64,000 nucleotides of DNA, taken from positions 35,733 to 99,732 of the forward strand of contig DATIJL010000010.1 of the NCBI GenBank assembly GCA_035478595.1. The letters are read 5' to 3'. This document shows, piece by piece, positions 1 to 64,000 of the stretch. Every line of letters starts with the position of its first letter. The first letter of the stretch is position 1. A model generated the notes under the pieces. That model was not told the origin of the DNA. It searched no databases and worked only from the letters and a program-made list of their open reading frames with translations. This DNA comes from Candidatus Chromulinivoraceae bacterium (GTDB lineage: Bacteria > Patescibacteriota > Saccharimonadia > Saccharimonadales > Saccharimonadaceae). The position numbers and the translations under genes are program-made.

Positions 1-276
1 CCCAGCACAGAACGTGACGTATGCTTTCAGGTATCACTTGAGACGGCGTATCAAAATGTTATTGATACTGCCGAGGCTGCCCTGGTAGACATTGAACTTG
101 AGGCGAATGTTATGCCAGTCGATATTTACCAGGCAGAAGGCTCGACGAAAAAGAATATCACCATTCGACTCGGTCTAACCTCTCACGAGAAGACACTTAC
201 GGGCGAAGAGGTCGCTTCAGTTATGGACATAGTCACAAGGCAAGTCGTCGCTGCTACTAGCGCAACCGTGATCTAG
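1..276 (+). CDS. pheT: phenylalanine--tRNA ligase beta subunit, C-terminal fragment (5' end outside window)
   Basis: Frame 1 is open from base 1 to TAG at 274-276. My translation ends ...KKNITIRLGLTSHEKTLTGEEVASVMDIVTRQVVAATSATVI, the pattern of the C-terminal FDX-ACB domain of PheT. It is absent from the ORF track because it has no start. Confidence 0.65.
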   Translation, partial: PSTERDVCFQVSLETAYQNVIDTAEAALVDIELEANVMPVDIYQAEGSTKKNITIRLGLTSHEKTLTGEEVASVMDIVTRQVVAATSATVI

Positions 277-353
277 ATCACATCAAATGTAATTGCGCAC
301 ATCCATAAAGAACGTGTATGATGGGGACATAACGTTTATGTTTAAGGTATATT

Positions 354-1271
354 GTGCGTAGAAGACTTGTTTTTAAGATAACAATCGTAACCCTCTTAGT
401 TGTGACAATCATTATGGCTGCTTGGTCGTATTTTAAAAATGTCAATGTGGCTGTATTAAATCCACAGGGAACTATCGCTAATCAGGAGAGGGGACTGATC
501 ATTTTTACGGTCATCTTAAGTTTAGTTGTAGTTATTCCAGTCTTCACTCTCTTAGGGATGATAGCTTGGAAATACCGCGAAAAAAATACCAAAAAAACCA
601 CGTATAGACCCAATTGGGATGGCAGTCGTTTGTTCGAGACAGTCTGGTGGGGAATTCCTTGTGTCATTATCCTGATTCTTTGTATTGTGACGTGGCAGAC
701 GAGCCACCAACTTGATCCGTATAAGCCATTGAGCTCGGATATTAAGCCTATTACCGTGCAAGTGGTTGCTTTGCAGTGGAAATGGCTCTTTATCTACCCT
801 GACCAGCATATAGCGAGCGTCAACCTTCTTGAAATTCCTGAAAAAACGCCAATTAATTTTCAAATTACCTCCGATGCTCCAATGAATGCCTTTTGGATTC
901 CAAACCTAGGCTCACAGGTTTACGCTATGAGCGGTATGTCGTCGCAGTTACATTTAATGGCAGATACAACGGGTGACTACCCAGGCTCGTCATCTAATAT
1001 AAGCGGTACACATTTCGCTGACATGAAATTTATCGCGCGTGCGGTAAGCCGTGGTGATTTTGATACCTGGACAACACGGGCGCAACAAGGCTCAACGTTC
1101 GCTTGGAGTGAATATAAAAGCTTAGCACAGCCTGGTGTGGTGGCGCAGCCAACAAGCTATGACCTTGCTGATTCGAACCTTTATGCCGAAATTGTTGCTC
1201 AGTATCTACAACGACCGACAAAAAAGACCAATACGCAGAGCGGGCCGCAAATGAATATGGAAGGAATGTAA
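354..1271 (+). CDS. cyoA: cytochrome bo3-type quinol oxidase subunit II
   Basis: 305 aa with N-terminal TM helices and a cupredoxin-like domain. The CuA position reads GSSSNISGTHFADM (both Cys replaced by Ser), and MNAFWIPNLG replaces the His-containing motif, as in quinol rather than cytochrome c oxidases. First gene of a cyoABCDE-ordered operon. Confidence 0.9.
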   Translation: MRRRLVFKITIVTLLVVTIIMAAWSYFKNVNVAVLNPQGTIANQERGLIIFTVILSLVVVIPVFTLLGMIAWKYREKNTKKTTYRPNWDGSRLFETVWWGIPCVIILILCIVTWQTSHQLDPYKPLSSDIKPITVQVVALQWKWLFIYPDQHIASVNLLEIPEKTPINFQITSDAPMNAFWIPNLGSQVYAMSGMSSQLHLMADTTGDYPGSSSNISGTHFADMKFIARAVSRGDFDTWTTRAQQGSTFAWSEYKSLAQPGVVAQPTSYDLADSNLYAEIVAQYLQRPTKKTNTQSGPQMNMEGM

Positions 1272-1272
1272 A

Positions 1273-3273
1273 ATGATCAGTACGATAGGTAGTTTTTTAT
1301 TGGGACGACTTAATTGGAGCGCACTGCCTACGGAGCCTGTTACCCAGGGTGGGGCTGTGGGGGTTGTTGTACTTGGTATTTTGGCGGTAGCGGCAATGTT
1401 TTATTTTAAGAAATGGACATGGCTATGGAAAAATTGGATTACGACGCTTGACGCAAAGAAGATCGGTGTCATGTATATTATCGTCGCCATTCTTATGTTG
1501 CTTCGAGGTTTTTCGGACGCGTTAATGATTCGTGCACAGCAGGCACTGGCGAGCGGAAACGCCCATGGCATTGTTAGCTCGGACACGTTTCAACAAGTGT
1601 TTTCAGCACACGGTACCATTATGATTTTCTTTGTTGCGATGGGACTGATGTTTGGTATTATCAACCTTGTTTTGCCGCTGTTGCTTGGCGCACGCGATGT
1701 TGCCTTTCCATTTCTCAACTCGGTAAGTTTCTGGCTATTTGCGGCCGGCATGATTTTGATAAATGCTTCGCTTGTGATGGGCGGCTTTTCACCAGGAGGC
1801 TGGCTCGGCTACCCTCCACTTACGGAACTCGCGTATAATCCCGGACCTGGTGTTGACTACTGGATATGGTCACTCCAGATTGCAGGTATAGGTAGCTTGC
1901 TGTCGGGTATTAACTTTTTAGTTACTATACTTAAAAAACGTGCACCAGGCATGACGCTTATGAAAATGCCGATCTTTGCATGGAGCGTTTTGACGATGAC
2001 ATTATTAGTGATTTTTGCCTTTCCAATTTTGACCGCAACGCTTGGTATGCTCGGGCTCGATAGACTGATGGGTATGCACTTCTTCACATCCAGCTTTGGT
2101 GGTAACCCGATGATGTATATTAACCTCATCTGGGCATGGGGCCATCCAGAAGTGTACATACTTATTTTGCCGGCATTTGGTATTTTCTCTGAGATTGTAG
2201 CAACTTTTTCTCGTAAACGATTGTTTGGCTATAAAACGATGGTCGTGGCGCTATTCGGTATTACATTCTTGTCTTTCTTAGTGTGGCTGCATCACTTCTT
2301 TACCATGGGCGCCGGGGGGGATGTAAACGCTTTCTTCGGCATTATGACGATGATCATTGCCATTCCGACAGGGGTCAAGGTATTCAACTGGATCTTTACG
2401 ATGTACCAAGGAAAAATCAATTTCGCTACGCCTATGCGTTGGTTTATGAACTTTGTCGTAACCTTCACGATAGGTGGGGTGAGCGGCGTTCTTATGGCCG
2501 TGCCAGCAATCGACTTTCAGGTTCACAACAGCTTGTTTCTTGTTGCACACTTCCATAACGTCATTATTGGTGGCGTAGTATTTGGATATTTCGCAGGCTT
2601 GACGTACTGGTTTCCTAAAATCTTTGGGTTTAGACTTAATGAACGACTCGGAAAATACGCGGCATACTGTTGGATTGTAGGTTTTTTTGTTGCGTTTACA
2701 CCGTTATATATTCTTGGCCTTATGGGTGCAACCAGGCGGCTGGATCATTATGATGGGCAGGGTTGGCAAGCGCTGTTCATTATAGCGGGTGTCGGAACGC
2801 TCATTATTGCACTTGGTATTGGACTACAGCTACTGCAGCTTGGTGTAAGCATCTGGCAGCGCAAGAAGAACATTGATACGACAGGCGATCCATGGGACGG
2901 TCGTACACTAGAGTGGTCGGTTCCATCCCCTGCACCAGCCTATAATTTTGCCGTTATACCTACCGTTGCGGAGCGCGATCCATTTTGGGAAATGAAGGAA
3001 GCTCGAAAGTTAGGACATATGCCAAAGGCACCCGTTTATAAAGATGTATGGCTACCTAAGAATAGTGGGCTTGGCATAATAATTGCTGGTTCAGCATTCC
3101 TCGGTGGTTTTGGTCTTATTTGGCATGTATGGTGGCTTGCTGCCATAGCGGTTATTGGTGTTGCCGTGACCGTTGTTCTTCGTGCTAGTGACGACGATAC
3201 TGAGTATGTTATTACCGCAGCTGAAATGAAGAGTTTGGATGCGCCACACCACCAGAAAGGACAACTTGTATGA
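1273..3273 (+). CDS. cyoB: cytochrome bo3-type quinol oxidase subunit I (heme-copper oxidase)
   Basis: 666 aa polytopic protein with heme-copper oxidase hallmarks (WAWGHPEVYILILPAFG, LHHFFTMG, LVAHFHNVIIGG). Starts 1 nt after the cyoA stop. Confidence 0.95.
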   Translation: MISTIGSFLLGRLNWSALPTEPVTQGGAVGVVVLGILAVAAMFYFKKWTWLWKNWITTLDAKKIGVMYIIVAILMLLRGFSDALMIRAQQALASGNAHGIVSSDTFQQVFSAHGTIMIFFVAMGLMFGIINLVLPLLLGARDVAFPFLNSVSFWLFAAGMILINASLVMGGFSPGGWLGYPPLTELAYNPGPGVDYWIWSLQIAGIGSLLSGINFLVTILKKRAPGMTLMKMPIFAWSVLTMTLLVIFAFPILTATLGMLGLDRLMGMHFFTSSFGGNPMMYINLIWAWGHPEVYILILPAFGIFSEIVATFSRKRLFGYKTMVVALFGITFLSFLVWLHHFFTMGAGGDVNAFFGIMTMIIAIPTGVKVFNWIFTMYQGKINFATPMRWFMNFVVTFTIGGVSGVLMAVPAIDFQVHNSLFLVAHFHNVIIGGVVFGYFAGLTYWFPKIFGFRLNERLGKYAAYCWIVGFFVAFTPLYILGLMGATRRLDHYDGQGWQALFIIAGVGTLIIALGIGLQLLQLGVSIWQRKKNIDTTGDPWDGRTLEWSVPSPAPAYNFAVIPTVAERDPFWEMKEARKLGHMPKAPVYKDVWLPKNSGLGIIIAGSAFLGGFGLIWHVWWLAAIAVIGVAVTVVLRASDDDTEYVITAAEMKSLDAPHHQKGQLV

Positions 3274-3875
3274 GTGAACTTGTTATGAGCAATCAGGCAG
3301 AAAAAAGTATGAATAACGAGCAGAATCTTACCAAATCTCTTGGTTTTTGGATCTACCTTATGACTGATTGTGTGTTGTTTGCCAGTCTATTTGCGACCTA
3401 TGTCATCCTACGGGGTAGTACGTATGGTGGTCCATCTGGTCACGATGTATTTAATATGCCGGCGGTATTTGTTGAGACGATCTTGCTGCTCACTAGCAGC
3501 TTTACCTGCGGATTAGCTGTCGTCATGGCTAAAATTAATTACAAGCAGGCGGCGCTGGTTTTTTTGACGCTAACATTTGTGTTTGGTGCCGGCTTTTTGA
3601 CAATGGAGTTGAGTGAATTTAGTAACCTTGTGGCAGCGGGCCATAGTTGGCAAGCGAGTGCATTTTTGTCTGCATTCTTTACCTTAGTGGGCACACACGG
3701 TTTACATATTAGTGTTGGTTTATTATGGATTGCCGTGATGATTTTTCAGGTGATGAAACGCGGATTTACCGACGGTGTGCTGAGGCGGTTGACTCTATTT
3801 GCGCTGTTTTGGCACTTTTTGGATATTATATGGATATTCATTTTTACTATCGTGTACTTAATGGGGGTCGCGTAA
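3270..3875 (+). CDS. cyoC: quinol oxidase subunit III
   Basis: 201 aa, about 5 TM helices, C-terminal FWHFLDIIWIFIF motif. ATGA overlap with the cyoB stop. Confidence 0.9.
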   Translation: MSELVMSNQAEKSMNNEQNLTKSLGFWIYLMTDCVLFASLFATYVILRGSTYGGPSGHDVFNMPAVFVETILLLTSSFTCGLAVVMAKINYKQAALVFLTLTFVFGAGFLTMELSEFSNLVAAGHSWQASAFLSAFFTLVGTHGLHISVGLLWIAVMIFQVMKRGFTDGVLRRLTLFALFWHFLDIIWIFIFTIVYLMGVA

Positions 3876-3876
3876 T

Positions 3877-4233
3877 ATGGAAAAATCAAAAACTCTTTCA
3901 ATGTGGCCGTACATTGCTGGCTTTATCCTGTCGGTATTGCTTACATTTTCGGCTTATGAGTTTGTTGTTAACCACTATGTAGGTGGAGTAGGTTTGATTG
4001 CAATCATCGTAACGCTTGCCATTACGCAGCTTATTGTTCAATTGGTGTTTTTCCTTCATCTGGGTCGTGGAAAAGAGGCCAAGTGGAATCTTGCCGCGTT
4101 TCTATTTATGTTGATGATCCTTGTTATTCTAGTAGCTGGTTCGTTATGGATTATGTATAACCTCAATTACAATATGATGTCTCCAGATCAAATGAATAGT
4201 TATATGCAGGCGCAAAGTAAAGCGGGATTTTAG
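3877..4233 (+). CDS. cyoD: quinol oxidase subunit IV
   Basis: 118 aa, three TM helices, 1 nt after the cyoC stop. Size and position fit CyoD. Confidence 0.8.
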   Translation: MEKSKTLSMWPYIAGFILSVLLTFSAYEFVVNHYVGGVGLIAIIVTLAITQLIVQLVFFLHLGRGKEAKWNLAAFLFMLMILVILVAGSLWIMYNLNYNMMSPDQMNSYMQAQSKAGF

Positions 4234-4236
4234 TCG

Positions 4237-5100
4237 ATGGCTACGTTTAAAGATTACTATTCGCTTACGAAACCGGGGGTTCTGTACGGCAACGCGATAA
4301 CGGCGGCAGCCGGGTTTTTACTCGCGAGCCATGGCCACGTCGTTATTTGGCTATTTATAGCGCTCTGTGTGGGTTCGACTCTGATGATCGCTTCGGCGTG
4401 TGTACTTAATAACTTCCTTGACCAGGATATTGATAGCAAGATGGAGCGTACGAAAACGAGGGCAATAGTTGCCGGAAAAGTTAAAGGACGTGATGCGGTC
4501 ATTTTGTCGATCATTCTTGGTATAGTCGGGCTGTTTGTGCTTGTCCTATGGACGAATTGGTTAGTAGTAGCTGTGGGGCTTATAGGCTATATAGATTACG
4601 TCATATTTTATGGAATGCTTTCAAAAAGATTATCCATACATGGCACACTTGTGGGTAGTATATCGGGTGCGGTTCCAATTCTGGCTGGCTATGTGGCGGT
4701 GGCCGGACGTATTGATATTGGGGCAATTATTGTATTTGCTATCTTATTTTTATGGCAGATGCCGGAGTTTTATTCCATTGCCATTTACCGACAAAAAGAA
4801 TACAAGGCAGCCGGCGTTCCTGTCATATCTGTAGTTAAGGGTGTAAAAACAACGCGTGTCCAAATTTTTGCGTATACACTAGCATTTGTTGTCGTGACAC
4901 TTTTACTAACGGTCTATGGTTTTGCGGGTTATAGTTATTTTGTAGTGATGGCGCTCCTGGGCGCTTATTGGCTTTGGATTGCTTCACAGGGCTTGCACGC
5001 CAAAGACAGTGATACTTGGGCAAGGCATATGTTTCGGTTCTCATTGATCATTTTGTTGGTCTTCTGTGCAATGATTTCGTTGAATAGTCTTTTGCCATAA
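4237..5100 (+). CDS. cyoE: protoheme IX farnesyltransferase (heme O synthase)
   Basis: 287 aa polytopic protein with UbiA-type prenyltransferase motif NNFLDQDIDSKMERTKTR. Last gene of the oxidase operon. Confidence 0.9.
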   Translation: MATFKDYYSLTKPGVLYGNAITAAAGFLLASHGHVVIWLFIALCVGSTLMIASACVLNNFLDQDIDSKMERTKTRAIVAGKVKGRDAVILSIILGIVGLFVLVLWTNWLVVAVGLIGYIDYVIFYGMLSKRLSIHGTLVGSISGAVPILAGYVAVAGRIDIGAIIVFAILFLWQMPEFYSIAIYRQKEYKAAGVPVISVVKGVKTTRVQIFAYTLAFVVVTLLLTVYGFAGYSYFVVMALLGAYWLWIASQGLHAKDSDTWARHMFRFSLIILLVFCAMISLNSLLP

Positions 5101-5176
5101 GCGTGATCTTGATCTTAAGAGGTCAAGACGGTATGATAAAGAAAACGTTTCACCATAATACAGAAAGAGAAAACCT

Positions 5177-6376
5177 ATGAAAATTACGATAGTTGGCGGC
5201 GGATTTGGTGGAATCAAAGCAGCGCTCGAGCTTGCAAAGAACCGCAAAAATCACATTACACTCATCAGTGATAAGCCAGACTTTCAATACTACCCCGCAT
5301 TGTACAGTTCTGCGACGGGTCACAGTCACTTAGAATCGTGGGTTCCATTAGGTGAAATTTTCGCAGGTAAGAGCAATATTCGGGTGGTGCTCGATACAGT
5401 CGAAAAGATTGATACGATTAAGAAAGAATTGACCGGAAAAGCTGGGATGGTCTATCCGTATGAGCGTTGTATCCTCGCACTCGGATCTGTTACGACATAT
5501 TTCAATATTGAGGGACTCGAGACCTATGCATATGGTATAAAGTCCGAGGCTGAGATTAAGGCTCTAAAACATCACCTCTACTGTGCGATTGCTGAAAAGC
5601 ATGAGGTTGATAAGCATTATGTGGTAGTGGGTGCGGGTCCTACTGGCGTTGAACTTGCAGCAGCTCTTGGCTCGTATTTGCGGCAGCTATGTGATCATTA
5701 CGGTGTCAGTGATAGCAAGATTCGGATTCACTTGATCGAAGCAGCACCTCGTGTACTGCCAAAAATGAACGAGCACGTGAGTGCGCGCGTCGAAAAGCGT
5801 CTTAAAAAACTTGGCGTCAAAATTCAGCTTGGTAAGGCGGTTCAGTCAGAGACTGCAGATGAGATTATGGTAAGTGGTAAGCCAATCAAGAGTCATACGG
5901 TTATTTGGACCTCGGGCGTTATGAACAATCCATTCTATGCGGCCAATAAGGATCAATTCAAGTTTGCACCGCACGGGGGAAGAGTTGCGGTTGATCAGTA
6001 CATGCGAGCAGCTGATGACGTGTACGTGATTGGCGATAACGCAGCAACACTTTATACAGGGCTTGCACAAACGGCGCTTCATGATGCAAAATTTGTTGCC
6101 GCTAACATTAAACGCGAGCAACGAGGTATGCGGCCGTGGGAGTATCGTGCGGTCGAACCTATCCTTATCGTACCTGTGGGTGATCGCTGGTCGGCTTTCG
6201 AGTGGCATAAACTGCGGTTATACGGCTGGATAGGCGCACTTCTTAGACGAGCAGCTGATTTTGTTGGGTACTCAGATGTACTACCTATTGGTCAGGCTCT
6301 TGGTGTATGGCGGGCATCTACTGTTATGGAGGACGACTACTTTACACCTTCCGCTCCAGACGAACCGTCGAAATAA
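5177..6376 (+). CDS. ndh: type II NADH dehydrogenase (NDH-2 family flavoprotein)
   Basis: 399 aa with two Rossmann dinucleotide motifs (IVGGGFGG and VVGAGPTGVE) and no TM segments. Lies directly downstream of the oxidase operon. Confidence 0.8.
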   Translation: MKITIVGGGFGGIKAALELAKNRKNHITLISDKPDFQYYPALYSSATGHSHLESWVPLGEIFAGKSNIRVVLDTVEKIDTIKKELTGKAGMVYPYERCILALGSVTTYFNIEGLETYAYGIKSEAEIKALKHHLYCAIAEKHEVDKHYVVVGAGPTGVELAAALGSYLRQLCDHYGVSDSKIRIHLIEAAPRVLPKMNEHVSARVEKRLKKLGVKIQLGKAVQSETADEIMVSGKPIKSHTVIWTSGVMNNPFYAANKDQFKFAPHGGRVAVDQYMRAADDVYVIGDNAATLYTGLAQTALHDAKFVAANIKREQRGMRPWEYRAVEPILIVPVGDRWSAFEWHKLRLYGWIGALLRRAADFVGYSDVLPIGQALGVWRASTVMEDDYFTPSAPDEPSK

Positions 6377-6430
6377 TCGTCTCAATCTGCTATACTGTAA
6401 CGAGCAAAAATAGTGAGGGAATATTTCAAG

Positions 6431-7129
6431 ATGGCGACACCAAAAAGTCAGCGCATTGGTATTTGGGTTATTGCGATTGTTATGATTATCGGTACGATAG
6501 GCTCATTTGCTGTTATGATTTTAGCAAGCAAGAACAGTAAGGTTGATCAAGCTCGCGTACAACAATTATCGGCTCAATATCAAAAAGATTATCAGGCATA
6601 TCAGACCAAAGTCAGCTCTCAGGCTGATCAACTGTCGACTCAATATTATAGCGATTTCAACAGCTACTCGAGTCAAGTGGGTAAGTTTGATACTGGCAGT
6701 GTAAAGTCACTTCAGACAAACGACTTGAAGGTGGGGACGGGCGCTGCTCTTACGAAGACCTCGACCTTTACCGCATATTACATTGGCTGGACGCCGGATG
6801 GCAATATTTTTGATAGTTCGATAGACAGTGGTAAGCTGAAGGCTCCTATTAGTGCTGCACCAGGTGGTGTTATCACTGGATGGACTAACAGTGTCGACGG
6901 TATGAAAGTTGGTGGTGTACGTGAACTTACTATTCCAGCTGATCAAGGTTATGGCGCCAAAGGCAGCGGGGATAAAATTCCACCAAACTCACCACTCAAG
7001 TTTATTATTATGGTCATCCCAACTCCTGATGTAATTGCGCAGCCTGCGGTTCCACAAGAATTGATTGACTACTATAACAGTACTGGTGCGTCATCAACTC
7101 CAACAAACGCAAGTTCAAATAGTAATTAA
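6431..7129 (+). CDS. membrane-anchored FKBP-type peptidyl-prolyl cis-trans isomerase
   Basis: N-terminal TM helix (IGIWVIAIVMIIGTIGSFAVMIL), a Q/S-rich linker and a C-terminal FKBP fold (GVRELTIPADQGYGAKG...PLKFIIMVI). Start moved from the track's GTG 6413 to ATG 6431. Confidence 0.8.
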   Translation: MATPKSQRIGIWVIAIVMIIGTIGSFAVMILASKNSKVDQARVQQLSAQYQKDYQAYQTKVSSQADQLSTQYYSDFNSYSSQVGKFDTGSVKSLQTNDLKVGTGAALTKTSTFTAYYIGWTPDGNIFDSSIDSGKLKAPISAAPGGVITGWTNSVDGMKVGGVRELTIPADQGYGAKGSGDKIPPNSPLKFIIMVIPTPDVIAQPAVPQELIDYYNSTGASSTPTNASSNSN

Positions 7130-7167
7130 TGCTATACTTAATATAGTAAATATAATAGGAAAACAAA

Positions 7168-8112
7168 ATGGAAGATACAGTTCGAGATGTTGTAATGATT
7201 GGCGCCGGTCCAAGTGCTTTAGCGGCTGCCGTCTACACGACTCGTGAAGCAATTGATACCGTATTATACGAAAAAAGCGTCATTGGTGGCCTTGCAGCAA
7301 TAACCGACCAAGTAGACAACTACCCTGGATTTCCCGATGGAGTTCCTGGTTTAGAGTTAGCGGAGCGACTTGAAAAACAAGCTGAACGCTTTGGTGCGCA
7401 TATTGAATATGGTGATGTATCTTCTATTCGGGATGAGGGCGACATAAAAGTTGTTATCGTGGATGATCAAGAAGTCAAAGCACGCGCCGTGCTTATTGCA
7501 ACGGGTAGTGACTATAATAAAATTGGCGTTCCGGGTGAGAAGGAATATTATGGCCGTGGCGTTCACTACTGTGCAACATGTGATGGAGCGTTTTATCGCG
7601 ACAAACGACTTGTTGTAGTGGGCGGCGGTAACTCAGGGTATCAAGAAGCACTCTTTTTGACTCGGTTTGCTTCTCACATTGATTTGCTTGTTCGCAGTAC
7701 AGTAAAGGCAAGTGAAATTTTGCAGCAGCAAATGCAAGAATACGTTGATAATGGTAAGGTAACCGTTCATCTGCAAACCGCTGTAGACGAAATTGTCGCA
7801 GTTGATAAAAGAGTTGTTGGAGTTAAAGCCACAAAAGACGGTCAATCGGTTACATTTGACTGTGATGGTGTTTTTGTATTTGTTGGGCTTAAACCTAACA
7901 CTCAGTTCTTAGCTGGTAGTGGCATCGAGCTTGATGCACAGGGGCTCGTTAAAACTGATCAACACCTTTCTACGAACATTCGCGGTATTTATGCCAGCGG
8001 TGATGTACGGAGTGGTGCGACTATGCAGGTAGCGAGTGCAGTTGGTGAGGGTGCTACGGCTGCGCTCTCGATTCGAGAGTATCTAGACGATTTTAAACAT
8101 AAGAATAAGTAG
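7168..8112 (+). CDS. trxB: thioredoxin-disulfide reductase
   Basis: 314 aa with FAD motif IGAGPSALAAAVY, redox-active CATCDG and NADPH motif GGGNSG. Confidence 0.9.
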   Translation: MEDTVRDVVMIGAGPSALAAAVYTTREAIDTVLYEKSVIGGLAAITDQVDNYPGFPDGVPGLELAERLEKQAERFGAHIEYGDVSSIRDEGDIKVVIVDDQEVKARAVLIATGSDYNKIGVPGEKEYYGRGVHYCATCDGAFYRDKRLVVVGGGNSGYQEALFLTRFASHIDLLVRSTVKASEILQQQMQEYVDNGKVTVHLQTAVDEIVAVDKRVVGVKATKDGQSVTFDCDGVFVFVGLKPNTQFLAGSGIELDAQGLVKTDQHLSTNIRGIYASGDVRSGATMQVASAVGEGATAALSIREYLDDFKHKNK

Positions 8113-8113
8113 C

Positions 8114-8144
8114 AAAATACGCCGGCAACTAGTCGGCGTATTTT
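8114..8144. terminator. bidirectional intrinsic terminator between trxB and the convergent phosphodiesterase gene
   Basis: Perfect 11-bp stem aaaatacgccg / cggcgtatttt with a 9-nt loop. A-run on one side and T-run on the other. Overlaps the stop codon of the minus-strand gene. Confidence 0.7.
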
Positions 8145-8827
8145 TTTATTTCAGAGAGGATAATGTCTGGACGATCAGTAACGACAGCGTCTAGGCCTTG
8201 TTCCGCAAGTTTTAACGCGGTATGTGGTCGGTTGACCGTATATGCGTAAGTAAAGATCCCCGCGCGTTTTGCGATTTCGAGCGCAAACCGATTAATATAG
8301 AGGCGATGAAAGCCAACTGCTGTAAGCTGGAGTTTTCTATGATAGGCAATGAAAATAAATGGATTTTCACTATGTAAGAGACCTAGATTTGCATTTTTAC
8401 TAACCGATCTAATGCTGGAGAGCTCGGAACCTTTGAACGATGAGAGAATAATATTATCCCACTGTTCCTGTTTTTTTATGTAACGGTTTTTGATCAGTTC
8501 GGCAACAATCTTACCAGCGCCCCTACCTTTAATTTCGATGTTTAATACAATGACACCAAAAAAATCATCTAATACTCTAGTGAGCGGCACGATAGGATTA
8601 TCTTTTATTTTTTCTTCAAGTTCTTTTAAGGTGTGGCGACCAATAATTGAGGCGTCGTGGTGAGTGCGAAGTGTATGGAAATCATGACTTAAGACGGGAA
8701 TCTTGTCTTTTGTCAAACGAATGTCGAATTCAAGCATGTCTGCACCGGCTTTAATACCGGCACGCATAGCCTTAAGGCTGTTCTCGGGCGCTAAGCCGGC
8801 GGCCCCCCGGTGTCCAATCACTAACAT
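8129..8827 (-). CDS. glycerophosphodiester phosphodiesterase family protein
   Basis: Product starts MLVIGHRGAAGLAPENSL...EFDIRLTKD, the GDPD signature. The track ORF extends 50 codons further upstream (to 8977) across the divergent ppa start, so I use the internal ATG at 8827. Confidence 0.8.
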   Translation of the reverse strand: MLVIGHRGAAGLAPENSLKAMRAGIKAGADMLEFDIRLTKDKIPVLSHDFHTLRTHHDASIIGRHTLKELEEKIKDNPIVPLTRVLDDFFGVIVLNIEIKGRGAGKIVAELIKNRYIKKQEQWDNIILSSFKGSELSSIRSVSKNANLGLLHSENPFIFIAYHRKLQLTAVGFHRLYINRFALEIAKRAGIFTYAYTVNRPHTALKLAEQGLDAVVTDRPDIILSEIKKYAD

Positions 8828-8885
8828 AATTGTTTTCAAGTATAACAAATTTGTTACAATAGGGACAGTTAAGCAAAGGAGACCT

Positions 8886-9416
8886 ATGGCTGATTTTAAT
8901 AAAATTCTCACGCCCGGCAATGTAAGTGACGGTACGATCAATGTTGTTATCGAAATTCCTGCTGGCAGTATGCACAAAATTGAATGGAACCGCGATCTTG
9001 CTGTGATGCAACTTGATCGTGTGGAGCCTTCAGTTTTCGCAAAACCAACAAACTACGGATTTATTCCACAAACACTTGATGAAGATGGTGATGAACTAGA
9101 TGTTCTACTGGTGACAGACGCACCACTTCCAACAGGTATCTTTTTGGAAGCAAAAATTATTGGTGTTATGAAGTTTGAAGACGACGGCGAAGTAGACGAC
9201 AAGATCGTTGCAGTACCTGCCGATGATCGTAATACTGGTAATGCGGTCAATGCACTAAGTGATTTGCCACAACAACTTATTAAGCAGATTGAGTTCCACT
9301 TTAATCACTATAAAGATCTTAAGAAGCCTGGTACGACTACTGTAAAGAGTTGGGATGATAGTGAAGAGGCAAAGCGAGTTATCGCAGAGTCTATTGAGCG
9401 TTGGAATAATCGATAG
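8886..9416 (+). CDS. ppa: inorganic pyrophosphatase (family I)
   Basis: 176 aa starting MADFNKILTPG after RBS aaggag. Motifs VVIEIPAGS, DGDELDVLLV and KIVAVPADD. The track ORF start at 8703 is an antisense-overlapping extension. Confidence 0.9.
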   Translation: MADFNKILTPGNVSDGTINVVIEIPAGSMHKIEWNRDLAVMQLDRVEPSVFAKPTNYGFIPQTLDEDGDELDVLLVTDAPLPTGIFLEAKIIGVMKFEDDGEVDDKIVAVPADDRNTGNAVNALSDLPQQLIKQIEFHFNHYKDLKKPGTTTVKSWDDSEEAKRVIAESIERWNNR

Positions 9417-9430
9417 TACTTCTTCTGAGT

Positions 9431-9464
9431 AAAAATAACCCGCGGTTTTAAGCGGGTTATTTTT
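9431..9464. terminator. bidirectional intrinsic terminator between ppa and rel
   Basis: Perfect 13-bp stem aaaaataacccgc / gcgggttattttt with an 8-nt loop. Confidence 0.75.
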
Positions 9465-11001
9465 ACTTGTTACGTTTACGGAGTGCTTTTTGTTTAATGA
9501 CATTGGCAGCGTCGCTGATCGTTTCGATAAGCTCAAGTTTCTTGAGTTGAGCCCGTAGCTTTTCGCGTGCATGATTGGTTTTTACAAGATCGAGCCATGC
9601 CTGTCGAGGATGTGATAATTTGCGCGTTACGACTTCGACCACATCACCATTCTGAAGAGGCTTGTCAAACGGATGAATGTTACCGTTCACCTTAAAACTA
9701 TAAGCATGCTTACCAATGTCACTATGTACCATAAAGGCGAAGTCGAGTGGTAGGGCGCCATAGGGTAGGTTATAAATGTCTCCCTTAGGCGAGTAAACAA
9801 AAATACGATCTCCAAAAAGATCGACATTAAGCTGGTCTTCGGATATGTCATCGCCTGAACGTAGACGAGAGGCGATTTCTTGAAGCTGAGTTATCCATTG
9901 CAGTTGTGCGGGTAGGTTTGAGACTGTACGTTTCTTAACATAGTCTTTAGAGTTTTTACGCTCGTGATAATGGAAACTAGCCGCAAGACCGCGTTCTGCG
10001 TAATCGTGCATCTCGTAGGTCCTAATCTGAAATTCCACTATTTGCTTACTCGGCGTGATAACTGTTGTATGAAGACTTTGATAGCCGTTTGGTTTTGGCA
10101 CGGCAATATAATCTTTAATACGCGAAATCATTGGTTGATACATCGAATGAAGAATGCCGAGTACTTTGTAGCAATCTTCTTTATTCTTTACGACTACGCG
10201 TAGTGCCATAAGGTCGTAGATGTCGTCGATGTTATCGCCAACTTTTTGTAGTTTTTTATGAAGACTATAGATGCTTTTAACACGGCCATTAACTTCAAAC
10301 TCGATGTTATGTTTTTTAAGTTCAACTTCCACCTCTTGACGAACGGCACCAAGTTTACGCGTGCTTTTCCCAAGTCGCTTCTTCATGAGATTACCGAGTC
10401 GGTGGTATTCCTTGGGGTCGAGATAACTAAAGGCGAGCTCTTCAATTTCCATTCGAACACGACCCATACCGAGACGGTCGGCCATGGGTGCAAAAACCTC
10501 AAGACTTTCACGGGCGATTTTTACTTGCTTTTCAGGCGGCATGTACTGCAGAGTAGAGAGGTTATGAAGACGGTCGGCAAGTTTAATGATAATGACGCGT
10601 ACGTCCTGACCGACGGCAATGAGCAGCTTTGAGAGGTTATCCTTGGTTTGCGGCAGATAGCTTTCAAGGTTGCGCATACCGGCTCGGGCTTGAGAAACCT
10701 TAGTAACTCCGTCGACTAAAAATGCAACGTCTCGTCCAAATAGGTTTTCGATGTTATCGAGCGTGGCATCCGTATCCTCTACGGTATCATGCAAGACGCC
10801 GGCAAGTACTGTGTCAATATCCATGCCCCAATCAATAAGTGTGGCCGCCACGGCAAGTGGATGAGATACATACGGCTCGCCACTTTTACGTTTTTGACCT
10901 TCGTGTGCTTTTGTTGCAAAGTCGATCGCATGATCAAGCTCAAGGATTTGATCTTCCTCGTAGTGAAGCTTAGCTTGATCGAGCACATGGTGTTTTTTCA
11001 T
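9463..11001 (-). CDS. rel: bifunctional (p)ppGpp synthetase/hydrolase, RelA/SpoT homologue, short form
   Basis: 512 aa. HD hydrolase motifs (HPLAVA, HDTVEDT), synthetase domain (YQSLHTTV) and a TGS-like region (IFVYSPKGDIYNLPYGALPLDFAF). It ends soon after TGS, so no ACT/RRM-type C-terminus is present. Confidence 0.9.
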   Translation of the reverse strand: MKKHHVLDQAKLHYEEDQILELDHAIDFATKAHEGQKRKSGEPYVSHPLAVAATLIDWGMDIDTVLAGVLHDTVEDTDATLDNIENLFGRDVAFLVDGVTKVSQARAGMRNLESYLPQTKDNLSKLLIAVGQDVRVIIIKLADRLHNLSTLQYMPPEKQVKIARESLEVFAPMADRLGMGRVRMEIEELAFSYLDPKEYHRLGNLMKKRLGKSTRKLGAVRQEVEVELKKHNIEFEVNGRVKSIYSLHKKLQKVGDNIDDIYDLMALRVVVKNKEDCYKVLGILHSMYQPMISRIKDYIAVPKPNGYQSLHTTVITPSKQIVEFQIRTYEMHDYAERGLAASFHYHERKNSKDYVKKRTVSNLPAQLQWITQLQEIASRLRSGDDISEDQLNVDLFGDRIFVYSPKGDIYNLPYGALPLDFAFMVHSDIGKHAYSFKVNGNIHPFDKPLQNGDVVEVVTRKLSHPRQAWLDLVKTNHAREKLRAQLKKLELIETISDAANVIKQKALRKRNK

Positions 11002-11177
11002 GTATTGCTAGTATAACACTAGTGGAAATAAAAAATATACTCTGTTGAGAGGAGAGGTGGTCGTTATATGAAATTTTTTATAGAGGCATTTTCATAACTC
11101 TATTGAGAGATGTGAAAATCAATATATAATTGATAGTGAAATGCTAATGCTTTTAAAAGATAAAGGGAGTAAGTTGT

Positions 11178-12206
11178 ATGAGTCAAGTAAACCTCGCGAT
11201 TAACGGCTTTGGTCGTATTGGTCGCAATGCCTTCAAGATCGCTTTTGAAAGGAGCGATCTGACAATTGTAGCTATTAATGATTTAACAGATACAAAAACC
11301 TTGGCACACCTATTAAAACACGATTCTTCGTATGGTAACTATCAGCACGAAGTGAGTTATGATGATGACGGTATCGTTGTGGATGGCAAACACATTAAGG
11401 TGTTAGCTCAAAAGGATCCAGCGCAACTGCCATGGCATGATCTTAAGGTCGACGTAGTCATTGAAAGTACGGGTTTTTTTGTTGAACCTGCTAAGGCGCG
11501 CGCACATATTGATCAGGCTGGTGCTAAACGAGTGATTATTAGTGCTCCGGCTAAGGGTGAAGGTTCGGACACTATTGTTCTTGGTGTTAACGAAGAACTA
11601 ATTGGAAAAGAAGGTACAAGCGACGTACTAAATAATGCAAGTTGTACGACCAACTGTATTACACCAGTTATGGCAGTGCTTGAGAGTAACTTCGGTATCG
11701 AAAAAGCTATGATGACAACCATCCACAGCTACACGGCTGACCAGCGACTACAAGATTCGCCACATAAAGATTTGCGTCGCGCACGTGCTGCGGCAGAAAA
11801 CATTGTACCAACGAGTACGGGTGCGAGTATTGCTGCTGGACAGGCTCTTCCTGCAATCGCTGGTGTGTTTGGTGGCTTGAGCATTCGCGTACCAACCCCA
11901 GTTGTAAGCCTTAGCGATTTTGTCGTAGTGACAAAACGCGATGTTACGATGGATGAGGTTATTGCTGCCTTTAAAAAAGCCGCTGACGAGCCATTCTACC
12001 AAGGGATTCTGTCGGTTACTGAAGAGCCTCTCGTCAGTAGCGATTTTAAAGGTAACAGCCATAGTGCGATTGTAGACTTACCATTAACAAACGTTGTTGG
12101 TGGCAACCTTGTAAAGGTTGTCGCATGGTATGACAACGAATGGGGTTATAGCAACCGCCTTGTAGAATTAACAGCGGATGTTGGACGTGCGCTTCAGCAG
12201 AGCTAG
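11178..12206 (+). CDS. gap: glyceraldehyde-3-phosphate dehydrogenase
   Basis: 342 aa with INGFGRIGRN NAD motif, catalytic SCTTNC and C-terminal WYDNEWGYS. Confidence 0.95.
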   Translation: MSQVNLAINGFGRIGRNAFKIAFERSDLTIVAINDLTDTKTLAHLLKHDSSYGNYQHEVSYDDDGIVVDGKHIKVLAQKDPAQLPWHDLKVDVVIESTGFFVEPAKARAHIDQAGAKRVIISAPAKGEGSDTIVLGVNEELIGKEGTSDVLNNASCTTNCITPVMAVLESNFGIEKAMMTTIHSYTADQRLQDSPHKDLRRARAAAENIVPTSTGASIAAGQALPAIAGVFGGLSIRVPTPVVSLSDFVVVTKRDVTMDEVIAAFKKAADEPFYQGILSVTEEPLVSSDFKGNSHSAIVDLPLTNVVGGNLVKVVAWYDNEWGYSNRLVELTADVGRALQQS

Positions 12207-12239
12207 TCTGCTTCATAAATAATCAAATAGGAAAGTTAT

Positions 12240-12521
12240 ATGTGGCAAACTTTAGTACTTGGTCTCCTAGCTGGAATATTTGCTGGTAACGGCGTTCCGC
12301 ACTTCGTTAGGGGTATTACGAAGCAGACGTATCCGATGATGTTTGGTAATGGACCGATCCCTAATCTTATTGCTGGGTGGACTAGCCTGGTGATTGCAGC
12401 TCTTCTAGCTCATTTCTCACGGACATATCAACACCCTCATGTCGCACTTGTGGCGATAGCGGTTGGAGTGTTACTCATTGGTCTTTTTCATGCGGGACAT
12501 GGAGCGTTCGGCAAGAAGTAA
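12240..12521 (+). CDS. small integral membrane protein, unknown function
   Basis: 93 aa, three hydrophobic segments, compact spacing after gap, followed by a terminator. No recognisable family. Confidence 0.5.
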   Translation: MWQTLVLGLLAGIFAGNGVPHFVRGITKQTYPMMFGNGPIPNLIAGWTSLVIAALLAHFSRTYQHPHVALVAIAVGVLLIGLFHAGHGAFGKK

Positions 12522-12541
12522 TAGAAACGCGAGATAGCGAC

Positions 12542-12578
12542 AAAGCACCCCTAAATTATATTGGGGTGCTTTTGTTTT
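12542..12578 (+). terminator. intrinsic terminator
   Basis: Stem aaagcacccc / ggggtgcttt with an 11-nt loop, followed by tttgtttt. Confidence 0.7.
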
Positions 12579-12604
12579 GACATAAAAATGCTTATACTTA
12601 AGAT

Positions 12605-13054
12605 ATGAAGATTTTCCTGGGTGCAGATCATCAAGGCTTTGCTATGAAAGAGCAAGTTTTTGCCTATCTCGTGAAACGTGGTTTTGATGTTGAAGATGTC
12701 GGAGATAAAGAGCTTTCGCCAGATGACGATTTTCCGGAATTTGCACAACTTGCTGCATTAAAGGTGCTTGGCAGTGACGACAAAGACCCACGTGCAATTT
12801 TACTTTGTGGTGGTGGCCAGGGAATGTGTATGGCGGCGAATCGTTTTAAGGGAATTCGAGCTAGTGTCATTTGGGACGCTTATGAGGCACGTATGACTCG
12901 TAATGACAACGATAGTAACGTGCTATGTCTTCCGTCGCGTGTTCTTAAAAATCACGAGGGCGAATGGAAAGATATCATAGACACCTGGGTTGATACGCCA
13001 TTTGCAAATGCCGCCAGGTTTAGGCGTCGTAATGCGCAGATTGATGAGCTGTAG
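12605..13054 (+). CDS. rpiB: ribose-5-phosphate isomerase B
   Basis: 149 aa starting MKIFLGADHQGF, with the CGGGQGMCMAANR active-site region typical of RpiB/LacAB. Confidence 0.9.
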   Translation: MKIFLGADHQGFAMKEQVFAYLVKRGFDVEDVGDKELSPDDDFPEFAQLAALKVLGSDDKDPRAILLCGGGQGMCMAANRFKGIRASVIWDAYEARMTRNDNDSNVLCLPSRVLKNHEGEWKDIIDTWVDTPFANAARFRRRNAQIDEL

Positions 13055-13056
13055 TT

Positions 13057-13701
13057 ATGAGTGTTATTGCCCCGGCGCTACTTGCTGAAACAGCCGATTC
13101 TTATAAAGAGATGGTAGAGCGTATTCACCCATTTGCGCAAAGAGTTCATATTGATATTAGTGATGGTGAGTTTGCACCGACATTTACTATTGGCGCTGCG
13201 CAGGTATGGTGGCCACAGGAATGGATAGTTGATATTCACGCCATGGTTGCTAGGCCGAGCGAACATCTCGAGACTCTCATCAGTCTCAAACCTCATATGA
13301 TTATTTTTCATGCAGAAGTAACAGAAGATATTGTACCGGTACTGCAGCATATTAAACAATTTGGTATTAAGGCCGGCGTGGCGTTACTGCGATCCACCGT
13401 GCCAGCTAAAGTTGCAAATGCTATTCAAGCAGCCGACCACGTTATGATTTTTAGCGGTGAACTGGGCAAATATGGTGGCACGGCGAGTTTGATGCAACTC
13501 GAGAAAGTTCGCCTTATCCGGATGATTCGTCAGGATGTCGAGATAGGCTGGGATGGTGGCGTTAATGTGGAGAATGCTTATAGCTTAGCTCAAGGTGGCG
13601 TCGACGTTCTTAACGTTGGTGGCGCGCTTGCAAAAGCAGCCGATCCTCAGGCTGCCTATACGGGTATGGTGAATGAGATCAATAAACATAGTGTGATTTA
13701 G
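13057..13701 (+). CDS. rpe: ribulose-phosphate 3-epimerase family protein (divergent)
   Basis: 214 aa TIM-barrel-like protein. HIDISDGEFAPT matches the HxDxMDGxFVP motif, and GWDGGVN and GGALAKA are present. Sits between rpiB and transketolase. Confidence 0.65.
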   Translation: MSVIAPALLAETADSYKEMVERIHPFAQRVHIDISDGEFAPTFTIGAAQVWWPQEWIVDIHAMVARPSEHLETLISLKPHMIIFHAEVTEDIVPVLQHIKQFGIKAGVALLRSTVPAKVANAIQAADHVMIFSGELGKYGGTASLMQLEKVRLIRMIRQDVEIGWDGGVNVENAYSLAQGGVDVLNVGGALAKAADPQAAYTGMVNEINKHSVI

Positions 13702-13773
13702 CGCATTCTCTCCGCATGAAAAACATGCTAAAGTATAGGTAAAGCATAAGCGCCTAAGGAGGGCTCGGGGCAG

Positions 13774-14637
13774 GTGAGTGTTAGACTGACGATAACGCAA
13801 CTGGAGCATAAAGCAAATGAAGTCCGTAAGGACATTATTAGCATGCTTGAAGCAGCAGGTAGCGGCCATAGCGCCGGTCCGCTTGATCTCGCCGATGCAG
13901 TAACGGCTCTATATTTTAATATCATGAATATTGATCCAGCACGTCCTGACTGGCCTGAGCGTGATGTATTTTTCCTTAGTAACGGCCATACTGTGCCAGT
14001 ACAGTATGCAGTCATGGCAGAGCGGGGCTATTTCCCTAAAGAGGAACTACTAACACTTCGAAAGCTCGGTAGTCGCCTACAAGGTCACCCTGAACGTACA
14101 AAACTACCAGGTCTCGAGAATACAAGTGGGCCGCTAGGGTGTGGTTTAAGTCAGGCGGCAGGTTACGCGTACTCATTACAATATTTTGAAGATGCTCGTC
14201 ATCGTTTCGTATATGTTATCACCGGTGACGGTGAGCTCGATGAGGGTAATATTTGGGAAGCTGCTATGTTTGCGGGCAAATATAAGCTAAGTCAGCTGAT
14301 TACATTTGTTGATCGTAACAATATTCAAATTGATGGTTCGACCGAGAATGTCATGCCACTTGAAGATCTCCGTGGTAAGTGGGAGAGCTTTGGTTGGCAC
14401 GTGCAGGAGATTGATGGCAATAACATCGAGAGTGTTATCGAGGCTGCTAGTATGGCTCGTGCGATTACTAACCGTCCGAGCGTCATTATTATGCATACCG
14501 TTCCAGGTAGAGGAGTCGATTTTATGGAATACGACTATAAATGGCACGGCGTGCCACCCAACAGTGAGCAAGCTAAAGAAGCGCTCACGAAGTTGCGGAC
14601 ACTTGACGGCAAGATCACCTCAGGAGATATAGAATAA
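13774..14637 (+). CDS. transketolase, N-terminal (TPP-binding) subunit
   Basis: 287 aa with GSGHSAGPLDLAD and ITGDGELDEGNIWEA motifs. GTG start after RBS aaggaggg. Stop overlaps the start of the C-terminal subunit gene (TAATG). Confidence 0.9.
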   Translation: MSVRLTITQLEHKANEVRKDIISMLEAAGSGHSAGPLDLADAVTALYFNIMNIDPARPDWPERDVFFLSNGHTVPVQYAVMAERGYFPKEELLTLRKLGSRLQGHPERTKLPGLENTSGPLGCGLSQAAGYAYSLQYFEDARHRFVYVITGDGELDEGNIWEAAMFAGKYKLSQLITFVDRNNIQIDGSTENVMPLEDLRGKWESFGWHVQEIDGNNIESVIEAASMARAITNRPSVIIMHTVPGRGVDFMEYDYKWHGVPPNSEQAKEALTKLRTLDGKITSGDIE

Positions 14638-15629
14638 TGTACCCACTTAACCCTGACCTCTATAATGACAATGTCAAGAAGGAGCCGATCCGTGCAGGTT
14701 TTGGCCGTGGCCTGAAAGCAGCAGGTGAGGCAAACGATAAAATTGTTGCGCTATGTGCAGATCTTACAGATAGTACCAAAATGTCACTATTTCGTGACGC
14801 TTTTCCCAATCGCTTTGTACAAGTAGGTATTGCTGAGCAGAACCTTGTGACCCTTGCAAGTGGTATGGCGCGTGCTGGCAAGATCCCTTTTACGAGCAGC
14901 TATGCAGCATTTAGCCCGGGTCGTAACTGGGAACAGATTCGCACAACAATTGCGCTTAATCAGCAACCAGTCAAAATTATCGGCTCGCACGCTGGCGTAA
15001 GTGTTGGTCCGGATGGCGCAACACATCAAATGCTTGAGGACATTGCACTTATGCGTGTGCTTCCTAATATGGTTGTTATCGCGCCAGGAGATAGTATCGA
15101 AGCTGAAAAAGCAACGAAAGCTATTGCGGAAAATGGCAAACCAACCTACATGCGTCTTGCTCGCGAAGGCACTCCAATTTTTAGTACCGAAGAATCTCCA
15201 TTTGAAATTGGTAAAGCCTACGTACTTCGTGAGGGTCGAGATGTCACGTTACTCGGTACTGGTACGATGACATATCAACTCCTCGTAGCAGCAACGGAAC
15301 TCGAGGAGCTAGGTATACAGGCGGAGGTCGTCCATGTGCCAACTATTAAGCCGCTCGATACGGAGACTATTCTTGCGAGCGTTAAAAAGACCGGTCGAGT
15401 TGTATCTGGTGAAGAGGCGCAGGCAGCTGGCGGCTTCGGTGGGGCTATTGCAGAACTACTCACTGAAAATCTGCCAACCCCACTGCTTCGTATTGGTATG
15501 AAGGATAGATTTGGTGAGAGTGGTAATCCTGAAGAACTGATGGCCTACTTCGGGCTAGACAGCCACTCTGTTGCACTTGATGTTAAAGACTTTACTGATG
15601 CTATGCCACGGTATCATCAGGGATTTTAA
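14637..15629 (+). CDS. transketolase, C-terminal (pyrimidine-binding) subunit
   Basis: 330 aa with FVQVGIAEQNLV and GPDGATHQMLEDIALMR motifs. Translationally coupled to the N-terminal subunit. Confidence 0.9.
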   Translation: MYPLNPDLYNDNVKKEPIRAGFGRGLKAAGEANDKIVALCADLTDSTKMSLFRDAFPNRFVQVGIAEQNLVTLASGMARAGKIPFTSSYAAFSPGRNWEQIRTTIALNQQPVKIIGSHAGVSVGPDGATHQMLEDIALMRVLPNMVVIAPGDSIEAEKATKAIAENGKPTYMRLAREGTPIFSTEESPFEIGKAYVLREGRDVTLLGTGTMTYQLLVAATELEELGIQAEVVHVPTIKPLDTETILASVKKTGRVVSGEEAQAAGGFGGAIAELLTENLPTPLLRIGMKDRFGESGNPEELMAYFGLDSHSVALDVKDFTDAMPRYHQGF

Positions 15630-15637
15630 GGAGGGTT

Positions 15638-16549
15638 ATGGGACTAACAATTAAGCAAATTCGCGACAACACGGTGCGAGCGCGTCATTTAATGCAGCGA
15701 TCGCGAAGACAAAAATTTGCCGTCGGTGCGTTTAATATTGATAACCAAGAGACACTGATCGCTGTTTCAAAGGCTGCGCAAAAATTACAGTCGCCAGTAC
15801 TCGTTGAAGTTAGCCATGGCGAGGTAGAAGCGATGGGAATTGAAAACATTCGCGACCTCGTTGATAACTATCGTGATGAGTATGGTGTTGAGATGTATAT
15901 CAATCTTGACCATAGCCCAACGGTTGATGCCTGCAAACGTGCGATTGATGCTGGGTATGAATTTATTCACATAGACATATCACAAGCGAATCACGATGCT
16001 CCACTTGACGAAATTATCGCCAAGACAAAGGAAGTGGTAGAGTATGCTAAATTTACAGGTGCACTTGTAGAGGCTGAAGAGCGATACTTTATGGGCTCCT
16101 CTAATCTTCACAAAGAGGCTATCGACTATGAAGAGGTAAAGAAATATAATACAACACCAAAAGAGGCAGCAAGTTTTGTTACGCAAACAGGTATTGATAC
16201 GCTTGCCGTTCAAATTGGTAACTTACATGGTTTATATTCTGTTCCTAAAAAACTTGATTTGGAGTTACTTCAAGAAATTCGCGATGTTATTGATTGTCAA
16301 ATAAGTCTGCATGGTGGTAGCGGTACCCCACTTCATTACTTTGAAGATGCAGCAAAAATAGGTGTGAGCAAAATTAACATCAATAGTGATATGCGCTATA
16401 CGTTCCGCAAAACGCTTGAAAGAGTTCTTTCAGAAAATCCCGATGAATACGCGATAGTTAAACTCATGCCTCAGGTTTACGATGCCGTTCAAGCCGTCGT
16501 AGAAGATAAAATCCATGCATTCGGTAGCGCTAAAAGGGCGATTCGCTAA
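15638..16549 (+). CDS. fba: class II fructose-bisphosphate aldolase
   Basis: 303 aa with AFNIDNQE, NLDHS and SLHGGSG motifs of class II aldolases. Confidence 0.85.
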   Translation: MGLTIKQIRDNTVRARHLMQRSRRQKFAVGAFNIDNQETLIAVSKAAQKLQSPVLVEVSHGEVEAMGIENIRDLVDNYRDEYGVEMYINLDHSPTVDACKRAIDAGYEFIHIDISQANHDAPLDEIIAKTKEVVEYAKFTGALVEAEERYFMGSSNLHKEAIDYEEVKKYNTTPKEAASFVTQTGIDTLAVQIGNLHGLYSVPKKLDLELLQEIRDVIDCQISLHGGSGTPLHYFEDAAKIGVSKININSDMRYTFRKTLERVLSENPDEYAIVKLMPQVYDAVQAVVEDKIHAFGSAKRAIR

Positions 16550-16557
16550 CCCTGACT

Positions 16558-17529
16558 ATGAGCGACAAGAAACCAGTCATTCTTGCCATCGGTAAGGCGT
16601 CGCAAGACGTATTTCTTACGAGCACTAAAGATTTTCAGCCATATCTTCATAAAGGCGTACAATATGAGCAGTTGCCACTTGGTAAAAAGTTACATGTTGA
16701 TCATATCTATTTTTCAACTGGTGGAAACGCTACAAACGCCGCCGTGACTTTTGCAAGGCAGGGACTACATAGTAAGTATATGTGGGTACTCGGAACGGAT
16801 ACGTCGAGTCAGGCTATTTTAAGTGCGCTTGACGAAGATGATGTTGATACGTCCGAAGTAATCCAAGATCAACATTACCAGCCAAGCTATTCAACAATTA
16901 TTCTTGCGCCTACTGGTGAACGTACGGTTTTAAACTATATGGGCACCGATATTGAGAAGTTCGTTCGTTCGTTTAACATTGAAGGGGTCACAAAGGTGGA
17001 CTGGCTCTATCTTTCGTCTGTTAATAACATGAAACTTCTTGAGAAAATCGTGTCTCTCGCAACTAAAGCTGGAGTTAAGATAATGATGAACCCATCAGGA
17101 GCTGAACTTGCTGAACCGCATAAGTTGAAGGCACTCCTTGAGGATGTCGAGGTTATTTCACTTAATAAAGAAGAGGCTCAAGAGCTCGTTTCAGGCGAGA
17201 CGCTTGAGGAACTTGCTCGTCACTTAACGCACTACTGCACGGTCGCGATCGTCTCCGACGGGCCTAACGGTGTAGTCGCGACAGACTCCAAAACTATAGT
17301 TCGAGCAGGTATGTACGAAGATGTTAAGGTGGTCGACCGACTTGGCGCGGGCGATGCATTTAGCTCAGGTTTTTTGAGCCAGTGGGCGGTAGGTAGATCA
17401 CTTGCTGACTCGATTATTTTTGCAAGCGCTAACTCTACATCCGTTGTAACAAAAATTGGAGCAAAACCAGGCATCCTGTATGCCAATGCAAAACTCCATT
17501 CTATGCCACTCCATGAGAAGCCGTTCTAG
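16558..17529 (+). CDS. PfkB-family carbohydrate/sugar-phosphate kinase
   Basis: 323 aa ribokinase-like fold with GGNATNAA and C-terminal DRLGAGDAFSSGF anion-hole motifs. Substrate cannot be read from the sequence. Confidence 0.8.
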   Translation: MSDKKPVILAIGKASQDVFLTSTKDFQPYLHKGVQYEQLPLGKKLHVDHIYFSTGGNATNAAVTFARQGLHSKYMWVLGTDTSSQAILSALDEDDVDTSEVIQDQHYQPSYSTIILAPTGERTVLNYMGTDIEKFVRSFNIEGVTKVDWLYLSSVNNMKLLEKIVSLATKAGVKIMMNPSGAELAEPHKLKALLEDVEVISLNKEEAQELVSGETLEELARHLTHYCTVAIVSDGPNGVVATDSKTIVRAGMYEDVKVVDRLGAGDAFSSGFLSQWAVGRSLADSIIFASANSTSVVTKIGAKPGILYANAKLHSMPLHEKPF

Positions 17530-17585
17530 ATTACCTAAGCGTAAACATGATATACTTCGTATAGAGAAATAAACGGAAGACAAAC

Positions 17586-18839
17586 ATGGCAAAATTTTTA
17601 CGTGACCTGCTTGATGCTGAAGAACCTGTTTTTTCCATGGCATTAAAGCAGCTTGAGAAAGCAAGCGGTCATCCTGGTGCTGATGCCAAATTAATTGGTA
17701 ACATCCTCGAGAAGGCGCATGATCGAATGCGTAAACTTGGACTCGATCCTTCCAATACGACTGGTCGGGAGTTTTATCAGGCACTCCTTGCGCGTATTGC
17801 AAGTGACAACGAGCGTGTAACAAAACTGGTGGGTGCAACAGATAGTAGCGATGTAAAGCAGCTCGTGCCTTTGCTTATAGATGCTGCAAATAAGGTTGAT
17901 TTTAACCGCCGTGTTTTTGTGATGAAACGAGAGAAGGCTAAAGAGTTTCTTCGACAGATGCCACCTAAAAACCTTATGGCAAAACTAGGCTATGAGACAG
18001 TAGACGCTTTGTTTCAAGGTGAAGATTTTGACGAAGTATACACTGCACTTAGGTTTTCGGAGGGCAGCGATTGGTTGAATGACTATAACGAGTGTCTCAA
18101 AACCGTCACAGTAGATGACTATGAGGAACGTGATATTCGTATTTTAGCGATGGATCACAATAAATACGTTGACCTCGCCGAGCGCTTTACCCAAAAGAAA
18201 CTCCATAACGTTACTCACACTAAGGAGCTGGGTGTTATTGTTGTTGTCCCGCTTCGGGATACGCATTCAAAGGGCTTAACGCTTAAGACATTGCCCCTTC
18301 TCTTGCACTATTTAAACGAGGTTAAGTTATATTCTAACTTTTTTAAACTCAAATCTCGTCAGCCTGACTTTGGTGAGATAGTCGTGACGACACTTATTGC
18401 TGATCCTGGTAATGCGAGTCAAATGGCTGGCCAATACGTTCACTGGCGTGTGATTCAGCGGTACTACGGTAAATTGAAAGACGAATCACACAAAGAGGAT
18501 TTTGAACCACATGTTCATCCCGAGGATCTTCATTGGCGCAAAGCCGAGGACCTTCTTTACCAAATAGATCCAAAAATGGAATTTTGGAGAGGGATTGACT
18601 ACGTTGCGCTACCCTTTGATGGCCTACCCGTCTCGGCGAATTTTGTCGATGCATCACTGAGTTACGCTAATAATATGACCTATGAGGATCGCTATTTTTA
18701 TCATATGCGCGAGAGTCTATGGAACGAGATATTTATTCGGTATATGAGTTATCCCAACCTCGAAAAACAGATTTTGCAGCAACTCGATAATGATATGGTA
18801 GCGCCTGAACAGCTGAATGTAGAAACGGAGAAGAAATAA
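17586..18839 (+). CDS. hypothetical protein (417 aa), no recognisable family
   Basis: Long uninterrupted ORF in a dense same-strand gene array. Its stop overlaps the next start (ATAATG). Soluble, no motif I can name. Confidence 0.6.
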   Translation: MAKFLRDLLDAEEPVFSMALKQLEKASGHPGADAKLIGNILEKAHDRMRKLGLDPSNTTGREFYQALLARIASDNERVTKLVGATDSSDVKQLVPLLIDAANKVDFNRRVFVMKREKAKEFLRQMPPKNLMAKLGYETVDALFQGEDFDEVYTALRFSEGSDWLNDYNECLKTVTVDDYEERDIRILAMDHNKYVDLAERFTQKKLHNVTHTKELGVIVVVPLRDTHSKGLTLKTLPLLLHYLNEVKLYSNFFKLKSRQPDFGEIVVTTLIADPGNASQMAGQYVHWRVIQRYYGKLKDESHKEDFEPHVHPEDLHWRKAEDLLYQIDPKMEFWRGIDYVALPFDGLPVSANFVDASLSYANNMTYEDRYFYHMRESLWNEIFIRYMSYPNLEKQILQQLDNDMVAPEQLNVETEKK

Positions 18840-19459
18840 TGAAGTATCAAATTTGTGTATCGGGCGCAGCAAGTGGTGATACGGTTCATAAATCGCACGA
18901 GCTTGCCTATGAGTTGGGAAAAGAGATTGCTAAATCAGGTAAGACTCTCCTTACGGGCGCTACGGTTGGATTGCCACATTATGCAGCCCGGGGTTTTGTG
19001 AGTATCCCTGATTCTATGGGCGTTTCGGTCGGCTTCTCTCCGGCAAGCTCGTTCCGTGAGCATGTTGCAACCTATAGGCTTCCGACAAAAGAATTCGACT
19101 ACATCAACTTTACGAGTATGGAATATGTTGGCCGTGATGTACATCTGGTTCGTAGCTGTGACGGTATTATTACTGTTGGTGGACGAATGGGCAGCTTGCA
19201 TGAGTTCTCGACGGCACTTGAAAGCAGAAAAGTTTGTGGTGTTCTTCTTGGAAGTGGTGGCCTAGCCGACTACATTCCGCGACTTTTGAAACACATTGAA
19301 GCGCCGGGCGCTAAAGATGTGATTTTCGATTCTGATCCACAGGCACTCGTACAGAAGGTTATTGCCGCCCTGGATGTAAAATATGCAGACTTTTTACAGC
19401 AAGGTGAGGTTGAAGATCTTGATCGAGACGAAGATTACCATAGGGTAGGGAAGGGATAA
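18839..19459 (+). CDS. SLOG/LOG-like Rossmann-fold protein (TIGR00725-like)
   Basis: 206 aa. N-terminal QICVSGAASG strand-loop, and VGGRMGSLHEFSTAL resembles the PGGxGTxxE motif of LOG/SLOG proteins. Translationally coupled to the preceding unknown gene. Confidence 0.5.
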   Translation: MKYQICVSGAASGDTVHKSHELAYELGKEIAKSGKTLLTGATVGLPHYAARGFVSIPDSMGVSVGFSPASSFREHVATYRLPTKEFDYINFTSMEYVGRDVHLVRSCDGIITVGGRMGSLHEFSTALESRKVCGVLLGSGGLADYIPRLLKHIEAPGAKDVIFDSDPQALVQKVIAALDVKYADFLQQGEVEDLDRDEDYHRVGKG

Positions 19460-19460
19460 T

Positions 19461-20192
19461 ATGATAACTAGTAGAAACGCACGGGGAGCCAGTGTATCGA
19501 TAATTATTATCGCTGTCTTGTTCATCGCATTGATGGCAACGCTTGGCGTCGTTTTTTACCAGAACTTTATCACTAAGCCGACCTCGAACAATACTCAGCA
19601 AACGACTACAGCACAAACACCAGAAACTGTTACATCGCGGGTTGCTTATGGGAGCTCTATTTATGCGTTAGATTACCCAAAAACATGGGAGGTTATTCCT
19701 AAAACAGACGCGTCATCGAGTACTATTGCAGTAATGAACCCTAGCGGTACTATACGCGTTAACCTTGCTGTTTCTGCGGCGAGTGTCGATACGACTTGCA
19801 ATACGACGGATGGTTTGCAGATTACAAGTTACAATGTAGAAAACATGACAGTAAAGTCGCTCGTAGCTACACCGCTCTATCTTGTTGAGGCGCTCTATGA
19901 CAATACTGGTGGCGGTTATCAATACAAGATTGGCCTCGTTCCAGACGGTGGTGATGTGCACGCTTCAATAGGTGCGACACACTGTAACGTGGCCCATGTT
20001 GGGATCGCATCGACTACATTGATGAATGGCCAAACGATGATTCATCCAACTATTCAGGCGACGATTGATTTTCCTAAACTTCCCGTCACGCCAAAACCTG
20101 CCGCAGATCATATGCAAACAATTCAAGACCTTATGAACTCAAATGATTATAAAGCGGCCGTTAGGGCTCTCGAGTCAGCACGAAAAGAGTAG
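19461..20192 (+). CDS. membrane-anchored exported protein, unknown function
   Basis: 243 aa with one N-terminal TM helix ([21 protein letters not shown]), a T/Q-rich linker and a beta-rich domain with two Cys. Starts 2 nt after the previous stop. Confidence 0.55.
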
Positions 20193-20205
20193 TATACTAG
20201 GAGAG

Positions 20206-22179
20206 ATGGACCAAAAATTCCAACTCGTTACAAAATATCAGCCAACGGGAGATCAGCCAACAGCGATCGCTCAGCTTATTGAAGGTCTGGAAAAAGGCGA
20301 GCGCGAGCAAACGTTGCTTGGCGTGACTGGCAGTGGTAAAACCTTTACGATGGCGAATATCATTCAAAATCGACAGGTTCCAACACTTGTTCTAGCGCAC
20401 AATAAAACTCTGGCCGCACAACTTTATAGCGAATTCAAATCATTCTTCCCTGAGAATGAGGTTCACTACTTTGTAAGTTACTTTGACTATTACCAGCCAG
20501 AGGCCTACATTTCGAGCAGCGATACGTACATTGAAAAAGATAGCAAGATCAATGACGAAATCGATCGCCTGCGCCATGCAGCAACGTCTGCATTGCTAAC
20601 ACGACGCGACGTTATTATCGTGGCGAGTGTCAGCTGTATCTATGGCATTGGTTCGCCTGATGATTACGCCGAAATGTCCATTAAGGTGATTAAAGGTGAG
20701 CGGCGACAGCAAGATAAATTCGTACGGCTTTTAACGGACATTCAATATCAGCGAAATGATATTGATTTTCATCGTGGTACCTTTAGAGTTAAAGGTGATG
20801 TAGTAGATGTATTCCCGGCTGGACAGGACGTAGCTTATCGGATTGAATTTTTCGGTGATGAGATTGATCGTATTACAAAAATAGACCCACTAACCGGAGA
20901 GATCTTGGACGAACCATCGTTCTGCACGATCTTCCCGAGCAGCCACTATGTGACCCCAAAACAAAAGGTTGAACATGCCATTGAGGGTATTAGAAAAGAG
21001 TTTGATGAGCGTATGGAGTGGTTTGAAAAGCACGATAAACTGCTTGAGGCTCAACGACTTGCTCAACGCACTAAGTATGATATTGAAATGCTTGAAGAAA
21101 CGGGCTTCGTTAAGGGGATCGAGAACTATTCACGTTACCTTACTAATCGTGAACCAGGCGAACAGCCGGCAACGCTACTCGATTATTTTCCAGATGATTT
21201 TTTGCTTTTGGTCGATGAGAGTCACCAGACGTTGCCGCAGGTTCGCGGCATGTATAATGGTGATCGTGCACGAAAGGAAGTGTTGGTTGAATACGGTTTT
21301 CGCTTGCCAAGCGCGCTCGATAATCGACCACTGACCTTTACTGAGTTTGATCACCACATTAATAAGGCGATCTACGTTTCTGCAACTCCAAGCGACTATG
21401 AATTGTCGCATAGTCCGAAGCCGGCCCAACAAATCATTCGCCCGACTGGTCTATTGGACCCACGGATTGAAGTTCGCCCGACCGAGGGTCAGATTGACGA
21501 TCTGATCGCCGAAATTAATGAACGTATTGCAAAGAATCAGCGCGTACTAGTAACGACACTAACGAAGCGCATGGCCGAGGATCTTTCAACGTATATCCAG
21601 GAGATCGGTATTAAAACAGCCTATATTCACAGTGAAGTAGATACTCTAGAGCGGGGCGATATCCTGCGCGACCTTCGGCTCGGCATATACGACGTACTAG
21701 TAGGTATCAACTTGCTGCGTGAGGGTCTGGATTTGCCTGAGGTAAGTATGGTGGCAATTATGGATGCTGATAAAGAGGGCTTTTTGCGTAGTGAAAGTGC
21801 GCTTATCCAAACAATTGGTCGTGCAGCTCGTCACGAGAACGGTACGGTATTAATGTATGCTGATAGGATCACTCGTTCAATGAAAGCAGCAATTGACGAG
21901 ACGAACCGTCGCCGAACTATCCAAGAGGCGTATAATACCGAACATAACCAAAAGCCTATTAGTATCGCAAAAGAGATCGATGAAGGACTCCGGGCAATTA
22001 TCCCGGATAAGGATAAAGATAAACCGCCGCGACTGGATCTTAAAAAGATTCCAAAAGATGAATACAAGACACTTATTAAAGATCTGACAGGGCAAATGGA
22101 ACTAGCAAGTGCTAATCTTGAGTTTGAAAAGGCGGCAGAAATCCGCGATATGATCGCTGATATTCGATCAAAGATGTAA
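20206..22179 (+). CDS. uvrB: excinuclease ABC subunit B
   Basis: 657 aa starting [17 protein letters not shown] after RBS aggagag. Walker [13 protein letters not shown] box and a C-terminal UVR motif ([10 protein letters not shown]). The track start at 20143 overlaps the upstream gene. Confidence 0.95.
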
Positions 22180-22181
22180 CA

Positions 22182-23021
22182 ATGGCAATAAAAATAGCGT
22201 CGTGGAACATTGAAGGCCGACTTACTCGTTATAAGGGTGGCAAAAAACGAGGAACACCCGAACAGATTGTGGAAGAAATTGCCAAACTGAATGCGGATAT
22301 TGTCGTGCTACCGGAGGCATACCTCAACGAGCCACTTAAAGAGAGCGGTGAACGTCTAAAAAATATGGGGTACGAGTGGTACGATGTGCAGTATCACGAT
22401 ACCTTGCATGAGAAAGATGTGGCGAAATGGGGCTACCCGTTTATGCGAGTGCTCTATCGTATTCCGATTATGAGTGCTGAGACGCGGCGCTGGGGTAATA
22501 TGCGTGATCTACCCGTGGTTATTGTCGAAGATCCTGAAACGAAAAAGAAACTTTGTATCATTGCCACACATCTGGACGATCTCACCGAGGAGCGTCGTCT
22601 TCAGCAGCTGGATGAGATTATCCCATTTATTCAGAAGAGCGACATGCCAGTGATAATGCTTGGCGACCTTAACGCGATGTGGCATAAGGGTTGGCCGCGA
22701 CTGCTTACAACTTCGTTTATGCGGTTTATCATTAACCACCTGATGTTTGGTGAGTTGCGCAATGTGCTGTCAAGATTATCACGCATGGCAACTGGTACGG
22801 TCATGAGACGACTGCAAAAAGCTGGTCTAACAGAGGCTGATCCACGCTTGCGTGCAACCACAACACCAAAAATGCGCAGCATGCCATTTATGCCGAGCGT
22901 ACGCTTTGTGCAGATTGACCACGTGCTTGTATCGAAGGGTGTAACGTGTACAATCCCCACCATAGGCAGAGACGGCGGGTCAGATCATCGTTCAGTAAAA
23001 GTGAAAATAACTATTCCATAA
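22182..23021 (+). CDS. endonuclease/exonuclease/phosphatase (EEP, ExoIII-like) family protein
   Basis: 279 aa with N-terminal IASWNIEG, ADIVVLPEA, LGDLNA and C-terminal GGSDHRSV motifs. Starts 2 nt after the uvrB stop. Confidence 0.8.
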   Translation: MAIKIASWNIEGRLTRYKGGKKRGTPEQIVEEIAKLNADIVVLPEAYLNEPLKESGERLKNMGYEWYDVQYHDTLHEKDVAKWGYPFMRVLYRIPIMSAETRRWGNMRDLPVVIVEDPETKKKLCIIATHLDDLTEERRLQQLDEIIPFIQKSDMPVIMLGDLNAMWHKGWPRLLTTSFMRFIINHLMFGELRNVLSRLSRMATGTVMRRLQKAGLTEADPRLRATTTPKMRSMPFMPSVRFVQIDHVLVSKGVTCTIPTIGRDGGSDHRSVKVKITIP

Positions 23022-23052
23022 GCCATAACCGATGTTGTGGACTATGGGACAG

Positions 23053-23108
23053 GCGGATGGTCTGCGCTCAGGTGTCGTGTAGACTCCATGAGTGCAGATA
23101 CCATCCGC
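23053..23108 (-). terminator. long imperfect hairpin downstream of GC-rich cassette 1 (possible terminator)
   Basis: gcggatggtctgc (23053-23065) pairs with gcagataccatccgc (23094-23108), with one bulge and a 28-nt loop. No clear U-run, so function is uncertain. Confidence 0.3.
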
Positions 23109-23144
23109 GCGCCACGAAATGTGGCAGGCAACACACGTCCTAGG

Positions 23145-23501
23145 TTAGCGACGTGGAGAGACCCATCCGGGGCGAACGACCATCTGGCCACGATCGCCTC
23201 GGGCGATCGTGAGCTTGCGGTACTGGTCGGAGCGGAGGTTGTTTACGCCGATTACGACCAGCGCACAGTGCATGTGGTTGTCGTCACCGGTGTCGGGCAG
23301 AAGGACGACCACGTAGGTCGTCTGGGTGCCCAGGGAGGTGATCTGGACGCGCTGACCCTCTCGCTGTCGCATCCACGTGATGTCGAATGCTGCGTTGGTG
23401 TCGAAGCCGGTCGCTACGAGCTCTTTGAGCCGCGCCTGGGCGGGCTGGATCGCAGCTTGCATGGCTTCCATCATCGGGTCAGGCTGGCCAAAACCGTACA
23501 T
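23145..23501 (-). CDS. hypothetical protein, GC-rich cassette 1 (118 aa)
   Basis: ATG at 23501 lies 7 nt after RBS AAGGAGA. Third codon positions are strongly G/C-biased in this frame by my codon-by-codon read. About 63% GC in a hand-counted block against a 42-50% background. No family recognised. Confidence 0.65.
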   Translation of the reverse strand: MYGFGQPDPMMEAMQAAIQPAQARLKELVATGFDTNAAFDITWMRQREGQRVQITSLGTQTTYVVVLLPDTGDDNHMHCALVVIGVNNLRSDQYRKLTIARGDRGQMVVRPGWVSPRR

Positions 23502-23538
23502 CTCGGAGTCTCCTTTGTCGGGGTGGATTGCCTTTATA

Positions 23539-23567
23539 ACTATAGCATAATATTTATGTTAAGTCAA
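23539..23567 (-). promoter_or_regulatory. sigma70-type promoter for cassette 1 (TTGACT-17-TATAGT)
   Basis: On the minus strand the -35 is ttgact (23567-23562), the spacer is 17 nt and the -10 is tatagt (23544-23539). It lies in AT-rich DNA just outside the GC-rich block. Confidence 0.5.
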
Positions 23568-23607
23568 TTTATAATGGAGGTGGATGATGGATAAATTAAG
23601 CAGTAGC

Positions 23608-23636
23608 TTGTTTTTTCGTTTGATTTGTGCTACAAT
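23608..23636 (+). promoter_or_regulatory. sigma70-type promoter for the DEAD-box helicase gene (TTGTTT-17-TGcTACAAT)
   Basis: -35 ttgttt at 23608-23613, a 17-nt spacer ending in the TGn extended element, and -10 tacaat at 23631-23636. Implies a leader of about 145 nt. Confidence 0.45.
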
Positions 23637-23788
23637 TACAAAATTGCATTCGATGAATGTCGAGCCTCTTTCAAAGTCTGGCCCTTAGTGGGCGGCCACC
23701 GAAATATCATCTCGCTGTTCTCCTGAGACATCTCGTCTCTTTTGACTGCATACAGCTATCAAATTGAATAACGAAAGGGTTATTTCTT

Positions 23789-25009
23789 ATGGCATTTCAA
23801 CAACGACGCGGCGGTCGCCCTAATCAAGGGCGCCCACAAGGCGCAGGACGTAGCTTTGGCGGTGGACATCGCGGTGGAAACCGTGGTCCAGCTAAAAAGT
23901 ACATCCACCCATCAAAATTTATTAATAAGGCAGTCACAAAAGCTGATGAGGTTACTTACGAGCCGACTCATAAATTTGCTGATTTCCCATTCGGCGCTGA
24001 GCTGTTTCACAACATCTCTAAAAAGGGTTATGTATTGCCAAGTGCAATCCAAGACCAGGCTATTCCTCACATCATTGACGGAAAAGACGTTATTGGTCTT
24101 GCAAACACAGGTACTGGTAAAACAGCAGCCTTCCTACTTCCAATTATTGAGCGTCAAAGTGGCATTATGCTACGCCCAAGCGTACTTATTGTCGCACCGA
24201 CACGCGAACTTGCTCAGCAGATCGACGAACAATTTCGCGAATTTGCGCATGGTCTTAACCTTTACTCAACCCTTATTGTGGGTGGAGTAAACATTGATCG
24301 CCAAATCCGTGACCTTAAGCGTCGTCCTCACTTTATTATTGGTACTCCTGGTCGTCTTAAAGACCTTATGCAGCGCCGTGTACTACAACTAAAAAACATG
24401 ACAACACTTGTTTTGGATGAAGCTGATCGTATGCTTGATATGGGCTTTTTGCCTGACATTAAGCAGATTGTGAGTGAAATGCCAAAGGAACGTCAGACAT
24501 TGTTCTTTAGCGCTACAATTACTCCTGAAATTTCAGTCTTAGTGAATGACTTTTTGAATGATCCTGTAACAGTGTCTGTTCGTACAACTGAAACGGCGGA
24601 GCATGTTGAACAAGATGTCATCGAAGTTCGTGACAAGAATGAAAAGCTTGAGGTACTGACCGACATGCTTGGTAAGCCAGAATACGAGAAGGTTCTTGTG
24701 TTTGGTGAAACCAAATTTGGTGTCCAGCGCCTAAGTGATCACCTGGATAACATGGGTATTAGCTCAGTTGCTATCCATGGTAATAAAAACCAGTCGCAGC
24801 GTCAGCGTGCCTTGAAGCAATTTAAGGACGAGCGTGTTCGTGTAATGGTGGCAACAGACGTTGCAGCTCGTGGTCTCGATATTCCAAACGTGACACACGT
24901 CATTAACTTCGACACTCCACAAACCTACGAAGACTACGTTCACCGTATCGGTCGTACTGGCCGTGGTGGCGCATCTGGTCGTGCACATACGTTCATCGAA
25001 CAGCGCTAA
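23789..25009 (+). CDS. DEAD-box ATP-dependent RNA helicase with N-terminal RGG-rich tail
   Basis: 406 aa with Q-motif, ANTGTGKT, VLDEADRMLDMGF, SAT and HRIGRTGRGG. The first ~40 residues are Arg/Gly-rich (RRGGRPNQGRPQGAGRSFGGGHRGGNRG). Confidence 0.9.
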   Translation: MAFQQRRGGRPNQGRPQGAGRSFGGGHRGGNRGPAKKYIHPSKFINKAVTKADEVTYEPTHKFADFPFGAELFHNISKKGYVLPSAIQDQAIPHIIDGKDVIGLANTGTGKTAAFLLPIIERQSGIMLRPSVLIVAPTRELAQQIDEQFREFAHGLNLYSTLIVGGVNIDRQIRDLKRRPHFIIGTPGRLKDLMQRRVLQLKNMTTLVLDEADRMLDMGFLPDIKQIVSEMPKERQTLFFSATITPEISVLVNDFLNDPVTVSVRTTETAEHVEQDVIEVRDKNEKLEVLTDMLGKPEYEKVLVFGETKFGVQRLSDHLDNMGISSVAIHGNKNQSQRQRALKQFKDERVRVMVATDVAARGLDIPNVTHVINFDTPQTYEDYVHRIGRTGRGGASGRAHTFIEQR

Positions 25010-25026
25010 GCTAGTATGAAAATTAT

Positions 25027-25053
25027 AAAATACAGTCCTAAGGGCTGTATTTT
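25027..25053 (+). terminator. intrinsic terminator after helicase gene
   Basis: aaaatacag(t)cc / gggctgtatttt hairpin with one bulge, followed by a T-rich run. Confidence 0.6.
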
Positions 25054-25069
25054 ATTTTTATACCGTCCA

Positions 25070-25098
25070 TTGACATACGACTTTATGGCTTTTACAAT
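25070..25098 (+). promoter_or_regulatory. sigma70-type promoter for cassette 2 (TTGACA-17-TACAAT)
   Basis: ttgaca at 25070-25075, exactly 17 nt of spacer, tacaat at 25093-25098. AT-rich context. RBS ggaga lies 5 nt before GTG 25145. Confidence 0.55.
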
Positions 25099-25144
25099 GG
25101 CAATTTGTCATTGTTCAGGACCTGCGAGTTAACTGGAGATTGAA

Positions 25145-25630
25145 GTGGCTCTTGAAGTCGAACAAGTCCTAGCGGCGGCGCGGGTTGCTCTTCACACAAC
25201 TAGCCGTAGAGTAGCCGCCCGCCAAAGGCGTCCCAATCCGGCGATTGACATGCCTCCGGATAGGCTAGCGGCGCTTTTGGAGCTATGGGCAAGTCAGGAT
25301 GCAGGCGAGCCTAAGGCGTATAGGACGCAAGGGTCGCGCCTCCTACCTCAGCCGAAAGGAACGAGGCTGTATGTGGCCACTGGCGGGATCGTGGAAGAGG
25401 CAATCGACCTCGCGCTTGAGCCAACCGGTAGCCACATCTGGACGGTAGTGAATTGCACCGTTCAGGGCAAAGTGTGCACTATGCTTCTAGGCGCAGTTCG
25501 CCTAGAAAGCGGCGAGTGGTCTGTCTTCAGGCAAGTCGCCGCCAGGTCTGGAGACGGTGTCGTGTTCGAGACAGACCAGCACCGGTATCATAACCGCGTG
25601 AAGCGCTCAAAGCAGCATCGCAGTAGCTGA
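25145..25630 (+). CDS. hypothetical protein, GC-rich cassette 2 (161 aa)
   Basis: Only long ORF in this block. GTG start with an RBS. About 63% GC in a hand-counted block. Arg-rich N- and C-termini, no family recognised. An alternative internal start (MPPDRL) is possible. Confidence 0.6.
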   Translation: MALEVEQVLAAARVALHTTSRRVAARQRRPNPAIDMPPDRLAALLELWASQDAGEPKAYRTQGSRLLPQPKGTRLYVATGGIVEEAIDLALEPTGSHIWTVVNCTVQGKVCTMLLGAVRLESGEWSVFRQVAARSGDGVVFETDQHRYHNRVKRSKQHRSS

Positions 25631-25633
25631 GCG

Positions 25634-25672
25634 ATGAGCATGCCCCGTACTCCAGGTGCGGGGCATGCTCAT
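25634..25672 (+). terminator. GC-rich intrinsic terminator of cassette 2
   Basis: Perfect 14-bp stem atgagcatgccccg / cggggcatgctcat with an 11-nt loop, followed by tttat. Confidence 0.75.
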
Positions 25673-25726
25673 TTTATAGGACTCCTCTAATGACAGTAAG
25701 TATCTTATCATGTAAAATAAATAGAT

Positions 25727-26488
25727 ATGAAAGCAATGGTAGAAGTAAGAGACCTAAAGAAACGATACGGCGACAAACAAGCGGTCGACGGTGTCAGCTT
25801 TACGGTTAAAAAAGGTGAGATATTCGGTATTTTAGGGCCGAATGGTGCCGGTAAGACAACAACGCTTGAAATGATGGAAACGCTTCGTCCTATCGACAGT
25901 GGTACGGTTTTGATTGATGGCGTTGATGTTAAAGAAGATCCACAGCGCATCAAGTATCTTATTGGGGTGCAGCCGCAGTCACCTGCATTCCAGGATAAAA
26001 CAAAGCTAATCGAAGTAGTCGAGATGTTCGCCGCTGCATATGGTGAGCACGTTGATGCAATGCAGTTTTTGCGAGATGTCGAGCTTGAAGAGAAAGCAAA
26101 TAGTTACGTGGAGTCGCTCTCTGGTGGCCAAAAGCAGCGCCTTAGTATTACAACAGCATTAGTGCATGGTCCGAAAGTGTTCTTTTTGGACGAACCAACG
26201 ACAGGATTGGATCCGCAGGCGCGTCGTCACCTTTGGGACTTGATTAAGAAAGTCCGAGACAAGGGGATTAGTGTTATCATGACTACCCACTATATGGACG
26301 AAGCGGAGATCCTCTGTGATCGCATCGCCGTGATGGACAACGGAAAGATTGTTGCAACCGATACGCCGCAGAACCTCATCAAACAGTTACTCGACCGCGG
26401 TTTCTCAAAGAAGCAGCATGTTGAGCAGGCTAATCTTGAGGATGTATTTATTGATCTGACAGGCAAGGAGTTACGCGATGGCCAGTAG
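25727..26488 (+). CDS. ABC transporter ATP-binding protein (ABC-2/DrrA-like)
   Basis: 253 aa with Walker A GPNGAGKTT, signature LSGGQKQRL and Walker B FFLDEPTTGLD. Confidence 0.9.
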   Translation: MKAMVEVRDLKKRYGDKQAVDGVSFTVKKGEIFGILGPNGAGKTTTLEMMETLRPIDSGTVLIDGVDVKEDPQRIKYLIGVQPQSPAFQDKTKLIEVVEMFAAAYGEHVDAMQFLRDVELEEKANSYVESLSGGQKQRLSITTALVHGPKVFFLDEPTTGLDPQARRHLWDLIKKVRDKGISVIMTTHYMDEAEILCDRIAVMDNGKIVATDTPQNLIKQLLDRGFSKKQHVEQANLEDVFIDLTGKELRDGQ

Positions 26489-27605
26489 TAATAGCATGAA
26501 ACGATCACTCTATACAGTGAGGACGTTCGTTAAGATCAACACGCGACGCTTCTTCCGTGATAAGCTAGCGTTGTTCTTTAGCATGGGATTCCCGCTTATT
26601 TTCTTGTTCGTGTTTGGTAGTTTAAATAGCGGTAACAAGAACGTATCGTTCAATGTTGCTGTTATTAATGAGTCAAATAGTAGTTTTGCACAGCAATTTG
26701 TAAAAGATGCTGATAAGAGTAGCGTACTCAAGGTTGATGCGACGATAACAACTCTAGATGCTGCAAAAGATAAGATGAGCCGTTCAGAGCTTGATGCTGC
26801 TATTGTGCTGCCGCAGGATTTTGGAACGGTTAAATCAGGAACTCAGACGCCAACAGGTCAGGCGCAAGTTGTATACACACAGAACAACGAACAATCAGGT
26901 CAGGCGCTTAGTAGTGTGTTGCAGGCGCACTTCCAGCAAATCAATGCTAAGTACGTAACCGTTCAACAGCCCTTTAGTGTCCAGACGCAGATGTTAAACG
27001 AGAAGAGTCTGACGGCCTTTGATTATACATTTGCAGGACTTCTCGGATTCTCAATCATTGGTATGGGTATCTTTGGGCCAGTTAATGTCTTTCCAGAGCT
27101 TAAGAAGATGGGAATCCTTCGTCGTCTTAGCACGACACCACTTAGGGTGTGGCAGTATTTCTTAGCAACGATGGTTGGACAGGCTATTATTGGTTTGATT
27201 TCACTTACCATCATGTTCGTTGTCGCCATTGTCGTGTTTCATCTTCAGGTGGTGGGCAACTACTTTGAGCTGGGAATATTCCTTGTACTTGGTATTATTA
27301 CCATCTTGGGAATTGGTCTAGCGCTTGGTGGTTGGGCGCGCAATGAGCGCCAGGCGGCACCACTATCGAACATCATTGTATTTCCAATGATGTTCCTCTC
27401 TGGTACATTCTTCCCCCGGTTCTTGATGCCAGATTGGCTTCAGCACCTTTCAGGGCTCTTACCGCTCACTCCGATTATTGACGGCATCCGTCTTATCGCA
27501 ACGGAAGGTAAGCACTTTACCGACATCTTACCACAGCTTGGACTTGTTGGCATTTGGATGGTAGTAATTTACTTTATTGCATTCCGCGTATTCCGCTGGG
27601 AATAG
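26478..27605 (+). CDS. ABC-2 type transporter permease
   Basis: 375 aa. One N-terminal TM, a large ~150-aa external loop, then five C-terminal TM helices. Overlaps the ATPase gene by 11 nt. Confidence 0.8.
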   Translation: MASSNSMKRSLYTVRTFVKINTRRFFRDKLALFFSMGFPLIFLFVFGSLNSGNKNVSFNVAVINESNSSFAQQFVKDADKSSVLKVDATITTLDAAKDKMSRSELDAAIVLPQDFGTVKSGTQTPTGQAQVVYTQNNEQSGQALSSVLQAHFQQINAKYVTVQQPFSVQTQMLNEKSLTAFDYTFAGLLGFSIIGMGIFGPVNVFPELKKMGILRRLSTTPLRVWQYFLATMVGQAIIGLISLTIMFVVAIVVFHLQVVGNYFELGIFLVLGIITILGIGLALGGWARNERQAAPLSNIIVFPMMFLSGTFFPRFLMPDWLQHLSGLLPLTPIIDGIRLIATEGKHFTDILPQLGLVGIWMVVIYFIAFRVFRWE

Positions 27606-27622
27606 TATAGATCTCTGACTAT

Positions 27623-27657
27623 AAAGACGCCCATTCTTTGAGGGGCGTCTTTTGTTT
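27623..27657 (+). terminator. intrinsic terminator after ABC transporter operon
   Basis: Stem aaagacgccc / gggcgtcttt with a 10-nt loop, followed by ttttgtttat. Confidence 0.7.
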
Positions 27658-27706
27658 ATACGTGTTAAATGTGTATTTTACCTTTTTCATCGGTTATAAT
27701 AGGACT

Positions 27707-27997
27707 ATGACACAAATTTCTCGTGACGACGTGCAACACCTTGCACAGTTAAGCAGCCTGCACCTTTCTGATAGCGATACTGATGGGTTGCAACAAGATA
27801 TTAGTAATATCCTGCAGTATATCGAGCAACTCGGCGAGCTCGATACGACAGGAGTTGAACCGACTTACCAAGTAACGGATCTAGAGAACGTATGGCGTGA
27901 AGATCAGGTGATCGACGATCATGTAACGCGTGAGCAACTTCTGGCTCTCTCACCAGAGGCTAAAAACAACCAAGTTAAGGTGCCGAAAGTATTATAA
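27707..27997 (+). CDS. gatC: Asp/Glu-tRNA(Asn/Gln) amidotransferase subunit C
   Basis: 96 aa starting MTQISRDDVQHLAQLSSLHLSD, typical GatC. Stop overlaps the gatA start (TAATG). The track start at 27638 adds an implausible hydrophobic extension. Confidence 0.9.
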   Translation: MTQISRDDVQHLAQLSSLHLSDSDTDGLQQDISNILQYIEQLGELDTTGVEPTYQVTDLENVWREDQVIDDHVTREQLLALSPEAKNNQVKVPKVL

Positions 27998-29406
27998 TGA
28001 GTCGAATTGATGTAATTGTAAGCGATATTAAAAGCGGTAAAAAAACCGCTCGTCAACATATTGAAGAAGCACTTCAGAAAGCTCAAGATAATGAAGATTA
28101 TCATGCGCTACTTTCTCTCACAAGAGAGCGGGCGTTAGACCGTGCCGACGATATTGATGCGCGTATTAAGAGCGGCGAAAAGCTCGGTAAGCTTGCTGGT
28201 GTACCGTTTGTCGCAAAAGATAACTTCTTAGCCTTTGGCGCGCCAACGACGGCGGCCAGCAAGATGCTTGAAAACTTCGAGGCACCTCTGCAGGCGACTG
28301 TCATCGAGAAGCTAGAGACCGCAGGTGCTATTTGTATTGGAAAGGCTAATCTTGACGCTTTCGCGCACGGTGGTAGTACAGAAAACTCAGCCTTTGGTGT
28401 TACAAAAAATGCTTACGATAAAACCAAAGTTGCTGGTGGTAGTAGTGGTGGTTCCGCTGTTATAACTGCACTCGATGTCGTACCCTTTGCGCTGGGTAGC
28501 GACACTGGTGGTTCTATCCGTCAGCCTGCGAGCTTTAATGGTGTCGTAGGTGTAAAACCTACCTATGGGATGGTAAGTCGGTATGGAGTTGTTGCAATGG
28601 CAAGCAGTACTGATACAATCGGTTGCTTCACGAAAGAAGTGGCTGATGCTGAGCTGGTTATGGATGTAATGAGTGGTCGTGATTTTAATGATATGACGAC
28701 ACTACCTGACTTTTTTGCACCAGAAGAGGTAAAACCTGCTCAAAAGGTCGGTCTTTTAAAAGAATATATGAGTGACGACGTGGATGAAGTTGTTCGTCAG
28801 CATGTTATAGAATATGTTGAAAAACTTCGTGCAGCAGGCCATACGGTAGAGGAAGTTAGTCTTCCTATGGTTAAGTATGCGCTGGCAATGTACTACATCA
28901 TCGTGCCAGCCGAGGTTACGAGTAACTTGGCTCGTTATGACGGTATTCGATATGGACATCGTGCTGAAGGCGATATGACACTTGCAGAACTCTATGGTAA
29001 AAGCCGTGAAGAAGGGTTTGTGACGGAAAACAAGCGTCGTATCATGATTGGTAGCTATGTTCTTTCGAGTGGCTACTTTGACGCCTACTACCTACAGGCG
29101 CAGAAAGCTCGCACACTGCTTGTAAAAGAATATGATAGGCTATTTTCGCAGTATGATGCACTTGTTGGGCCAACAGCTCCGACACCGGCCTTTGGTATTG
29201 GTGAAAATACGGCCGATCCTGTCAAAATGTATCTCTCGGATATTATGACTGTAGCACCAAGTCTTGCTGGTATTCCTGCTATTAGCGTTCCTGCCGGTGT
29301 AACTGACGACGGTCTGCCTATCGGTGTGCAGCTGATGGGTCCACGTAAAAGTGATGCCGCGCTTCTAGCTCTCGCTCGATCTATGGAGGTAACTAACCGT
29401 GGATAG
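27997..29406 (+). CDS. gatA: Asp/Glu-tRNA(Asn/Gln) amidotransferase subunit A
   Basis: 469 aa with amidase signature GGSSGGSA and GSDTGGSIRQPA. Confidence 0.95.
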   Translation: MSRIDVIVSDIKSGKKTARQHIEEALQKAQDNEDYHALLSLTRERALDRADDIDARIKSGEKLGKLAGVPFVAKDNFLAFGAPTTAASKMLENFEAPLQATVIEKLETAGAICIGKANLDAFAHGGSTENSAFGVTKNAYDKTKVAGGSSGGSAVITALDVVPFALGSDTGGSIRQPASFNGVVGVKPTYGMVSRYGVVAMASSTDTIGCFTKEVADAELVMDVMSGRDFNDMTTLPDFFAPEEVKPAQKVGLLKEYMSDDVDEVVRQHVIEYVEKLRAAGHTVEEVSLPMVKYALAMYYIIVPAEVTSNLARYDGIRYGHRAEGDMTLAELYGKSREEGFVTENKRRIMIGSYVLSSGYFDAYYLQAQKARTLLVKEYDRLFSQYDALVGPTAPTPAFGIGENTADPVKMYLSDIMTVAPSLAGIPAISVPAGVTDDGLPIGVQLMGPRKSDAALLALARSMEVTNRG

Positions 29407-29821
29407 TACGACTATTTTTGCTTTTCTTGTTGGAGTACTGGTTGTTGCCATTTTGTTGGTGATAGTGATCTTTATTACAAAAAAAGGCCCAGCACCTCTT
29501 GATATTGAAAAATACCGTATGCGCTGGCTTGCCATTGAAAAACAGTTGAATCGTGATGATCCGTCGAGTCTTTCTATGACTGTGCTAAATGCAGACAAGT
29601 TACTTGATCAAGCGCTGAAAGAGCGCGGCATCAAAGGGGAGACGATGGGTGAACGTATGAAGGTTGCTAAAGACACCTGGAGTAACGCTAATGCTGTTTG
29701 GACCGCCCATAAACTACGCAACCAAATAGCTCACGAGCCCGAAGTTACCGTGGGATATGACGATGCGCGCCGTGCGCTCGGCGCATTTAAGCAAGCGCTA
29801 AAAGATGTAGGAGCAATTTAA
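29399..29821 (+). CDS. membrane-anchored helical protein with RNxxxH (HEPN-like) motif, embedded in the gatCAB operon
   Basis: 140 aa. GTG start overlaps the gatA end by 8 nt, and the stop overlaps the gatB start. N-terminal TM helix (IFAFLVGVLVVAILLVIVIFI), then a ~105-aa helical domain containing AHKLRNQIAHE. Confidence 0.6.
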   Translation: MDSTTIFAFLVGVLVVAILLVIVIFITKKGPAPLDIEKYRMRWLAIEKQLNRDDPSSLSMTVLNADKLLDQALKERGIKGETMGERMKVAKDTWSNANAVWTAHKLRNQIAHEPEVTVGYDDARRALGAFKQALKDVGAI

Positions 29822-31275
29822 TGGTAAGTGAAGATATCTTAAATAAATATGAAATGACAATTGGTATAGAATGTCATGTTCAACTTGCTACTGATACGAA
29901 GCTCTTTAGCGGTGCTGATAATGATGCTCGTGACAAGGCGCCAAACAGTGTAGTGAGTCCAATAGATTTTGGTCTACCTGGCATGCTGCCTATTTTAAAC
30001 CGGAAAGCCGTAGATTTTGCTATCAAGGCAGGCAAAGCACTCAATGCAAAGATAGCAAATACAAGTCGATTTGACCGCAAGCACTACTTTTACCCTGATC
30101 TTCCTAAAGGTTACCAGACCACTCAAATGTATCAGCCTATTATTCTGGCTGGGTATATTGACGCACCTCTAGAGGATGGCGGAACAGTGAAGGTGCGAAT
30201 CCATCACGCCCACATGGAAGAGGATGCTGGTAAGTTGACGCATTTCGGTGATTACAGTTTAGTTGATCTCAACCGAGCAGGTACGCCACTGATTGAGGTT
30301 GTATCGGAGCCGGATATGCATTCAGCGGCAGAGGCAAAGGCGTATGCAAGTGAATTGCATCGTCTTATGATCTACGCCGGCGTGACGTTCGGTAATCTAT
30401 ATCATGGAAACATGCGGTTTGACGTAAACGTTTCGGTTGCGCCAAAGGGTGCGACAGAACTTGGTAAACGTGCCGAGGTGAAAAACCTTAATTCGTTTAG
30501 AAGCGTTGAAAAAGCAGCCGAATACGAATTTCATCGTCAAGTAGAATTGCTTGAAAAAGGTGAGAAGGTAGTACAGGAGACTCGTGGTTGGGATGACGCT
30601 AAGATGCGTACCAACTCACAGCGTTCAAAAGAGGACGCACAGGATTACCGTTATATGCCTGATGCAGATATTCCACCGGTTATTTTGAGCAATACTGAGA
30701 TTGAAGAAATCCAGGCCGCTGTGCCGATGCTACCACCCGAATACCGTGAACGCTGGCTCACGCTTGAACTAGATCGCTCGGTTGTGGATTCACTACTTGC
30801 GACGCAGCAATTCGCAGAGCTTGTTACTGATATTCAGGAAAAAGCCGGAAATGCTATCGCAAAACGTGTTGCTCACTGGTTTGCGAGCGCGCTCGGTCAT
30901 AACGATGACGAGCCAACGACCGTTCAAATGAATGAGCTTTCACCAGATGTCTTTATCGAACTAGCTCATATGGTTGAAGCGAATGAGCTTAGTTCGACGA
31001 CTGCTAAAGAGGTCTTTTTGGAACTTCTCACAAGTGAGAAAACGGCGCGCGAGATAGCTGAAAGTAAGAACCTGTTACAGGTCAGTGACGAGTCGGCAAT
31101 TGCAGCGATTGTCGATGAAGTGCTAGCCGATCCGTTAAGTGAACAGTCGATTACTGATATAAAAGAGGGTAAAGAAAAAGCCATTGGCTATCTGGTCGGC
31201 CAAATTATGAAAAAGTCCCAAGGTAAGGCCAATCCGGCGCTTGCACAAAAACTGATTCGCGAAAAATTAAAGTAA
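29821..31275 (+). CDS. gatB: Asp/Glu-tRNA(Asn/Gln) amidotransferase subunit B
   Basis: 484 aa starting ...YEMTIGIECHVQL, with a FDRKHYFYPDLPKGYQ motif and a C-terminal GatB/YqeY domain. Confidence 0.95.
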   Translation: MVSEDILNKYEMTIGIECHVQLATDTKLFSGADNDARDKAPNSVVSPIDFGLPGMLPILNRKAVDFAIKAGKALNAKIANTSRFDRKHYFYPDLPKGYQTTQMYQPIILAGYIDAPLEDGGTVKVRIHHAHMEEDAGKLTHFGDYSLVDLNRAGTPLIEVVSEPDMHSAAEAKAYASELHRLMIYAGVTFGNLYHGNMRFDVNVSVAPKGATELGKRAEVKNLNSFRSVEKAAEYEFHRQVELLEKGEKVVQETRGWDDAKMRTNSQRSKEDAQDYRYMPDADIPPVILSNTEIEEIQAAVPMLPPEYRERWLTLELDRSVVDSLLATQQFAELVTDIQEKAGNAIAKRVAHWFASALGHNDDEPTTVQMNELSPDVFIELAHMVEANELSSTTAKEVFLELLTSEKTAREIAESKNLLQVSDESAIAAIVDEVLADPLSEQSITDIKEGKEKAIGYLVGQIMKKSQGKANPALAQKLIREKLK

Positions 31276-31334
31276 ATGATGTCGTAAGGCTTGCCCAAAA
31301 GGTAGGCCTTATGTGTTGTTTTGAGGGCTATACT

Positions 31335-31883
31335 GTGAAACCTTGGAAACGTATTGATCCTACGATTGTAAATAAGATTGATTACCATAACATTGTTGTT
31401 AAGACGTTTGAATTACCGGATGGCAAACTGGCAACACGAGCTACCTTTCTTGCAGAAGGTCGGCGTGCCACTGGAGTGATCGCTATAACAAAAGATAAGC
31501 AGGTGATTGTTTGTCGACAGTTTAGGCCGGGGCCAGAAGAAATAATGGGAGAAATTCCCGGGGGTTATGTAGATGAGGATGAAGATCCTCAAGCCGCAGC
31601 TATCCGAGAGCTGCGTGAGGAAACGGGCTATGAGCCCGGAGGGGTCGAATTTTTAGGAAAGTTCAGTCGCGATGCATATTTGAATGGGGAATGGTTCTAT
31701 TACCTTGCCACTGACTGTATGCTCGTGGACGACCAGTCGCTTGATCATGATGAGTTCATCAACCTCGAGTTAAGGAGTATTGATGAATTCATCGTGGCTG
31801 CTAAGGCGGGCCGGATGACAGATCCAGCTGCTGTTTTGGCGGCATACGACAGATTGAAGCAAATTCAGAAGGAGGAAAAGTAA
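31335..31883 (+). CDS. NUDIX hydrolase (ADP-ribose pyrophosphatase-like)
   Basis: Nudix box GEIPGGYVDEDEDPQAAAIRELREETGY. I prefer GTG 31335 (VKPWKRID, RBS gaggg 7 nt upstream) over the track's ATG 31311, which sits in a weak hairpin. Confidence 0.75.
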   Translation: MKPWKRIDPTIVNKIDYHNIVVKTFELPDGKLATRATFLAEGRRATGVIAITKDKQVIVCRQFRPGPEEIMGEIPGGYVDEDEDPQAAAIRELREETGYEPGGVEFLGKFSRDAYLNGEWFYYLATDCMLVDDQSLDHDEFINLELRSIDEFIVAAKAGRMTDPAAVLAAYDRLKQIQKEEK

Positions 31884-32777
31884 GTGAAAAAACCAACCAA
31901 GGCAATTATCGCAGCAGCCGGATTTGGGACGCGGTTCTTGCCTCAAACCAAAGCAATGCCGAAGGAAATGATTCCGCTCATCGACAAGCCGATTATCCAG
32001 TATGTCGTAGAAGAGCTTGTTGAGGCAGGCATTAAAGATATTATTATTGTAGGCAGTAGTAACAAGCGTGCGATTGAAGATCATTTTGATGTACCAAATG
32101 AAGATCTGTTAGCTAACCTTCGTGCTGGTGGCACTAAAAAGCAACACTATATTGATGAACTCGACCGTCTCTCTAACCTGGCTAATTTCATTTACATCCG
32201 TCAAAAAGGACCATACGGAAATGCGACCCCACTTATGAGTGCCGCACACCTTATTGGCAAGGACGAGACGTTTATTTACACCTGGGCCGATGATTTCATC
32301 GTATCTTCGCCAAGTAGATTCCGTCAGATGATCGATATCTACGAGCAATATGATGGTGCGGTACTTTCGTGTAAAAAAGTTCTTTCAGATGCCGAGTACG
32401 ACAAGTACGGTATTGCGGCTGGTGAGGTGATGCAGGATGGTCTTATCAAGATGTCACATATCGTTGAAAAGCCAGGGAAAGACAAGGCTCCATCCGACCT
32501 AGCTTCGGTAAGTAGCTATCTTCTAAAGGGCGATTTCTTTAACTACCTTGAAGAAGCGCAGCAGACATTCGATGGCGTGGGTGAATTTACATTCCAACCA
32601 ATCATGCAAAAGATGATTGATGAAGGTCACGACTACCTTGCCTATGAGATTAAAGACGGCACGTATTATGATACTGGTGATAAGTTAGAATATCTTAAGA
32701 CGGTCATTGACTTCGGTCTTGCTCACGATGAGCTTGGTCCCGACCTTCTTCGCCATCTCCAGTCAAAACTCAAGTAG
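31884..32777 (+). CDS. galU: UTP--glucose-1-phosphate uridylyltransferase
   Basis: 297 aa with N-terminal AAGFGTRFLPQTKAMPKEM signature. GTG start immediately after the NUDIX stop. Confidence 0.9.
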   Translation: MKKPTKAIIAAAGFGTRFLPQTKAMPKEMIPLIDKPIIQYVVEELVEAGIKDIIIVGSSNKRAIEDHFDVPNEDLLANLRAGGTKKQHYIDELDRLSNLANFIYIRQKGPYGNATPLMSAAHLIGKDETFIYTWADDFIVSSPSRFRQMIDIYEQYDGAVLSCKKVLSDAEYDKYGIAAGEVMQDGLIKMSHIVEKPGKDKAPSDLASVSSYLLKGDFFNYLEEAQQTFDGVGEFTFQPIMQKMIDEGHDYLAYEIKDGTYYDTGDKLEYLKTVIDFGLAHDELGPDLLRHLQSKLK

Positions 32778-32859
32778 ATCTAGCTGTAAACGTGCGCTTG
32801 CAGCAAAAAACCGTTACAATAGTGTATGTAAATATCAACTAATCCAAAGGAGGTTTTTA

Positions 32860-33102
32860 ATGGGCTGGATTGGATGGATAATACTCGGTGGACTCGCTGG
32901 GTGGGTAGCTAACATGATAATGAAAGAGGAGGGTGGCCTTCTCAAAAACATAGTTGTCGGTATTGTTGGCGGTGTTATCGGTGGATGGGTTGTCGAACTT
33001 CTTGGTGGCAGCGGTGTAAATGGATTTAATATATACAGCTTTGTCGTGGCCGTATTAGGAGCACTTCTCCTTATATGGATCGTAAAAATGATTAAAAAAT
33101 AA
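32860..33102 (+). CDS. GlsB/YeaQ/YmgE-family small stress membrane protein
   Basis: 80 aa starting MGWIGWIILGGLAGWVANMI, glycine-zipper TM helices typical of the transglycosylase-associated family. RBS aaggagg upstream. The track ORF start at 32707 overlaps galU. Confidence 0.85.
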   Translation: MGWIGWIILGGLAGWVANMIMKEEGGLLKNIVVGIVGGVIGGWVVELLGGSGVNGFNIYSFVVAVLGALLLIWIVKMIKK

Positions 33103-33129
33103 CGGTACGTCTAGTAAGGAAGCTGCTCT

Positions 33130-33375
33130 ATGGATTGGGCTCAAGTTCTGGTAATAATTCTGTCAATATTTTTGGGTGTATTTTTACTACTAGCGATTGC
33201 TCTTACTGCAATGCTAATAAAAGTAACGAAACAAATAAGGACGGTAACTGACTCCGCTCAGCGGACGGCTGAGCATATTGAAAAGGCAGTATCTGGGGTT
33301 AGCAGAACTATTTCTCCGATGCTTATCATGCGAATGGTTACTAAGTTTATGAAGAAGACGAAAAAGGAGAAGTAA
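33130..33375 (+). CDS. small membrane protein (DUF948-like)
   Basis: 81 aa with one N-terminal TM helix, then an amphipathic helical tail. The family assignment is tentative. Confidence 0.5.
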   Translation: MDWAQVLVIILSIFLGVFLLLAIALTAMLIKVTKQIRTVTDSAQRTAEHIEKAVSGVSRTISPMLIMRMVTKFMKKTKKEK

Positions 33376-33654
33376 ATGACAAAAGGCAAATTCGCATTAG
33401 GGGCAATTATCGGTGCAGCTGCTGGTATTGTTGCTGGTCTTCTGACTGCACCGAAATCTGGCAAAGAGACGCGCGCAGATATCAAGGATAAGGCTACGGA
33501 GCTTAAGGAAAGTGCAGCACGCAAGAGTGCCGAAGCTAAAGACTACTCGGATGAGATGGTGACAGATCTCAAAGAGAAAGCCGGAGATCTTAAGGATCGA
33601 GGTGAACGTGCGCTTGAAGGAGCAAAAAAAGGATTCAGCGAAAAAGACAAGTAA
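33376..33654 (+). CDS. YtxH-domain general stress protein
   Basis: 92 aa. GAIIGAAAGIVAGLLTAPKSGKETRADIKDKA is the YtxH signature. Starts immediately after the previous stop. Confidence 0.8.
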   Translation: MTKGKFALGAIIGAAAGIVAGLLTAPKSGKETRADIKDKATELKESAARKSAEAKDYSDEMVTDLKEKAGDLKDRGERALEGAKKGFSEKDK

Positions 33655-33680
33655 TCCTGTACTTGAACGAACGTAAAAAC

Positions 33681-33708
33681 AATGGCACACTAGATCTAGT
33701 GTGCCATT
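33681..33708. terminator. perfect 28-nt palindrome (terminator or operator)
   Basis: aatggcacactagatctagtgtgccatt is its own reverse complement (12-bp stem, 4-nt loop). Lies between the ytxH-like gene and the next small gene. No strong T-run. Confidence 0.55.
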
Positions 33709-33727
33709 CTATGTGAAGGAGAGGGTT

Positions 33728-34018
33728 ATGAGCGAGAAAAACATTATCACAAAAACAAAAGAAAACATCCAAAAGGGCAACGAACGTAGCGCTCGTGAGA
33801 GTGTGCTTGAAGATTTATTTTATGATTTTAATCGTAGTCGGACTCAGATATACAAGATGAACTTTTTTAGGGGGATATTCTTTGGTTTGGGTAGTGTGCT
33901 TGGCGGCACAGTTGTTGTCGTTCTACTTGTTTGGACGCTGAGTCTTTTTACGAATGTTCCAGGTATAGGCCAGTCTATCGAGCAGGTCCAACAAACACTA
34001 CAGAATAACAAAAAATAA
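33728..34018 (+). CDS. small membrane protein, unknown function
   Basis: 96 aa from ATG 33728 (RBS aaggagag upstream). C-terminal TM pair (FFRGIFFGLGSVLGGTVVVVLLVW). The track start at 33701 lies inside the palindrome. Confidence 0.55.
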   Translation: MSEKNIITKTKENIQKGNERSARESVLEDLFYDFNRSRTQIYKMNFFRGIFFGLGSVLGGTVVVVLLVWTLSLFTNVPGIGQSIEQVQQTLQNNKK

Positions 34019-34077
34019 TTGGTCGTTGTAAACATCACGGCTAAGCAAAAGCAGGAACTTGCTATAATAAGGATAGT

Positions 34078-37000
34078 ATGGGGGTAGCAGTAGAGGAAAA
34101 ACCGGTTGCGGCATCAGACTTGAAGTTGTCTGATTATGTGCATCTGCATAATCACACACATCATAGCCTGCTCGATGGTCTTACAAAAGTAGGCGAGCTT
34201 GTTGATGTGGTCAAAGAAATGGGCATGGAGGCATGTGCCATTACCGACCATGGAACGATGTCGGGTTCCATTGACTTTTATAAGTCTGCTAAGGCTGCGG
34301 GCATTAAACCAATTCTCGGTATGGAGGCCTACGTTGCCGCTAGAACACGCTTTGATCGAGATCCAGCTAAAGATAAAGGGCGTTATCACTTAACACTTCT
34401 TTCTATGAATGAGACAGGTCTGAGAAATCTTATGTTACTTTCGACGACTGCTAACCTCGAAGGAATGTATTATAAGCCTCGTATTGACCACGACCTCCTA
34501 GAACAACATAACGAGGGTCTTATTGTCCTATCTGGTTGTGCAAGTGGTGAACTAGGAGAAAATCTTCGTGCAGATAATTATGAAGAGGCTAAGAGAATTG
34601 CATCTTGGTATAAAAATCTCCTTGGTGATCGCTATTATTTAGAGCTTCAAGACCATGGTCATCCTGATGCGCCAGCACAATGGGATGTGCAGGTAAAACT
34701 AAATGAGTATCTACTAAGACTTGCAGATGAGCTTGACATTCCCTACGTTGTGACAAGCGATGCGCACTATGTTCGCCACGATGACACAGATGCTCATGAG
34801 ATTTTGCTATGTGTTGGTACTGGCTCGTTCCTGTCTGACGAAAAGCGCATGAGCTTGAAGGATTTTGAGCTTCATGTGACTGACCCTAAGGACATTATTG
34901 GTCGTTGGAGTAAGACCCATCCAGAGGCAATCCTTAACACACGTCGAATTGCCGACAGGTGCAACGTTGAGATTGAGTTGGGTCGGATCTTGATTCCAAC
35001 ATTTCCGGTTCCCGAAGGTGAAACCGAAAAAACCTTTCTTGATAAGCTAGTCTTTCGTGGTATGGCCGCTAGGTACGCTGGTAAAACGCGCGAGGAGGCA
35101 GGCGAACTTTCGGTAGAGGAGATTCGTCAAATTCTCCAGCCAGAGCAGCTAGATCGTCTCGATATGGAATTGGCAGTTCTCGATAACATGGGCTATAACG
35201 GTTACTTTTTAATTGTGCAGGACTTTATTAACTGGGGTAAGGCGCAAGGGATTATTTTTGGACCTGGACGAGGTTCGGCGGCAGGATCGATCATTGCCTA
35301 TGCACTTAATATCACTGATCTCGATCCGTTAAAGTATAGCCTGCTCTTCGAGCGATTCCTTAACCCTGACCGTATTAGCATGCCGGATATCGATGTGGAT
35401 ATTCAGGATACGCGTCGTGATGAGGTGATCCAGTATTGTTCAGATAAATATGGCGCTGACCATGTTTCAAATATTGTAACCTTTGGTAAGATGGCTGCAC
35501 GTGCTGCTGTGCGCGACGTAGCACGTGTACTGCAGGTTCCATATGCCGAGGCTGACCGTCTCAGTAAAATGATTCCACCACCCGCACAAGGGCGTCATAT
35601 TCCACTCAAAGTGAGTATTAAAGAAGATGTTGATCTTAAAAAGGAATATGAAACCAATCCGACAGCAAAACAGGTGTTTGATTACGCGGTGCGCCTAGAG
35701 GGCACAATCCGTTCGCACGGTGTGCACGCCTGTGGTGTGGTAATTGCACCAGATGAACTGGTAAAATATCTGCCGCTTGAGATGGCACAAAAAGGCGTCA
35801 TCTCTACACAGTTCCCAATGGGCGAGGTTGAGGAACTCGGCTTGCTTAAGATGGACTTCTTGGGTCTTTCTAACTTAACGATTATCAATAACGCTCTGCG
35901 TATTATTCGCAAAGTATACAAAGACGAAATTGATCTTTCTAATTTGCCACTAGACGATGAGAAGACGTATGAGTTGTTTCAGCGCGGTGATACCACCGGG
36001 GTATTCCAGCTTGAGTCTGCAGGAATGAAACGCTACTTGCGTGATCTTAAACCAACTGTTTTTGAGGATATTATCGCCATGGTGGCTTTGTATCGCCCTG
36101 GTCCAATGCAGTTTATTGATAGCTTTATTAAGCGCAAACATGGTATCGAACCTATTACATATCTTCATCCTGGAATGGAGAATTCACTCAAAAGTACTTA
36201 TGGTATTCTGGTCTACCAAGAGCAGTTCATGCAGATTTCTAAGGAATGGTGCGGATTTACCGGCGGTCAAGCTGACACGCTGCGTAAGGCTGTCGGTAAA
36301 AAGAAGATCGATCTCATGATGAAAGTAAAGCCGGAGTTTGTTGAGGGCGCTGTTAAGGTCAGTGGCGCTACTCGGGAGCAGGCTGAGACGTTTTGGAGTC
36401 AGCTAGAAGAGTTCGCTAACTACTGCTTTAACAAGTCGCATGCTGCTTGCTACGGACTTATATCATACTGGACAGCCTACCTCAAGGCGCACTACCCAGA
36501 CGCCTTTATGGCGGCGGTTATGACAAGTGACCATGATGATATTGATCGATTGGCCATTGAGATTAGTGAGTGTAAGCATATGGGGCTAACTGTGCTATCG
36601 CCGAGCGTCAACGACTCATATGTAGAATTTGCTGTTGTGCCAGGTCAGAATGAAATCCGTTTTGGTATGGCTGCTGTTAAGGGCGTGGGTATGGGCGCAG
36701 TTGAGGAAGTTCTCCGTGCTCGCAAAGACGGTAAATTTACGAGTATTGAGGATTTCGCAAAGCGTGTGAGCATTAGTAAGTTCAATAAAAAGGCCTGGGA
36801 ATCATTAATCAAATCTGGTGGCTTTGATGAATTCGGCGATCGTTCGGACCTACTATTTAATCTTGAAACGATTCAGGCCTTTGCAAGTAAGATACAAAAA
36901 GAGGCACTGAGTGGTCAGACAGATCTTTTCGGTGGTTTGAGCGATGGTGCGAGTATCCAGCCGACTATGACGTTCCAAATAGCGCCAACCAAATATACCG

Positions 37001-37821
37001 AGAAAGAGCATCTTACATGGGAACGAGAACTCTTAGGCCTGTATATTAGTGCGCATCCGCTTGATAACTACGACACGTATTTTGAAGAGCAGACAATTCC
37101 ACTTGCGCATATGAAGCCAGAGATTGATGGTAAGAAAGCAACCATTGGAGGTCTAGTAAGCGCCGTTCGTACGATTGTAACCAAATCAGGCACTAAGATG
37201 GCATTCGTTAAGCTTGAGGATAAGACGAATGAGGCTGAGGTTATTATTTTTCCTAACTTGTATGAACAAACAGGTGCAAAGCTAGTCCAAGATGCAGTTA
37301 TTCGAGTATCTGGTAAGGTTAGCGCGCGTGACCGGGATGGCAATTTAGGTGACGAAGCCAAAATGATAGCCGATGAAGTGGTTGTTGTGACTGATGAGGA
37401 GCTGCGTAGTTATGAAGGGACCGGGCGCAAGATGGAGACACCTCGTATGAGTTCTAAGGTAAAAGCTATGAGAGTTGCCGAGCACCGTGCTAAAAAAACC
37501 GATCCTGTTGTGAGCGCATCAGCTAGCACTTTGCCAGCTGAACCTAAACCGGCCGCGTCTATAGCGGAACGCCCGCGCCCGATTGAAGATATACCTGTGG
37601 TTAAAAAATTATTCGTTCATGTTAAAGAACCGGACAATCACGAAGCGCTTGTCGAGTTAAAACGCACGTGTAGTGATTTTTCAGGAAATACAGATATTGT
37701 TCTTGTTCTCGGTGCTGATAAAAGATCGGCTATCAAGTTACCGTTCAGGGTGGATGGGAGCGATGCGCTAATAAGCGTGTTGGTAAAGCAACTTGGTGAA
37801 GACTGTGTCGTATTAAAATAA
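34078..37821 (+). CDS. dnaE: DNA polymerase III alpha subunit
   Basis: 1247 aa with PHP domain (HLHNHTHHSLLDG), polymerase core (PDIDVDI, GLLKMDFLGL), OB fold and a C-terminal domain. Confidence 0.95.
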   Translation: MGVAVEEKPVAASDLKLSDYVHLHNHTHHSLLDGLTKVGELVDVVKEMGMEACAITDHGTMSGSIDFYKSAKAAGIKPILGMEAYVAARTRFDRDPAKDKGRYHLTLLSMNETGLRNLMLLSTTANLEGMYYKPRIDHDLLEQHNEGLIVLSGCASGELGENLRADNYEEAKRIASWYKNLLGDRYYLELQDHGHPDAPAQWDVQVKLNEYLLRLADELDIPYVVTSDAHYVRHDDTDAHEILLCVGTGSFLSDEKRMSLKDFELHVTDPKDIIGRWSKTHPEAILNTRRIADRCNVEIELGRILIPTFPVPEGETEKTFLDKLVFRGMAARYAGKTREEAGELSVEEIRQILQPEQLDRLDMELAVLDNMGYNGYFLIVQDFINWGKAQGIIFGPGRGSAAGSIIAYALNITDLDPLKYSLLFERFLNPDRISMPDIDVDIQDTRRDEVIQYCSDKYGADHVSNIVTFGKMAARAAVRDVARVLQVPYAEADRLSKMIPPPAQGRHIPLKVSIKEDVDLKKEYETNPTAKQVFDYAVRLEGTIRSHGVHACGVVIAPDELVKYLPLEMAQKGVISTQFPMGEVEELGLLKMDFLGLSNLTIINNALRIIRKVYKDEIDLSNLPLDDEKTYELFQRGDTTGVFQLESAGMKRYLRDLKPTVFEDIIAMVALYRPGPMQFIDSFIKRKHGIEPITYLHPGMENSLKSTYGILVYQEQFMQISKEWCGFTGGQADTLRKAVGKKKIDLMMKVKPEFVEGAVKVSGATREQAETFWSQLEEFANYCFNKSHAACYGLISYWTAYLKAHYPDAFMAAVMTSDHDDIDRLAIEISECKHMGLTVLSPSVNDSYVEFAVVPGQNEIRFGMAAVKGVGMGAVEEVLRARKDGKFTSIEDFAKRVSISKFNKKAWESLIKSGGFDEFGDRSDLLFNLETIQAFASKIQKEALSGQTDLFGGLSDGASIQPTMTFQIAPTKYTEKEHLTWERELLGLYISAHPLDNYDTYFEEQTIPLAHMKPEIDGKKATIGGLVSAVRTIVTKSGTKMAFVKLEDKTNEAEVIIFPNLYEQTGAKLVQDAVIRVSGKVSARDRDGNLGDEAKMIADEVVVVTDEELRSYEGTGRKMETPRMSSKVKAMRVAEHRAKKTDPVVSASASTLPAEPKPAASIAERPRPIEDIPVVKKLFVHVKEPDNHEALVELKRTCSDFSGNTDIVLVLGADKRSAIKLPFRVDGSDALISVLVKQLGEDCVVLK

Positions 37822-37848
37822 ACAACGTATATAGAGGTCGGCCGTTGC

Positions 37849-39078
37849 ATGCCTCTTATGCTTGTGATAGGTTGGGTACTAGTGAATAGATTCAACCGAC
37901 ACACATCATCCTTCCGCTCCCGAGTCTCCCGGGCTACTATTGGTGTGTGTGCAGCACTCGTAGCTATAGCTGCGCCGCTAATGCTGACAACAAATGCGGT
38001 CCATGCGGATCAATATGACGATCAGATTAACGCAATACGGGCGCAAGTTAACCAGTTCCAGGCTCAAGCGAATGAATACCACAAGCAAGCCAGCTCGCTT
38101 CAGGCTGCTGTTGATGCTATCCAGGCTGAGGTCAATGGAATTCAGGCAGAGGTTAATCTCTCGCAGGCACAGTACGATAAACTTACGAATGATATTACTG
38201 TCAATAAGCAAAAACTAGCCGATAATCAAAAGGCACTAGGCGATATTATTGCGGATCTTTATGTAAATGGAAGTGTTTCACCGCTTGAAATGCTCGCTAG
38301 CAGTAAGAATGTGGGTGAGTATATGGATAAGAATACCTACCAGACGTCGGCTCGGGATAAGCTTAACGGTACAATCGATGCAGTTAAAACCCTCAAAGCT
38401 CAACTAGAAAAAGATCAACAGGATGTTGCTAAGGTCCTCGCTCAGCAAAAAGCCCAACAAGATACGCTCGCTGCAAAGCAGGCTGAGCAACAGCAACTGC
38501 TAACGCAAACTCAGGGCAATGAAGCCGCGTATCAACAGAAGGTTGCCGATGGTCAGGCGCAAATGGCGGCCATCGCAGCTCAGCAGCGTGCAGCCTTGCA
38601 GCGCATTACTGGCGGTGGTATGTACAACTATGGTACCGTTGGTTCATTCCAGTTTCGTAATTACAGCGGTAACACTGGTTGTGGCGGTGGTGGCTATAGC
38701 CTTTGTGGTGCACAGGACAGCTACTCTGATCAGTGGGGTCTTTTAAACCGTGAATGCGTTAGTTACACCGCATGGGGCGCTTACAGTATTTATGGTAAAG
38801 ATGTGCAAAACTTTGCGGGTGCAGGTAACGCGTACCAATGGCCATCAACGACTTCGCGTATGGGCGCGTACACAGATAACACACCTGAGGTGGGGTCAGT
38901 CGCTATTTTGCCTCCGACACCTGGATTTGCACCAATTGGACATGCCATGCTTGTAAACTCGATTGAAGGCGGTGGATGGGTCGGCGTAAGCCAATACAAC
39001 TTTGGTGGCACAGGCGAATACAGTACAATGGACATTCAGAGCTCCGGCGTAGTATTTATTCACTTCCAGAGCCGCTAA
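37849..39078 (+). CDS. secreted coiled-coil + CHAP-domain peptidoglycan hydrolase (PcsB-like architecture)
   Basis: 409 aa. Signal-like N-terminus (...AAPLMLTTNAVHA), ~230 aa of Q/A-rich heptad-like sequence including a 21-nt tandem (38119-38160, IQAEVNG/IQAEVNL), and a C-terminal CHAP with Cys (RECVSYTAWG) and His (GHAMLV). The exact start is uncertain. Confidence 0.8.
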   Translation: MPLMLVIGWVLVNRFNRHTSSFRSRVSRATIGVCAALVAIAAPLMLTTNAVHADQYDDQINAIRAQVNQFQAQANEYHKQASSLQAAVDAIQAEVNGIQAEVNLSQAQYDKLTNDITVNKQKLADNQKALGDIIADLYVNGSVSPLEMLASSKNVGEYMDKNTYQTSARDKLNGTIDAVKTLKAQLEKDQQDVAKVLAQQKAQQDTLAAKQAEQQQLLTQTQGNEAAYQQKVADGQAQMAAIAAQQRAALQRITGGGMYNYGTVGSFQFRNYSGNTGCGGGGYSLCGAQDSYSDQWGLLNRECVSYTAWGAYSIYGKDVQNFAGAGNAYQWPSTTSRMGAYTDNTPEVGSVAILPPTPGFAPIGHAMLVNSIEGGGWVGVSQYNFGGTGEYSTMDIQSSGVVFIHFQSR

Positions 39079-39567
39079 CTAGGCCATTATCAATGCATAA
39101 AGCGCTATGCCTGCAGCAACGCTAACATTGAATGACTCCTTTTTGCCAACCATCGGAATCTCGATAATGTCATCGCACTGTTCTAGCAGATCCTGGGATA
39201 TGCCATGTACTTCCTCGCCAAGAAGGAGCACGATTTTTTGTGGAGGCGTGTAGTTTGGCAACTTGTATGATCGCTCAGCTTGTTCGAGACCTACAATGGC
39301 GTAGCCAGCTTGTTTGAGCTGTTCGAGATTCGGTATTTCCTGATATTCGAAAGGCACAATGGTTTCCGCGCCTAGAGCTGTTTTATGGATTTGACTTGTC
39401 AACTTTTCAGCAATATGAGGTAGACGAGTATCGCCTTGAAAAGATGGTAGAGGCGTATAGCCGCTAAAAATAATCTTGGATATCCCAAAACCTTCGCTGG
39501 TACGGAAAATTGCACCTACGTTATGAGTGGAGCGAATGTTGTGCGCAATAACGATGATTTCTCGCAT
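39079..39567 (-). CDS. SpoU/TrmH-family RNA 2'-O-methyltransferase
   Basis: 162 aa with NVGAIFRTSEGFG and a C-terminal trefoil-knot motif IPMVGKKESFNVSVAAGIALY. Its stop codon abuts the stop of the convergent CHAP gene. Confidence 0.8.
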   Translation of the reverse strand: MREIIVIAHNIRSTHNVGAIFRTSEGFGISKIIFSGYTPLPSFQGDTRLPHIAEKLTSQIHKTALGAETIVPFEYQEIPNLEQLKQAGYAIVGLEQAERSYKLPNYTPPQKIVLLLGEEVHGISQDLLEQCDDIIEIPMVGKKESFNVSVAAGIALYALIMA

Positions 39568-39591
39568 ATCTCATGATTATACCACTGTAAA

Positions 39592-41244
39592 ATGCTAGCG
39601 CTTTCTGATAGACTACATGTAATGGACGAAGACAAGATTCAGGAACGACGGCGAGAACAAGATGAAAAGTCTACACAGCAGCGTGCAGCCATCCTGGGTT
39701 TGCAATATCTTGACACCCGAAGTATAGAGCAGACTCTTCCGCTCGCAAAAGATATGCTAAGCATCGAGGAAATGTATCGAGGACACATCGTTCCGCTTAT
39801 TCCGGGTGCTGGTAGTGAGCCATATAGATTTGGCGTTACAAGCCAGACCCCCCAGTCTCTTATCAAGGCGATGGAGAAAGAGTTCAGCGATCGAGGAGAT
39901 AACACGCAGTTCCTGCTCATTAGCGGTAGTGGCTTCACGCAATTTATGAACCGCTTCGATCCTCCGAAGAAAGTTATTTACGAGGATATTGAAATCGCCA
40001 AAGAAGGTGATAGTGAAACGATTACTCAGGTCAGTAAAACGCTTAATTCCGTGGGAAGTGATCAAGTTTTTGACTATCTTATTACGCAGGCGGATAAGCT
40101 TAATGCGAGCGATATTCACATTGAAAACGAGCGAACCTACATCCGTATTCGCATGCGTATTGATGGTGCTCTACACCCTGTCGCTGATCTCGATAAGGAT
40201 CGCTATCGAATCATTATGGGTGAATTGGCATCGCGCGCAAATGTATCTTCGGCAGCAACCGAACCACAATCCGGGCATATGCAAAAGGAGATAACGCGTG
40301 ATAGTGCAACACATTTGCTCAACATCCGTGTTGAGACAGTACCTACAATGTATGGGCAGGACGCGGTGCTGCGTCTCTTTAACTTTGACGAGAGTCTTCT
40401 AAATCTTGATCGTCTGAGTATTCCTGAAAAACAACGTAAAGAGATCGATGAGGTTATTAGCCACCCTCGCGGTATGGTGCTGATGGTCGGTCCGACTGGT
40501 TCTGGTAAGTCAACCACGCTGTATAGCATGCTGAACGCTCTCAACACACCAGATCGTAAGCTTATTACACTCGAAGACCCGATCGAATATGGTCTTGACG
40601 GTATTTCACAAATTCCAATTAGTACAACAAATGGCCAAAGCTTCGCCGAAGGCTTAAGGTCGGTACTTCGTCTTGACCCAGATGTTGTGATGATCGGTGA
40701 GATTCGAGACCAGGATACGGCTAAAACAGCTATCCAAGCATCAATTACAGGTCACTTGGTGCTCTCAAGCTTTCACGCCAACTCCACGAGTGCTGCGTTT
40801 AGTCGCATGATAGATCTTATCGGGGTCAACCCTATCTTTAGTTCAGCTATTCGTATGCTCATCGCACAGCGGTTGGTCCGTCGACTTTATGACGATACAA
40901 AAGAAGAATATGATCCAGACGAGTCAACCAAGCAGTATGTTCAGAAAGTCCTCGAGAACCTACCAGATGATATGGACAAGCCTGATCTTGAAAACTTCAA
41001 GCTCTGGAAACCTGTTCCGAGCGACGATGTGCCGTTTGGCTATAAAGGCCGAATCGTTATAATGGAACAAATGCTAGTGACTGAAAACATTCAGAAGTTC
41101 CTTCGTGGAGAGGTAAAAGACGTCCATGCAGAGGTGATTGAAAAAGAAGCGATGGCAGGCGGCATGCTAACGTTGCTGCAGGTAGGTGTACTAGCCGCTC
41201 TTCGAGGAGAAACAACGCTCGAGGAGATAAACCGGGTAATCTAG
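39592..41244 (+). CDS. pilB: type II/IV secretion-family ATPase (PilB/GspE-like)
   Basis: 550 aa with Walker A GPTGSGKST, Asp box, Walker B DPDVVMIGEIRD and His box SSFHAN. The product contains no cysteine at all. Confidence 0.85.
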   Translation: MLALSDRLHVMDEDKIQERRREQDEKSTQQRAAILGLQYLDTRSIEQTLPLAKDMLSIEEMYRGHIVPLIPGAGSEPYRFGVTSQTPQSLIKAMEKEFSDRGDNTQFLLISGSGFTQFMNRFDPPKKVIYEDIEIAKEGDSETITQVSKTLNSVGSDQVFDYLITQADKLNASDIHIENERTYIRIRMRIDGALHPVADLDKDRYRIIMGELASRANVSSAATEPQSGHMQKEITRDSATHLLNIRVETVPTMYGQDAVLRLFNFDESLLNLDRLSIPEKQRKEIDEVISHPRGMVLMVGPTGSGKSTTLYSMLNALNTPDRKLITLEDPIEYGLDGISQIPISTTNGQSFAEGLRSVLRLDPDVVMIGEIRDQDTAKTAIQASITGHLVLSSFHANSTSAAFSRMIDLIGVNPIFSSAIRMLIAQRLVRRLYDDTKEEYDPDESTKQYVQKVLENLPDDMDKPDLENFKLWKPVPSDDVPFGYKGRIVIMEQMLVTENIQKFLRGEVKDVHAEVIEKEAMAGGMLTLLQVGVLAALRGETTLEEINRVI

Positions 41245-41260
41245 CCTTTTAAGGAGGCCT

Positions 41261-41905
41261 GTGAAAAAAATCTTGTATATTGGCGGGGTGGGAAGTGATT
41301 CGCATCTTGTTGATGCACTTGCGTCTGCGCTAGCGACGCAATTTGACGTTAATGTCATGGCTATGTCTTTTAGTGAGGCATATAAGAATAACGCACAGGT
41401 AGCGCGGCTCGTACCGGAATGTTTGGTTATTACTCACTCGACAGGCATGGTGCTGCTGAAAAATATGGCACCAAAAGAGCTTATTGCGATTGCACCTCCA
41501 ATGCCATCTTTGCCGTCACTACTTCTTTGGAGGTCATTCCCTAAAACGATTGCACTTATTGCAAGCGGTCGAGAGTCTATAGATCGTCCACAAAAGTTGC
41601 TTGCTTATCACCTGCATTTCATAAAAGAACATATTCTACGTCCATACCTCAATAATGCATTAGTGCGTGAGATAGGCGCGTTCGATGCTGCTCAACAAGC
41701 GGTAGAAATGGTAAGATGCGGTAGCAAAGTGACGCTTGGATTCATGGAGAATGACAAATTGTTTCCTCAGGCTGCAACACATCCGCATCTTGAACTCGCG
41801 AAAGATCAGGGAGTAACGATAGTCGATATGATTTTGGGTCATCACGATGAGTTTGTGCTGTATCCAACAGAGGTTCTAGCGCAGCTTGATCAGGGATCTT
41901 TATAG
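41261..41905 (+). CDS. alpha/beta-hydrolase-like protein, unknown function
   Basis: 214 aa, GTG start after RBS aaggagg. Candidate Ser-Asp-His order (VITHSTGM ... ENDKLF ... GHHDEF). No signal peptide. Confidence 0.5.
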   Translation: MKKILYIGGVGSDSHLVDALASALATQFDVNVMAMSFSEAYKNNAQVARLVPECLVITHSTGMVLLKNMAPKELIAIAPPMPSLPSLLLWRSFPKTIALIASGRESIDRPQKLLAYHLHFIKEHILRPYLNNALVREIGAFDAAQQAVEMVRCGSKVTLGFMENDKLFPQAATHPHLELAKDQGVTIVDMILGHHDEFVLYPTEVLAQLDQGSL

Positions 41906-41944
41906 GTGGCGGTGTGTCACTTTTTATGATATGATAATTAAACT

Positions 41945-42651
41945 ATGGCGCACAAAGTCTTGGTAGGCGGTTTTGCGAGCGGTCCACGGCAAATGGAAAA
42001 GGTTGCCCAGTCACTCGCGGCGCATTACGACGAGGATGTCGAAGCGATACCTTTTAGAGAGGCGATGACCGATGCTGCTCGGCTTGAACGGATGACTCGC
42101 CAAGCGGATGTGATAACTCATTCAGCAGGGATGGTAGCGCTAAAGGATATGAGCCCAGATTCGATAACTGCTATCGCGCCACCGGTTCCTGTATGGGCTC
42201 CATTGCTTGCCTTGAGAGGAATTGCAAGTACAACGGAGCTTGCGCTTCACAGTGTTGTACCTGGCTATGAACCTGACGAGGTGAACGGTTGCATCCGTGA
42301 CGGCACAGCAGAGCTGCTACTACACCTTGAAGGTAATATGCGTTGATGGGTCAGGTAGCACTCTTTGATGCACTGAAGACGTCTAGCGCAGCGTAGGGAG
42401 CGGGAATTATAACTGGTCTTGCGCTCATGAGACATGACAAGTTGTTTCAATCTCACCCACGTAAGATCGAAGTTGCACGACGCGCAGGTGTTAACATCGT
42501 TGTTGTTCCGGGTGTACATGAAGATTTTATCAAGATGCCGGGTCGTATCTTGCGCGCCTATGAGCAAGGAGGGGTAACGGGTGAAGCGACCGGTCTTATC
42601 ACCGTCGCCTTGTCACAGCCAAAACTTCAACAACTACGCGAAATTACTTGA
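41945..42651 (+). pseudogene. decayed tandem paralogue of the preceding alpha/beta-hydrolase-like gene
   Basis: The N-terminal part (41945-42346, VITHSAGM) and C-terminal part (42427-42651, RHDKLF...GVHEDF) align with 41261-41905. The two parts are in different frames. The bridging frame reads GQVALFDALKTSSAA-TAG(42394-42396)-GAGIITGLALMRHD. Confidence 0.6.
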
Positions 42652-43777
42652 TTACCTTAGCGATAGAAGGAACGAGTCGTTCGTCAAATACGGGCGGAAT
42701 AATGTGCTCAGCGTCTGGGGTGTCAACAAGACTAGTAATAACCTTAGCTGCTGCAATCTTGTGCTGATCAGTGATTGTTTTAACTTTGTTGTCGAGCGCG
42801 CCGCGAAAAATTCCCGGGAAAGCTATCGCATTATTCACCTGATTAGGAAAATCGCTTCGTCCGGTAGCCATAATAGCAACACCGGCCTGCTTGGCGACAT
42901 CTGGCATGATCTCTGGTGTTGGATTGGCGAGCGCAAAAACAATGGGCTGAGTTGCCATTTTTTTAATTAATTCAGGAGTGAGGAGTCCAGGTTGACTGAC
43001 GCCAATAAAGACATCGGCGTCTGTGAGTGCGTCGGCGAGAGACCCCTGAGCTGAGGTATCGATATAGTCTAGTAAAAGTTTTTTAGCTTCATTAAGATCT
43101 TGTCGTGAATTACCGATAATGCCCTTACTGTCAACCGCAAGGATCTGAGGTTTAGCGTAGAGGTGGAGTAATTTTGTGATGGCAGTACCGGCCGCTCCTG
43201 CGCCGACAATAACAATTTTGCAATCCTCAAGCTTTTTACCAGTTACTTTCATGGCATTTATGATACCAGCAAGTACGACAATCGCCGTGCCGTGTTGGTC
43301 GTCGTGAAAGACCGGAATATCTAGCTCTGCCTTTAGCCGCTCTTCTATCTCAAAACACTGAGGAGCGGCTATATCTTCGAGATTAATAGCGCCAAAACTT
43401 GATGATATTGCTTTAACAGTGGTGATGATTTCGTCTGGTGTATGGATGTCCAGTGTAATAGGAACACTATCAATGCCTGCGAAATGCTTAAAAAGTAGGG
43501 CCTTACCTTCCATAACAGGCATGGAGCCTTTTGGTCCGATATTTCCAAGGCCTAGAACGGCTGAACCGTCGGAAATAACAGCAACGAGGTTATTTGTCCA
43601 GGTGTAGACTGGCAGAAGAGAGGGGTCCCCGGCGATGGCTCGACTGACGGCCGCTACCCCTGGAGTGTAGTAGCAGCTGAGTTTTTCTTTTGTGAGTTCG
43701 CTTGTATCTCGAAGCGTGGTCTTGATTTTGCCGGCATATTGTTTGTGCAGTTCGAGGGCCATTTCGTCGTAGTTCAT
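42644..43777 (-). CDS. NAD(P)-dependent malic enzyme
   Basis: 377 aa from MNYDEMALELHKQYAGKIK, with YTPGVA, VISDGSAVLGLGNIG and GAGAAGTA motifs. The track start at 43834 adds 19 residues and remains possible. Confidence 0.9.
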   Translation of the reverse strand: MNYDEMALELHKQYAGKIKTTLRDTSELTKEKLSCYYTPGVAAVSRAIAGDPSLLPVYTWTNNLVAVISDGSAVLGLGNIGPKGSMPVMEGKALLFKHFAGIDSVPITLDIHTPDEIITTVKAISSSFGAINLEDIAAPQCFEIEERLKAELDIPVFHDDQHGTAIVVLAGIINAMKVTGKKLEDCKIVIVGAGAAGTAITKLLHLYAKPQILAVDSKGIIGNSRQDLNEAKKLLLDYIDTSAQGSLADALTDADVFIGVSQPGLLTPELIKKMATQPIVFALANPTPEIMPDVAKQAGVAIMATGRSDFPNQVNNAIAFPGIFRGALDNKVKTITDQHKIAAAKVITSLVDTPDAEHIIPPVFDERLVPSIAKVIK

Positions 43778-43889
43778 TATTCTATTATATCGCCTTTCGT
43801 CTAAAATGCTCGTGACCCCTTTCAAAAAATGCATCTATCTGCTATAGTTAATAGCTGATTGTATCTATAAATAGTAAAGCGAGAGAAGA

Positions 43890-44315
43890 ATGAGTTTTGC
43901 ATTAATCCAAAAAGTGAACGACGAGCAGAAAAAGCCTGCTATCGTTGATGTTCGCAGCGGTGATACCGTTCGTGTTTACCAAAAAATTAAAGAAGGTGCT
44001 AAAGAGCGTATCCAGATGTTTGAAGGTGTTGTTATCCGTACTGACAATAAGCAGTCTCATACAGCACGCATTACTGTACGTAAGGTTGCAAGCGGTGTTG
44101 GTGTTGAAAAGAGCTTTTTACTTCACAGCCCACTTGTTGATAAGGTAGAGGTTGTACGTCGTGCAAAGGTTCGCCGTAACTATCTTTCATTTCTACGTAA
44201 CCGTAGTGGCAAAAGCGCTCGTCTTGTTGCAAAAAACTTTGATCGCGAAGCAATAAACGCCGCAAACAACGTAAAGCCAGCCAAAGAAGAAGCTCCAGCT
44301 GAAACTGAAGCGTAA
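43890..44315 (+). CDS. rplS: 50S ribosomal protein L19 with C-terminal extension
   Basis: 141 aa. GDTVRVYQKIKEGAKERIQMFEGVVI is the L19 core. A ~25-residue K/A/E-rich tail follows. Confidence 0.95.
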   Translation: MSFALIQKVNDEQKKPAIVDVRSGDTVRVYQKIKEGAKERIQMFEGVVIRTDNKQSHTARITVRKVASGVGVEKSFLLHSPLVDKVEVVRRAKVRRNYLSFLRNRSGKSARLVAKNFDREAINAANNVKPAKEEAPAETEA

Positions 44316-44334
44316 AACCATTCTCTTGTTCATT

Positions 44335-44365
44335 AAACGCCTTGATTGCACACAAGGCGTTTTTT
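44335..44365 (+). terminator. intrinsic terminator of rplS
   Basis: Stem aaacgccttg / caaggcgttt with an 8-nt loop, then a T6 run. Confidence 0.8.
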
Positions 44366-44388
44366 GATTTCTTAATTTCTAGGACTTT

Positions 44389-44417
44389 CTCGCCTGCCGT
44401 TTTCATAGGCAGGCGAG
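44389..44417 (-). terminator. GC-rich hairpin downstream of the orphan minus-strand gene
   Basis: Perfect 10-bp stem ctcgcctgcc / ggcaggcgag with a 9-nt loop, 4 nt after the stop at 44422. Confidence 0.55.
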
Positions 44418-44421
44418 CGTC

Positions 44422-44748
44422 CTACTGACGGGATGACATAGTCTTGTCGCCTCTTGTGCGGGTGTGGAAGCTCCAGTCTGAAGAAGTTTGGAATGCAAGG
44501 AGCTCGTCACAGCGAGCAAGTGCTTTGAGCAGCTTGGAAAAATCCCCAAACCCCAACCTTTCGAGGAGTGAAGCTGTGAAGTGTGCTACCATACCCTCCT
44601 CACCGCAGTGAAAATGAGTGTAGGTGTAAATCTCTTCGTCTGCAGTAAGAATAACCTTGGTTCGAGTCACGAGCGCGCAATGGAACGTTATGTCCTTGAG
44701 TTGCGATACAGTTTCGTCGTGAAGATCACGAAGTGTCTCCCAGTCCAC
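44422..44748 (-). CDS. hypothetical Cys/His-containing protein (108 aa)
   Basis: GTG start preceded by RBS GGGAGGTG. Has its own hairpin. Contains FHC, HFHCG and RCD motifs. About 53% GC in a hand-counted block. No family recognised. Confidence 0.5.
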   Translation of the reverse strand: MDWETLRDLHDETVSQLKDITFHCALVTRTKVILTADEEIYTYTHFHCGEEGMVAHFTASLLERLGFGDFSKLLKALARCDELLAFQTSSDWSFHTRTRGDKTMSSRQ

Positions 44749-44826
44749 GAAGCACCTCCCAGTGAGTAGGACTTTGCATATAGTGTACTATTCGATTAAT
44801 AATGACAAATTCTGTATACTAGCTGT

Positions 44827-45399
44827 ATGATTGTCGGGATTGATGAGGTAGGAAGAGGTGCATGGGCTGGCCCGCTTGTTGTGGGCGCTGTTCTTCTTGC
44901 GAGTGTTCCGATTGAAGGTTTGACCGATAGTAAAAAGCTAACACGATTACAACGTGAACGGCTCAATGTCGAAATACGTCAAAAAGCAGCCGGCATTGGT
45001 CTTGGGTGGGTGAGCGCCAAACAGATTGATCGTATTGGTCTGAGCGAGGCACTTAAACTTGCTTCAAGGATGGCCGTTGCGCATATACATACGACTTATG
45101 ACGAGATCATCATTGATGGTACTGTAAAATTCATTGATGATCCGCGCGTAAGAGTTATGAAAAAGGCTGATTTACTTGTGCCGAGCGTGTCCGCTGCTTC
45201 GATCGTTGCAAAGGTAGCTAGAGATAACTATATGAAACATCTTGATATGATTTTTCCAGGCTACAAATTTAGTGGTCATGTCGGTTATGGTACGGCAGCA
45301 CATCGTAGCGCGATTGACCTATTGGGTGTGACGCCATTTCATAGACTGTCCTATGCGCCACTAGTTAAGTATGATACGTCAGTTATGATACGTGGATAA
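44827..45399 (+). CDS. rnhB: ribonuclease HII
   Basis: 190 aa starting MIVGIDEVGRGAWAGPLVVGAV, with DSKKLT and ASIVAK motifs. Confidence 0.9.
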   Translation: MIVGIDEVGRGAWAGPLVVGAVLLASVPIEGLTDSKKLTRLQRERLNVEIRQKAAGIGLGWVSAKQIDRIGLSEALKLASRMAVAHIHTTYDEIIIDGTVKFIDDPRVRVMKKADLLVPSVSAASIVAKVARDNYMKHLDMIFPGYKFSGHVGYGTAAHRSAIDLLGVTPFHRLSYAPLVKYDTSVMIRG

Positions 45400-45444
45400 A
45401 GGTTGCATACGTGATGAGCCTGCAATTGGTAGTGTTTATTCCCC

Positions 45445-45486
45445 AACCATTCATCCCCGAGCTTTCAAGCTCGGGGATGAATGGTT
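45445..45486. terminator. bidirectional terminator hairpin between rnhB and pepN
   Basis: Perfect 18-bp stem aaccattcatccccgagc / gctcggggatgaatggtt with a 6-nt loop, between convergent genes. Confidence 0.7.
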
Positions 45487-45509
45487 CATTTGCAGCTAGT
45501 TAGTGACTT

Positions 45510-48032
45510 TTAAAGCTTGGCTAAGGCTTCGCGAACAGCTATAGTATCACGCTCAAGAAGAGCAACGCGACCTTCAATTTCGCTTGCTCCGATCGTAATA
45601 ACTCGCGTTAAGGCCGGAATATCCTTCAGTGGGCCAAAGAATGCACGGTATTCGCTTAGTTGTTGCCTTGTCACGAGGGCACTTGCGGCAAAACGTGGGT
45701 AATCATCGTAACTCTTATCACCACCAAACGTCTTTTCGATCCATGACCAGTTGTCGCGCATCCATTGCCACGCCATCACGCGCCCATCACGGTTTCTAAT
45801 AAGCCAGACGAACCAATGTCCTGCGTCTTGCGGACGAACAGTCGAAGCATCTGGAATGAGATCAAGAAGACGCTTTACTACTACTGCGTCGCGGGTAGAC
45901 GTGAGACCATTGGCGATATCTTGTCTAAGATCAGATGATGCAGTAGATCGGTATTGTGTGACGAGCGTATCTATAATACGTTGGCTGTCAGTGTAGCGTA
46001 CCGCGGTGCCAATAATAAGCGCACGAAGTTCGGGGTCGAGCCGGTCAATGGACACGTCAGTGTAAAGCTTTTTGGCTGTTTCTAGTACACTTGGCTCCTG
46101 TGAATAGATCATCATGCCAATGATATTGGCCCGCAGCTTTGTATCGGTCTCAGACTCTGCGTCTTTTACTTCCCAGCCAAGTCGTTCGTATTGGGCGCGG
46201 GCAATTCTACCAGCCAAAGCTCGCAGCTGATCCTCAGCTGTCTTATCGGTCTCAACAAACTTTTTAAGTTCTCCTAGGGCGAGTGAAATGATATCCCAAA
46301 CGGCTTCTGTAGTTTCGTGCTGGTATGCTTCGATAAGAGGGATCAGTGTAGCACTGGAGATGATACCGCCTCGGGCTAGGAGTGTTTGTTCGTGTAGAAG
46401 TTGCAGGCGGTCGAGTGGCGCAAGCTCGCCAGTACGAACCTGTGCGATGAGCTTCGCAAGGAGTTCGTCGTCATATTTTGTGATAAAATGCGCGCTATCG
46501 CCGACGTTAAGACGTAATGTGCTAGCATCCAGGTAATCTACGGTAAGAGTTGGGGTTTCAAGCAAAGCTGGCACCTGTGGGTCCGAAGCATTCAGTGGTA
46601 CTGGCCATATTTTTTGTGTGGGCTCGTGTGGTCCAATAAAGAACTGGTGTTGTGAAAGGGTAATCTTATTGTCAACCACCGTCGCCTCTATCACTGGATA
46701 GCCAGATTGTGAGATCCAGGTATTCATAAGCTTGGTAATGTCTTTGCCGCTCGCCTGTGAGAGCACTGACCATAGATCATTACCTTCGGTGTTGCTATAT
46801 TTGTGAGCAGTGAAATACGCTTTCAGACCAGTCTGGAATGCTTCGTGACCGATATATTGTTGGCACATGCGGAGTAGGCGAGCGCCTTTGGCGTAGACTA
46901 TAGCGCCATCAAATAGTGTGCTTATCTCATCCGGATGGTTAACCTCTACTTGAACTGGCTGCACGCCTTCAAGGCTATCTCGACGGAGGGCAAGAATACT
47001 CTCGGTTGTAGAGAAGTCTAGCCAGATGTTCCAGTCCGGATGAAGAGCGTCCACGGCGATATATTCCATAAGTGTAGCAAAACTTTCGTTGAGCCAGAGG
47101 TTGTTCCACCATTTCATAGTTACAAGATTGCCAAACCATTGGTGGCTTAGCTCATGGGCAACGACCGTTGCGATATAGTGCTTGCTGCTGATGCTTGTTG
47201 TTTCTGGATCGGCCAATAGGGCTACTTCACGATAAGTGATGAGACCCCAGTTTTCCATTGCACCCGAGCTAAAATCTGGTACAGCTACGTGGTCGGATTT
47301 TGGTAGTGGATAGGGTGTATCAAAGTATGTTTCAAAAAAGTCGATGGTTTTTACAGCGTTATCAAGTGCAAAATCAAGACTTGTGGGTTTTTGCGCAGGT
47401 GTAGCCCAAACATTTACTTCAACGCCACGCTTTGTCATGGCAGTCCTTTTGTGTAACTCGCCAGCCATCCAGGCAACTAGATACGAGCTCATCCGAGGGG
47501 TGGTATCAAAAACTGTTATTAAACGGTTGTCTTCTAACTTTTGGCTGTGAACAGGCATGTTCCCGAGTACAATTATATCTGGCTCAGTCGTAAGAGCGAT
47601 GTCGTATGCCGCCTTTGCTTCTGGCTCATCAATACAGGGGAAGACTTCCCGAGCGTGATGGCTCTCGAATTGTGTCATAAGTAATTCTTTTTTAACGCCG
47701 TTATCGTCGTAGTAGCAGGGATAGAGACCGTGTAGAGCATCGGTAATGATACCATCAAATTCGAAGACGACGATATGACGGCCAGGGGCGATGTCAGCGC
47801 GTGTAACTGTTAACTCATCGTTTTCACCTAGACTATATTCAGCTTTTTTACCATCAACCAACACCGAAGTTATGGTCAGATCTTTAGCATGAACAGCAAT
47901 TCCACCAGGTACGGTGCTAATGCCGTTCATTGTGATAATTCCACTAAATGTACGTTCTACTCGCTTTAGGTCGAGGCTAAGTTGATAATGTTCTGGTACG
48001 AATTTTTCTATGAGTCGAGAAACAGTCTGCAT
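45510..48032 (-). CDS. pepN: aminopeptidase N (M1 family)
   Basis: 840 aa with GAMENWG exopeptidase motif and the HELSHQWFGNLVT...WLNESFA zinc site. Confidence 0.9.
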   Translation of the reverse strand: MQTVSRLIEKFVPEHYQLSLDLKRVERTFSGIITMNGISTVPGGIAVHAKDLTITSVLVDGKKAEYSLGENDELTVTRADIAPGRHIVVFEFDGIITDALHGLYPCYYDDNGVKKELLMTQFESHHAREVFPCIDEPEAKAAYDIALTTEPDIIVLGNMPVHSQKLEDNRLITVFDTTPRMSSYLVAWMAGELHKRTAMTKRGVEVNVWATPAQKPTSLDFALDNAVKTIDFFETYFDTPYPLPKSDHVAVPDFSSGAMENWGLITYREVALLADPETTSISSKHYIATVVAHELSHQWFGNLVTMKWWNNLWLNESFATLMEYIAVDALHPDWNIWLDFSTTESILALRRDSLEGVQPVQVEVNHPDEISTLFDGAIVYAKGARLLRMCQQYIGHEAFQTGLKAYFTAHKYSNTEGNDLWSVLSQASGKDITKLMNTWISQSGYPVIEATVVDNKITLSQHQFFIGPHEPTQKIWPVPLNASDPQVPALLETPTLTVDYLDASTLRLNVGDSAHFITKYDDELLAKLIAQVRTGELAPLDRLQLLHEQTLLARGGIISSATLIPLIEAYQHETTEAVWDIISLALGELKKFVETDKTAEDQLRALAGRIARAQYERLGWEVKDAESETDTKLRANIIGMMIYSQEPSVLETAKKLYTDVSIDRLDPELRALIIGTAVRYTDSQRIIDTLVTQYRSTASSDLRQDIANGLTSTRDAVVVKRLLDLIPDASTVRPQDAGHWFVWLIRNRDGRVMAWQWMRDNWSWIEKTFGGDKSYDDYPRFAASALVTRQQLSEYRAFFGPLKDIPALTRVITIGASEIEGRVALLERDTIAVREALAKL

Positions 48033-48156
48033 ATATCTATTGTAACAAAGGTATGCAAAAGATATGAAACGAAAACTACTAGGCTACTGCACGATCAAGA
48101 GTCGTCTAGAGCGATGTATGGTTGTTCTGTTTCTTGTTCGAAACTAAAAGATGCTC

Positions 48157-48192
48157 CAAAAAATAAATATGGCTTCGTGGAGGCGAAGCCAT
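48157..48192 (-). terminator. intrinsic terminator of the hsp20 gene
   Basis: Stem atggcttcg / cgaagccat with a 6-nt loop. On the minus strand it is followed by atttattttttgg. Confidence 0.7.
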
Positions 48193-48205
48193 AGGGCGGA
48201 TGAAT

Positions 48206-48631
48206 TTACTTTTTCTTGGTTTTGACAGTAATCTTTTTAGGTTTGGGAAGTGGCTGAAGTGGTATGGCAACCTTAAGGATACCGTCTTCTAGGTGGGCGA
48301 CTATAGAGTCGCTGTCTGCTCGATCTGGTAGAGAGATACGACGATAAAAACTACTAGAGCTTTCTCGTACGACATATTTTTTGTCTTTGTCGTCCTCTTT
48401 TTCATGCTTTTCAGCCTGAATGATGAGCGAACCATTCTCTACATGTACATCAACGTCGCTTTGGTCGAAGTGCGGTAGATGCGATTCAATAACGAGTTCC
48501 TTATCATTCTTTGTATAGACGTCAGTTGTTGGTATGGTCATACTTTTGGGTGACAACCAATCATCTCCAAAGAACTGTCGCTGCAGTGCGTTAATCTCCG
48601 CAAATGGATCGAACTTTTGTATATTTGTCAT
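48206..48631 (-). CDS. Hsp20/alpha-crystallin small heat-shock protein
   Basis: 141 aa with an alpha-crystallin domain (FYRRISLPDRADSDSIVAHLEDGILKVAIP). Confidence 0.9.
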   Translation of the reverse strand: MTNIQKFDPFAEINALQRQFFGDDWLSPKSMTIPTTDVYTKNDKELVIESHLPHFDQSDVDVHVENGSLIIQAEKHEKEDDKDKKYVVRESSSSFYRRISLPDRADSDSIVAHLEDGILKVAIPLQPLPKPKKITVKTKKK

Positions 48632-48697
48632 ATAATTCTCCTCTCCTTCTTACCCCTTTATTGTAACGCTTATGCTTATGTCCTATCAAGCAAAACT

Positions 48698-48706
48698 TGG
48701 TATAAT
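48698..48706 (+). promoter_or_regulatory. extended -10 element (TGgTATAAT) upstream of the small peptide gene
   Basis: tggtataat at 48698-48706. No convincing -35, which extended -10 promoters tolerate. Confidence 0.35.
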
Positions 48707-48766
48707 AAGGATTGTGGTGTGCACCATCAAATAACCAAATAAATGCTCTTGCAGAGGAGAATATAT

Positions 48767-48841
48767 ATGGGAATGGTAGAAATTGCACTTGGACTGTCAG
48801 TAGTCGCAACGATAACCTGGCACTTCTTCACACAACAATAA
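48767..48841 (+). CDS. 24-aa hydrophobic peptide (unannotated small ORF)
   Basis: RBS gaggag 6 nt before ATG 48767. Product is MGMVEIALGLSVVATITWHFFTQQ, with TAA at 48839-48841 and a hairpin 13 nt downstream. Too short for the ORF track. Confidence 0.4.
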   Translation: MGMVEIALGLSVVATITWHFFTQQ

Positions 48842-48854
48842 ATAGGATATAACT

Positions 48855-48874
48855 GGGCGGCCTAAAGGCCGCCC
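48855..48874 (+). terminator. GC hairpin after the small peptide ORF
   Basis: gggcggcc-taaa-ggccgccc, a perfect 8-bp GC stem, followed by ttgtgg (a weak U tract). Confidence 0.45.
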
Positions 48875-48896
48875 TTGTGGTAAAAAGGAGATTATT

Positions 48897-49076
48897 ATGG
48901 CAAAATATAGTCCAAAATCACAAGAAAAAGTTAAAAAAGCAGTTGAAGAAATGAAAAAGGGCAAGCTTAAAAGCGGTACGAGTGGCAAAAAAGTAACTAG
49001 CCAAAAACAAGCTGTGGCCATCGGGCTCAGTGAAGCTCGTAAAGAGGGTGCAAAAGTGCCTAAAAAGAAATCTTAG
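48897..49076 (+). CDS. small basic protein (DUF6496-like, KQAxAIGLSEAR motif)
   Basis: 59 aa, RBS aaaggag. Product is MAKYSPKSQEKVKKAVEEMKKGKLKSGTSGKKVTSQKQAVAIGLSEARKEGAKVPKKKS. The family name comes from memory of the motif and was not searched. Confidence 0.6.
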   Translation: MAKYSPKSQEKVKKAVEEMKKGKLKSGTSGKKVTSQKQAVAIGLSEARKEGAKVPKKKS

Positions 49077-49090
49077 TTCGTAGGGGGTAT

Positions 49091-49624
49091 ATGACAGATC
49101 TTACAGGCAAACGAATCGCCATTGTGGCAACGGATTATTTTGAAGAATCAGAGCTTGTTGAACCATTAACGCAGCTTCGAGACATGGGAGCCGAGGTAAT
49201 CGTGGCTGCTCCGCATGATGACTTTATACAAGCTTTACGACATGTTGAAATGGGCCGTGAGGTGCCGGTCGATACGACAATCGATAAATTGGATTCATCT
49301 AAATTTGATGCGGTGGTTATCCCGGGTGGGGTAGTAAATGCGGATCATCTTCGGATAGAAAAGGCTGCACAGGAATTTGTGCAGGACATGGCTGATGCGA
49401 GTAAGCCAGTCGCCGCAATATGCCATGGAGCCTGGTTGCTAGTCTCGAGTGGGCTTGTGCGCGGTAGAACGTTGACAAGCTACCATACATTAGCTGACGA
49501 CATAATCAACGCTGGCGGCAAATGGGTAGATCAAGAAGTGGCAGTTGACGGTAAATTTATTACCAGTCGTAAGCCCGACGATATTCCTGCGTTTGTTGCA
49601 GCTATTATAGATGCGTTACGCTAA
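49091..49624 (+). CDS. DJ-1/PfpI family protein
   Basis: 177 aa with the nucleophile-elbow motif AAICHGAWLL and FDAVVIPGG. Confidence 0.9.
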   Translation: MTDLTGKRIAIVATDYFEESELVEPLTQLRDMGAEVIVAAPHDDFIQALRHVEMGREVPVDTTIDKLDSSKFDAVVIPGGVVNADHLRIEKAAQEFVQDMADASKPVAAICHGAWLLVSSGLVRGRTLTSYHTLADDIINAGGKWVDQEVAVDGKFITSRKPDDIPAFVAAIIDALR

Positions 49625-50619
49625 TCGGCGACGGGAGAGTAGCGTCTTTTGCGGCTACGATCAGTTTCGTCTTCGATCTCTTGACCTACGATCTCTTCGA
49701 TAATATCTTCGATCGTAACAATGCCAACAATGCGCTCATCTTTTTCGACGGGAATGAGGTGGGTGCTGGTGGCAATAAACTTGCGAAGCATCGTATCGAG
49801 TGCGGTCTTACTGCCAACTAGACGCACAGGGTGTAGTGTCAGATCATCAACACGGTAGGTTTTTTCATCGAAGTCAACATCGACGAGCTCTTTCATGAGT
49901 AGAACGCCGTAACACTGTGATCTATCTCGATTAAAGATAGGTATACGGCTGCGTCCTGCAGCTTTTATCTCATCGATTTTAGCATCGGTCAAAATAGTAT
50001 CTGGAGTGAGCCAGAACACCTTTTCGATTGGCATCATAATATCACGTACTTTTTTCTCACTTAGTTGCAAAGCCCCCCGGATAATTTCAACCTCATCTTC
50101 ATCGAGTTCGCTTTCTTCGTGACCAAGATGTTCACTGATCATTATGCCAAGTTCACGGCGTGACTGTAGGTGCATAGGTTCTTTTTTAAAAAGACTATCG
50201 AGAAGCAGTTGTAGCGGCTTTGAAACCGGAAAAGTAACCGTAATCATAATATACATAGCCCAACGAAACCTAGCGGTATAAGCGAGAGCGTGGCGGTTAA
50301 AAATAGCCTGGGGCAAAATCTCACCAAAAATGACTGTTGCAAGCGTAGCAATCGCTCCTGCAAAAATACCGTATACGACACTTTCAAGTACAAGTGATGT
50401 GGCGGAAACGGCGGCAACGTTAGTAATGAGGATGGCCGCAAGGGTTAAATGAGTATTGTGACGAAGCGGCAATACATGTTTGGCGTTGAGGTTACCAAGT
50501 TTGGCTTTTCGCTGGAGATCATGAATATCAAGCGACATAAGTGCTACGTTAAGTCCAGAACAAATGGCCGAAAAGCCAATAAGGACAATGACAATTAAAA
50601 CGACAAGAACTATATTCAC
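49621..50619 (-). CDS. CNNM/DUF21 + CBS-pair membrane protein (putative divalent-cation transporter)
   Basis: 332 aa with four N-terminal TM helices (DUF21-like), then tandem CBS motifs. No CorC/HlyC C-terminal domain. Confidence 0.8.
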   Translation of the reverse strand: MNIVLVVLIVIVLIGFSAICSGLNVALMSLDIHDLQRKAKLGNLNAKHVLPLRHNTHLTLAAILITNVAAVSATSLVLESVVYGIFAGAIATLATVIFGEILPQAIFNRHALAYTARFRWAMYIMITVTFPVSKPLQLLLDSLFKKEPMHLQSRRELGIMISEHLGHEESELDEDEVEIIRGALQLSEKKVRDIMMPIEKVFWLTPDTILTDAKIDEIKAAGRSRIPIFNRDRSQCYGVLLMKELVDVDFDEKTYRVDDLTLHPVRLVGSKTALDTMLRKFIATSTHLIPVEKDERIVGIVTIEDIIEEIVGQEIEDETDRSRKRRYSPVAD

Positions 50620-50697
50620 AATGATAAATTAGAGTATGCTTTCAGAGATATTATTGTACTACAGAAGAACGCTGAATACAAGTATATTTTTACGCCG

Positions 50698-50738
50698 GTG
50701 TAGCGCTTCGATCTCCCGGAGGGGTCGAAGCGCTACAC
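50698..50738 (-). terminator. GC-rich hairpin terminator of cassette 3
   Basis: Perfect 14-bp stem gtgtagcgcttcga / tcgaagcgctacac with a 13-nt loop, 10 nt after the stop at 50749. Confidence 0.65.
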
Positions 50739-50748
50739 GCGGCTGACG

Positions 50749-51264
50749 TCAGGACCGGTCGGTGATAGTCCGCTCCTTCTCGCGCAGTGAGACCAACGAT
50801 GCTGCCGTGTTACCGATTGCAGCGCTGACCACGCGGTCGAGTTCGCCCTGTACGCCCGAGCAGGCAGCGACGTTCGGGTCCAGCGAGGTCCGCGAGTCAT
50901 TGTCGAGCTTGGTGGATACGGAGACGTACACGCCACCGGTCCAGCGACCGGGTCCTTCAGGAATCGCCTCGCCGTACTGAGCGAATGCATCATCCGAGTT
51001 CATGCGGTAGGCTGCGGCGGTATTGGCCTTGCCTACGGTGTTGACAGCGAATGCCTCGCCATCACCAACCGTACGCTCGCCCCACTGGACGAACAGGCCG
51101 TCCACGACGGTGCCGACGCGCATGTGCAGCGCATCAGGACCGTTCGGCCCAGCTGTAACTCCGGAGACGTAGAGTGCATGGAACGTGGCCTCACCGACAT
51201 TAAGCGCGATCGTCGCGATCTGCGTGTCGCTGAGAACGGCGAGGTTGAGTGCCGACTCATTCAT
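50749..51264 (-). CDS. hypothetical protein, GC-rich cassette 3 (171 aa)
   Basis: ATG at 51264 (MNESALNLAVL). The track ORF extends to 51351 through AT-rich DNA. About 70% GC in a hand-counted block, with G/C-biased third positions. Any GlcG/DUF336-like resemblance is very tentative. Confidence 0.6.
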   Translation of the reverse strand: MNESALNLAVLSDTQIATIALNVGEATFHALYVSGVTAGPNGPDALHMRVGTVVDGLFVQWGERTVGDGEAFAVNTVGKANTAAAYRMNSDDAFAQYGEAIPEGPGRWTGGVYVSVSTKLDNDSRTSLDPNVAACSGVQGELDRVVSAAIGNTAASLVSLREKERTITDRS

Positions 51265-51394
51265 GATTTTACCCCAGGCTTGTGCGGATGGTACTCTGAC
51301 GTGATTACGGTAGCAGAAAAAATATGAATGTGCAAATTGTAATAGAGCCAACTGTGCGTAGCGTTATAATTAGTAGTATAAGGAGGACGAAATT

Positions 51395-51739
51395 ATGAAT
51401 GCACGTGAATTACGAGACGAGGCAGGCAAAATGCGTACTCGGGCTAAGGCGTCAATTACTGATGCTGAGCTGACGAAAGTAACTGCTTCCGGCTATCAAG
51501 AGAGGGGTAGCGAAGATGAAGCGCGAATTCAGTATGATCGCGTGGTGCAGTTAGAAGAAGAGGCGCGTCACCTAGAGCAACAGGCACAGCAGGCCGAGGA
51601 AGAGGCACTGCAAAAAGAGCGTGAGGCGGCTAATATTGAACGACAACAAGAACAGGTGAAGCGAGATGCGCAGACGCAAATTGATGATCTTGAAAAACAA
51701 AAGAGAAATCTTAGGGGAGGCCCGATCGGGTTATTCTAG
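51395..51739 (+). CDS. coiled-coil protein, unknown function
   Basis: 114 aa, E/Q/R/A-rich heptad-like sequence, RBS aaggagg. Normal composition for this window. Confidence 0.6.
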   Translation: MNARELRDEAGKMRTRAKASITDAELTKVTASGYQERGSEDEARIQYDRVVQLEEEARHLEQQAQQAEEEALQKEREAANIERQQEQVKRDAQTQIDDLEKQKRNLRGGPIGLF

Positions 51740-51745
51740 CGGCTC

Positions 51746-52312
51746 ATGGATTTTTCTTTTCTTGAAGGATCGGCAAGCGAAGTCGCACCTTTACTACTTG
51801 GGTGTATGCTTGAGCGCCAGCTTGACGGCCAGATTGTGCGTGTGCGAATTGTCGAGACCGAAAGCTATGACCAAACAGATGCGGCTAGTCACAGCTATAA
51901 GGGCAAGACTCCTCGGACAGATGTTATGTTTGGGCCGGCTGGTCATTTGTACGTATATTTTACCTACGGCATGCATTATTGCTGTAATGTAACGGTTGGT
52001 TCGGAGGGGATTGGAGCTGCAGTGCTTATTAGGGCGGTTGAGCCCCTCAAGGGTGAGGATCTATTGTCTGTCTATAGGAGTGGAAAGCAGGGAGTAGAAA
52101 TCTCAAACGGGCCAGCCAAGCTATGCAAGGCGCTTGCAATCAATAAAGCAATGAATGGCCATAATCTTCGGCAGGCTCCACTAAAGCTTGTTTCTCAGCC
52201 ACCGCTCTTAGAAGACCAGCTTATAACGACAACACGTATTGGCGTTAGCCAAGCAAAAGATAAGCCGTGGCGGTTTTATATTAAGGACAATCCCTATGTG
52301 TCTCGTTGCTAA
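51746..52312 (+). CDS. mpg: DNA-3-methyladenine glycosylase (Mpg/AAG family)
   Basis: 188 aa. RIVETESYDQTDAASHSYKGKTPRTDVMFGPAGHLYVYFTYGMHYCCNV matches the Mpg core. Confidence 0.9.
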   Translation: MDFSFLEGSASEVAPLLLGCMLERQLDGQIVRVRIVETESYDQTDAASHSYKGKTPRTDVMFGPAGHLYVYFTYGMHYCCNVTVGSEGIGAAVLIRAVEPLKGEDLLSVYRSGKQGVEISNGPAKLCKALAINKAMNGHNLRQAPLKLVSQPPLLEDQLITTTRIGVSQAKDKPWRFYIKDNPYVSRC

Positions 52313-52330
52313 AATTACAACGAAGTGTGA

Positions 52331-52359
52331 TTGACGTCACAGACAAGCAAGAGTATCAT
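52331..52359 (+). promoter_or_regulatory. sigma70-type promoter for cassette 4 (TTGACG-17-TATCAT)
   Basis: ttgacg at 52331-52336, a 17-nt spacer, tatcat at 52354-52359. The -35 overlaps the 8-bp palindrome tgacgtca. Confidence 0.5.
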
Positions 52360-52432
52360 CATTTCTTAGCACCACGTCAAGTGACTGCCGCGAGCGGTAG
52401 TCTCGACCCTTGTGACACGGAGGCCGACAGCC

Positions 52433-52600
52433 ATGTCTCACCCCACGCCCGAGAGCCAGAGCCAACCCCCAGTTCCGTCCCAGCCTCCGGCCAGCCAGTC
52501 GGAGCGTCCTTCGCTGTCACGGGGAATACAGCGCAGAGAAGCGCTGTACACCCAGGCGGACGCTCAGCGTGCACTGGGCTTTCGCGGCCGCATGATCTGA
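52433..52600 (+). CDS. small P/S/Q-rich protein, GC-rich cassette 4 (55 aa)
   Basis: ATG lies 9 nt after RBS ggagg. Product is MSHPTPESQSQPPVPSQPPASQSERPSLSRGIQRREALYTQADAQRALGFRGRMI. About 73% GC in a hand-counted block. A second frame (52306-52635) has similar GC3, so the coding frame is not secure. Confidence 0.4.
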   Translation: MSHPTPESQSQPPVPSQPPASQSERPSLSRGIQRREALYTQADAQRALGFRGRMI

Positions 52601-52618
52601 TTATTCAGGTGTCGCGCC

Positions 52619-52659
52619 GCCGTCACTCCCTCTAGCTACTAGCTGAAGGGAGTGACGGC
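52619..52659 (+). terminator. GC-rich hairpin ending cassette 4
   Basis: Perfect 13-bp stem gccgtcactccct / agggagtgacggc with a 15-nt loop. No U-run. Confidence 0.55.
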
Positions 52660-52716
52660 TGCGCATAGAATTTGCTTGCAATACAATAAATCTCGCGTAT
52701 ACTATAGATAGTACAT

Positions 52717-52740
52717 TCCGGCCATCAGGTCGGATTTTTT
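52717..52740 (+). terminator. terminator-like hairpin + U6 in the nusA leader
   Basis: uccggcc-auca-ggucgga (7 bp with one G-U pair) followed by tttttt, 22 nt before the nusA ATG and just downstream of a tatact -10 at 52698-52703. Confidence 0.4.
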
Positions 52741-52762
52741 GCTAAAAAGGAAGGAAACAATT

Positions 52763-53887
52763 ATGGATGATATTAACATTAAACAACTGACGCTTTCTGT
52801 ACGTACGATCGCTGAAGAGAAGAACCTGCCAGAGGAGACAGTTCTTTCTGTCATTGAGCAAGCAATTGCGGCAGCATGGCGTCGTGATAATGGCGAACGT
52901 GACCAGGATGTCCGTGCTGAGCTGAACATCAACGATGGTACGGCTATGGTCTACGTAGCACGTGAAGTTGTTGAAGAAGTTGGCTCCGATGCAGTCGAGA
53001 TTAGCCTTGAGGATGCTCGTAAGGTTAAGAAAGATGCTGAGATTGGCGATACTATCGAAGAAAAGTACGAGGTAAAGAGCTTTGGCCGTGTGGCAGCCCA
53101 GACCGCAAAGCAGGTCGTGCTGCAGCGTCTACGTGAAGCAGAGCGCGAAGTTGTACTTGAAGAGTATGAAGATAAGATCGGTACGGTTGTAACCGGTATC
53201 GTACAACGCGTTGAGCCACGCGTAGTGCGCGTCGAGCTCGGCAAGGCTACGGGTATTATTCCTCAGGGTGAGCAAATCCAGGGAGAATACTATGGTATCG
53301 GCGCACGTGTAAAAGTCTTTATTAAAGATATCGAGCGCGATAACCGTGGACCACAGCTTATCTTGAGCCGTGCTAACGAAGCCTTCATCGAATACCTTTT
53401 CCGTCAAGAAGTTCCTGAAATGGAAGCTGGTGCCGTAGATATTAAGGCAATTGCGCGCGAAGCTGGTCGTCGTACCAAGCTCGCTGTTCACAGTAACGTT
53501 CCAGGCGTCGACCCGGTCGGTACATTTGTAGGCGGTCATGGTACGCGTGTCCAGGCTGTTATGAACGAGATCGGTGACCAAGAAAAGATCGATATCATCA
53601 CTTTTGATGAGAAGCCCGAGCAGTTTATACGAAATGCACTAAGCCCAGCCGAAGTTGTTAAGGTGGAGGTCGATGAGACTGCGAAACGCGCTAAGGTATT
53701 TGTAAACGAAGACCAGCAGTCAATTGCCATTGGTCGTGGTGGTCAGAATGTCCGTCTTGCGAGTCGTCTTACTGGCTATGAACTTGACATCGAGACGGCT
53801 CAAGCGCCAAAACCAGCTGAGCCAAAACCTCGTAAAAATATCGAGGATAGTCTCTTGAACGCTGTTGAAGAGTCTGCTGAAGAGTAG
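52763..53887 (+). CDS. nusA: transcription termination/antitermination factor NusA
   Basis: 374 aa from MDDINIKQL (RBS aaggaagga). S1 and two KH domains (GRGGQNVRLASRLTG). The track's TTG start at 52739 is unlikely. Confidence 0.95.
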   Translation: MDDINIKQLTLSVRTIAEEKNLPEETVLSVIEQAIAAAWRRDNGERDQDVRAELNINDGTAMVYVAREVVEEVGSDAVEISLEDARKVKKDAEIGDTIEEKYEVKSFGRVAAQTAKQVVLQRLREAEREVVLEEYEDKIGTVVTGIVQRVEPRVVRVELGKATGIIPQGEQIQGEYYGIGARVKVFIKDIERDNRGPQLILSRANEAFIEYLFRQEVPEMEAGAVDIKAIAREAGRRTKLAVHSNVPGVDPVGTFVGGHGTRVQAVMNEIGDQEKIDIITFDEKPEQFIRNALSPAEVVKVEVDETAKRAKVFVNEDQQSIAIGRGGQNVRLASRLTGYELDIETAQAPKPAEPKPRKNIEDSLLNAVEESAEE

Positions 53888-53901
53888 GTTTTACACTTTA
53901 G

Positions 53902-53930
53902 AAATAGCCGCTGATAAAGCGGCTATTTTT
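53902..53930 (+). terminator. intrinsic terminator of nusA
   Basis: Stem aaatagccgc / gcggctattt with a 7-nt loop, then a T-run. Confidence 0.8.
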
Positions 53931-53944
53931 GTATTGAAAATAAA

Positions 53945-53971
53945 TTAGCACTCTATTGACCTGAGTGCTAA
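53945..53971. promoter_or_regulatory. CIRCE operator (HrcA-binding inverted repeat), perfect consensus
   Basis: ttagcactc-tattgacct-gagtgctaa equals TTAGCACTC-N9-GAGTGCTAA with no mismatch. The spacer contains a ttgacc -35 hexamer. Confidence 0.85.
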
Positions 53972-53985
53972 TTTTGTCATATACT
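53956..53985 (+). promoter_or_regulatory. candidate clpC promoter overlapping CIRCE (TTGACC-18-TATACT)
   Basis: ttgacc at 53956-53961 inside the CIRCE spacer, and tatact at 53980-53985. Confidence 0.45.
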
Positions 53986-54061
53986 AGATAAAGTAAAGGC
54001 GAGCACGATATTGGCAGATAAAACGCTTGCGCTCGTCACAGGGAGGATTGATAATAGAATT

Positions 54062-56557
54062 ATGGCAGATGATTTCGCCGAGTTCGTATCGCATTTAACC
54101 GATAACGCCCGGACTAGTCTGCAGCATGCAGACGCAATAGCTCGTGGGTACGGTAGTGCTTATATTGGCACAGAGCATCTTTTACTTGGTGTACTTGCCC
54201 AAGGTTCGTCAGTAGGTGCTAAGGTTCTTGCCGATGCTGGCGTGACGCTAGATAGAGCGGAGCTTGCACTTAATTTAACTCCACGCACCCTTGTTGTAAG
54301 CACGGGCGCAAAAGGTTTGTCTGAAACAGCTAAGCTCACTTTAAAGATGAGCTGGGAGATTGCACAGGAGTTCCATCAAGATTACTTAGGAACCGAACAT
54401 ATCTTGTATAGCATTTTGACGCAAAAGAATGCCCGGGCAACCGTGTTGCTCCGTGACATGAGTGTCGATGTTGCCGAGATTACAAGTGAACTTGAAGAGT
54501 TTTTTGATCGTCAGAACGGTGCGTATGAGAGTGAAGGTGAGCAAGAGGCGACGGCACGCTCTAAAAAACAACACGCGAGCCGACACGGAGCGCTTGAGAC
54601 ATTCGGCACTGATCTCACAGTAAGGGCAAGACGAGGTGAGCTTGATCCAGTGATTGGTCGTGGTGAGCAAGAAGATCGTATGATTACTATTCTGAGCCGG
54701 CGTACTAAAAATAATCCGGTGCTGATCGGCGAGCCTGGTGTCGGTAAAACGGCAATTGTTGAGGGTCTTGCACAGCGTATCGCTCGTGAGGAAGTACCAG
54801 ATCATCTTCTCGACAAAAAAGTAGTTCAGCTGGACCTTGCAGCTATGATCGCTGGCACAAAATATAGAGGTGAGTTTGAAGAGCGACTTAAAAAAGTAGT
54901 CGAGGAGTTGCGCGAGCAAAAGAATGTTATTGTCTTTATCGATGAGTTGCACTTATTGGTTGGCGCCGGGGCTGCTGAAGGTGCACTTGACGCTGCCAAC
55001 ATGTTGAAGCCAGCGCTAGCGCGTGGAGAATTACATCTGATTGGCGCGACAACGCTCGATGAGTATCGTAAACATATTGAAAAAGATACCGCACTTGAGC
55101 GCAGGTTTCAAACCATTGTTGTACCAGAACCAACACTCAAAGATACAGTCGCTATTCTTAAGGGACTTCGTACATACTACGAAAAGTATCACAACGTTTC
55201 GTTGACGGATGAAATTATAGAGGACTCAGTTTATATGGCCGATCGCTATGTAAGTGAACGCTATATGCCTGATAAGGCGATAGATGTTATCGACGAGGCA
55301 GCGGCACGTGTGCGAGTAAAAGCTAGTGGCAAACCGAGCAAGCTTCGTGATTTTACACGCCAGCTGAAAAACCTCAATGAAAAAATGGAAGAAGCAGTCG
55401 CAGGTGAAGATTATGAGCGGGCTGCCCTCTACAAAACGCGTATTAGTCAAATCACTTCAAAAATTGACGAAACGAAGGCGGACTATGAGAGTAAAACGCC
55501 CGTCGCGTTAACCGATGATGACATCGCCCGTGCCATCGCAACGATGACAGGTATTCCAGCAGAGCGTGTTCAGAAGTCGGAGGCTCGTTTGTTGCGCCGG
55601 CTCGAAAAACATCTTGGTAAGTTCATTATTGGTCAGGAAGAAGCAGTCGCAAAGGTTGCTCGCGCCATTCGGCGCAGTCGAAGTGGTGTGGCGAGCTCTA
55701 AGAGGCCGATTGGTTCTTTCGTCTTTATGGGACCAACAGGAGTGGGCAAGACTGAGCTTGCGCGCATTCTCGCTCGTGAGGTTTTTGGAAGTGACAATGC
55801 CCTGGTAAAGATTGATATGAGCGAATTTGGTGAGCGTCATAACACAAGTCGTTTACTTGGTGCACCTGCTGGCTATGTCGGATATGAAGACGGCGGCAAG
55901 CTGACAGACAAGATCCGTCGCCAGCCGTATAGCGTCGTGCTGTTCGATGAGATTGAAAAAGCTCATCCAGAAGTGTTCCAGCTACTTTTACAGTTACTTG
56001 AGGATGGAAAATTAACTGACGCAAAAGGTCACGTTGTTGACTTTACTAATACAATTGTCATCTTGACGAGCAACCTTGGTGCTGAAAGTATGATGAAAGA
56101 ATCGAGTCTTGGATTCCATGCTAGTACTAAATCAGACAAGGAGCAGCTAGACGTCGTTCACGAAGAAAACGCTTCGGTCGCTGAAGAGGCACTCTCGCGT
56201 ATGATGCGCCCAGAGTTGATTAACCGGTTTGACGCTATCGTGACATTTAGAGCTCTCACTTCCAAAGAAATTGGTAAGATCTTTGATAATCTCATTTATG
56301 AACTCGGTGAACGACTAGTTCGTAAGGGAATCCAATTGGTTGTAAAGCCAACCGCAAAACGTTTTCTGATTGAGAAGGGCTACAGTGAAAAGTTCGGTGC
56401 ACGGCCGCTCCGCAGGGCCATTCAAGATGAACTCGAACATCAAATTGCAGATGGTATCTTAAGCGGCGAATATGAAAAAGGAAGCGTATTGGAGATTAGC
56501 GCGAGGAAGGGTACGATAGTAATTGATGCCCAACATGAAACAACAAGGACACTCTAG
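54062..56557 (+). CDS. clpC: ATP-dependent Clp protease ATP-binding subunit ClpC (class III AAA+)
   Basis: 831 aa from MADDFAEF. Two Clp_N repeats, two Walker A boxes ([18 protein letters not shown]), a short UVR-like M-domain ([12 protein letters not shown]) rather than the long ClpB coiled coil, and an LGF loop. Confidence 0.9.
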
Positions 56558-57533
56558 TTACGGCGCTCTCTTAGGGATTCTGGCGACGGTAGTTTCGGTT
56601 GTGGCTGCCTTACTGCTTCTTGTTAACCGTCAAGTTGTGCTTGACCAAGTGAGCGTGTGGCAATATCAACCAAGCAGCGAGATTGCTCAATTAGCGGATA
56701 GTTCAGGCATGAGCAATACGGGCAAGTTCTATTTTTATGCAAGTCATCCGGCCGTCCAGGCGGCTCAGGATTTCAATAAAAATTGCAGTAAGCAGGAGAC
56801 GAGCACGGCTATTTTGGGATGTTATAATGGTCAAAATATTTACATCTATAACGTGACAGATACGAGATTGAATGGAATCAAAGAAACGACCGCGGCTCAC
56901 GAAATGCTGCATGCTGCCTACGCGCGTTTAAGCGATGGTGAAAAACAGTCTGTAGATACCATGCTTGAGTCTGAATACAACAAGCTAAAGGATAATAAAG
57001 ATTTTGCTGAACGAATGTCTTTTTATGCACGAACCGAACCGGGCCAGCGTGACAATGAGCTACACTCTGTAATTGGTACAGAAGTGGGTTCGCTGAGTCC
57101 GGATCTTGAACATTACTACAGCAAATACTTCACAGATCGATCAAAAGTTGTAGCTGAACATGACCAGTATGCGAGTGTGTTTACTCAGCTGCAGACTCAA
57201 AGTGATACGCTTTCGGCGCAGCTCACGCAGCTTGGCAATACGATTCAGCAGCAAACACAAGATTACAACGCGGCGGTTACGATACTTAATAATGATATCG
57301 CAGCCTTTAATCAGCAGGCGAACAGTGGTGGATTTTCGAGTAAAGCTACGTTCGACAGTCAACGTGCTTCGCTTGTAGACAGGGCAGACAGTCTTGACAG
57401 CAAACGTCAGCAAATAAATGCCGAAATTTCGCAGTATAATACGTTGCGTGATCAACTTGCCAACGTTGCAAGCCAATCTGAGGCACTTAATCAGAGCATA
57501 AACAGTAGCCTCGCGCCTGCTCCTAGTTTATAA
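56526..57533 (+). CDS. membrane-anchored HExxH protein with C-terminal Q/N-rich coiled coil
   Basis: About 335 aa. TM helix (ALLGILATVVSVVAALLLLV), the motif TTAAHEMLHAAY, then ~140 aa of Q/S/N-rich heptad-like sequence. Overlaps the clpC 3' end. The start (56526 or 56535) is uncertain. Confidence 0.6.
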   Translation: MPNMKQQGHSSYGALLGILATVVSVVAALLLLVNRQVVLDQVSVWQYQPSSEIAQLADSSGMSNTGKFYFYASHPAVQAAQDFNKNCSKQETSTAILGCYNGQNIYIYNVTDTRLNGIKETTAAHEMLHAAYARLSDGEKQSVDTMLESEYNKLKDNKDFAERMSFYARTEPGQRDNELHSVIGTEVGSLSPDLEHYYSKYFTDRSKVVAEHDQYASVFTQLQTQSDTLSAQLTQLGNTIQQQTQDYNAAVTILNNDIAAFNQQANSGGFSSKATFDSQRASLVDRADSLDSKRQQINAEISQYNTLRDQLANVASQSEALNQSINSSLAPAPSL

Positions 57534-57541
57534 TCAGAGTA

Positions 57542-58894
57542 ATGGTTAAATCTCGAACACAATTTGTGTGCCAAAATTGTGGTGCTGTCTATCCAAAATG
57601 GTCGGGACGCTGTGAAAACTGTGGTGAATGGAATACGCTAGTTGAACAGGCGGCCCCTTCGATCGGTAAATCGGTTGTTGCCAAGAGCGCACATAGCGGT
57701 CATACTCTTATTCCTCAAACAATGCAGTCTATCACGATGGAATCAGCCGTTCACCGCATGTCAACGGGCTATGATGATCTGGATGTTGTTCTAGGTGGTG
57801 GTATCCTACCAGGTGGGGTTATGCTCATGGCTGGTCAGCCGGGTATCGGAAAGAGCACACTGCTACTGCAGGTGGCGAGCAATGTAGCAAAAAGTAGTCC
57901 CGTGCTCTATGCTAGCGGTGAGGAATCGGCCTCGCAGGTTAAACTACGTGCAGAGAGACTAGGCGCCTCCTCCAGTGAGCAGCTACACTTTGTTGCCAGT
58001 ACGAGTGCTGATGATATTGCCGCAACTATTCGATCGGGCGCGTACAAACTTGTTATTATCGACTCGATCCAAACCCTCAGCCTTGAGGAAATTACGTCAG
58101 CGCCAGGAACGGTAAGTCAAATCACTAATAGTAGTAATGTGCTTATTCGGGCGGCAAAAGAGTCTGGTGCCGCAGTGGTGCTCGTAGGGCATGTTACAAA
58201 AGAGGGAAGTATAGCTGGTCCAAAAGTACTAGAGCATCTTGTGGACGTTGTCTTGCAGTTCGAGGGTGACCGCTACGGTGGTTTTAAGGTAGTGCGGGCA
58301 GCTAAGAATAGGTATGGGTCTACAAACGAGGCGGCTATCTTTGAAATGTACGAACAAGGCCTAAGAATCGTTGAGAATCCGTCCGCTGCCTTGCTAGCGG
58401 AACGCCAAAATGCAGATGGATCAGTAGTCATGGCAACGCTTGAGGGTACGCGGCCGCTCCTCGTCGAAATACAGGCGCTTGTCAATCCAACAAGTTTCGG
58501 GTATCCTAAGCGTACAGCCTCGGGGTTTGATCTTAACCGGCTTAATCTGCTTATTGCCGTGCTTGAGCGGCGCACAAAACTGAATTTATCTGATAAAGAC
58601 ATTTACATTAATGTTGTGGGTGGATTAAAGTTAAACGACCCCGCTGCTGATCTGGCTATCTGTATGGCAATTGCCAGTGCGGCTGCTGGAAAAAGACTGG
58701 ACGACAGCATTGTCGTATTTGGCGAAGTCGGTCTAGGCGGCGAAATTCGTAGTGTACACAGCAATGACCGTCGGGTGGCTGAAGCAAAAAAGCTTGGTTT
58801 TACTCAAGCAATTGCTCCTAAAACAGGAGCGAAGAACTCATTTATCAAGGGTGTCGGCGATCTTCGCCAGGCGCTCATAGACTACCTGCAGTAA
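57542..58894 (+). CDS. radA: DNA repair protein RadA/Sms
   Basis: 450 aa with an N-terminal C4 zinc finger (CQNCG...CENCG), Walker A GQPGIGKST, the KNRYGSTNE motif and a Lon-like C-terminus. Confidence 0.95.
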   Translation: MVKSRTQFVCQNCGAVYPKWSGRCENCGEWNTLVEQAAPSIGKSVVAKSAHSGHTLIPQTMQSITMESAVHRMSTGYDDLDVVLGGGILPGGVMLMAGQPGIGKSTLLLQVASNVAKSSPVLYASGEESASQVKLRAERLGASSSEQLHFVASTSADDIAATIRSGAYKLVIIDSIQTLSLEEITSAPGTVSQITNSSNVLIRAAKESGAAVVLVGHVTKEGSIAGPKVLEHLVDVVLQFEGDRYGGFKVVRAAKNRYGSTNEAAIFEMYEQGLRIVENPSAALLAERQNADGSVVMATLEGTRPLLVEIQALVNPTSFGYPKRTASGFDLNRLNLLIAVLERRTKLNLSDKDIYINVVGGLKLNDPAADLAICMAIASAAAGKRLDDSIVVFGEVGLGGEIRSVHSNDRRVAEAKKLGFTQAIAPKTGAKNSFIKGVGDLRQALIDYLQ

Positions 58895-58913
58895 GCAGGA
58901 GAAAGAAAAACAT

Positions 58914-59858
58914 ATGGATACACTCCAAACGATTATTACCGTTGTACTATTAGCGGTTTTAACAGAAGTAACTTATTTAGTGGTTAAATTGCCACGTCAA
59001 GCTAATCGACGCTCTGGTCGCATAATATACGTAGATACGTCAGTCCTTATCGATGGTCGCATTGTGGCCGTTGCAAAATCAGGATTTATTGGTGAGGAAC
59101 TAGTAATTCCTCGCAGCGTTATTGGTGAGCTACAGTTCTTGGCAGATAATGCTGATCACGACAAGCGCATGCGTGCTCGTTTTGGCCTCGATGTTGTTAC
59201 GGAATTACAAAATATTCCTCAAGTTGACGTCTCTATTTTACAAGATGGAAGCAAGGCGGAAGAAGGAGTTGATGAGCGACTCTTGAAACTGGCTAAGAAG
59301 AATGGTGGTGCAATTTGTACCATTGATTACAACCTTAATAAAGTTGCTGTTGTCGAGGGTATTGCGGTGCTAAACGTAAACGAACTGGCGCAAAGTCTTC
59401 GCATGGCACACCTTCCAGGCGAACGAATTCATTTAGATATTGTTCAAAAAGGTCAAGACTCACATCAGGGTGTCGGCTATCTTGGTGATGGTACGATGGT
59501 CGTCGTAGAACACGCCAACAAATACATTGGCAAAAACGTTGAGATAGAATTTATTCGCAGTCTTCAAACGGCTGCTGGTAAGATGATGTTTGCACGTCTA
59601 GTCGAGCAGCGTGATCTTAATCCACCCGCATTTAATAAACCAGCTGGTAAAAAGCCTGTTCCAAAGCCACAGCCTCAGGTTGAGGAGCCTAAAAAGGAGA
59701 ACCGTCCTAAGGTCCAGCAACAGCCACGACCGTATCGTCAGCCACAGCAAACTAAACCTGTGCAGCAACAAACACAGCCGCCACGTAAGCAAAAACCACG
59801 TCGTCAGCAAGACCGCGAAGCTAGCTTGCTTGATCTCGTTGATAAACAAAATCAATAA
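58914..59858 (+). CDS. PIN + TRAM domain protein (YacL-like) with Q/P/K-rich tail
   Basis: 314 aa. N-terminal TM, a PIN-like core (YVDTSVLIDGRI ... ICTIDYNL), a TRAM-like segment (GVGYLGDGTMVVVEHA) and an ~85-aa low-complexity C-terminus. Position after radA as in Firmicutes. Confidence 0.75.
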   Translation: MDTLQTIITVVLLAVLTEVTYLVVKLPRQANRRSGRIIYVDTSVLIDGRIVAVAKSGFIGEELVIPRSVIGELQFLADNADHDKRMRARFGLDVVTELQNIPQVDVSILQDGSKAEEGVDERLLKLAKKNGGAICTIDYNLNKVAVVEGIAVLNVNELAQSLRMAHLPGERIHLDIVQKGQDSHQGVGYLGDGTMVVVEHANKYIGKNVEIEFIRSLQTAAGKMMFARLVEQRDLNPPAFNKPAGKKPVPKPQPQVEEPKKENRPKVQQQPRPYRQPQQTKPVQQQTQPPRKQKPRRQQDREASLLDLVDKQNQ

Positions 59859-59873
59859 CAAGCCAGCTCATAT

Positions 59874-59903
59874 AAAAACCACCTCGTTGATGAGGTGGTT
59901 TTT
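59874..59903. terminator. bidirectional intrinsic terminator between the yacL-like gene and the PBP gene
   Basis: Perfect 12-bp stem aaaaaccacctc / gaggtggttttt with a 6-nt loop. Confidence 0.8.
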
Positions 59904-59907
59904 ATCT

Positions 59908-62610
59908 TTATGGAAGCAATCGTTTCCAATTATGACCGGGATTTGCTGAGCTAGTTATTCCTGATGGAGTATAGCTTTGTGTACCAGTGCTTGTATAGAA
60001 GCCTGCATCTGTAAGATCGGCACTAATTGTCTGCGTGCTGTTTGAGGTAAAGGTGTAATCGGCAGTGTAGGTACCACTCGAGCTAATAGTTTGGTTAGAT
60101 ACGATTGTATCGCCAACTTTTATGAGGAGTGTTTGAAGAGGGAACGTTCCCTGTACAACGCTAACGCTGATCTTGTAGGTGTTGCCGCTTTCAGGAGTGA
60201 TGGCAATCGTACCTACGTTTGGTTTGGCGTCATCACATTTATGTACGTCATCATCCTTTGTCGAGTCGTAACCATCAGGTGCAATGTAACTGTCCTGTTT
60301 AGTAATCGGATCAGTAAACTTCTGAACGTCTACATCGATCTTGGCGCCATCGGGTGTACAGCTTGTAGCCTTCTTTTTTGATACTTTGTCAAAGCTCAGC
60401 TTGGCGTTTGTCTTGCCTTGATCTTTGTTATACCACGATGGGTAAAGCTCGCCATTGATAGTTTGGATGCCTGCAGGACGTGTAATCCAGTCATTCGGTT
60501 TCCAAAGACCCTGAGGTTGGTAGATGTCCTGGTGTACATAACGCATGACCGCGTCGATGATTGGTCCTGGCATTGTAGAGTTACCATTGGTAAGTGGGGT
60601 CGAATCTTCGTTTCCAAGCCACACGCCCATAGACACAACAGGACTGTAGGTCATCATCCAGACATCTTTTGGCCTATCGCCGATGTTTGAAGTACCTGTT
60701 TTTGTTGCGGTCTTGATGCCAGTGTTACCATAGCTCAGGCCGGTTGTGATGCTGCCGAAGAGCGCCCTGCGTGCGTTAGGATCTGTGAGGATATCGCTAA
60801 CGAGGTAGGCTGCCTGTGGGTCGATAACTTGTTTGCTAGAATCTTGGTATTGGTCAATCACGCTACCTTGGCTGTCGGTGACCTTGAGAATGGTTGACCA
60901 TGGCTTATAGACACCGCCACGGGCTAAAGAAGCGAAAGCGTTAACGTGGTCTACTTGGCGTGTACCACATCCACCAATAGCGGCTGATAGCCCGGCTTGA
61001 GTTTCTTGTCCTTGTGTACAGTAATAGGCGTCACCCATATTGCGGATTGTTTGAAGCGTCGGCTGCTCACCAGCAATATACATAGCTTTAACCGCTGGGA
61101 CGTTACGAGATTGCGCAAGACTGTCACGGATGGAGACATTCCCAAGGAACTTGTTATCATCGTTGTGGAGTGGTGCGCCATAGAGGTTGTCAATGTTAAC
61201 GTCGCTTAAGATGCTTCCGGTTCCATAGTTTTGCTGACCGGCAGGTTGCTGTGAAAAGAGCTGTGAGTAGACGAGCGGCTTAACACTGGATCCTGGCTGT
61301 AGGAATGACATAGCGGCATTGTTCTGACCAAAGCCTGGATAATTATAGTCACGGCTACCGTCTAGTGCGAGAATCTGGCCCGTAGCATTATCTTCGACCG
61401 TACCTGCACCATCGTTAAAGCCACCATACTTTGGAGTTATGTAGCCATATTTATTGTTAAACATGTTCGTCATAGATTCTTCAAGCTTGCTCTGAATACG
61501 GATATCGAGAGTGGTCGTGATAGTAAGCCCGCCACGTCCAACTGTAGCTTTACCGAGTTTCTGCTCGAGTTCGGACTTTACCATTTGTACAAAGTGAGGA
61601 GCTTTAATGTCTTTGTACTGATCAGACTCAGGAACGATAGTATCAAGTACTGGGGATTTCTTTGCCTCGTCGGCTTGTGCTTGGGTAATGTAACCCTGTT
61701 CAGCCATACTATCGAGTACTTTGTGCTGGCGCTCAATGAGGGCGCTGTGTCCATCGACGTTGTACGGGTCATAGACACTTGGGTTGTTAGGAATAGCTGC
61801 GAGAAGAGATGCTTCAGGGAGAGTTAGGTCCTTGGCGTGTTTGCCAAAGTATGTTTCTGCAGCGGATTCTACACCGTTACGACGGCCTCCATATGGCGAT
61901 TCGTTAAGGTAGAGGTTAAGGATTTGGTCTTTGTCGTACATCCGCTCAACTTCGATAGCAAGAATAGCTTCTTTGATCTTTCGAGGAATGCCACTTAGTC
62001 CACGATCAGAAGCCTGATCTGCAAAGAATACCTGTTTAACCAACTGTTGCGTAAGCGTTGATCCACCTTGCACACTTCCGCCGCCGACGTCAGATAGAGC
62101 TGCGCGGATAGTTCCACTGACACTAATGCCGCCGTGTTTGTAGAAATCTTTATCTTCAATGGCGACGGTTGCTTGTTTCATGTAATTGTTGATTTGATCG
62201 CCATTTACAACCAGAGTATAGTTGCTGTCGCCTTTATCTTCCCATAATAGGTTGCCATTACGGTCGAGGTATTTAGTGACAGTAGTCTGGACGCGTTTTG
62301 CAAGTTCGCCCGGACGAATACTGTCGAGATCTTTACGGAAATAAGCAAAAAGTGCCCCAACACTGAGGACGGTAAGCAGAACGGCAACTCCAAGAATCTT
62401 AAGCGCCATAATGCCACCTTTTTTACTAAACCAATAGCCAGCTACGCGCTTAGGATGAAGGCGATAAAGAAGTCGCTTTAGGGGGTGTTTTGGTAGGCTA
62501 GCAAGATACTCGGCCTTTTTTCGTGCCGCTGCATCCTTTTTGGTTCTCCGTTTGTGAGCCAGATTGGAGTATAGACTCACGCTGCGTGATTTGTTCGGTC
62601 TTTTGGTCAC
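59908..62610 (-). CDS. class A penicillin-binding protein (glycosyltransferase + transpeptidase) with C-terminal extension
   Basis: 900 aa. N-terminal TM, GT51 motifs (EDKDFYKHGGIS, GGSTLTQQL, RKIKE), transpeptidase motifs (GSSVKP, KTGTS) and a ~200-aa S/T-rich beta-type tail. Confidence 0.9.
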   Translation of the reverse strand: MTKRPNKSRSVSLYSNLAHKRRTKKDAAARKKAEYLASLPKHPLKRLLYRLHPKRVAGYWFSKKGGIMALKILGVAVLLTVLSVGALFAYFRKDLDSIRPGELAKRVQTTVTKYLDRNGNLLWEDKGDSNYTLVVNGDQINNYMKQATVAIEDKDFYKHGGISVSGTIRAALSDVGGGSVQGGSTLTQQLVKQVFFADQASDRGLSGIPRKIKEAILAIEVERMYDKDQILNLYLNESPYGGRRNGVESAAETYFGKHAKDLTLPEASLLAAIPNNPSVYDPYNVDGHSALIERQHKVLDSMAEQGYITQAQADEAKKSPVLDTIVPESDQYKDIKAPHFVQMVKSELEQKLGKATVGRGGLTITTTLDIRIQSKLEESMTNMFNNKYGYITPKYGGFNDGAGTVEDNATGQILALDGSRDYNYPGFGQNNAAMSFLQPGSSVKPLVYSQLFSQQPAGQQNYGTGSILSDVNIDNLYGAPLHNDDNKFLGNVSIRDSLAQSRNVPAVKAMYIAGEQPTLQTIRNMGDAYYCTQGQETQAGLSAAIGGCGTRQVDHVNAFASLARGGVYKPWSTILKVTDSQGSVIDQYQDSSKQVIDPQAAYLVSDILTDPNARRALFGSITTGLSYGNTGIKTATKTGTSNIGDRPKDVWMMTYSPVVSMGVWLGNEDSTPLTNGNSTMPGPIIDAVMRYVHQDIYQPQGLWKPNDWITRPAGIQTINGELYPSWYNKDQGKTNAKLSFDKVSKKKATSCTPDGAKIDVDVQKFTDPITKQDSYIAPDGYDSTKDDDVHKCDDAKPNVGTIAITPESGNTYKISVSVVQGTFPLQTLLIKVGDTIVSNQTISSSGTYTADYTFTSNSTQTISADLTDAGFYTSTGTQSYTPSGITSSANPGHNWKRLLP

Positions 62611-62719
62611 GTCAAATTTTTCCCATAAGCAATATTACCATTTATTATAGCACTAATTTTTGGCTGCCAAGGCATAATTTCTGGTATACTGACTAGAGTT
62701 AAACAGATAAGGAGATAGG

Positions 62720-63934
62720 ATGAAACTTTCCGAAGAACTGCAGTGGCGGGGTTTTATAAACCAAACCACATATGGGGATATTACCGAGCTTGACGGGGCG
62801 CCTATCTCTTTCTATTGGGGTGTTGATCCAAGCGCGGATAGTATGACGATCGGTAACTTTGCCGCTGCCATGATGGTTCGACATTTTATTGACCATGGCC
62901 ATAAAGCATTTCTGCTTGTAGGTGGGGCGACCGGAATGATCGGTGACCCGGATGGGAAAAAAGATGAGCGTAATCTTAAGACACTCGATGAAATTGCTAA
63001 AAACAAGGCGGGCATCGCTGCTCAGTACAAAACTGCATTTGCTGGCCAAGAGTTTACGATTGTCGATAATTACGACTGGTTTAAAAACATAAACTACCTG
63101 GATTTTCTGCGTGATATCGGCAAGCATGTGCCAATGAGTCAAATGCTTGGCCGTGATTTTGTACAGTCACGCCTCGGAACGGACGGTAGTGGCATTAGTT
63201 ATGCTGAGTTTAGCTACTCACTTATTCAGGGGTATGATTTTCTGCATCTGTACCGTGAGCATGGCGTAACACTACAGGTGTGTGGTGCTGATCAGTGGGG
63301 TAACTCTGTTGCGGGTGTTGATCTTATCCGTCGTATTGAAGGCGCTGAATCACATGTATATTCAACGCCTCTTGTAATTAATAAAGCGACGGGCGTGAAG
63401 TTTGGTAAGTCTGAGGGTGGAGCAGTTTGGCTTGATCCTACAAAGACGAGTGTTTACAAGTTCTATCAGTTCTGGCTAAATGTCGATGATGAGGGCGTAG
63501 TTGATTACATAAAGATCTTTACATTACTTACAAAAGAAGAAGTCGAAGCATTGGCCACTAAGCAAAAAGAGAATCCGAGCGCCCGTGAAGCTCAAAAAAC
63601 ACTTGCCAAGGAGGTGACGATACTAGTCCATGGTAAGGGTCGGTACGAATCTGTAGAACGCGTGACTGAAGTTCTATTTGATAGTAAAGACATCAATGAA
63701 CTGAATGACATTGATCTGGAAGCACTCGCTCAAGAAATACCTGCCGTAGCTGGTAACAAATCTGTTATTGAAGTGCTGGTGGAGGCTGGGATTGCTGCAA
63801 GTAATGGCGAAGCTCGTCGCTTAATTTCGGGCGCTGCTATATCCGTTAATGGCAAGAAAATTATCGAGGATACACAACTTACCAATCTCGCGCTTGTCAA
63901 AAAAGGCAAGAACAGCTTCGTTTTGGTTCGCTAG
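62720..63934 (+). CDS. tyrS: tyrosine--tRNA ligase
   Basis: 404 aa with a class I Rossmann domain, the KFGKS (KMSKS-type) motif and a C-terminal S4 domain (ARRLISGAAISVNGKK). Confidence 0.95.
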   Translation: MKLSEELQWRGFINQTTYGDITELDGAPISFYWGVDPSADSMTIGNFAAAMMVRHFIDHGHKAFLLVGGATGMIGDPDGKKDERNLKTLDEIAKNKAGIAAQYKTAFAGQEFTIVDNYDWFKNINYLDFLRDIGKHVPMSQMLGRDFVQSRLGTDGSGISYAEFSYSLIQGYDFLHLYREHGVTLQVCGADQWGNSVAGVDLIRRIEGAESHVYSTPLVINKATGVKFGKSEGGAVWLDPTKTSVYKFYQFWLNVDDEGVVDYIKIFTLLTKEEVEALATKQKENPSAREAQKTLAKEVTILVHGKGRYESVERVTEVLFDSKDINELNDIDLEALAQEIPAVAGNKSVIEVLVEAGIAASNGEARRLISGAAISVNGKKIIEDTQLTNLALVKKGKNSFVLVR

Positions 63935-63981
63935 CAAATTTGTTATAATGAAGACTCGAATCTAACCTAAAAGGAGGGTAT

Positions 63982-64000
63982 ATGCCGTATACCGAGACTT
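63982..64000 (+). CDS. start of an unidentified gene (runs off window)
   Basis: RBS aaggaggg (63971-63978) followed by ATG 63982 (MPYTET...). Only 6 codons are visible. Confidence 0.3.

Follow-up and report, generated by a model that had tools for sequence, protein, structure and literature searches.

The question raised by this locus is why four short GC-rich blocks, each with a single small gene, lie between the conserved genes of a 46%-GC genome. The stretch analysed (64,000 nucleotides, hereafter the window) probably comes, on indirect evidence, from a Saccharibacterium; its NCBI label is Chromulinivoraceae. G1 Saccharibacteria have 47±3% GC and high synteny (PMC7427843). A sliding GC scan with a width of 150 nt (mean 45.9%, SD 5.0) returned exactly four segments above a cut-off of mean + 2.5 SD: block 1 (23031-23540, minus strand, 60.6% GC), block 2 (25121-25680, 58.6%), block 3 (50681-51260, 62.2%) and block 4 (52331-52680, 60.3%). 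A preliminary description made from the sequence had already singled out these four as deviant, and its seven hand counts of GC were exact (38, 38, 42 and 44 in the blocks versus 30, 25 and 28 in neighbouring genes). GC3 is 0.77, 0.60, 0.73 and 0.70 in the four block genes, C1 to C4, against 0.414±0.043 in native genes (n = 60, maximum 0.53), i.e. z-scores of +4.5 to +8.4; the third-position bias, which had been described for C1, C3 and C4, thus extends to C2. CAI-like z-scores of the four range from -2.5 to -3.6, the largest tetranucleotide distances fall on C3 (z 7.0) and C1 (z 4.7), the shift is seen in all codon classes, and C-ending codons are preferred.

Each block was confirmed, as far as sequence can tell, as a self-contained expression unit with one credible small protein-coding gene. 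C1 (23145-23501, minus strand; 118 residues, HSW77637.1) has an AGGAG ribosome-binding site upstream and a TG-extended promoter-like site, TTGACT-17-TATAGT, at 23539-23567 on the minus strand (10/12 matches). C2 (25145-25630, plus strand; 161 residues, HSW77639.1, GTG start) follows a TTGACA-17-TACAAT site at 25070-25098 on the plus strand (11/12 matches). C3 (50749-51264, minus strand) encodes 171 residues (HSW77666.1). C4 (52433-52600, plus strand), a gene for 55 residues that carries no public annotation call, follows a TTGACG-17-TATCAT site at 52331-52359 on the plus strand, which is kept in the relatives L004, L006 and L007. The three near-consensus promoters reported earlier are confirmed, with matches at 10-11 of 12 positions. 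The perfect GC-rich hairpin said to end every block fared less well: hairpins follow C2 (25634-25672, plus strand; 17-nt arms, 94% complementary, then TTTTA), C3 (50698-50738, minus strand; 14-nt perfect arms, 13-nt loop) and C4 (52614-52664, plus strand; 25-nt arms, 88% complementary), only that of C3 is perfect, and none was found after C1. A U-tract is absent from all three, in C3 as read on the coding strand.

We then considered what the products might be. C1 proteins (110-130 residues) share the motifs TGF.T..[FY]D, SL.T.T.Y and PGW, and C1 had no match in Pfam, PADLOC, PHROGs or PDB. The C2 model (AF2 pLDDT 75) has a predicted helix-helix-beta-sheet layout followed by a basic C-terminal helix, and no fold match in PDB or among viral structures. 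C4 has a P/Q/S-rich N-terminus and a conserved C-terminal helix with the residues ALGFRGR[ML]I. For C1, C2 and C4 the initial view that no product could be assigned to a family stands; C3 is the exception. Its model is confident (AF2 pLDDT 88, pTM 0.86), and in Foldseek it matched 4nkp, 2a2l, 6bws, 9jth and 5cx7 (probability 1.0, TM 0.5-0.7), a predicted fold like that of GlcG/HbpS/EfgA (DUF336). The likeness shows in this one predicted fold and not at the level of sequence. Judged by the model, the likeliest role of C3, which carries the motifs IPEGPxRWTGG and SGVQGE.D, is that of an oligomeric sensor or chaperone of this type that binds a small ligand or haem.

Could the ORFs instead be spurious, and the blocks genes for structured non-coding RNAs or artefacts of assembly or contamination? 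In genomes of lower GC, a GC-rich island that has a promoter and a hairpin is typical of structured RNAs, and the C4 transcript folds more stably than dinucleotide shuffles (z -5.1). High GC also yields long spurious ORFs, and longer overlapping frames do occur (e.g. 23037-23594, plus strand), as by-products of the blocks' GC-richness. But Rfam gave no match, either at the gathering threshold or with E relaxed to 1, divergence depends on the reading frame (dN/dS 0.1-0.2), alignments show a protein-like conservation pattern, codon-position GC is structured (GC3 > GC1 > GC2 in C1 and C3; GC1 > GC3 in C2), and the C3 protein model is confident. Across L004, L006 and L007, substitutions in C4 follow a third-position pattern and an indel of 6 nt keeps the frame; a 53-residue gene is called at its position in L004, L005 and L007, and tblastn identity in relatives is 62-71%. 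The C4 terminator stem has compensatory changes in L006 and L007. The C4 leader and first nine codons (52360-52459, plus strand), with an 8-bp hairpin (GACUGCCG...CGGUAGUC) and a GGAGG ribosome-binding site, are ultra-conserved (92-95% identical to L004, L006 and L007, versus 61-74% in the remaining coding sequence), and pairing is kept via G-U to G-C and loop changes. These comparisons show, at the level of sequence, that the cassette genes are coding and under purifying selection. Independent Logan, JGI and ENA assemblies contain the same junctions, so that the blocks are not chimeric, a concern raised at the outset. With no Rfam match, clear coding signals and recurring junctions, an RNA or artefact origin is for practical purposes refuted, and we give it the lowest probability of all the explanations considered.

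The distribution of the families bears on their source. Among 1.8-5.8 billion proteins we found ~25 relatives of C1 (by exhaustive HMMER search), nine of C2 (56-96% identical) and eleven of C3. All lie in contigs of small genomes from this lineage or in Saccharibacteria-labelled MAGs, and wherever a relative has an informative lineage label, that label is Candidatus Saccharibacteria. Searches of 5.8 billion clusters, 1.84 billion representatives, GTDB genomes and JGI metagenomes, collections in which soil Actinomycetota are presumably heavily sampled, gave no homologue in a demonstrably actinobacterial genome. The capture from high-GC Actinomycetota hosts that was first proposed is thus not supported as a recent event, and even an ancient capture followed by spread among Saccharibacteria appears quite unlikely. 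Family GC3 values of up to 0.77-0.96 with C-ending codons typical of high-GC organisms, hairpin terminators lacking U-tracts, and the existence of HbpS-type proteins in Streptomyces would all fit such an origin, as would one distant C3 homologue whose neighbours are a WhiB-domain gene and a large serine recombinase; the contig of that homologue is, however, itself only 47% GC, and synteny across the clade holds for three of the four genes. Cultivated Saccharibacteria do live on Actinobacteria and take up DNA (PMC11665869), but of the transfers detected in Patescibacteria ~83% stay within the phylum, and Actinomycetota are reported to be rare as donors (PMC12455944).

The blocks occupy four intergenic slots. 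Block 1 lies between an EEP-family nuclease gene (22182-23021, plus strand) and a DEAD-box helicase gene (23789-25009, plus strand), block 2 between that helicase and an ABC gene, block 3 between a CNNM/CBS transporter gene (49621-50619, minus strand) and a coiled-coil gene plus mpg (51395-52312, plus strand), and block 4 between mpg and NusA. Comparison of these junctions in relatives, which the preliminary description had called for, showed C1 present or absent by strain, whereas every related genome examined has C2, C3 and C4 at these same positions, e.g. C2 in L001, L002, L011-13, L015 and L020, and C3 beside CNNM in L004, L006, L007 and L016. The latter three are therefore long-resident and not, as had been thought, wedged in. 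Block 1 is the only one that varies in this way: it is missing from the close strains L001, L011, L012, L015 and L020 and present, together with its promoter-like site, in L003. A C1 relative 45% identical in sequence occupies the same slot in L028 (57% GC). C1 is thus variable between strains and recently exchanged, yet its family was already in that slot in a more distant relative.

Single-gene units with terminal hairpins, one of them varying between strains, could also suggest mobile-element cargo, i.e. integron-like cassettes, miniature transposons or prophage remnants, with the 3' hairpin as recombination site. Two weak direct repeats, overlooked initially, surround C1 (13/15) and C4 (9/9, TTGCTAAAA), but both are within chance and are not kept in L003. 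No tRNA gene was found and no integrase or transposase in Pfam-annotated syntenic relatives, in keeping with the reported absence of a classical island structure; the four blocks have neither a DNA motif nor a core site in common (46 shared 9-mers versus 35±11 by chance); terminal inverted repeats are absent; and there were no matches in phage, plasmid, IMG/VR, PHROGs or PADLOC collections. Each block has its own promoter and occupies a fixed slot instead of variable insertion sites. We therefore regard mobile cargo as very improbable.

What the slots do show are signs of allele exchange: relationships among cassette alleles conflict with those of their flanks and do not follow the genome tree. 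C1 of the window and of L003 share 90.6% of residues (dN 0.047, dS 0.40) between flanks that are saturated in the same comparison, and a recombination breakpoint at this cassette separates 91% identity upstream from 98.9% downstream in the comparison with L001. The window, L004 and L016 carry C3 alleles that are equally far from one another (78-81%), whereas window and L004 flanks are 98-100% identical. The CNNM gene has a raised dS against L004 (0.90), which suggests, at sequence level, that a recombination tract reaches into it from C3; dS is also raised in the ABC gene adjoining C2. In L004, which lacks the coiled-coil gene and mpg, C4 lies directly next to C3 in divergent orientation. C2 alleles diverge by 4-21% between genomes whose helicase and ABC proteins are 100% identical; against L011, C2 has dN 0.10 and dS 0.93. 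Of the four cassettes, C2 is the most ameliorated (GC3 0.60, -0.13 bits per codon in fit to high-GC relatives) and shows the fewest signs of recent exchange within this sub-lineage. The only close donor allele found for any of the window's was that of L003, for C1.

Composition in relatives points to where such alleles may come from. In 19 instances the genes have 58-69% GC in backgrounds of 42-61%. Higher-GC close relatives carry the families: L028, with a UvrB 90% identical to the window's, has a housekeeping GC3 of 0.61-0.74, and L024 and L026, with the C1 family, have about 60% GC. Codon usage of C1, C3 and C4 fits native genes of high-GC relatives (+0.25 to +0.34 bits per codon, versus -0.33 to -0.44 for native genes on the same score). 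As regards other phyla, the genes largely show the lack of affinity to high-GC lineages that the preliminary description had named as counter-evidence to its own hypothesis, but they do have an affinity to higher-GC members of the same clade. C3 homologues only 31-35% identical, in other genomes of 42-47% GC, are GC-rich islands as well, so that GC-richness is a stable family property and not a mark of recent arrival.

The same data leave some room for an intrinsic process that raises GC in vertically inherited genes with no foreign source, either GC-biased gene conversion (gBGC) at recombination hot-spot slots or selection for GC-rich sequence or mRNA stability. The GC excess occurs in every genome examined, including the distant homologues and the 57-61%-GC genomes, island GC tracks background GC (slope 0.35, r 0.65, p 0.003), all codon classes are shifted as expected of a compositional force, and the slots bear recombination signatures. 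That gBGC raises GC3 where bacterial genes recombine is an established hypothesis (PMC4450053). Compared with synonymous shuffles, the mRNA of C2 has an excess of structure (z -3.4), but C1, C3 and C4 (z -1.2, -0.5 and -1.5) lie inside the native range. The GC3 increase of +0.2 to +0.35 far exceeds described effects of bacterial gBGC; translational selection would act in the opposite direction, as highly expressed native genes are low in four-fold GC; and the EEP gene, equally recombining and hypervariable (44-87% identity where neighbouring proteins have 90-100%), is not GC-rich and keeps a native GC3 of 0.48. An intrinsic process thus seems unlikely to be the main cause, though it is the strongest of the alternatives.

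On balance we lean towards four accessory genes native to the clade, with alleles that relatives swap through homologous recombination and that keep the ~60-68% GC of the pool. Against this count the native composition of EEP, the absence of a close donor allele for C2, C3 and C4 among the genomes found, and the distant C3 homologues, which should have equilibrated in their 42-47%-GC genomes, so that continual exchange is required under simple amelioration. In the 57-61%-GC genomes, moreover, these families and neighbouring orphan genes have GC3 of 0.86-0.96, against about 0.7 in housekeeping genes; no sampled genome fully matches as a source, and a GC-elevating force or an unsampled richer pool is therefore still needed.

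Neighbours of family members in other genomes include HSP20, PAS histidine kinases, ECF sigma factors and WhiB, and our guess from these is that the genes help to sense stress or host interaction. Saccharibacteria have natural competence, and incoming DNA is integrated through homologous recombination (PMC11665869). On our preferred reading the four blocks are independent genes, each monocistronic, that encode small, soluble and fast-evolving proteins of families restricted to one lineage of ultra-small bacteria, probably Saccharibacteria. Conserved flanking genes such as the helicase may serve as homology arms, through which alleles in fixed slots would be replaced, lost or regained repeatedly with DNA of related lineages. 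In a clade with genomes of about 42% to about 61% GC, the families' home composition of ~60-68% would make them partly ameliorated GC-rich islets here, probably old members of the clade's accessory pool rather than recent imports from another phylum.

GC content was computed over stretches of 150 nt along the window (mean 45.9%), and exactly four segments exceed the mean by more than 2.5 SD: 23031-23540 (60.6% GC), 25121-25680 (58.6%), 50681-51260 (62.2%) and 52331-52680 (60.3%). They hold one small gene each: C1 (23145-23501, minus strand, 118 aa), C2 (25145-25630, plus strand, 161 aa), C3 (50749-51264, minus strand, 171 aa) and C4 (52433-52600, plus strand, 55 aa), the last uncalled in public annotation. 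GC3 in these genes is 0.77, 0.60, 0.73 and 0.70, respectively, i.e. z +4.5 to +8.4 relative to 60 native genes of the window, for which it is 0.414±0.043 with a maximum of 0.53. The GC shift affects all codon classes, the CAI-like scores of C1-C4 lie 2.5-3.6 SD under native, and C3 and C1 are the top tetranucleotide outliers of the window. The preliminary description, which had proposed four compositionally foreign cassettes wedged between housekeeping operons, is borne out in most particulars. All seven of its 60-nt GC counts were exact on recount, its three near-consensus promoters are present where it placed them, and its identification of the flanking genes holds (EEP nuclease, DEAD-box helicase, CNNM, coiled-coil protein, MPG and NusA). 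Its failure to see a tRNA gene or any mobility gene agrees with ARAGORN, which found no tRNA gene in the window, and with the Pfam-annotated syntenic relatives, among which there is no mobility gene. Of the GC-rich hairpins said to end every block, those after C2, C3 and C4 were recovered, while none follows C1, and a U-tract is absent from all. The observation itself is real and was well described.

The four genes behave as protein-coding genes. Homologue alignments show protein-like conservation with dN/dS of about 0.1-0.2, and in C4 substitutions fall mostly at third positions, the sole indel being 6 nt. A scan of the whole window at the Rfam gathering threshold returned no match, and neither did one of the blocks with E relaxed to 1, the one weak signal being the C4 terminator hairpin itself, the stem of which shows compensatory changes. 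Structured non-coding RNA was ruled out as the identity of the blocks, given the empty Rfam and ARAGORN results, the frame-dependent substitutions and a dN/dS well below 1. The cassette junctions were seen again in independent Logan, JGI and ENA assemblies, and an assembly chimera is therefore excluded. A 185-aa open reading frame lies antisense to C1 (23037-23594, plus strand) and is longer than C1 itself; its GC3 is 0.60 versus 0.77 in C1, it lacks a coding-type GC3 pattern, and Pfam gave no match for it. It probably arose spuriously from GC-richness and could mislead gene callers.

The window proteins are identical to those of a MAG labelled “Candidatus Chromulinivoraceae bacterium” (Babelota) at NCBI. 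L016, one of the numbered loci of related genomes (L001-L030) compared with the window, has a NusA 93% identical to that of the window and is labelled Verrucomicrobiia; since the two labels differ despite this identity, the catalogue labels are inconsistent. Both come from soil-MAG catalogues and look unreliable. The conflict involves the window, L016, L017, L019 and P0080, since members of the same gene families are filed under Ca. Saccharibacteria. Close relatives sit on contigs of 1.03-1.07 Mb, wherever a relative from the C1 or C3 family has a meaningful lineage label it is a Candidatus Saccharibacteria MAG, and the GC content of the window matches the 47±3% of G1 Saccharibacteria (PMC7427843). 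On this basis the window lineage is probably Saccharibacteria. The housekeeping genes common to the window and the labelled loci overlap too little to confirm it, and TyrRS, used in the neighbour comparison for placing L014 and L008, is uninformative at 29% identity.

Recent capture from an actinobacterial host, the hypothesis of the preliminary description, is left without support. The composition of the cassettes is shifted towards that of such a donor, and the same signal also fits higher-GC relatives within the clade. No homologue was found in Actinomycetota or other high-GC phyla: searches of 5.8 billion clusters, 1.84 billion representatives, GTDB genomes and JGI metagenomes gave no relative of the four families in a demonstrably actinobacterial genome, the labelled relatives being Ca. 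Saccharibacteria. Within Patescibacteria, most detected transfers are intra-phylum and Actinomycetota donors are rare (PMC12455944). A phage, plasmid or virus origin of the blocks was also rejected, as tblastn against INPHARED phages and PLSDB plasmids and four IMG/VR scans found no relatives, and PHROGs and PADLOC gave no matches. The single stray match of these scans was an unannotated gut contig (E 2e-3, 27% identity).

C2, C3 and C4 occupy the same junctions in nearly all relatives, and C1 alone is patchy among close relatives. C2 has nine relatives (56-96% identity) and has the helicase on one side and the ABC transporter on the other in all related genomes that were examined (L001, L002, L011-13, L015 and L020). 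C3 has eleven; it adjoins CNNM in L004, L006, L007 and L016, and more distant homologues (31-35% identity) are found in further small genomes, of which two carry a Saccharibacteria label. C4 was found again beside NusA or mpg in L004-L007. The relatives of C1 were missed by a word-indexed search, and an exhaustive HMMER search recovered about 25 full-length ones. The gene is present in L003 and absent from L001, L011, L012, L015 and L020, where a clean intergenic gap of 210-265 nt is seen instead. An early reading of C1 as a new insertion was softened, since L028 carries a 45% identical member of the family in the same slot, with the same PfkB...UvrB-EEP synteny. Two departures from the window arrangement concern the C3-C4 region. 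L004 (89% DNA identity to the window) has no coiled-coil or mpg gene (window 51322-52309), so that C4 and C3 form a divergent pair, and in L016 (2730-4940) the C4 slot is filled by a 736-aa open reading frame resembling a beta-helix or tail-fibre protein.

Within these fixed slots, cassette alleles are incongruent with the core genes that flank them, and breakpoints lie in the flanks. C1 of the window and of L003 are 90.6% identical with a dS of 0.40, while the adjacent EEP (57% aa identity) and uvrB are saturated at silent sites; for GC-rich genes of this kind, the comparison of C2 between the window and L015 places saturation at a third-position identity of 44% or less. Among genomes with 100% identical helicase and ABC proteins, C2 differs by 4-21%. 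Pairwise identity among the C3 alleles of the window, L004 and L016 is 78-81%, and the flanking proteins of the window and L004 are 98-100% identical. Identity between the window and L001 jumps from 91% to 98.9% across cassette 1, and dS in CNNM and ABC, both adjacent to cassettes, is above that of genes further off. In cultivated Saccharibacteria natural transformation is known, incoming DNA being integrated through homologous recombination (PMC11665869). A PilB-type ATPase is encoded in the window (Pfam T2SSE in the annotation of L004). The cassettes are not the only variable elements here. The EEP nuclease gene (22182-23021) shows 44-87% aa identity where its neighbours show 90-100%, with native composition, and looks split into two open reading frames in L028; a GmrSD-type restriction gene lies between uvrB and EEP in L011 (5755-7533) and L012 (199-1977) and, by protein coordinates, in L020. 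The entire uvrB-to-ABC stretch is a variable hot spot.

The homologues of C1-C4 form GC-rich islands at every locus, deep C3 homologues in genomes of 42-47% GC included. Across 19 instances, island GC stays within 0.58-0.69 against a background GC of 0.42-0.61 (slope 0.35, r 0.65, p 0.003). An early reading as a constant +0.15 GC offset was replaced, with these 19 points, by one of near-constant island GC. Because island GC varies so little across backgrounds, the home composition of the families lies near 60-68% GC. Composition also varies within the clade itself. L028 keeps the gene order of the window with housekeeping proteins 83-90% identical, yet has about 57% GC and a housekeeping GC3 of 0.61-0.74. 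Across L028 1-9092 and window 16558-25009, UvrB, helicase and LDcluster4 are 90%, 89% and 87% identical, and GC is about 57% versus 46% (GC3 0.41 in the window); this amounts to a genomic GC shift of more than 10 points inside a narrow clade. C1-family genes are also present in L024 and L026, each of about 60% GC; L024 is close to a 1.29 Mb genome labelled Saccharibacteria. Under synonymous-codon models, the codons of C1, C3 and C4 fit the native genes of higher-GC relatives better than those of the window by +0.25 to +0.34 bits per codon. For native genes the same models give -0.33 to -0.44, and C2 is intermediate at -0.13.

The sampled higher-GC genomes do not account for the whole signal, as in the 57-61%-GC genomes the cassette families and neighbouring orphans still stand above housekeeping genes (GC3 0.86-0.96 versus about 0.7). 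Two selective causes of GC-richness were rejected. Against selection on mRNA structure, C1, C3 and C4 (z -1.2, -0.5 and -1.5) fall inside the native range of +1.2 to -2.8 in synonymous-codon shuffles. C2 alone departs from it: its mRNA is more stable than 50 shuffles (z -3.4), and an RNA-level constraint may operate inside this coding sequence. Translational selection is ruled out because C1-C4 are GC-shifted in all codon classes, while L19, HSP20 and NusA, likely highly expressed native genes, are low in four-fold GC. The residual excess may come from biased gene conversion, from selection or from an unsampled richer pool. EEP, as hypervariable as the cassettes, is not GC-rich. More GC-rich orphans, non-homologous to C1-C4 and with a GC3 of 0.9-0.96, occur on related contigs (L014 11971-12440; L030 791-1147 and 7868-8095; L018 4591-4840; L024 5132-5806; L026 5229-5675 and 9225-11771). 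Carrying GC-rich orphans thus looks like a general trait of such genomes and not a peculiarity of four genes.

We then compared the blocks with known systems of gene mobility. Like classical genomic islands, they deviate in GC, GC3, codon usage and tetranucleotides with sharp boundaries. Unlike them, each block is a single gene of 350-580 nt without mobility genes, tRNA target or meaningful direct repeats, and three of the four cassettes are conserved and syntenic across the clade, with relatives within the same phylum. Terminal inverted repeats were not found in the blocks, and direct repeats occur at chance level only. Among the latter, ATAACTATTCCATAA and ATAACTATAGCATAA (13/15) bracket C1 at 23007-23021 and 23536-23550 and are poorly conserved in L003, and TTGCTAAAA (9/9) surrounds C4 plus the NusA promoter at 52306-52314 and 52739-52747; both pairs are within chance. 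The blocks were thus rejected as mobile-element or genomic-island units, there being no integrase, transposase or recombinase domain in the Pfam-annotated syntenic relatives, no tRNA target and no direct repeats beyond chance. With integron cassettes they share a single open reading frame followed by an imperfect inverted repeat. In contrast to such cassettes, each has its own promoter (near-consensus in three), they are dispersed and not arrayed, and there is neither an IntI nor an attC-like core common to the hairpins; no DNA motif or core site is shared among the four blocks beyond chance. This reading was rejected too, as attC core, promoterless frame and integrase are all lacking.

A further likeness is to the strain-variable accessory genes (genomic islets) that naturally transformable bacteria exchange through homologous recombination. 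As in those, the cassettes are small, sit at fixed sites among conserved core genes without integrase or transposase, include one (C1) that is polymorphic for presence and absence, and have alleles incongruent with their flanks and breakpoints in the flanking core genes. They differ in being 13-17 points GC-richer than the core and in keeping this excess over deep divergence and very different resident GC. In bacteria, accessory DNA usually has a higher AT content than the core. The cassettes are read most economically as clade-native accessory small-protein genes in fixed recombination slots, with the composition of a GC-richer pool within the phylum. Exchange of accessory genes by transformation is a known phenomenon of which this is a variant; its compositional persistence is unusual and unexplained. 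A stronger proposal, which we put forward tentatively and think rather unlikely, is that Saccharibacteria keep a phylum-internal pool of small, fast-evolving genes of about 60-68% GC whatever the resident genome (42-61%), swapped by natural transformation in fixed housekeeping slots and with their GC actively maintained by biased gene conversion or selection. If true, this would constitute an integrase-free cassette-exchange system and would invert the usual rule of AT-richer accessory DNA.

As to what the products might do, most can be said of C3. Its AF2 model is confident (pLDDT 88, pTM 0.86), and the top 19 Foldseek matches in the PDB are all of DUF336 type (E from 2e-4, probability 1.0, TM 0.5-0.7), among them 4nkp (putative haem-binding), 2a2l (ORFY), 6bws (formaldehyde sensor EfgA), 9jth (NahX), 5cx7 (PduO-C with haem) and 4clc (Ybr137w). 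The highest TM of the model against GlcG/HbpS/EfgA/PduO-C proteins (DUF336, PF03928) is 0.69. C3 is like this family in size (about 140-170 aa), and its Gly-rich conserved loops (GGV, SGVQG) lie at positions analogous to the ligand-site loops of the family. HbpS has a sensor kinase in SenS/SenR, and in this C3 differs, no such kinase adjoining it in the window. At the sequence level, C3 and 12 family members have no Pfam match even at E up to 0.1, NCBIfam has no match for C3, its profile finds nothing among PDB sequences, and hhalign against the PF03928 protein of L026 is insignificant (probability 0.2%). Since no sequence-level method confirms the fold, C3 is predicted from its structure model to have a GlcG/HbpS-like fold and is not filed as a PF03928 member. 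C3-like genes adjoin a PAS kinase in L017, HSP20 in L018 and a WhiB-domain gene in L008. In this last locus (1609-9507; also in L009 and L010), the 31%-identical homologue immediately precedes a 239-aa protein with a WhiB domain at its C-terminus and lies downstream of an orphan-gene block starting with a large serine recombinase, on a contig of 47% GC. The region may be an integrated element bearing WhiB in a non-actinobacterial genome.

For C1, one of 23 family members gave a sub-threshold hit to YbaB/EbfC (PF02575; E 0.049, 14 bits against a cut-off of 25.5), and a YbaB-like identity was rejected, the hint being confined to that member. Its profile matched no PDB sequence, and PHROGs, PADLOC and family-profile searches gave no assignment for either C1 or C4. 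In L026 (6001-7232), a C1-family gene has as neighbours a DUF2277 gene and an HbpS-like gene recognised by Pfam (PF03928), with an ECF sigma factor and a PAS histidine kinase nearby, and L024 (6001-6936) has two tandem C1-family paralogues. As a hint from gene context, this arrangement points to C1-type and GlcG/HbpS-type proteins being functionally linked. The structure model of C2 is of moderate confidence and has no significant fold match in PDB or BFVD; its profile has none among PDB sequences.

In C4, conservation is concentrated at the 5' end. The mRNA leader and first nine codons (52360-52459) are 92-95% identical across genomes, with counterparts at L004 9883-10010, L006 6822-6916 and L007 223-317, while the remaining coding sequence is 61-74% and the flanking genes are about 70% identical. 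This segment holds GTGAC/GTCAC palindromic motifs, a GGAGG ribosome-binding site and an 8-bp hairpin that remains paired despite G-U to G-C and loop changes. It has no Rfam match and occurs in one copy per genome. It may be a regulatory RNA element or an operator.

Compositional foreignness is widely used to call recent transfer, and host-to-symbiont capture, in ultra-small episymbionts. Here the signal is genuine yet misleading: the GC-rich genes are long-resident and clade-specific, and their source, if any, lies within the same phylum. Because the signal misled in this case, GC and GC3 outliers in Patescibacteria need a check of homologue taxonomy and synteny before they are called host-derived. 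Genome GC moves by more than 10 points between relatives with about 90% identical housekeeping proteins, and orphan small-protein families are GC-rich over the whole of this range, the reverse of the usual AT-rich accessory genome. The clade thus lends itself, as a natural system, to telling apart amelioration, biased gene conversion and selection on base composition. Finally, the four families, with a predicted GlcG/HbpS-like sensor fold in C3 and an ultra-conserved mRNA leader in C4 among them, are candidate components of the poorly understood biology that is specific to this lineage of episymbionts.
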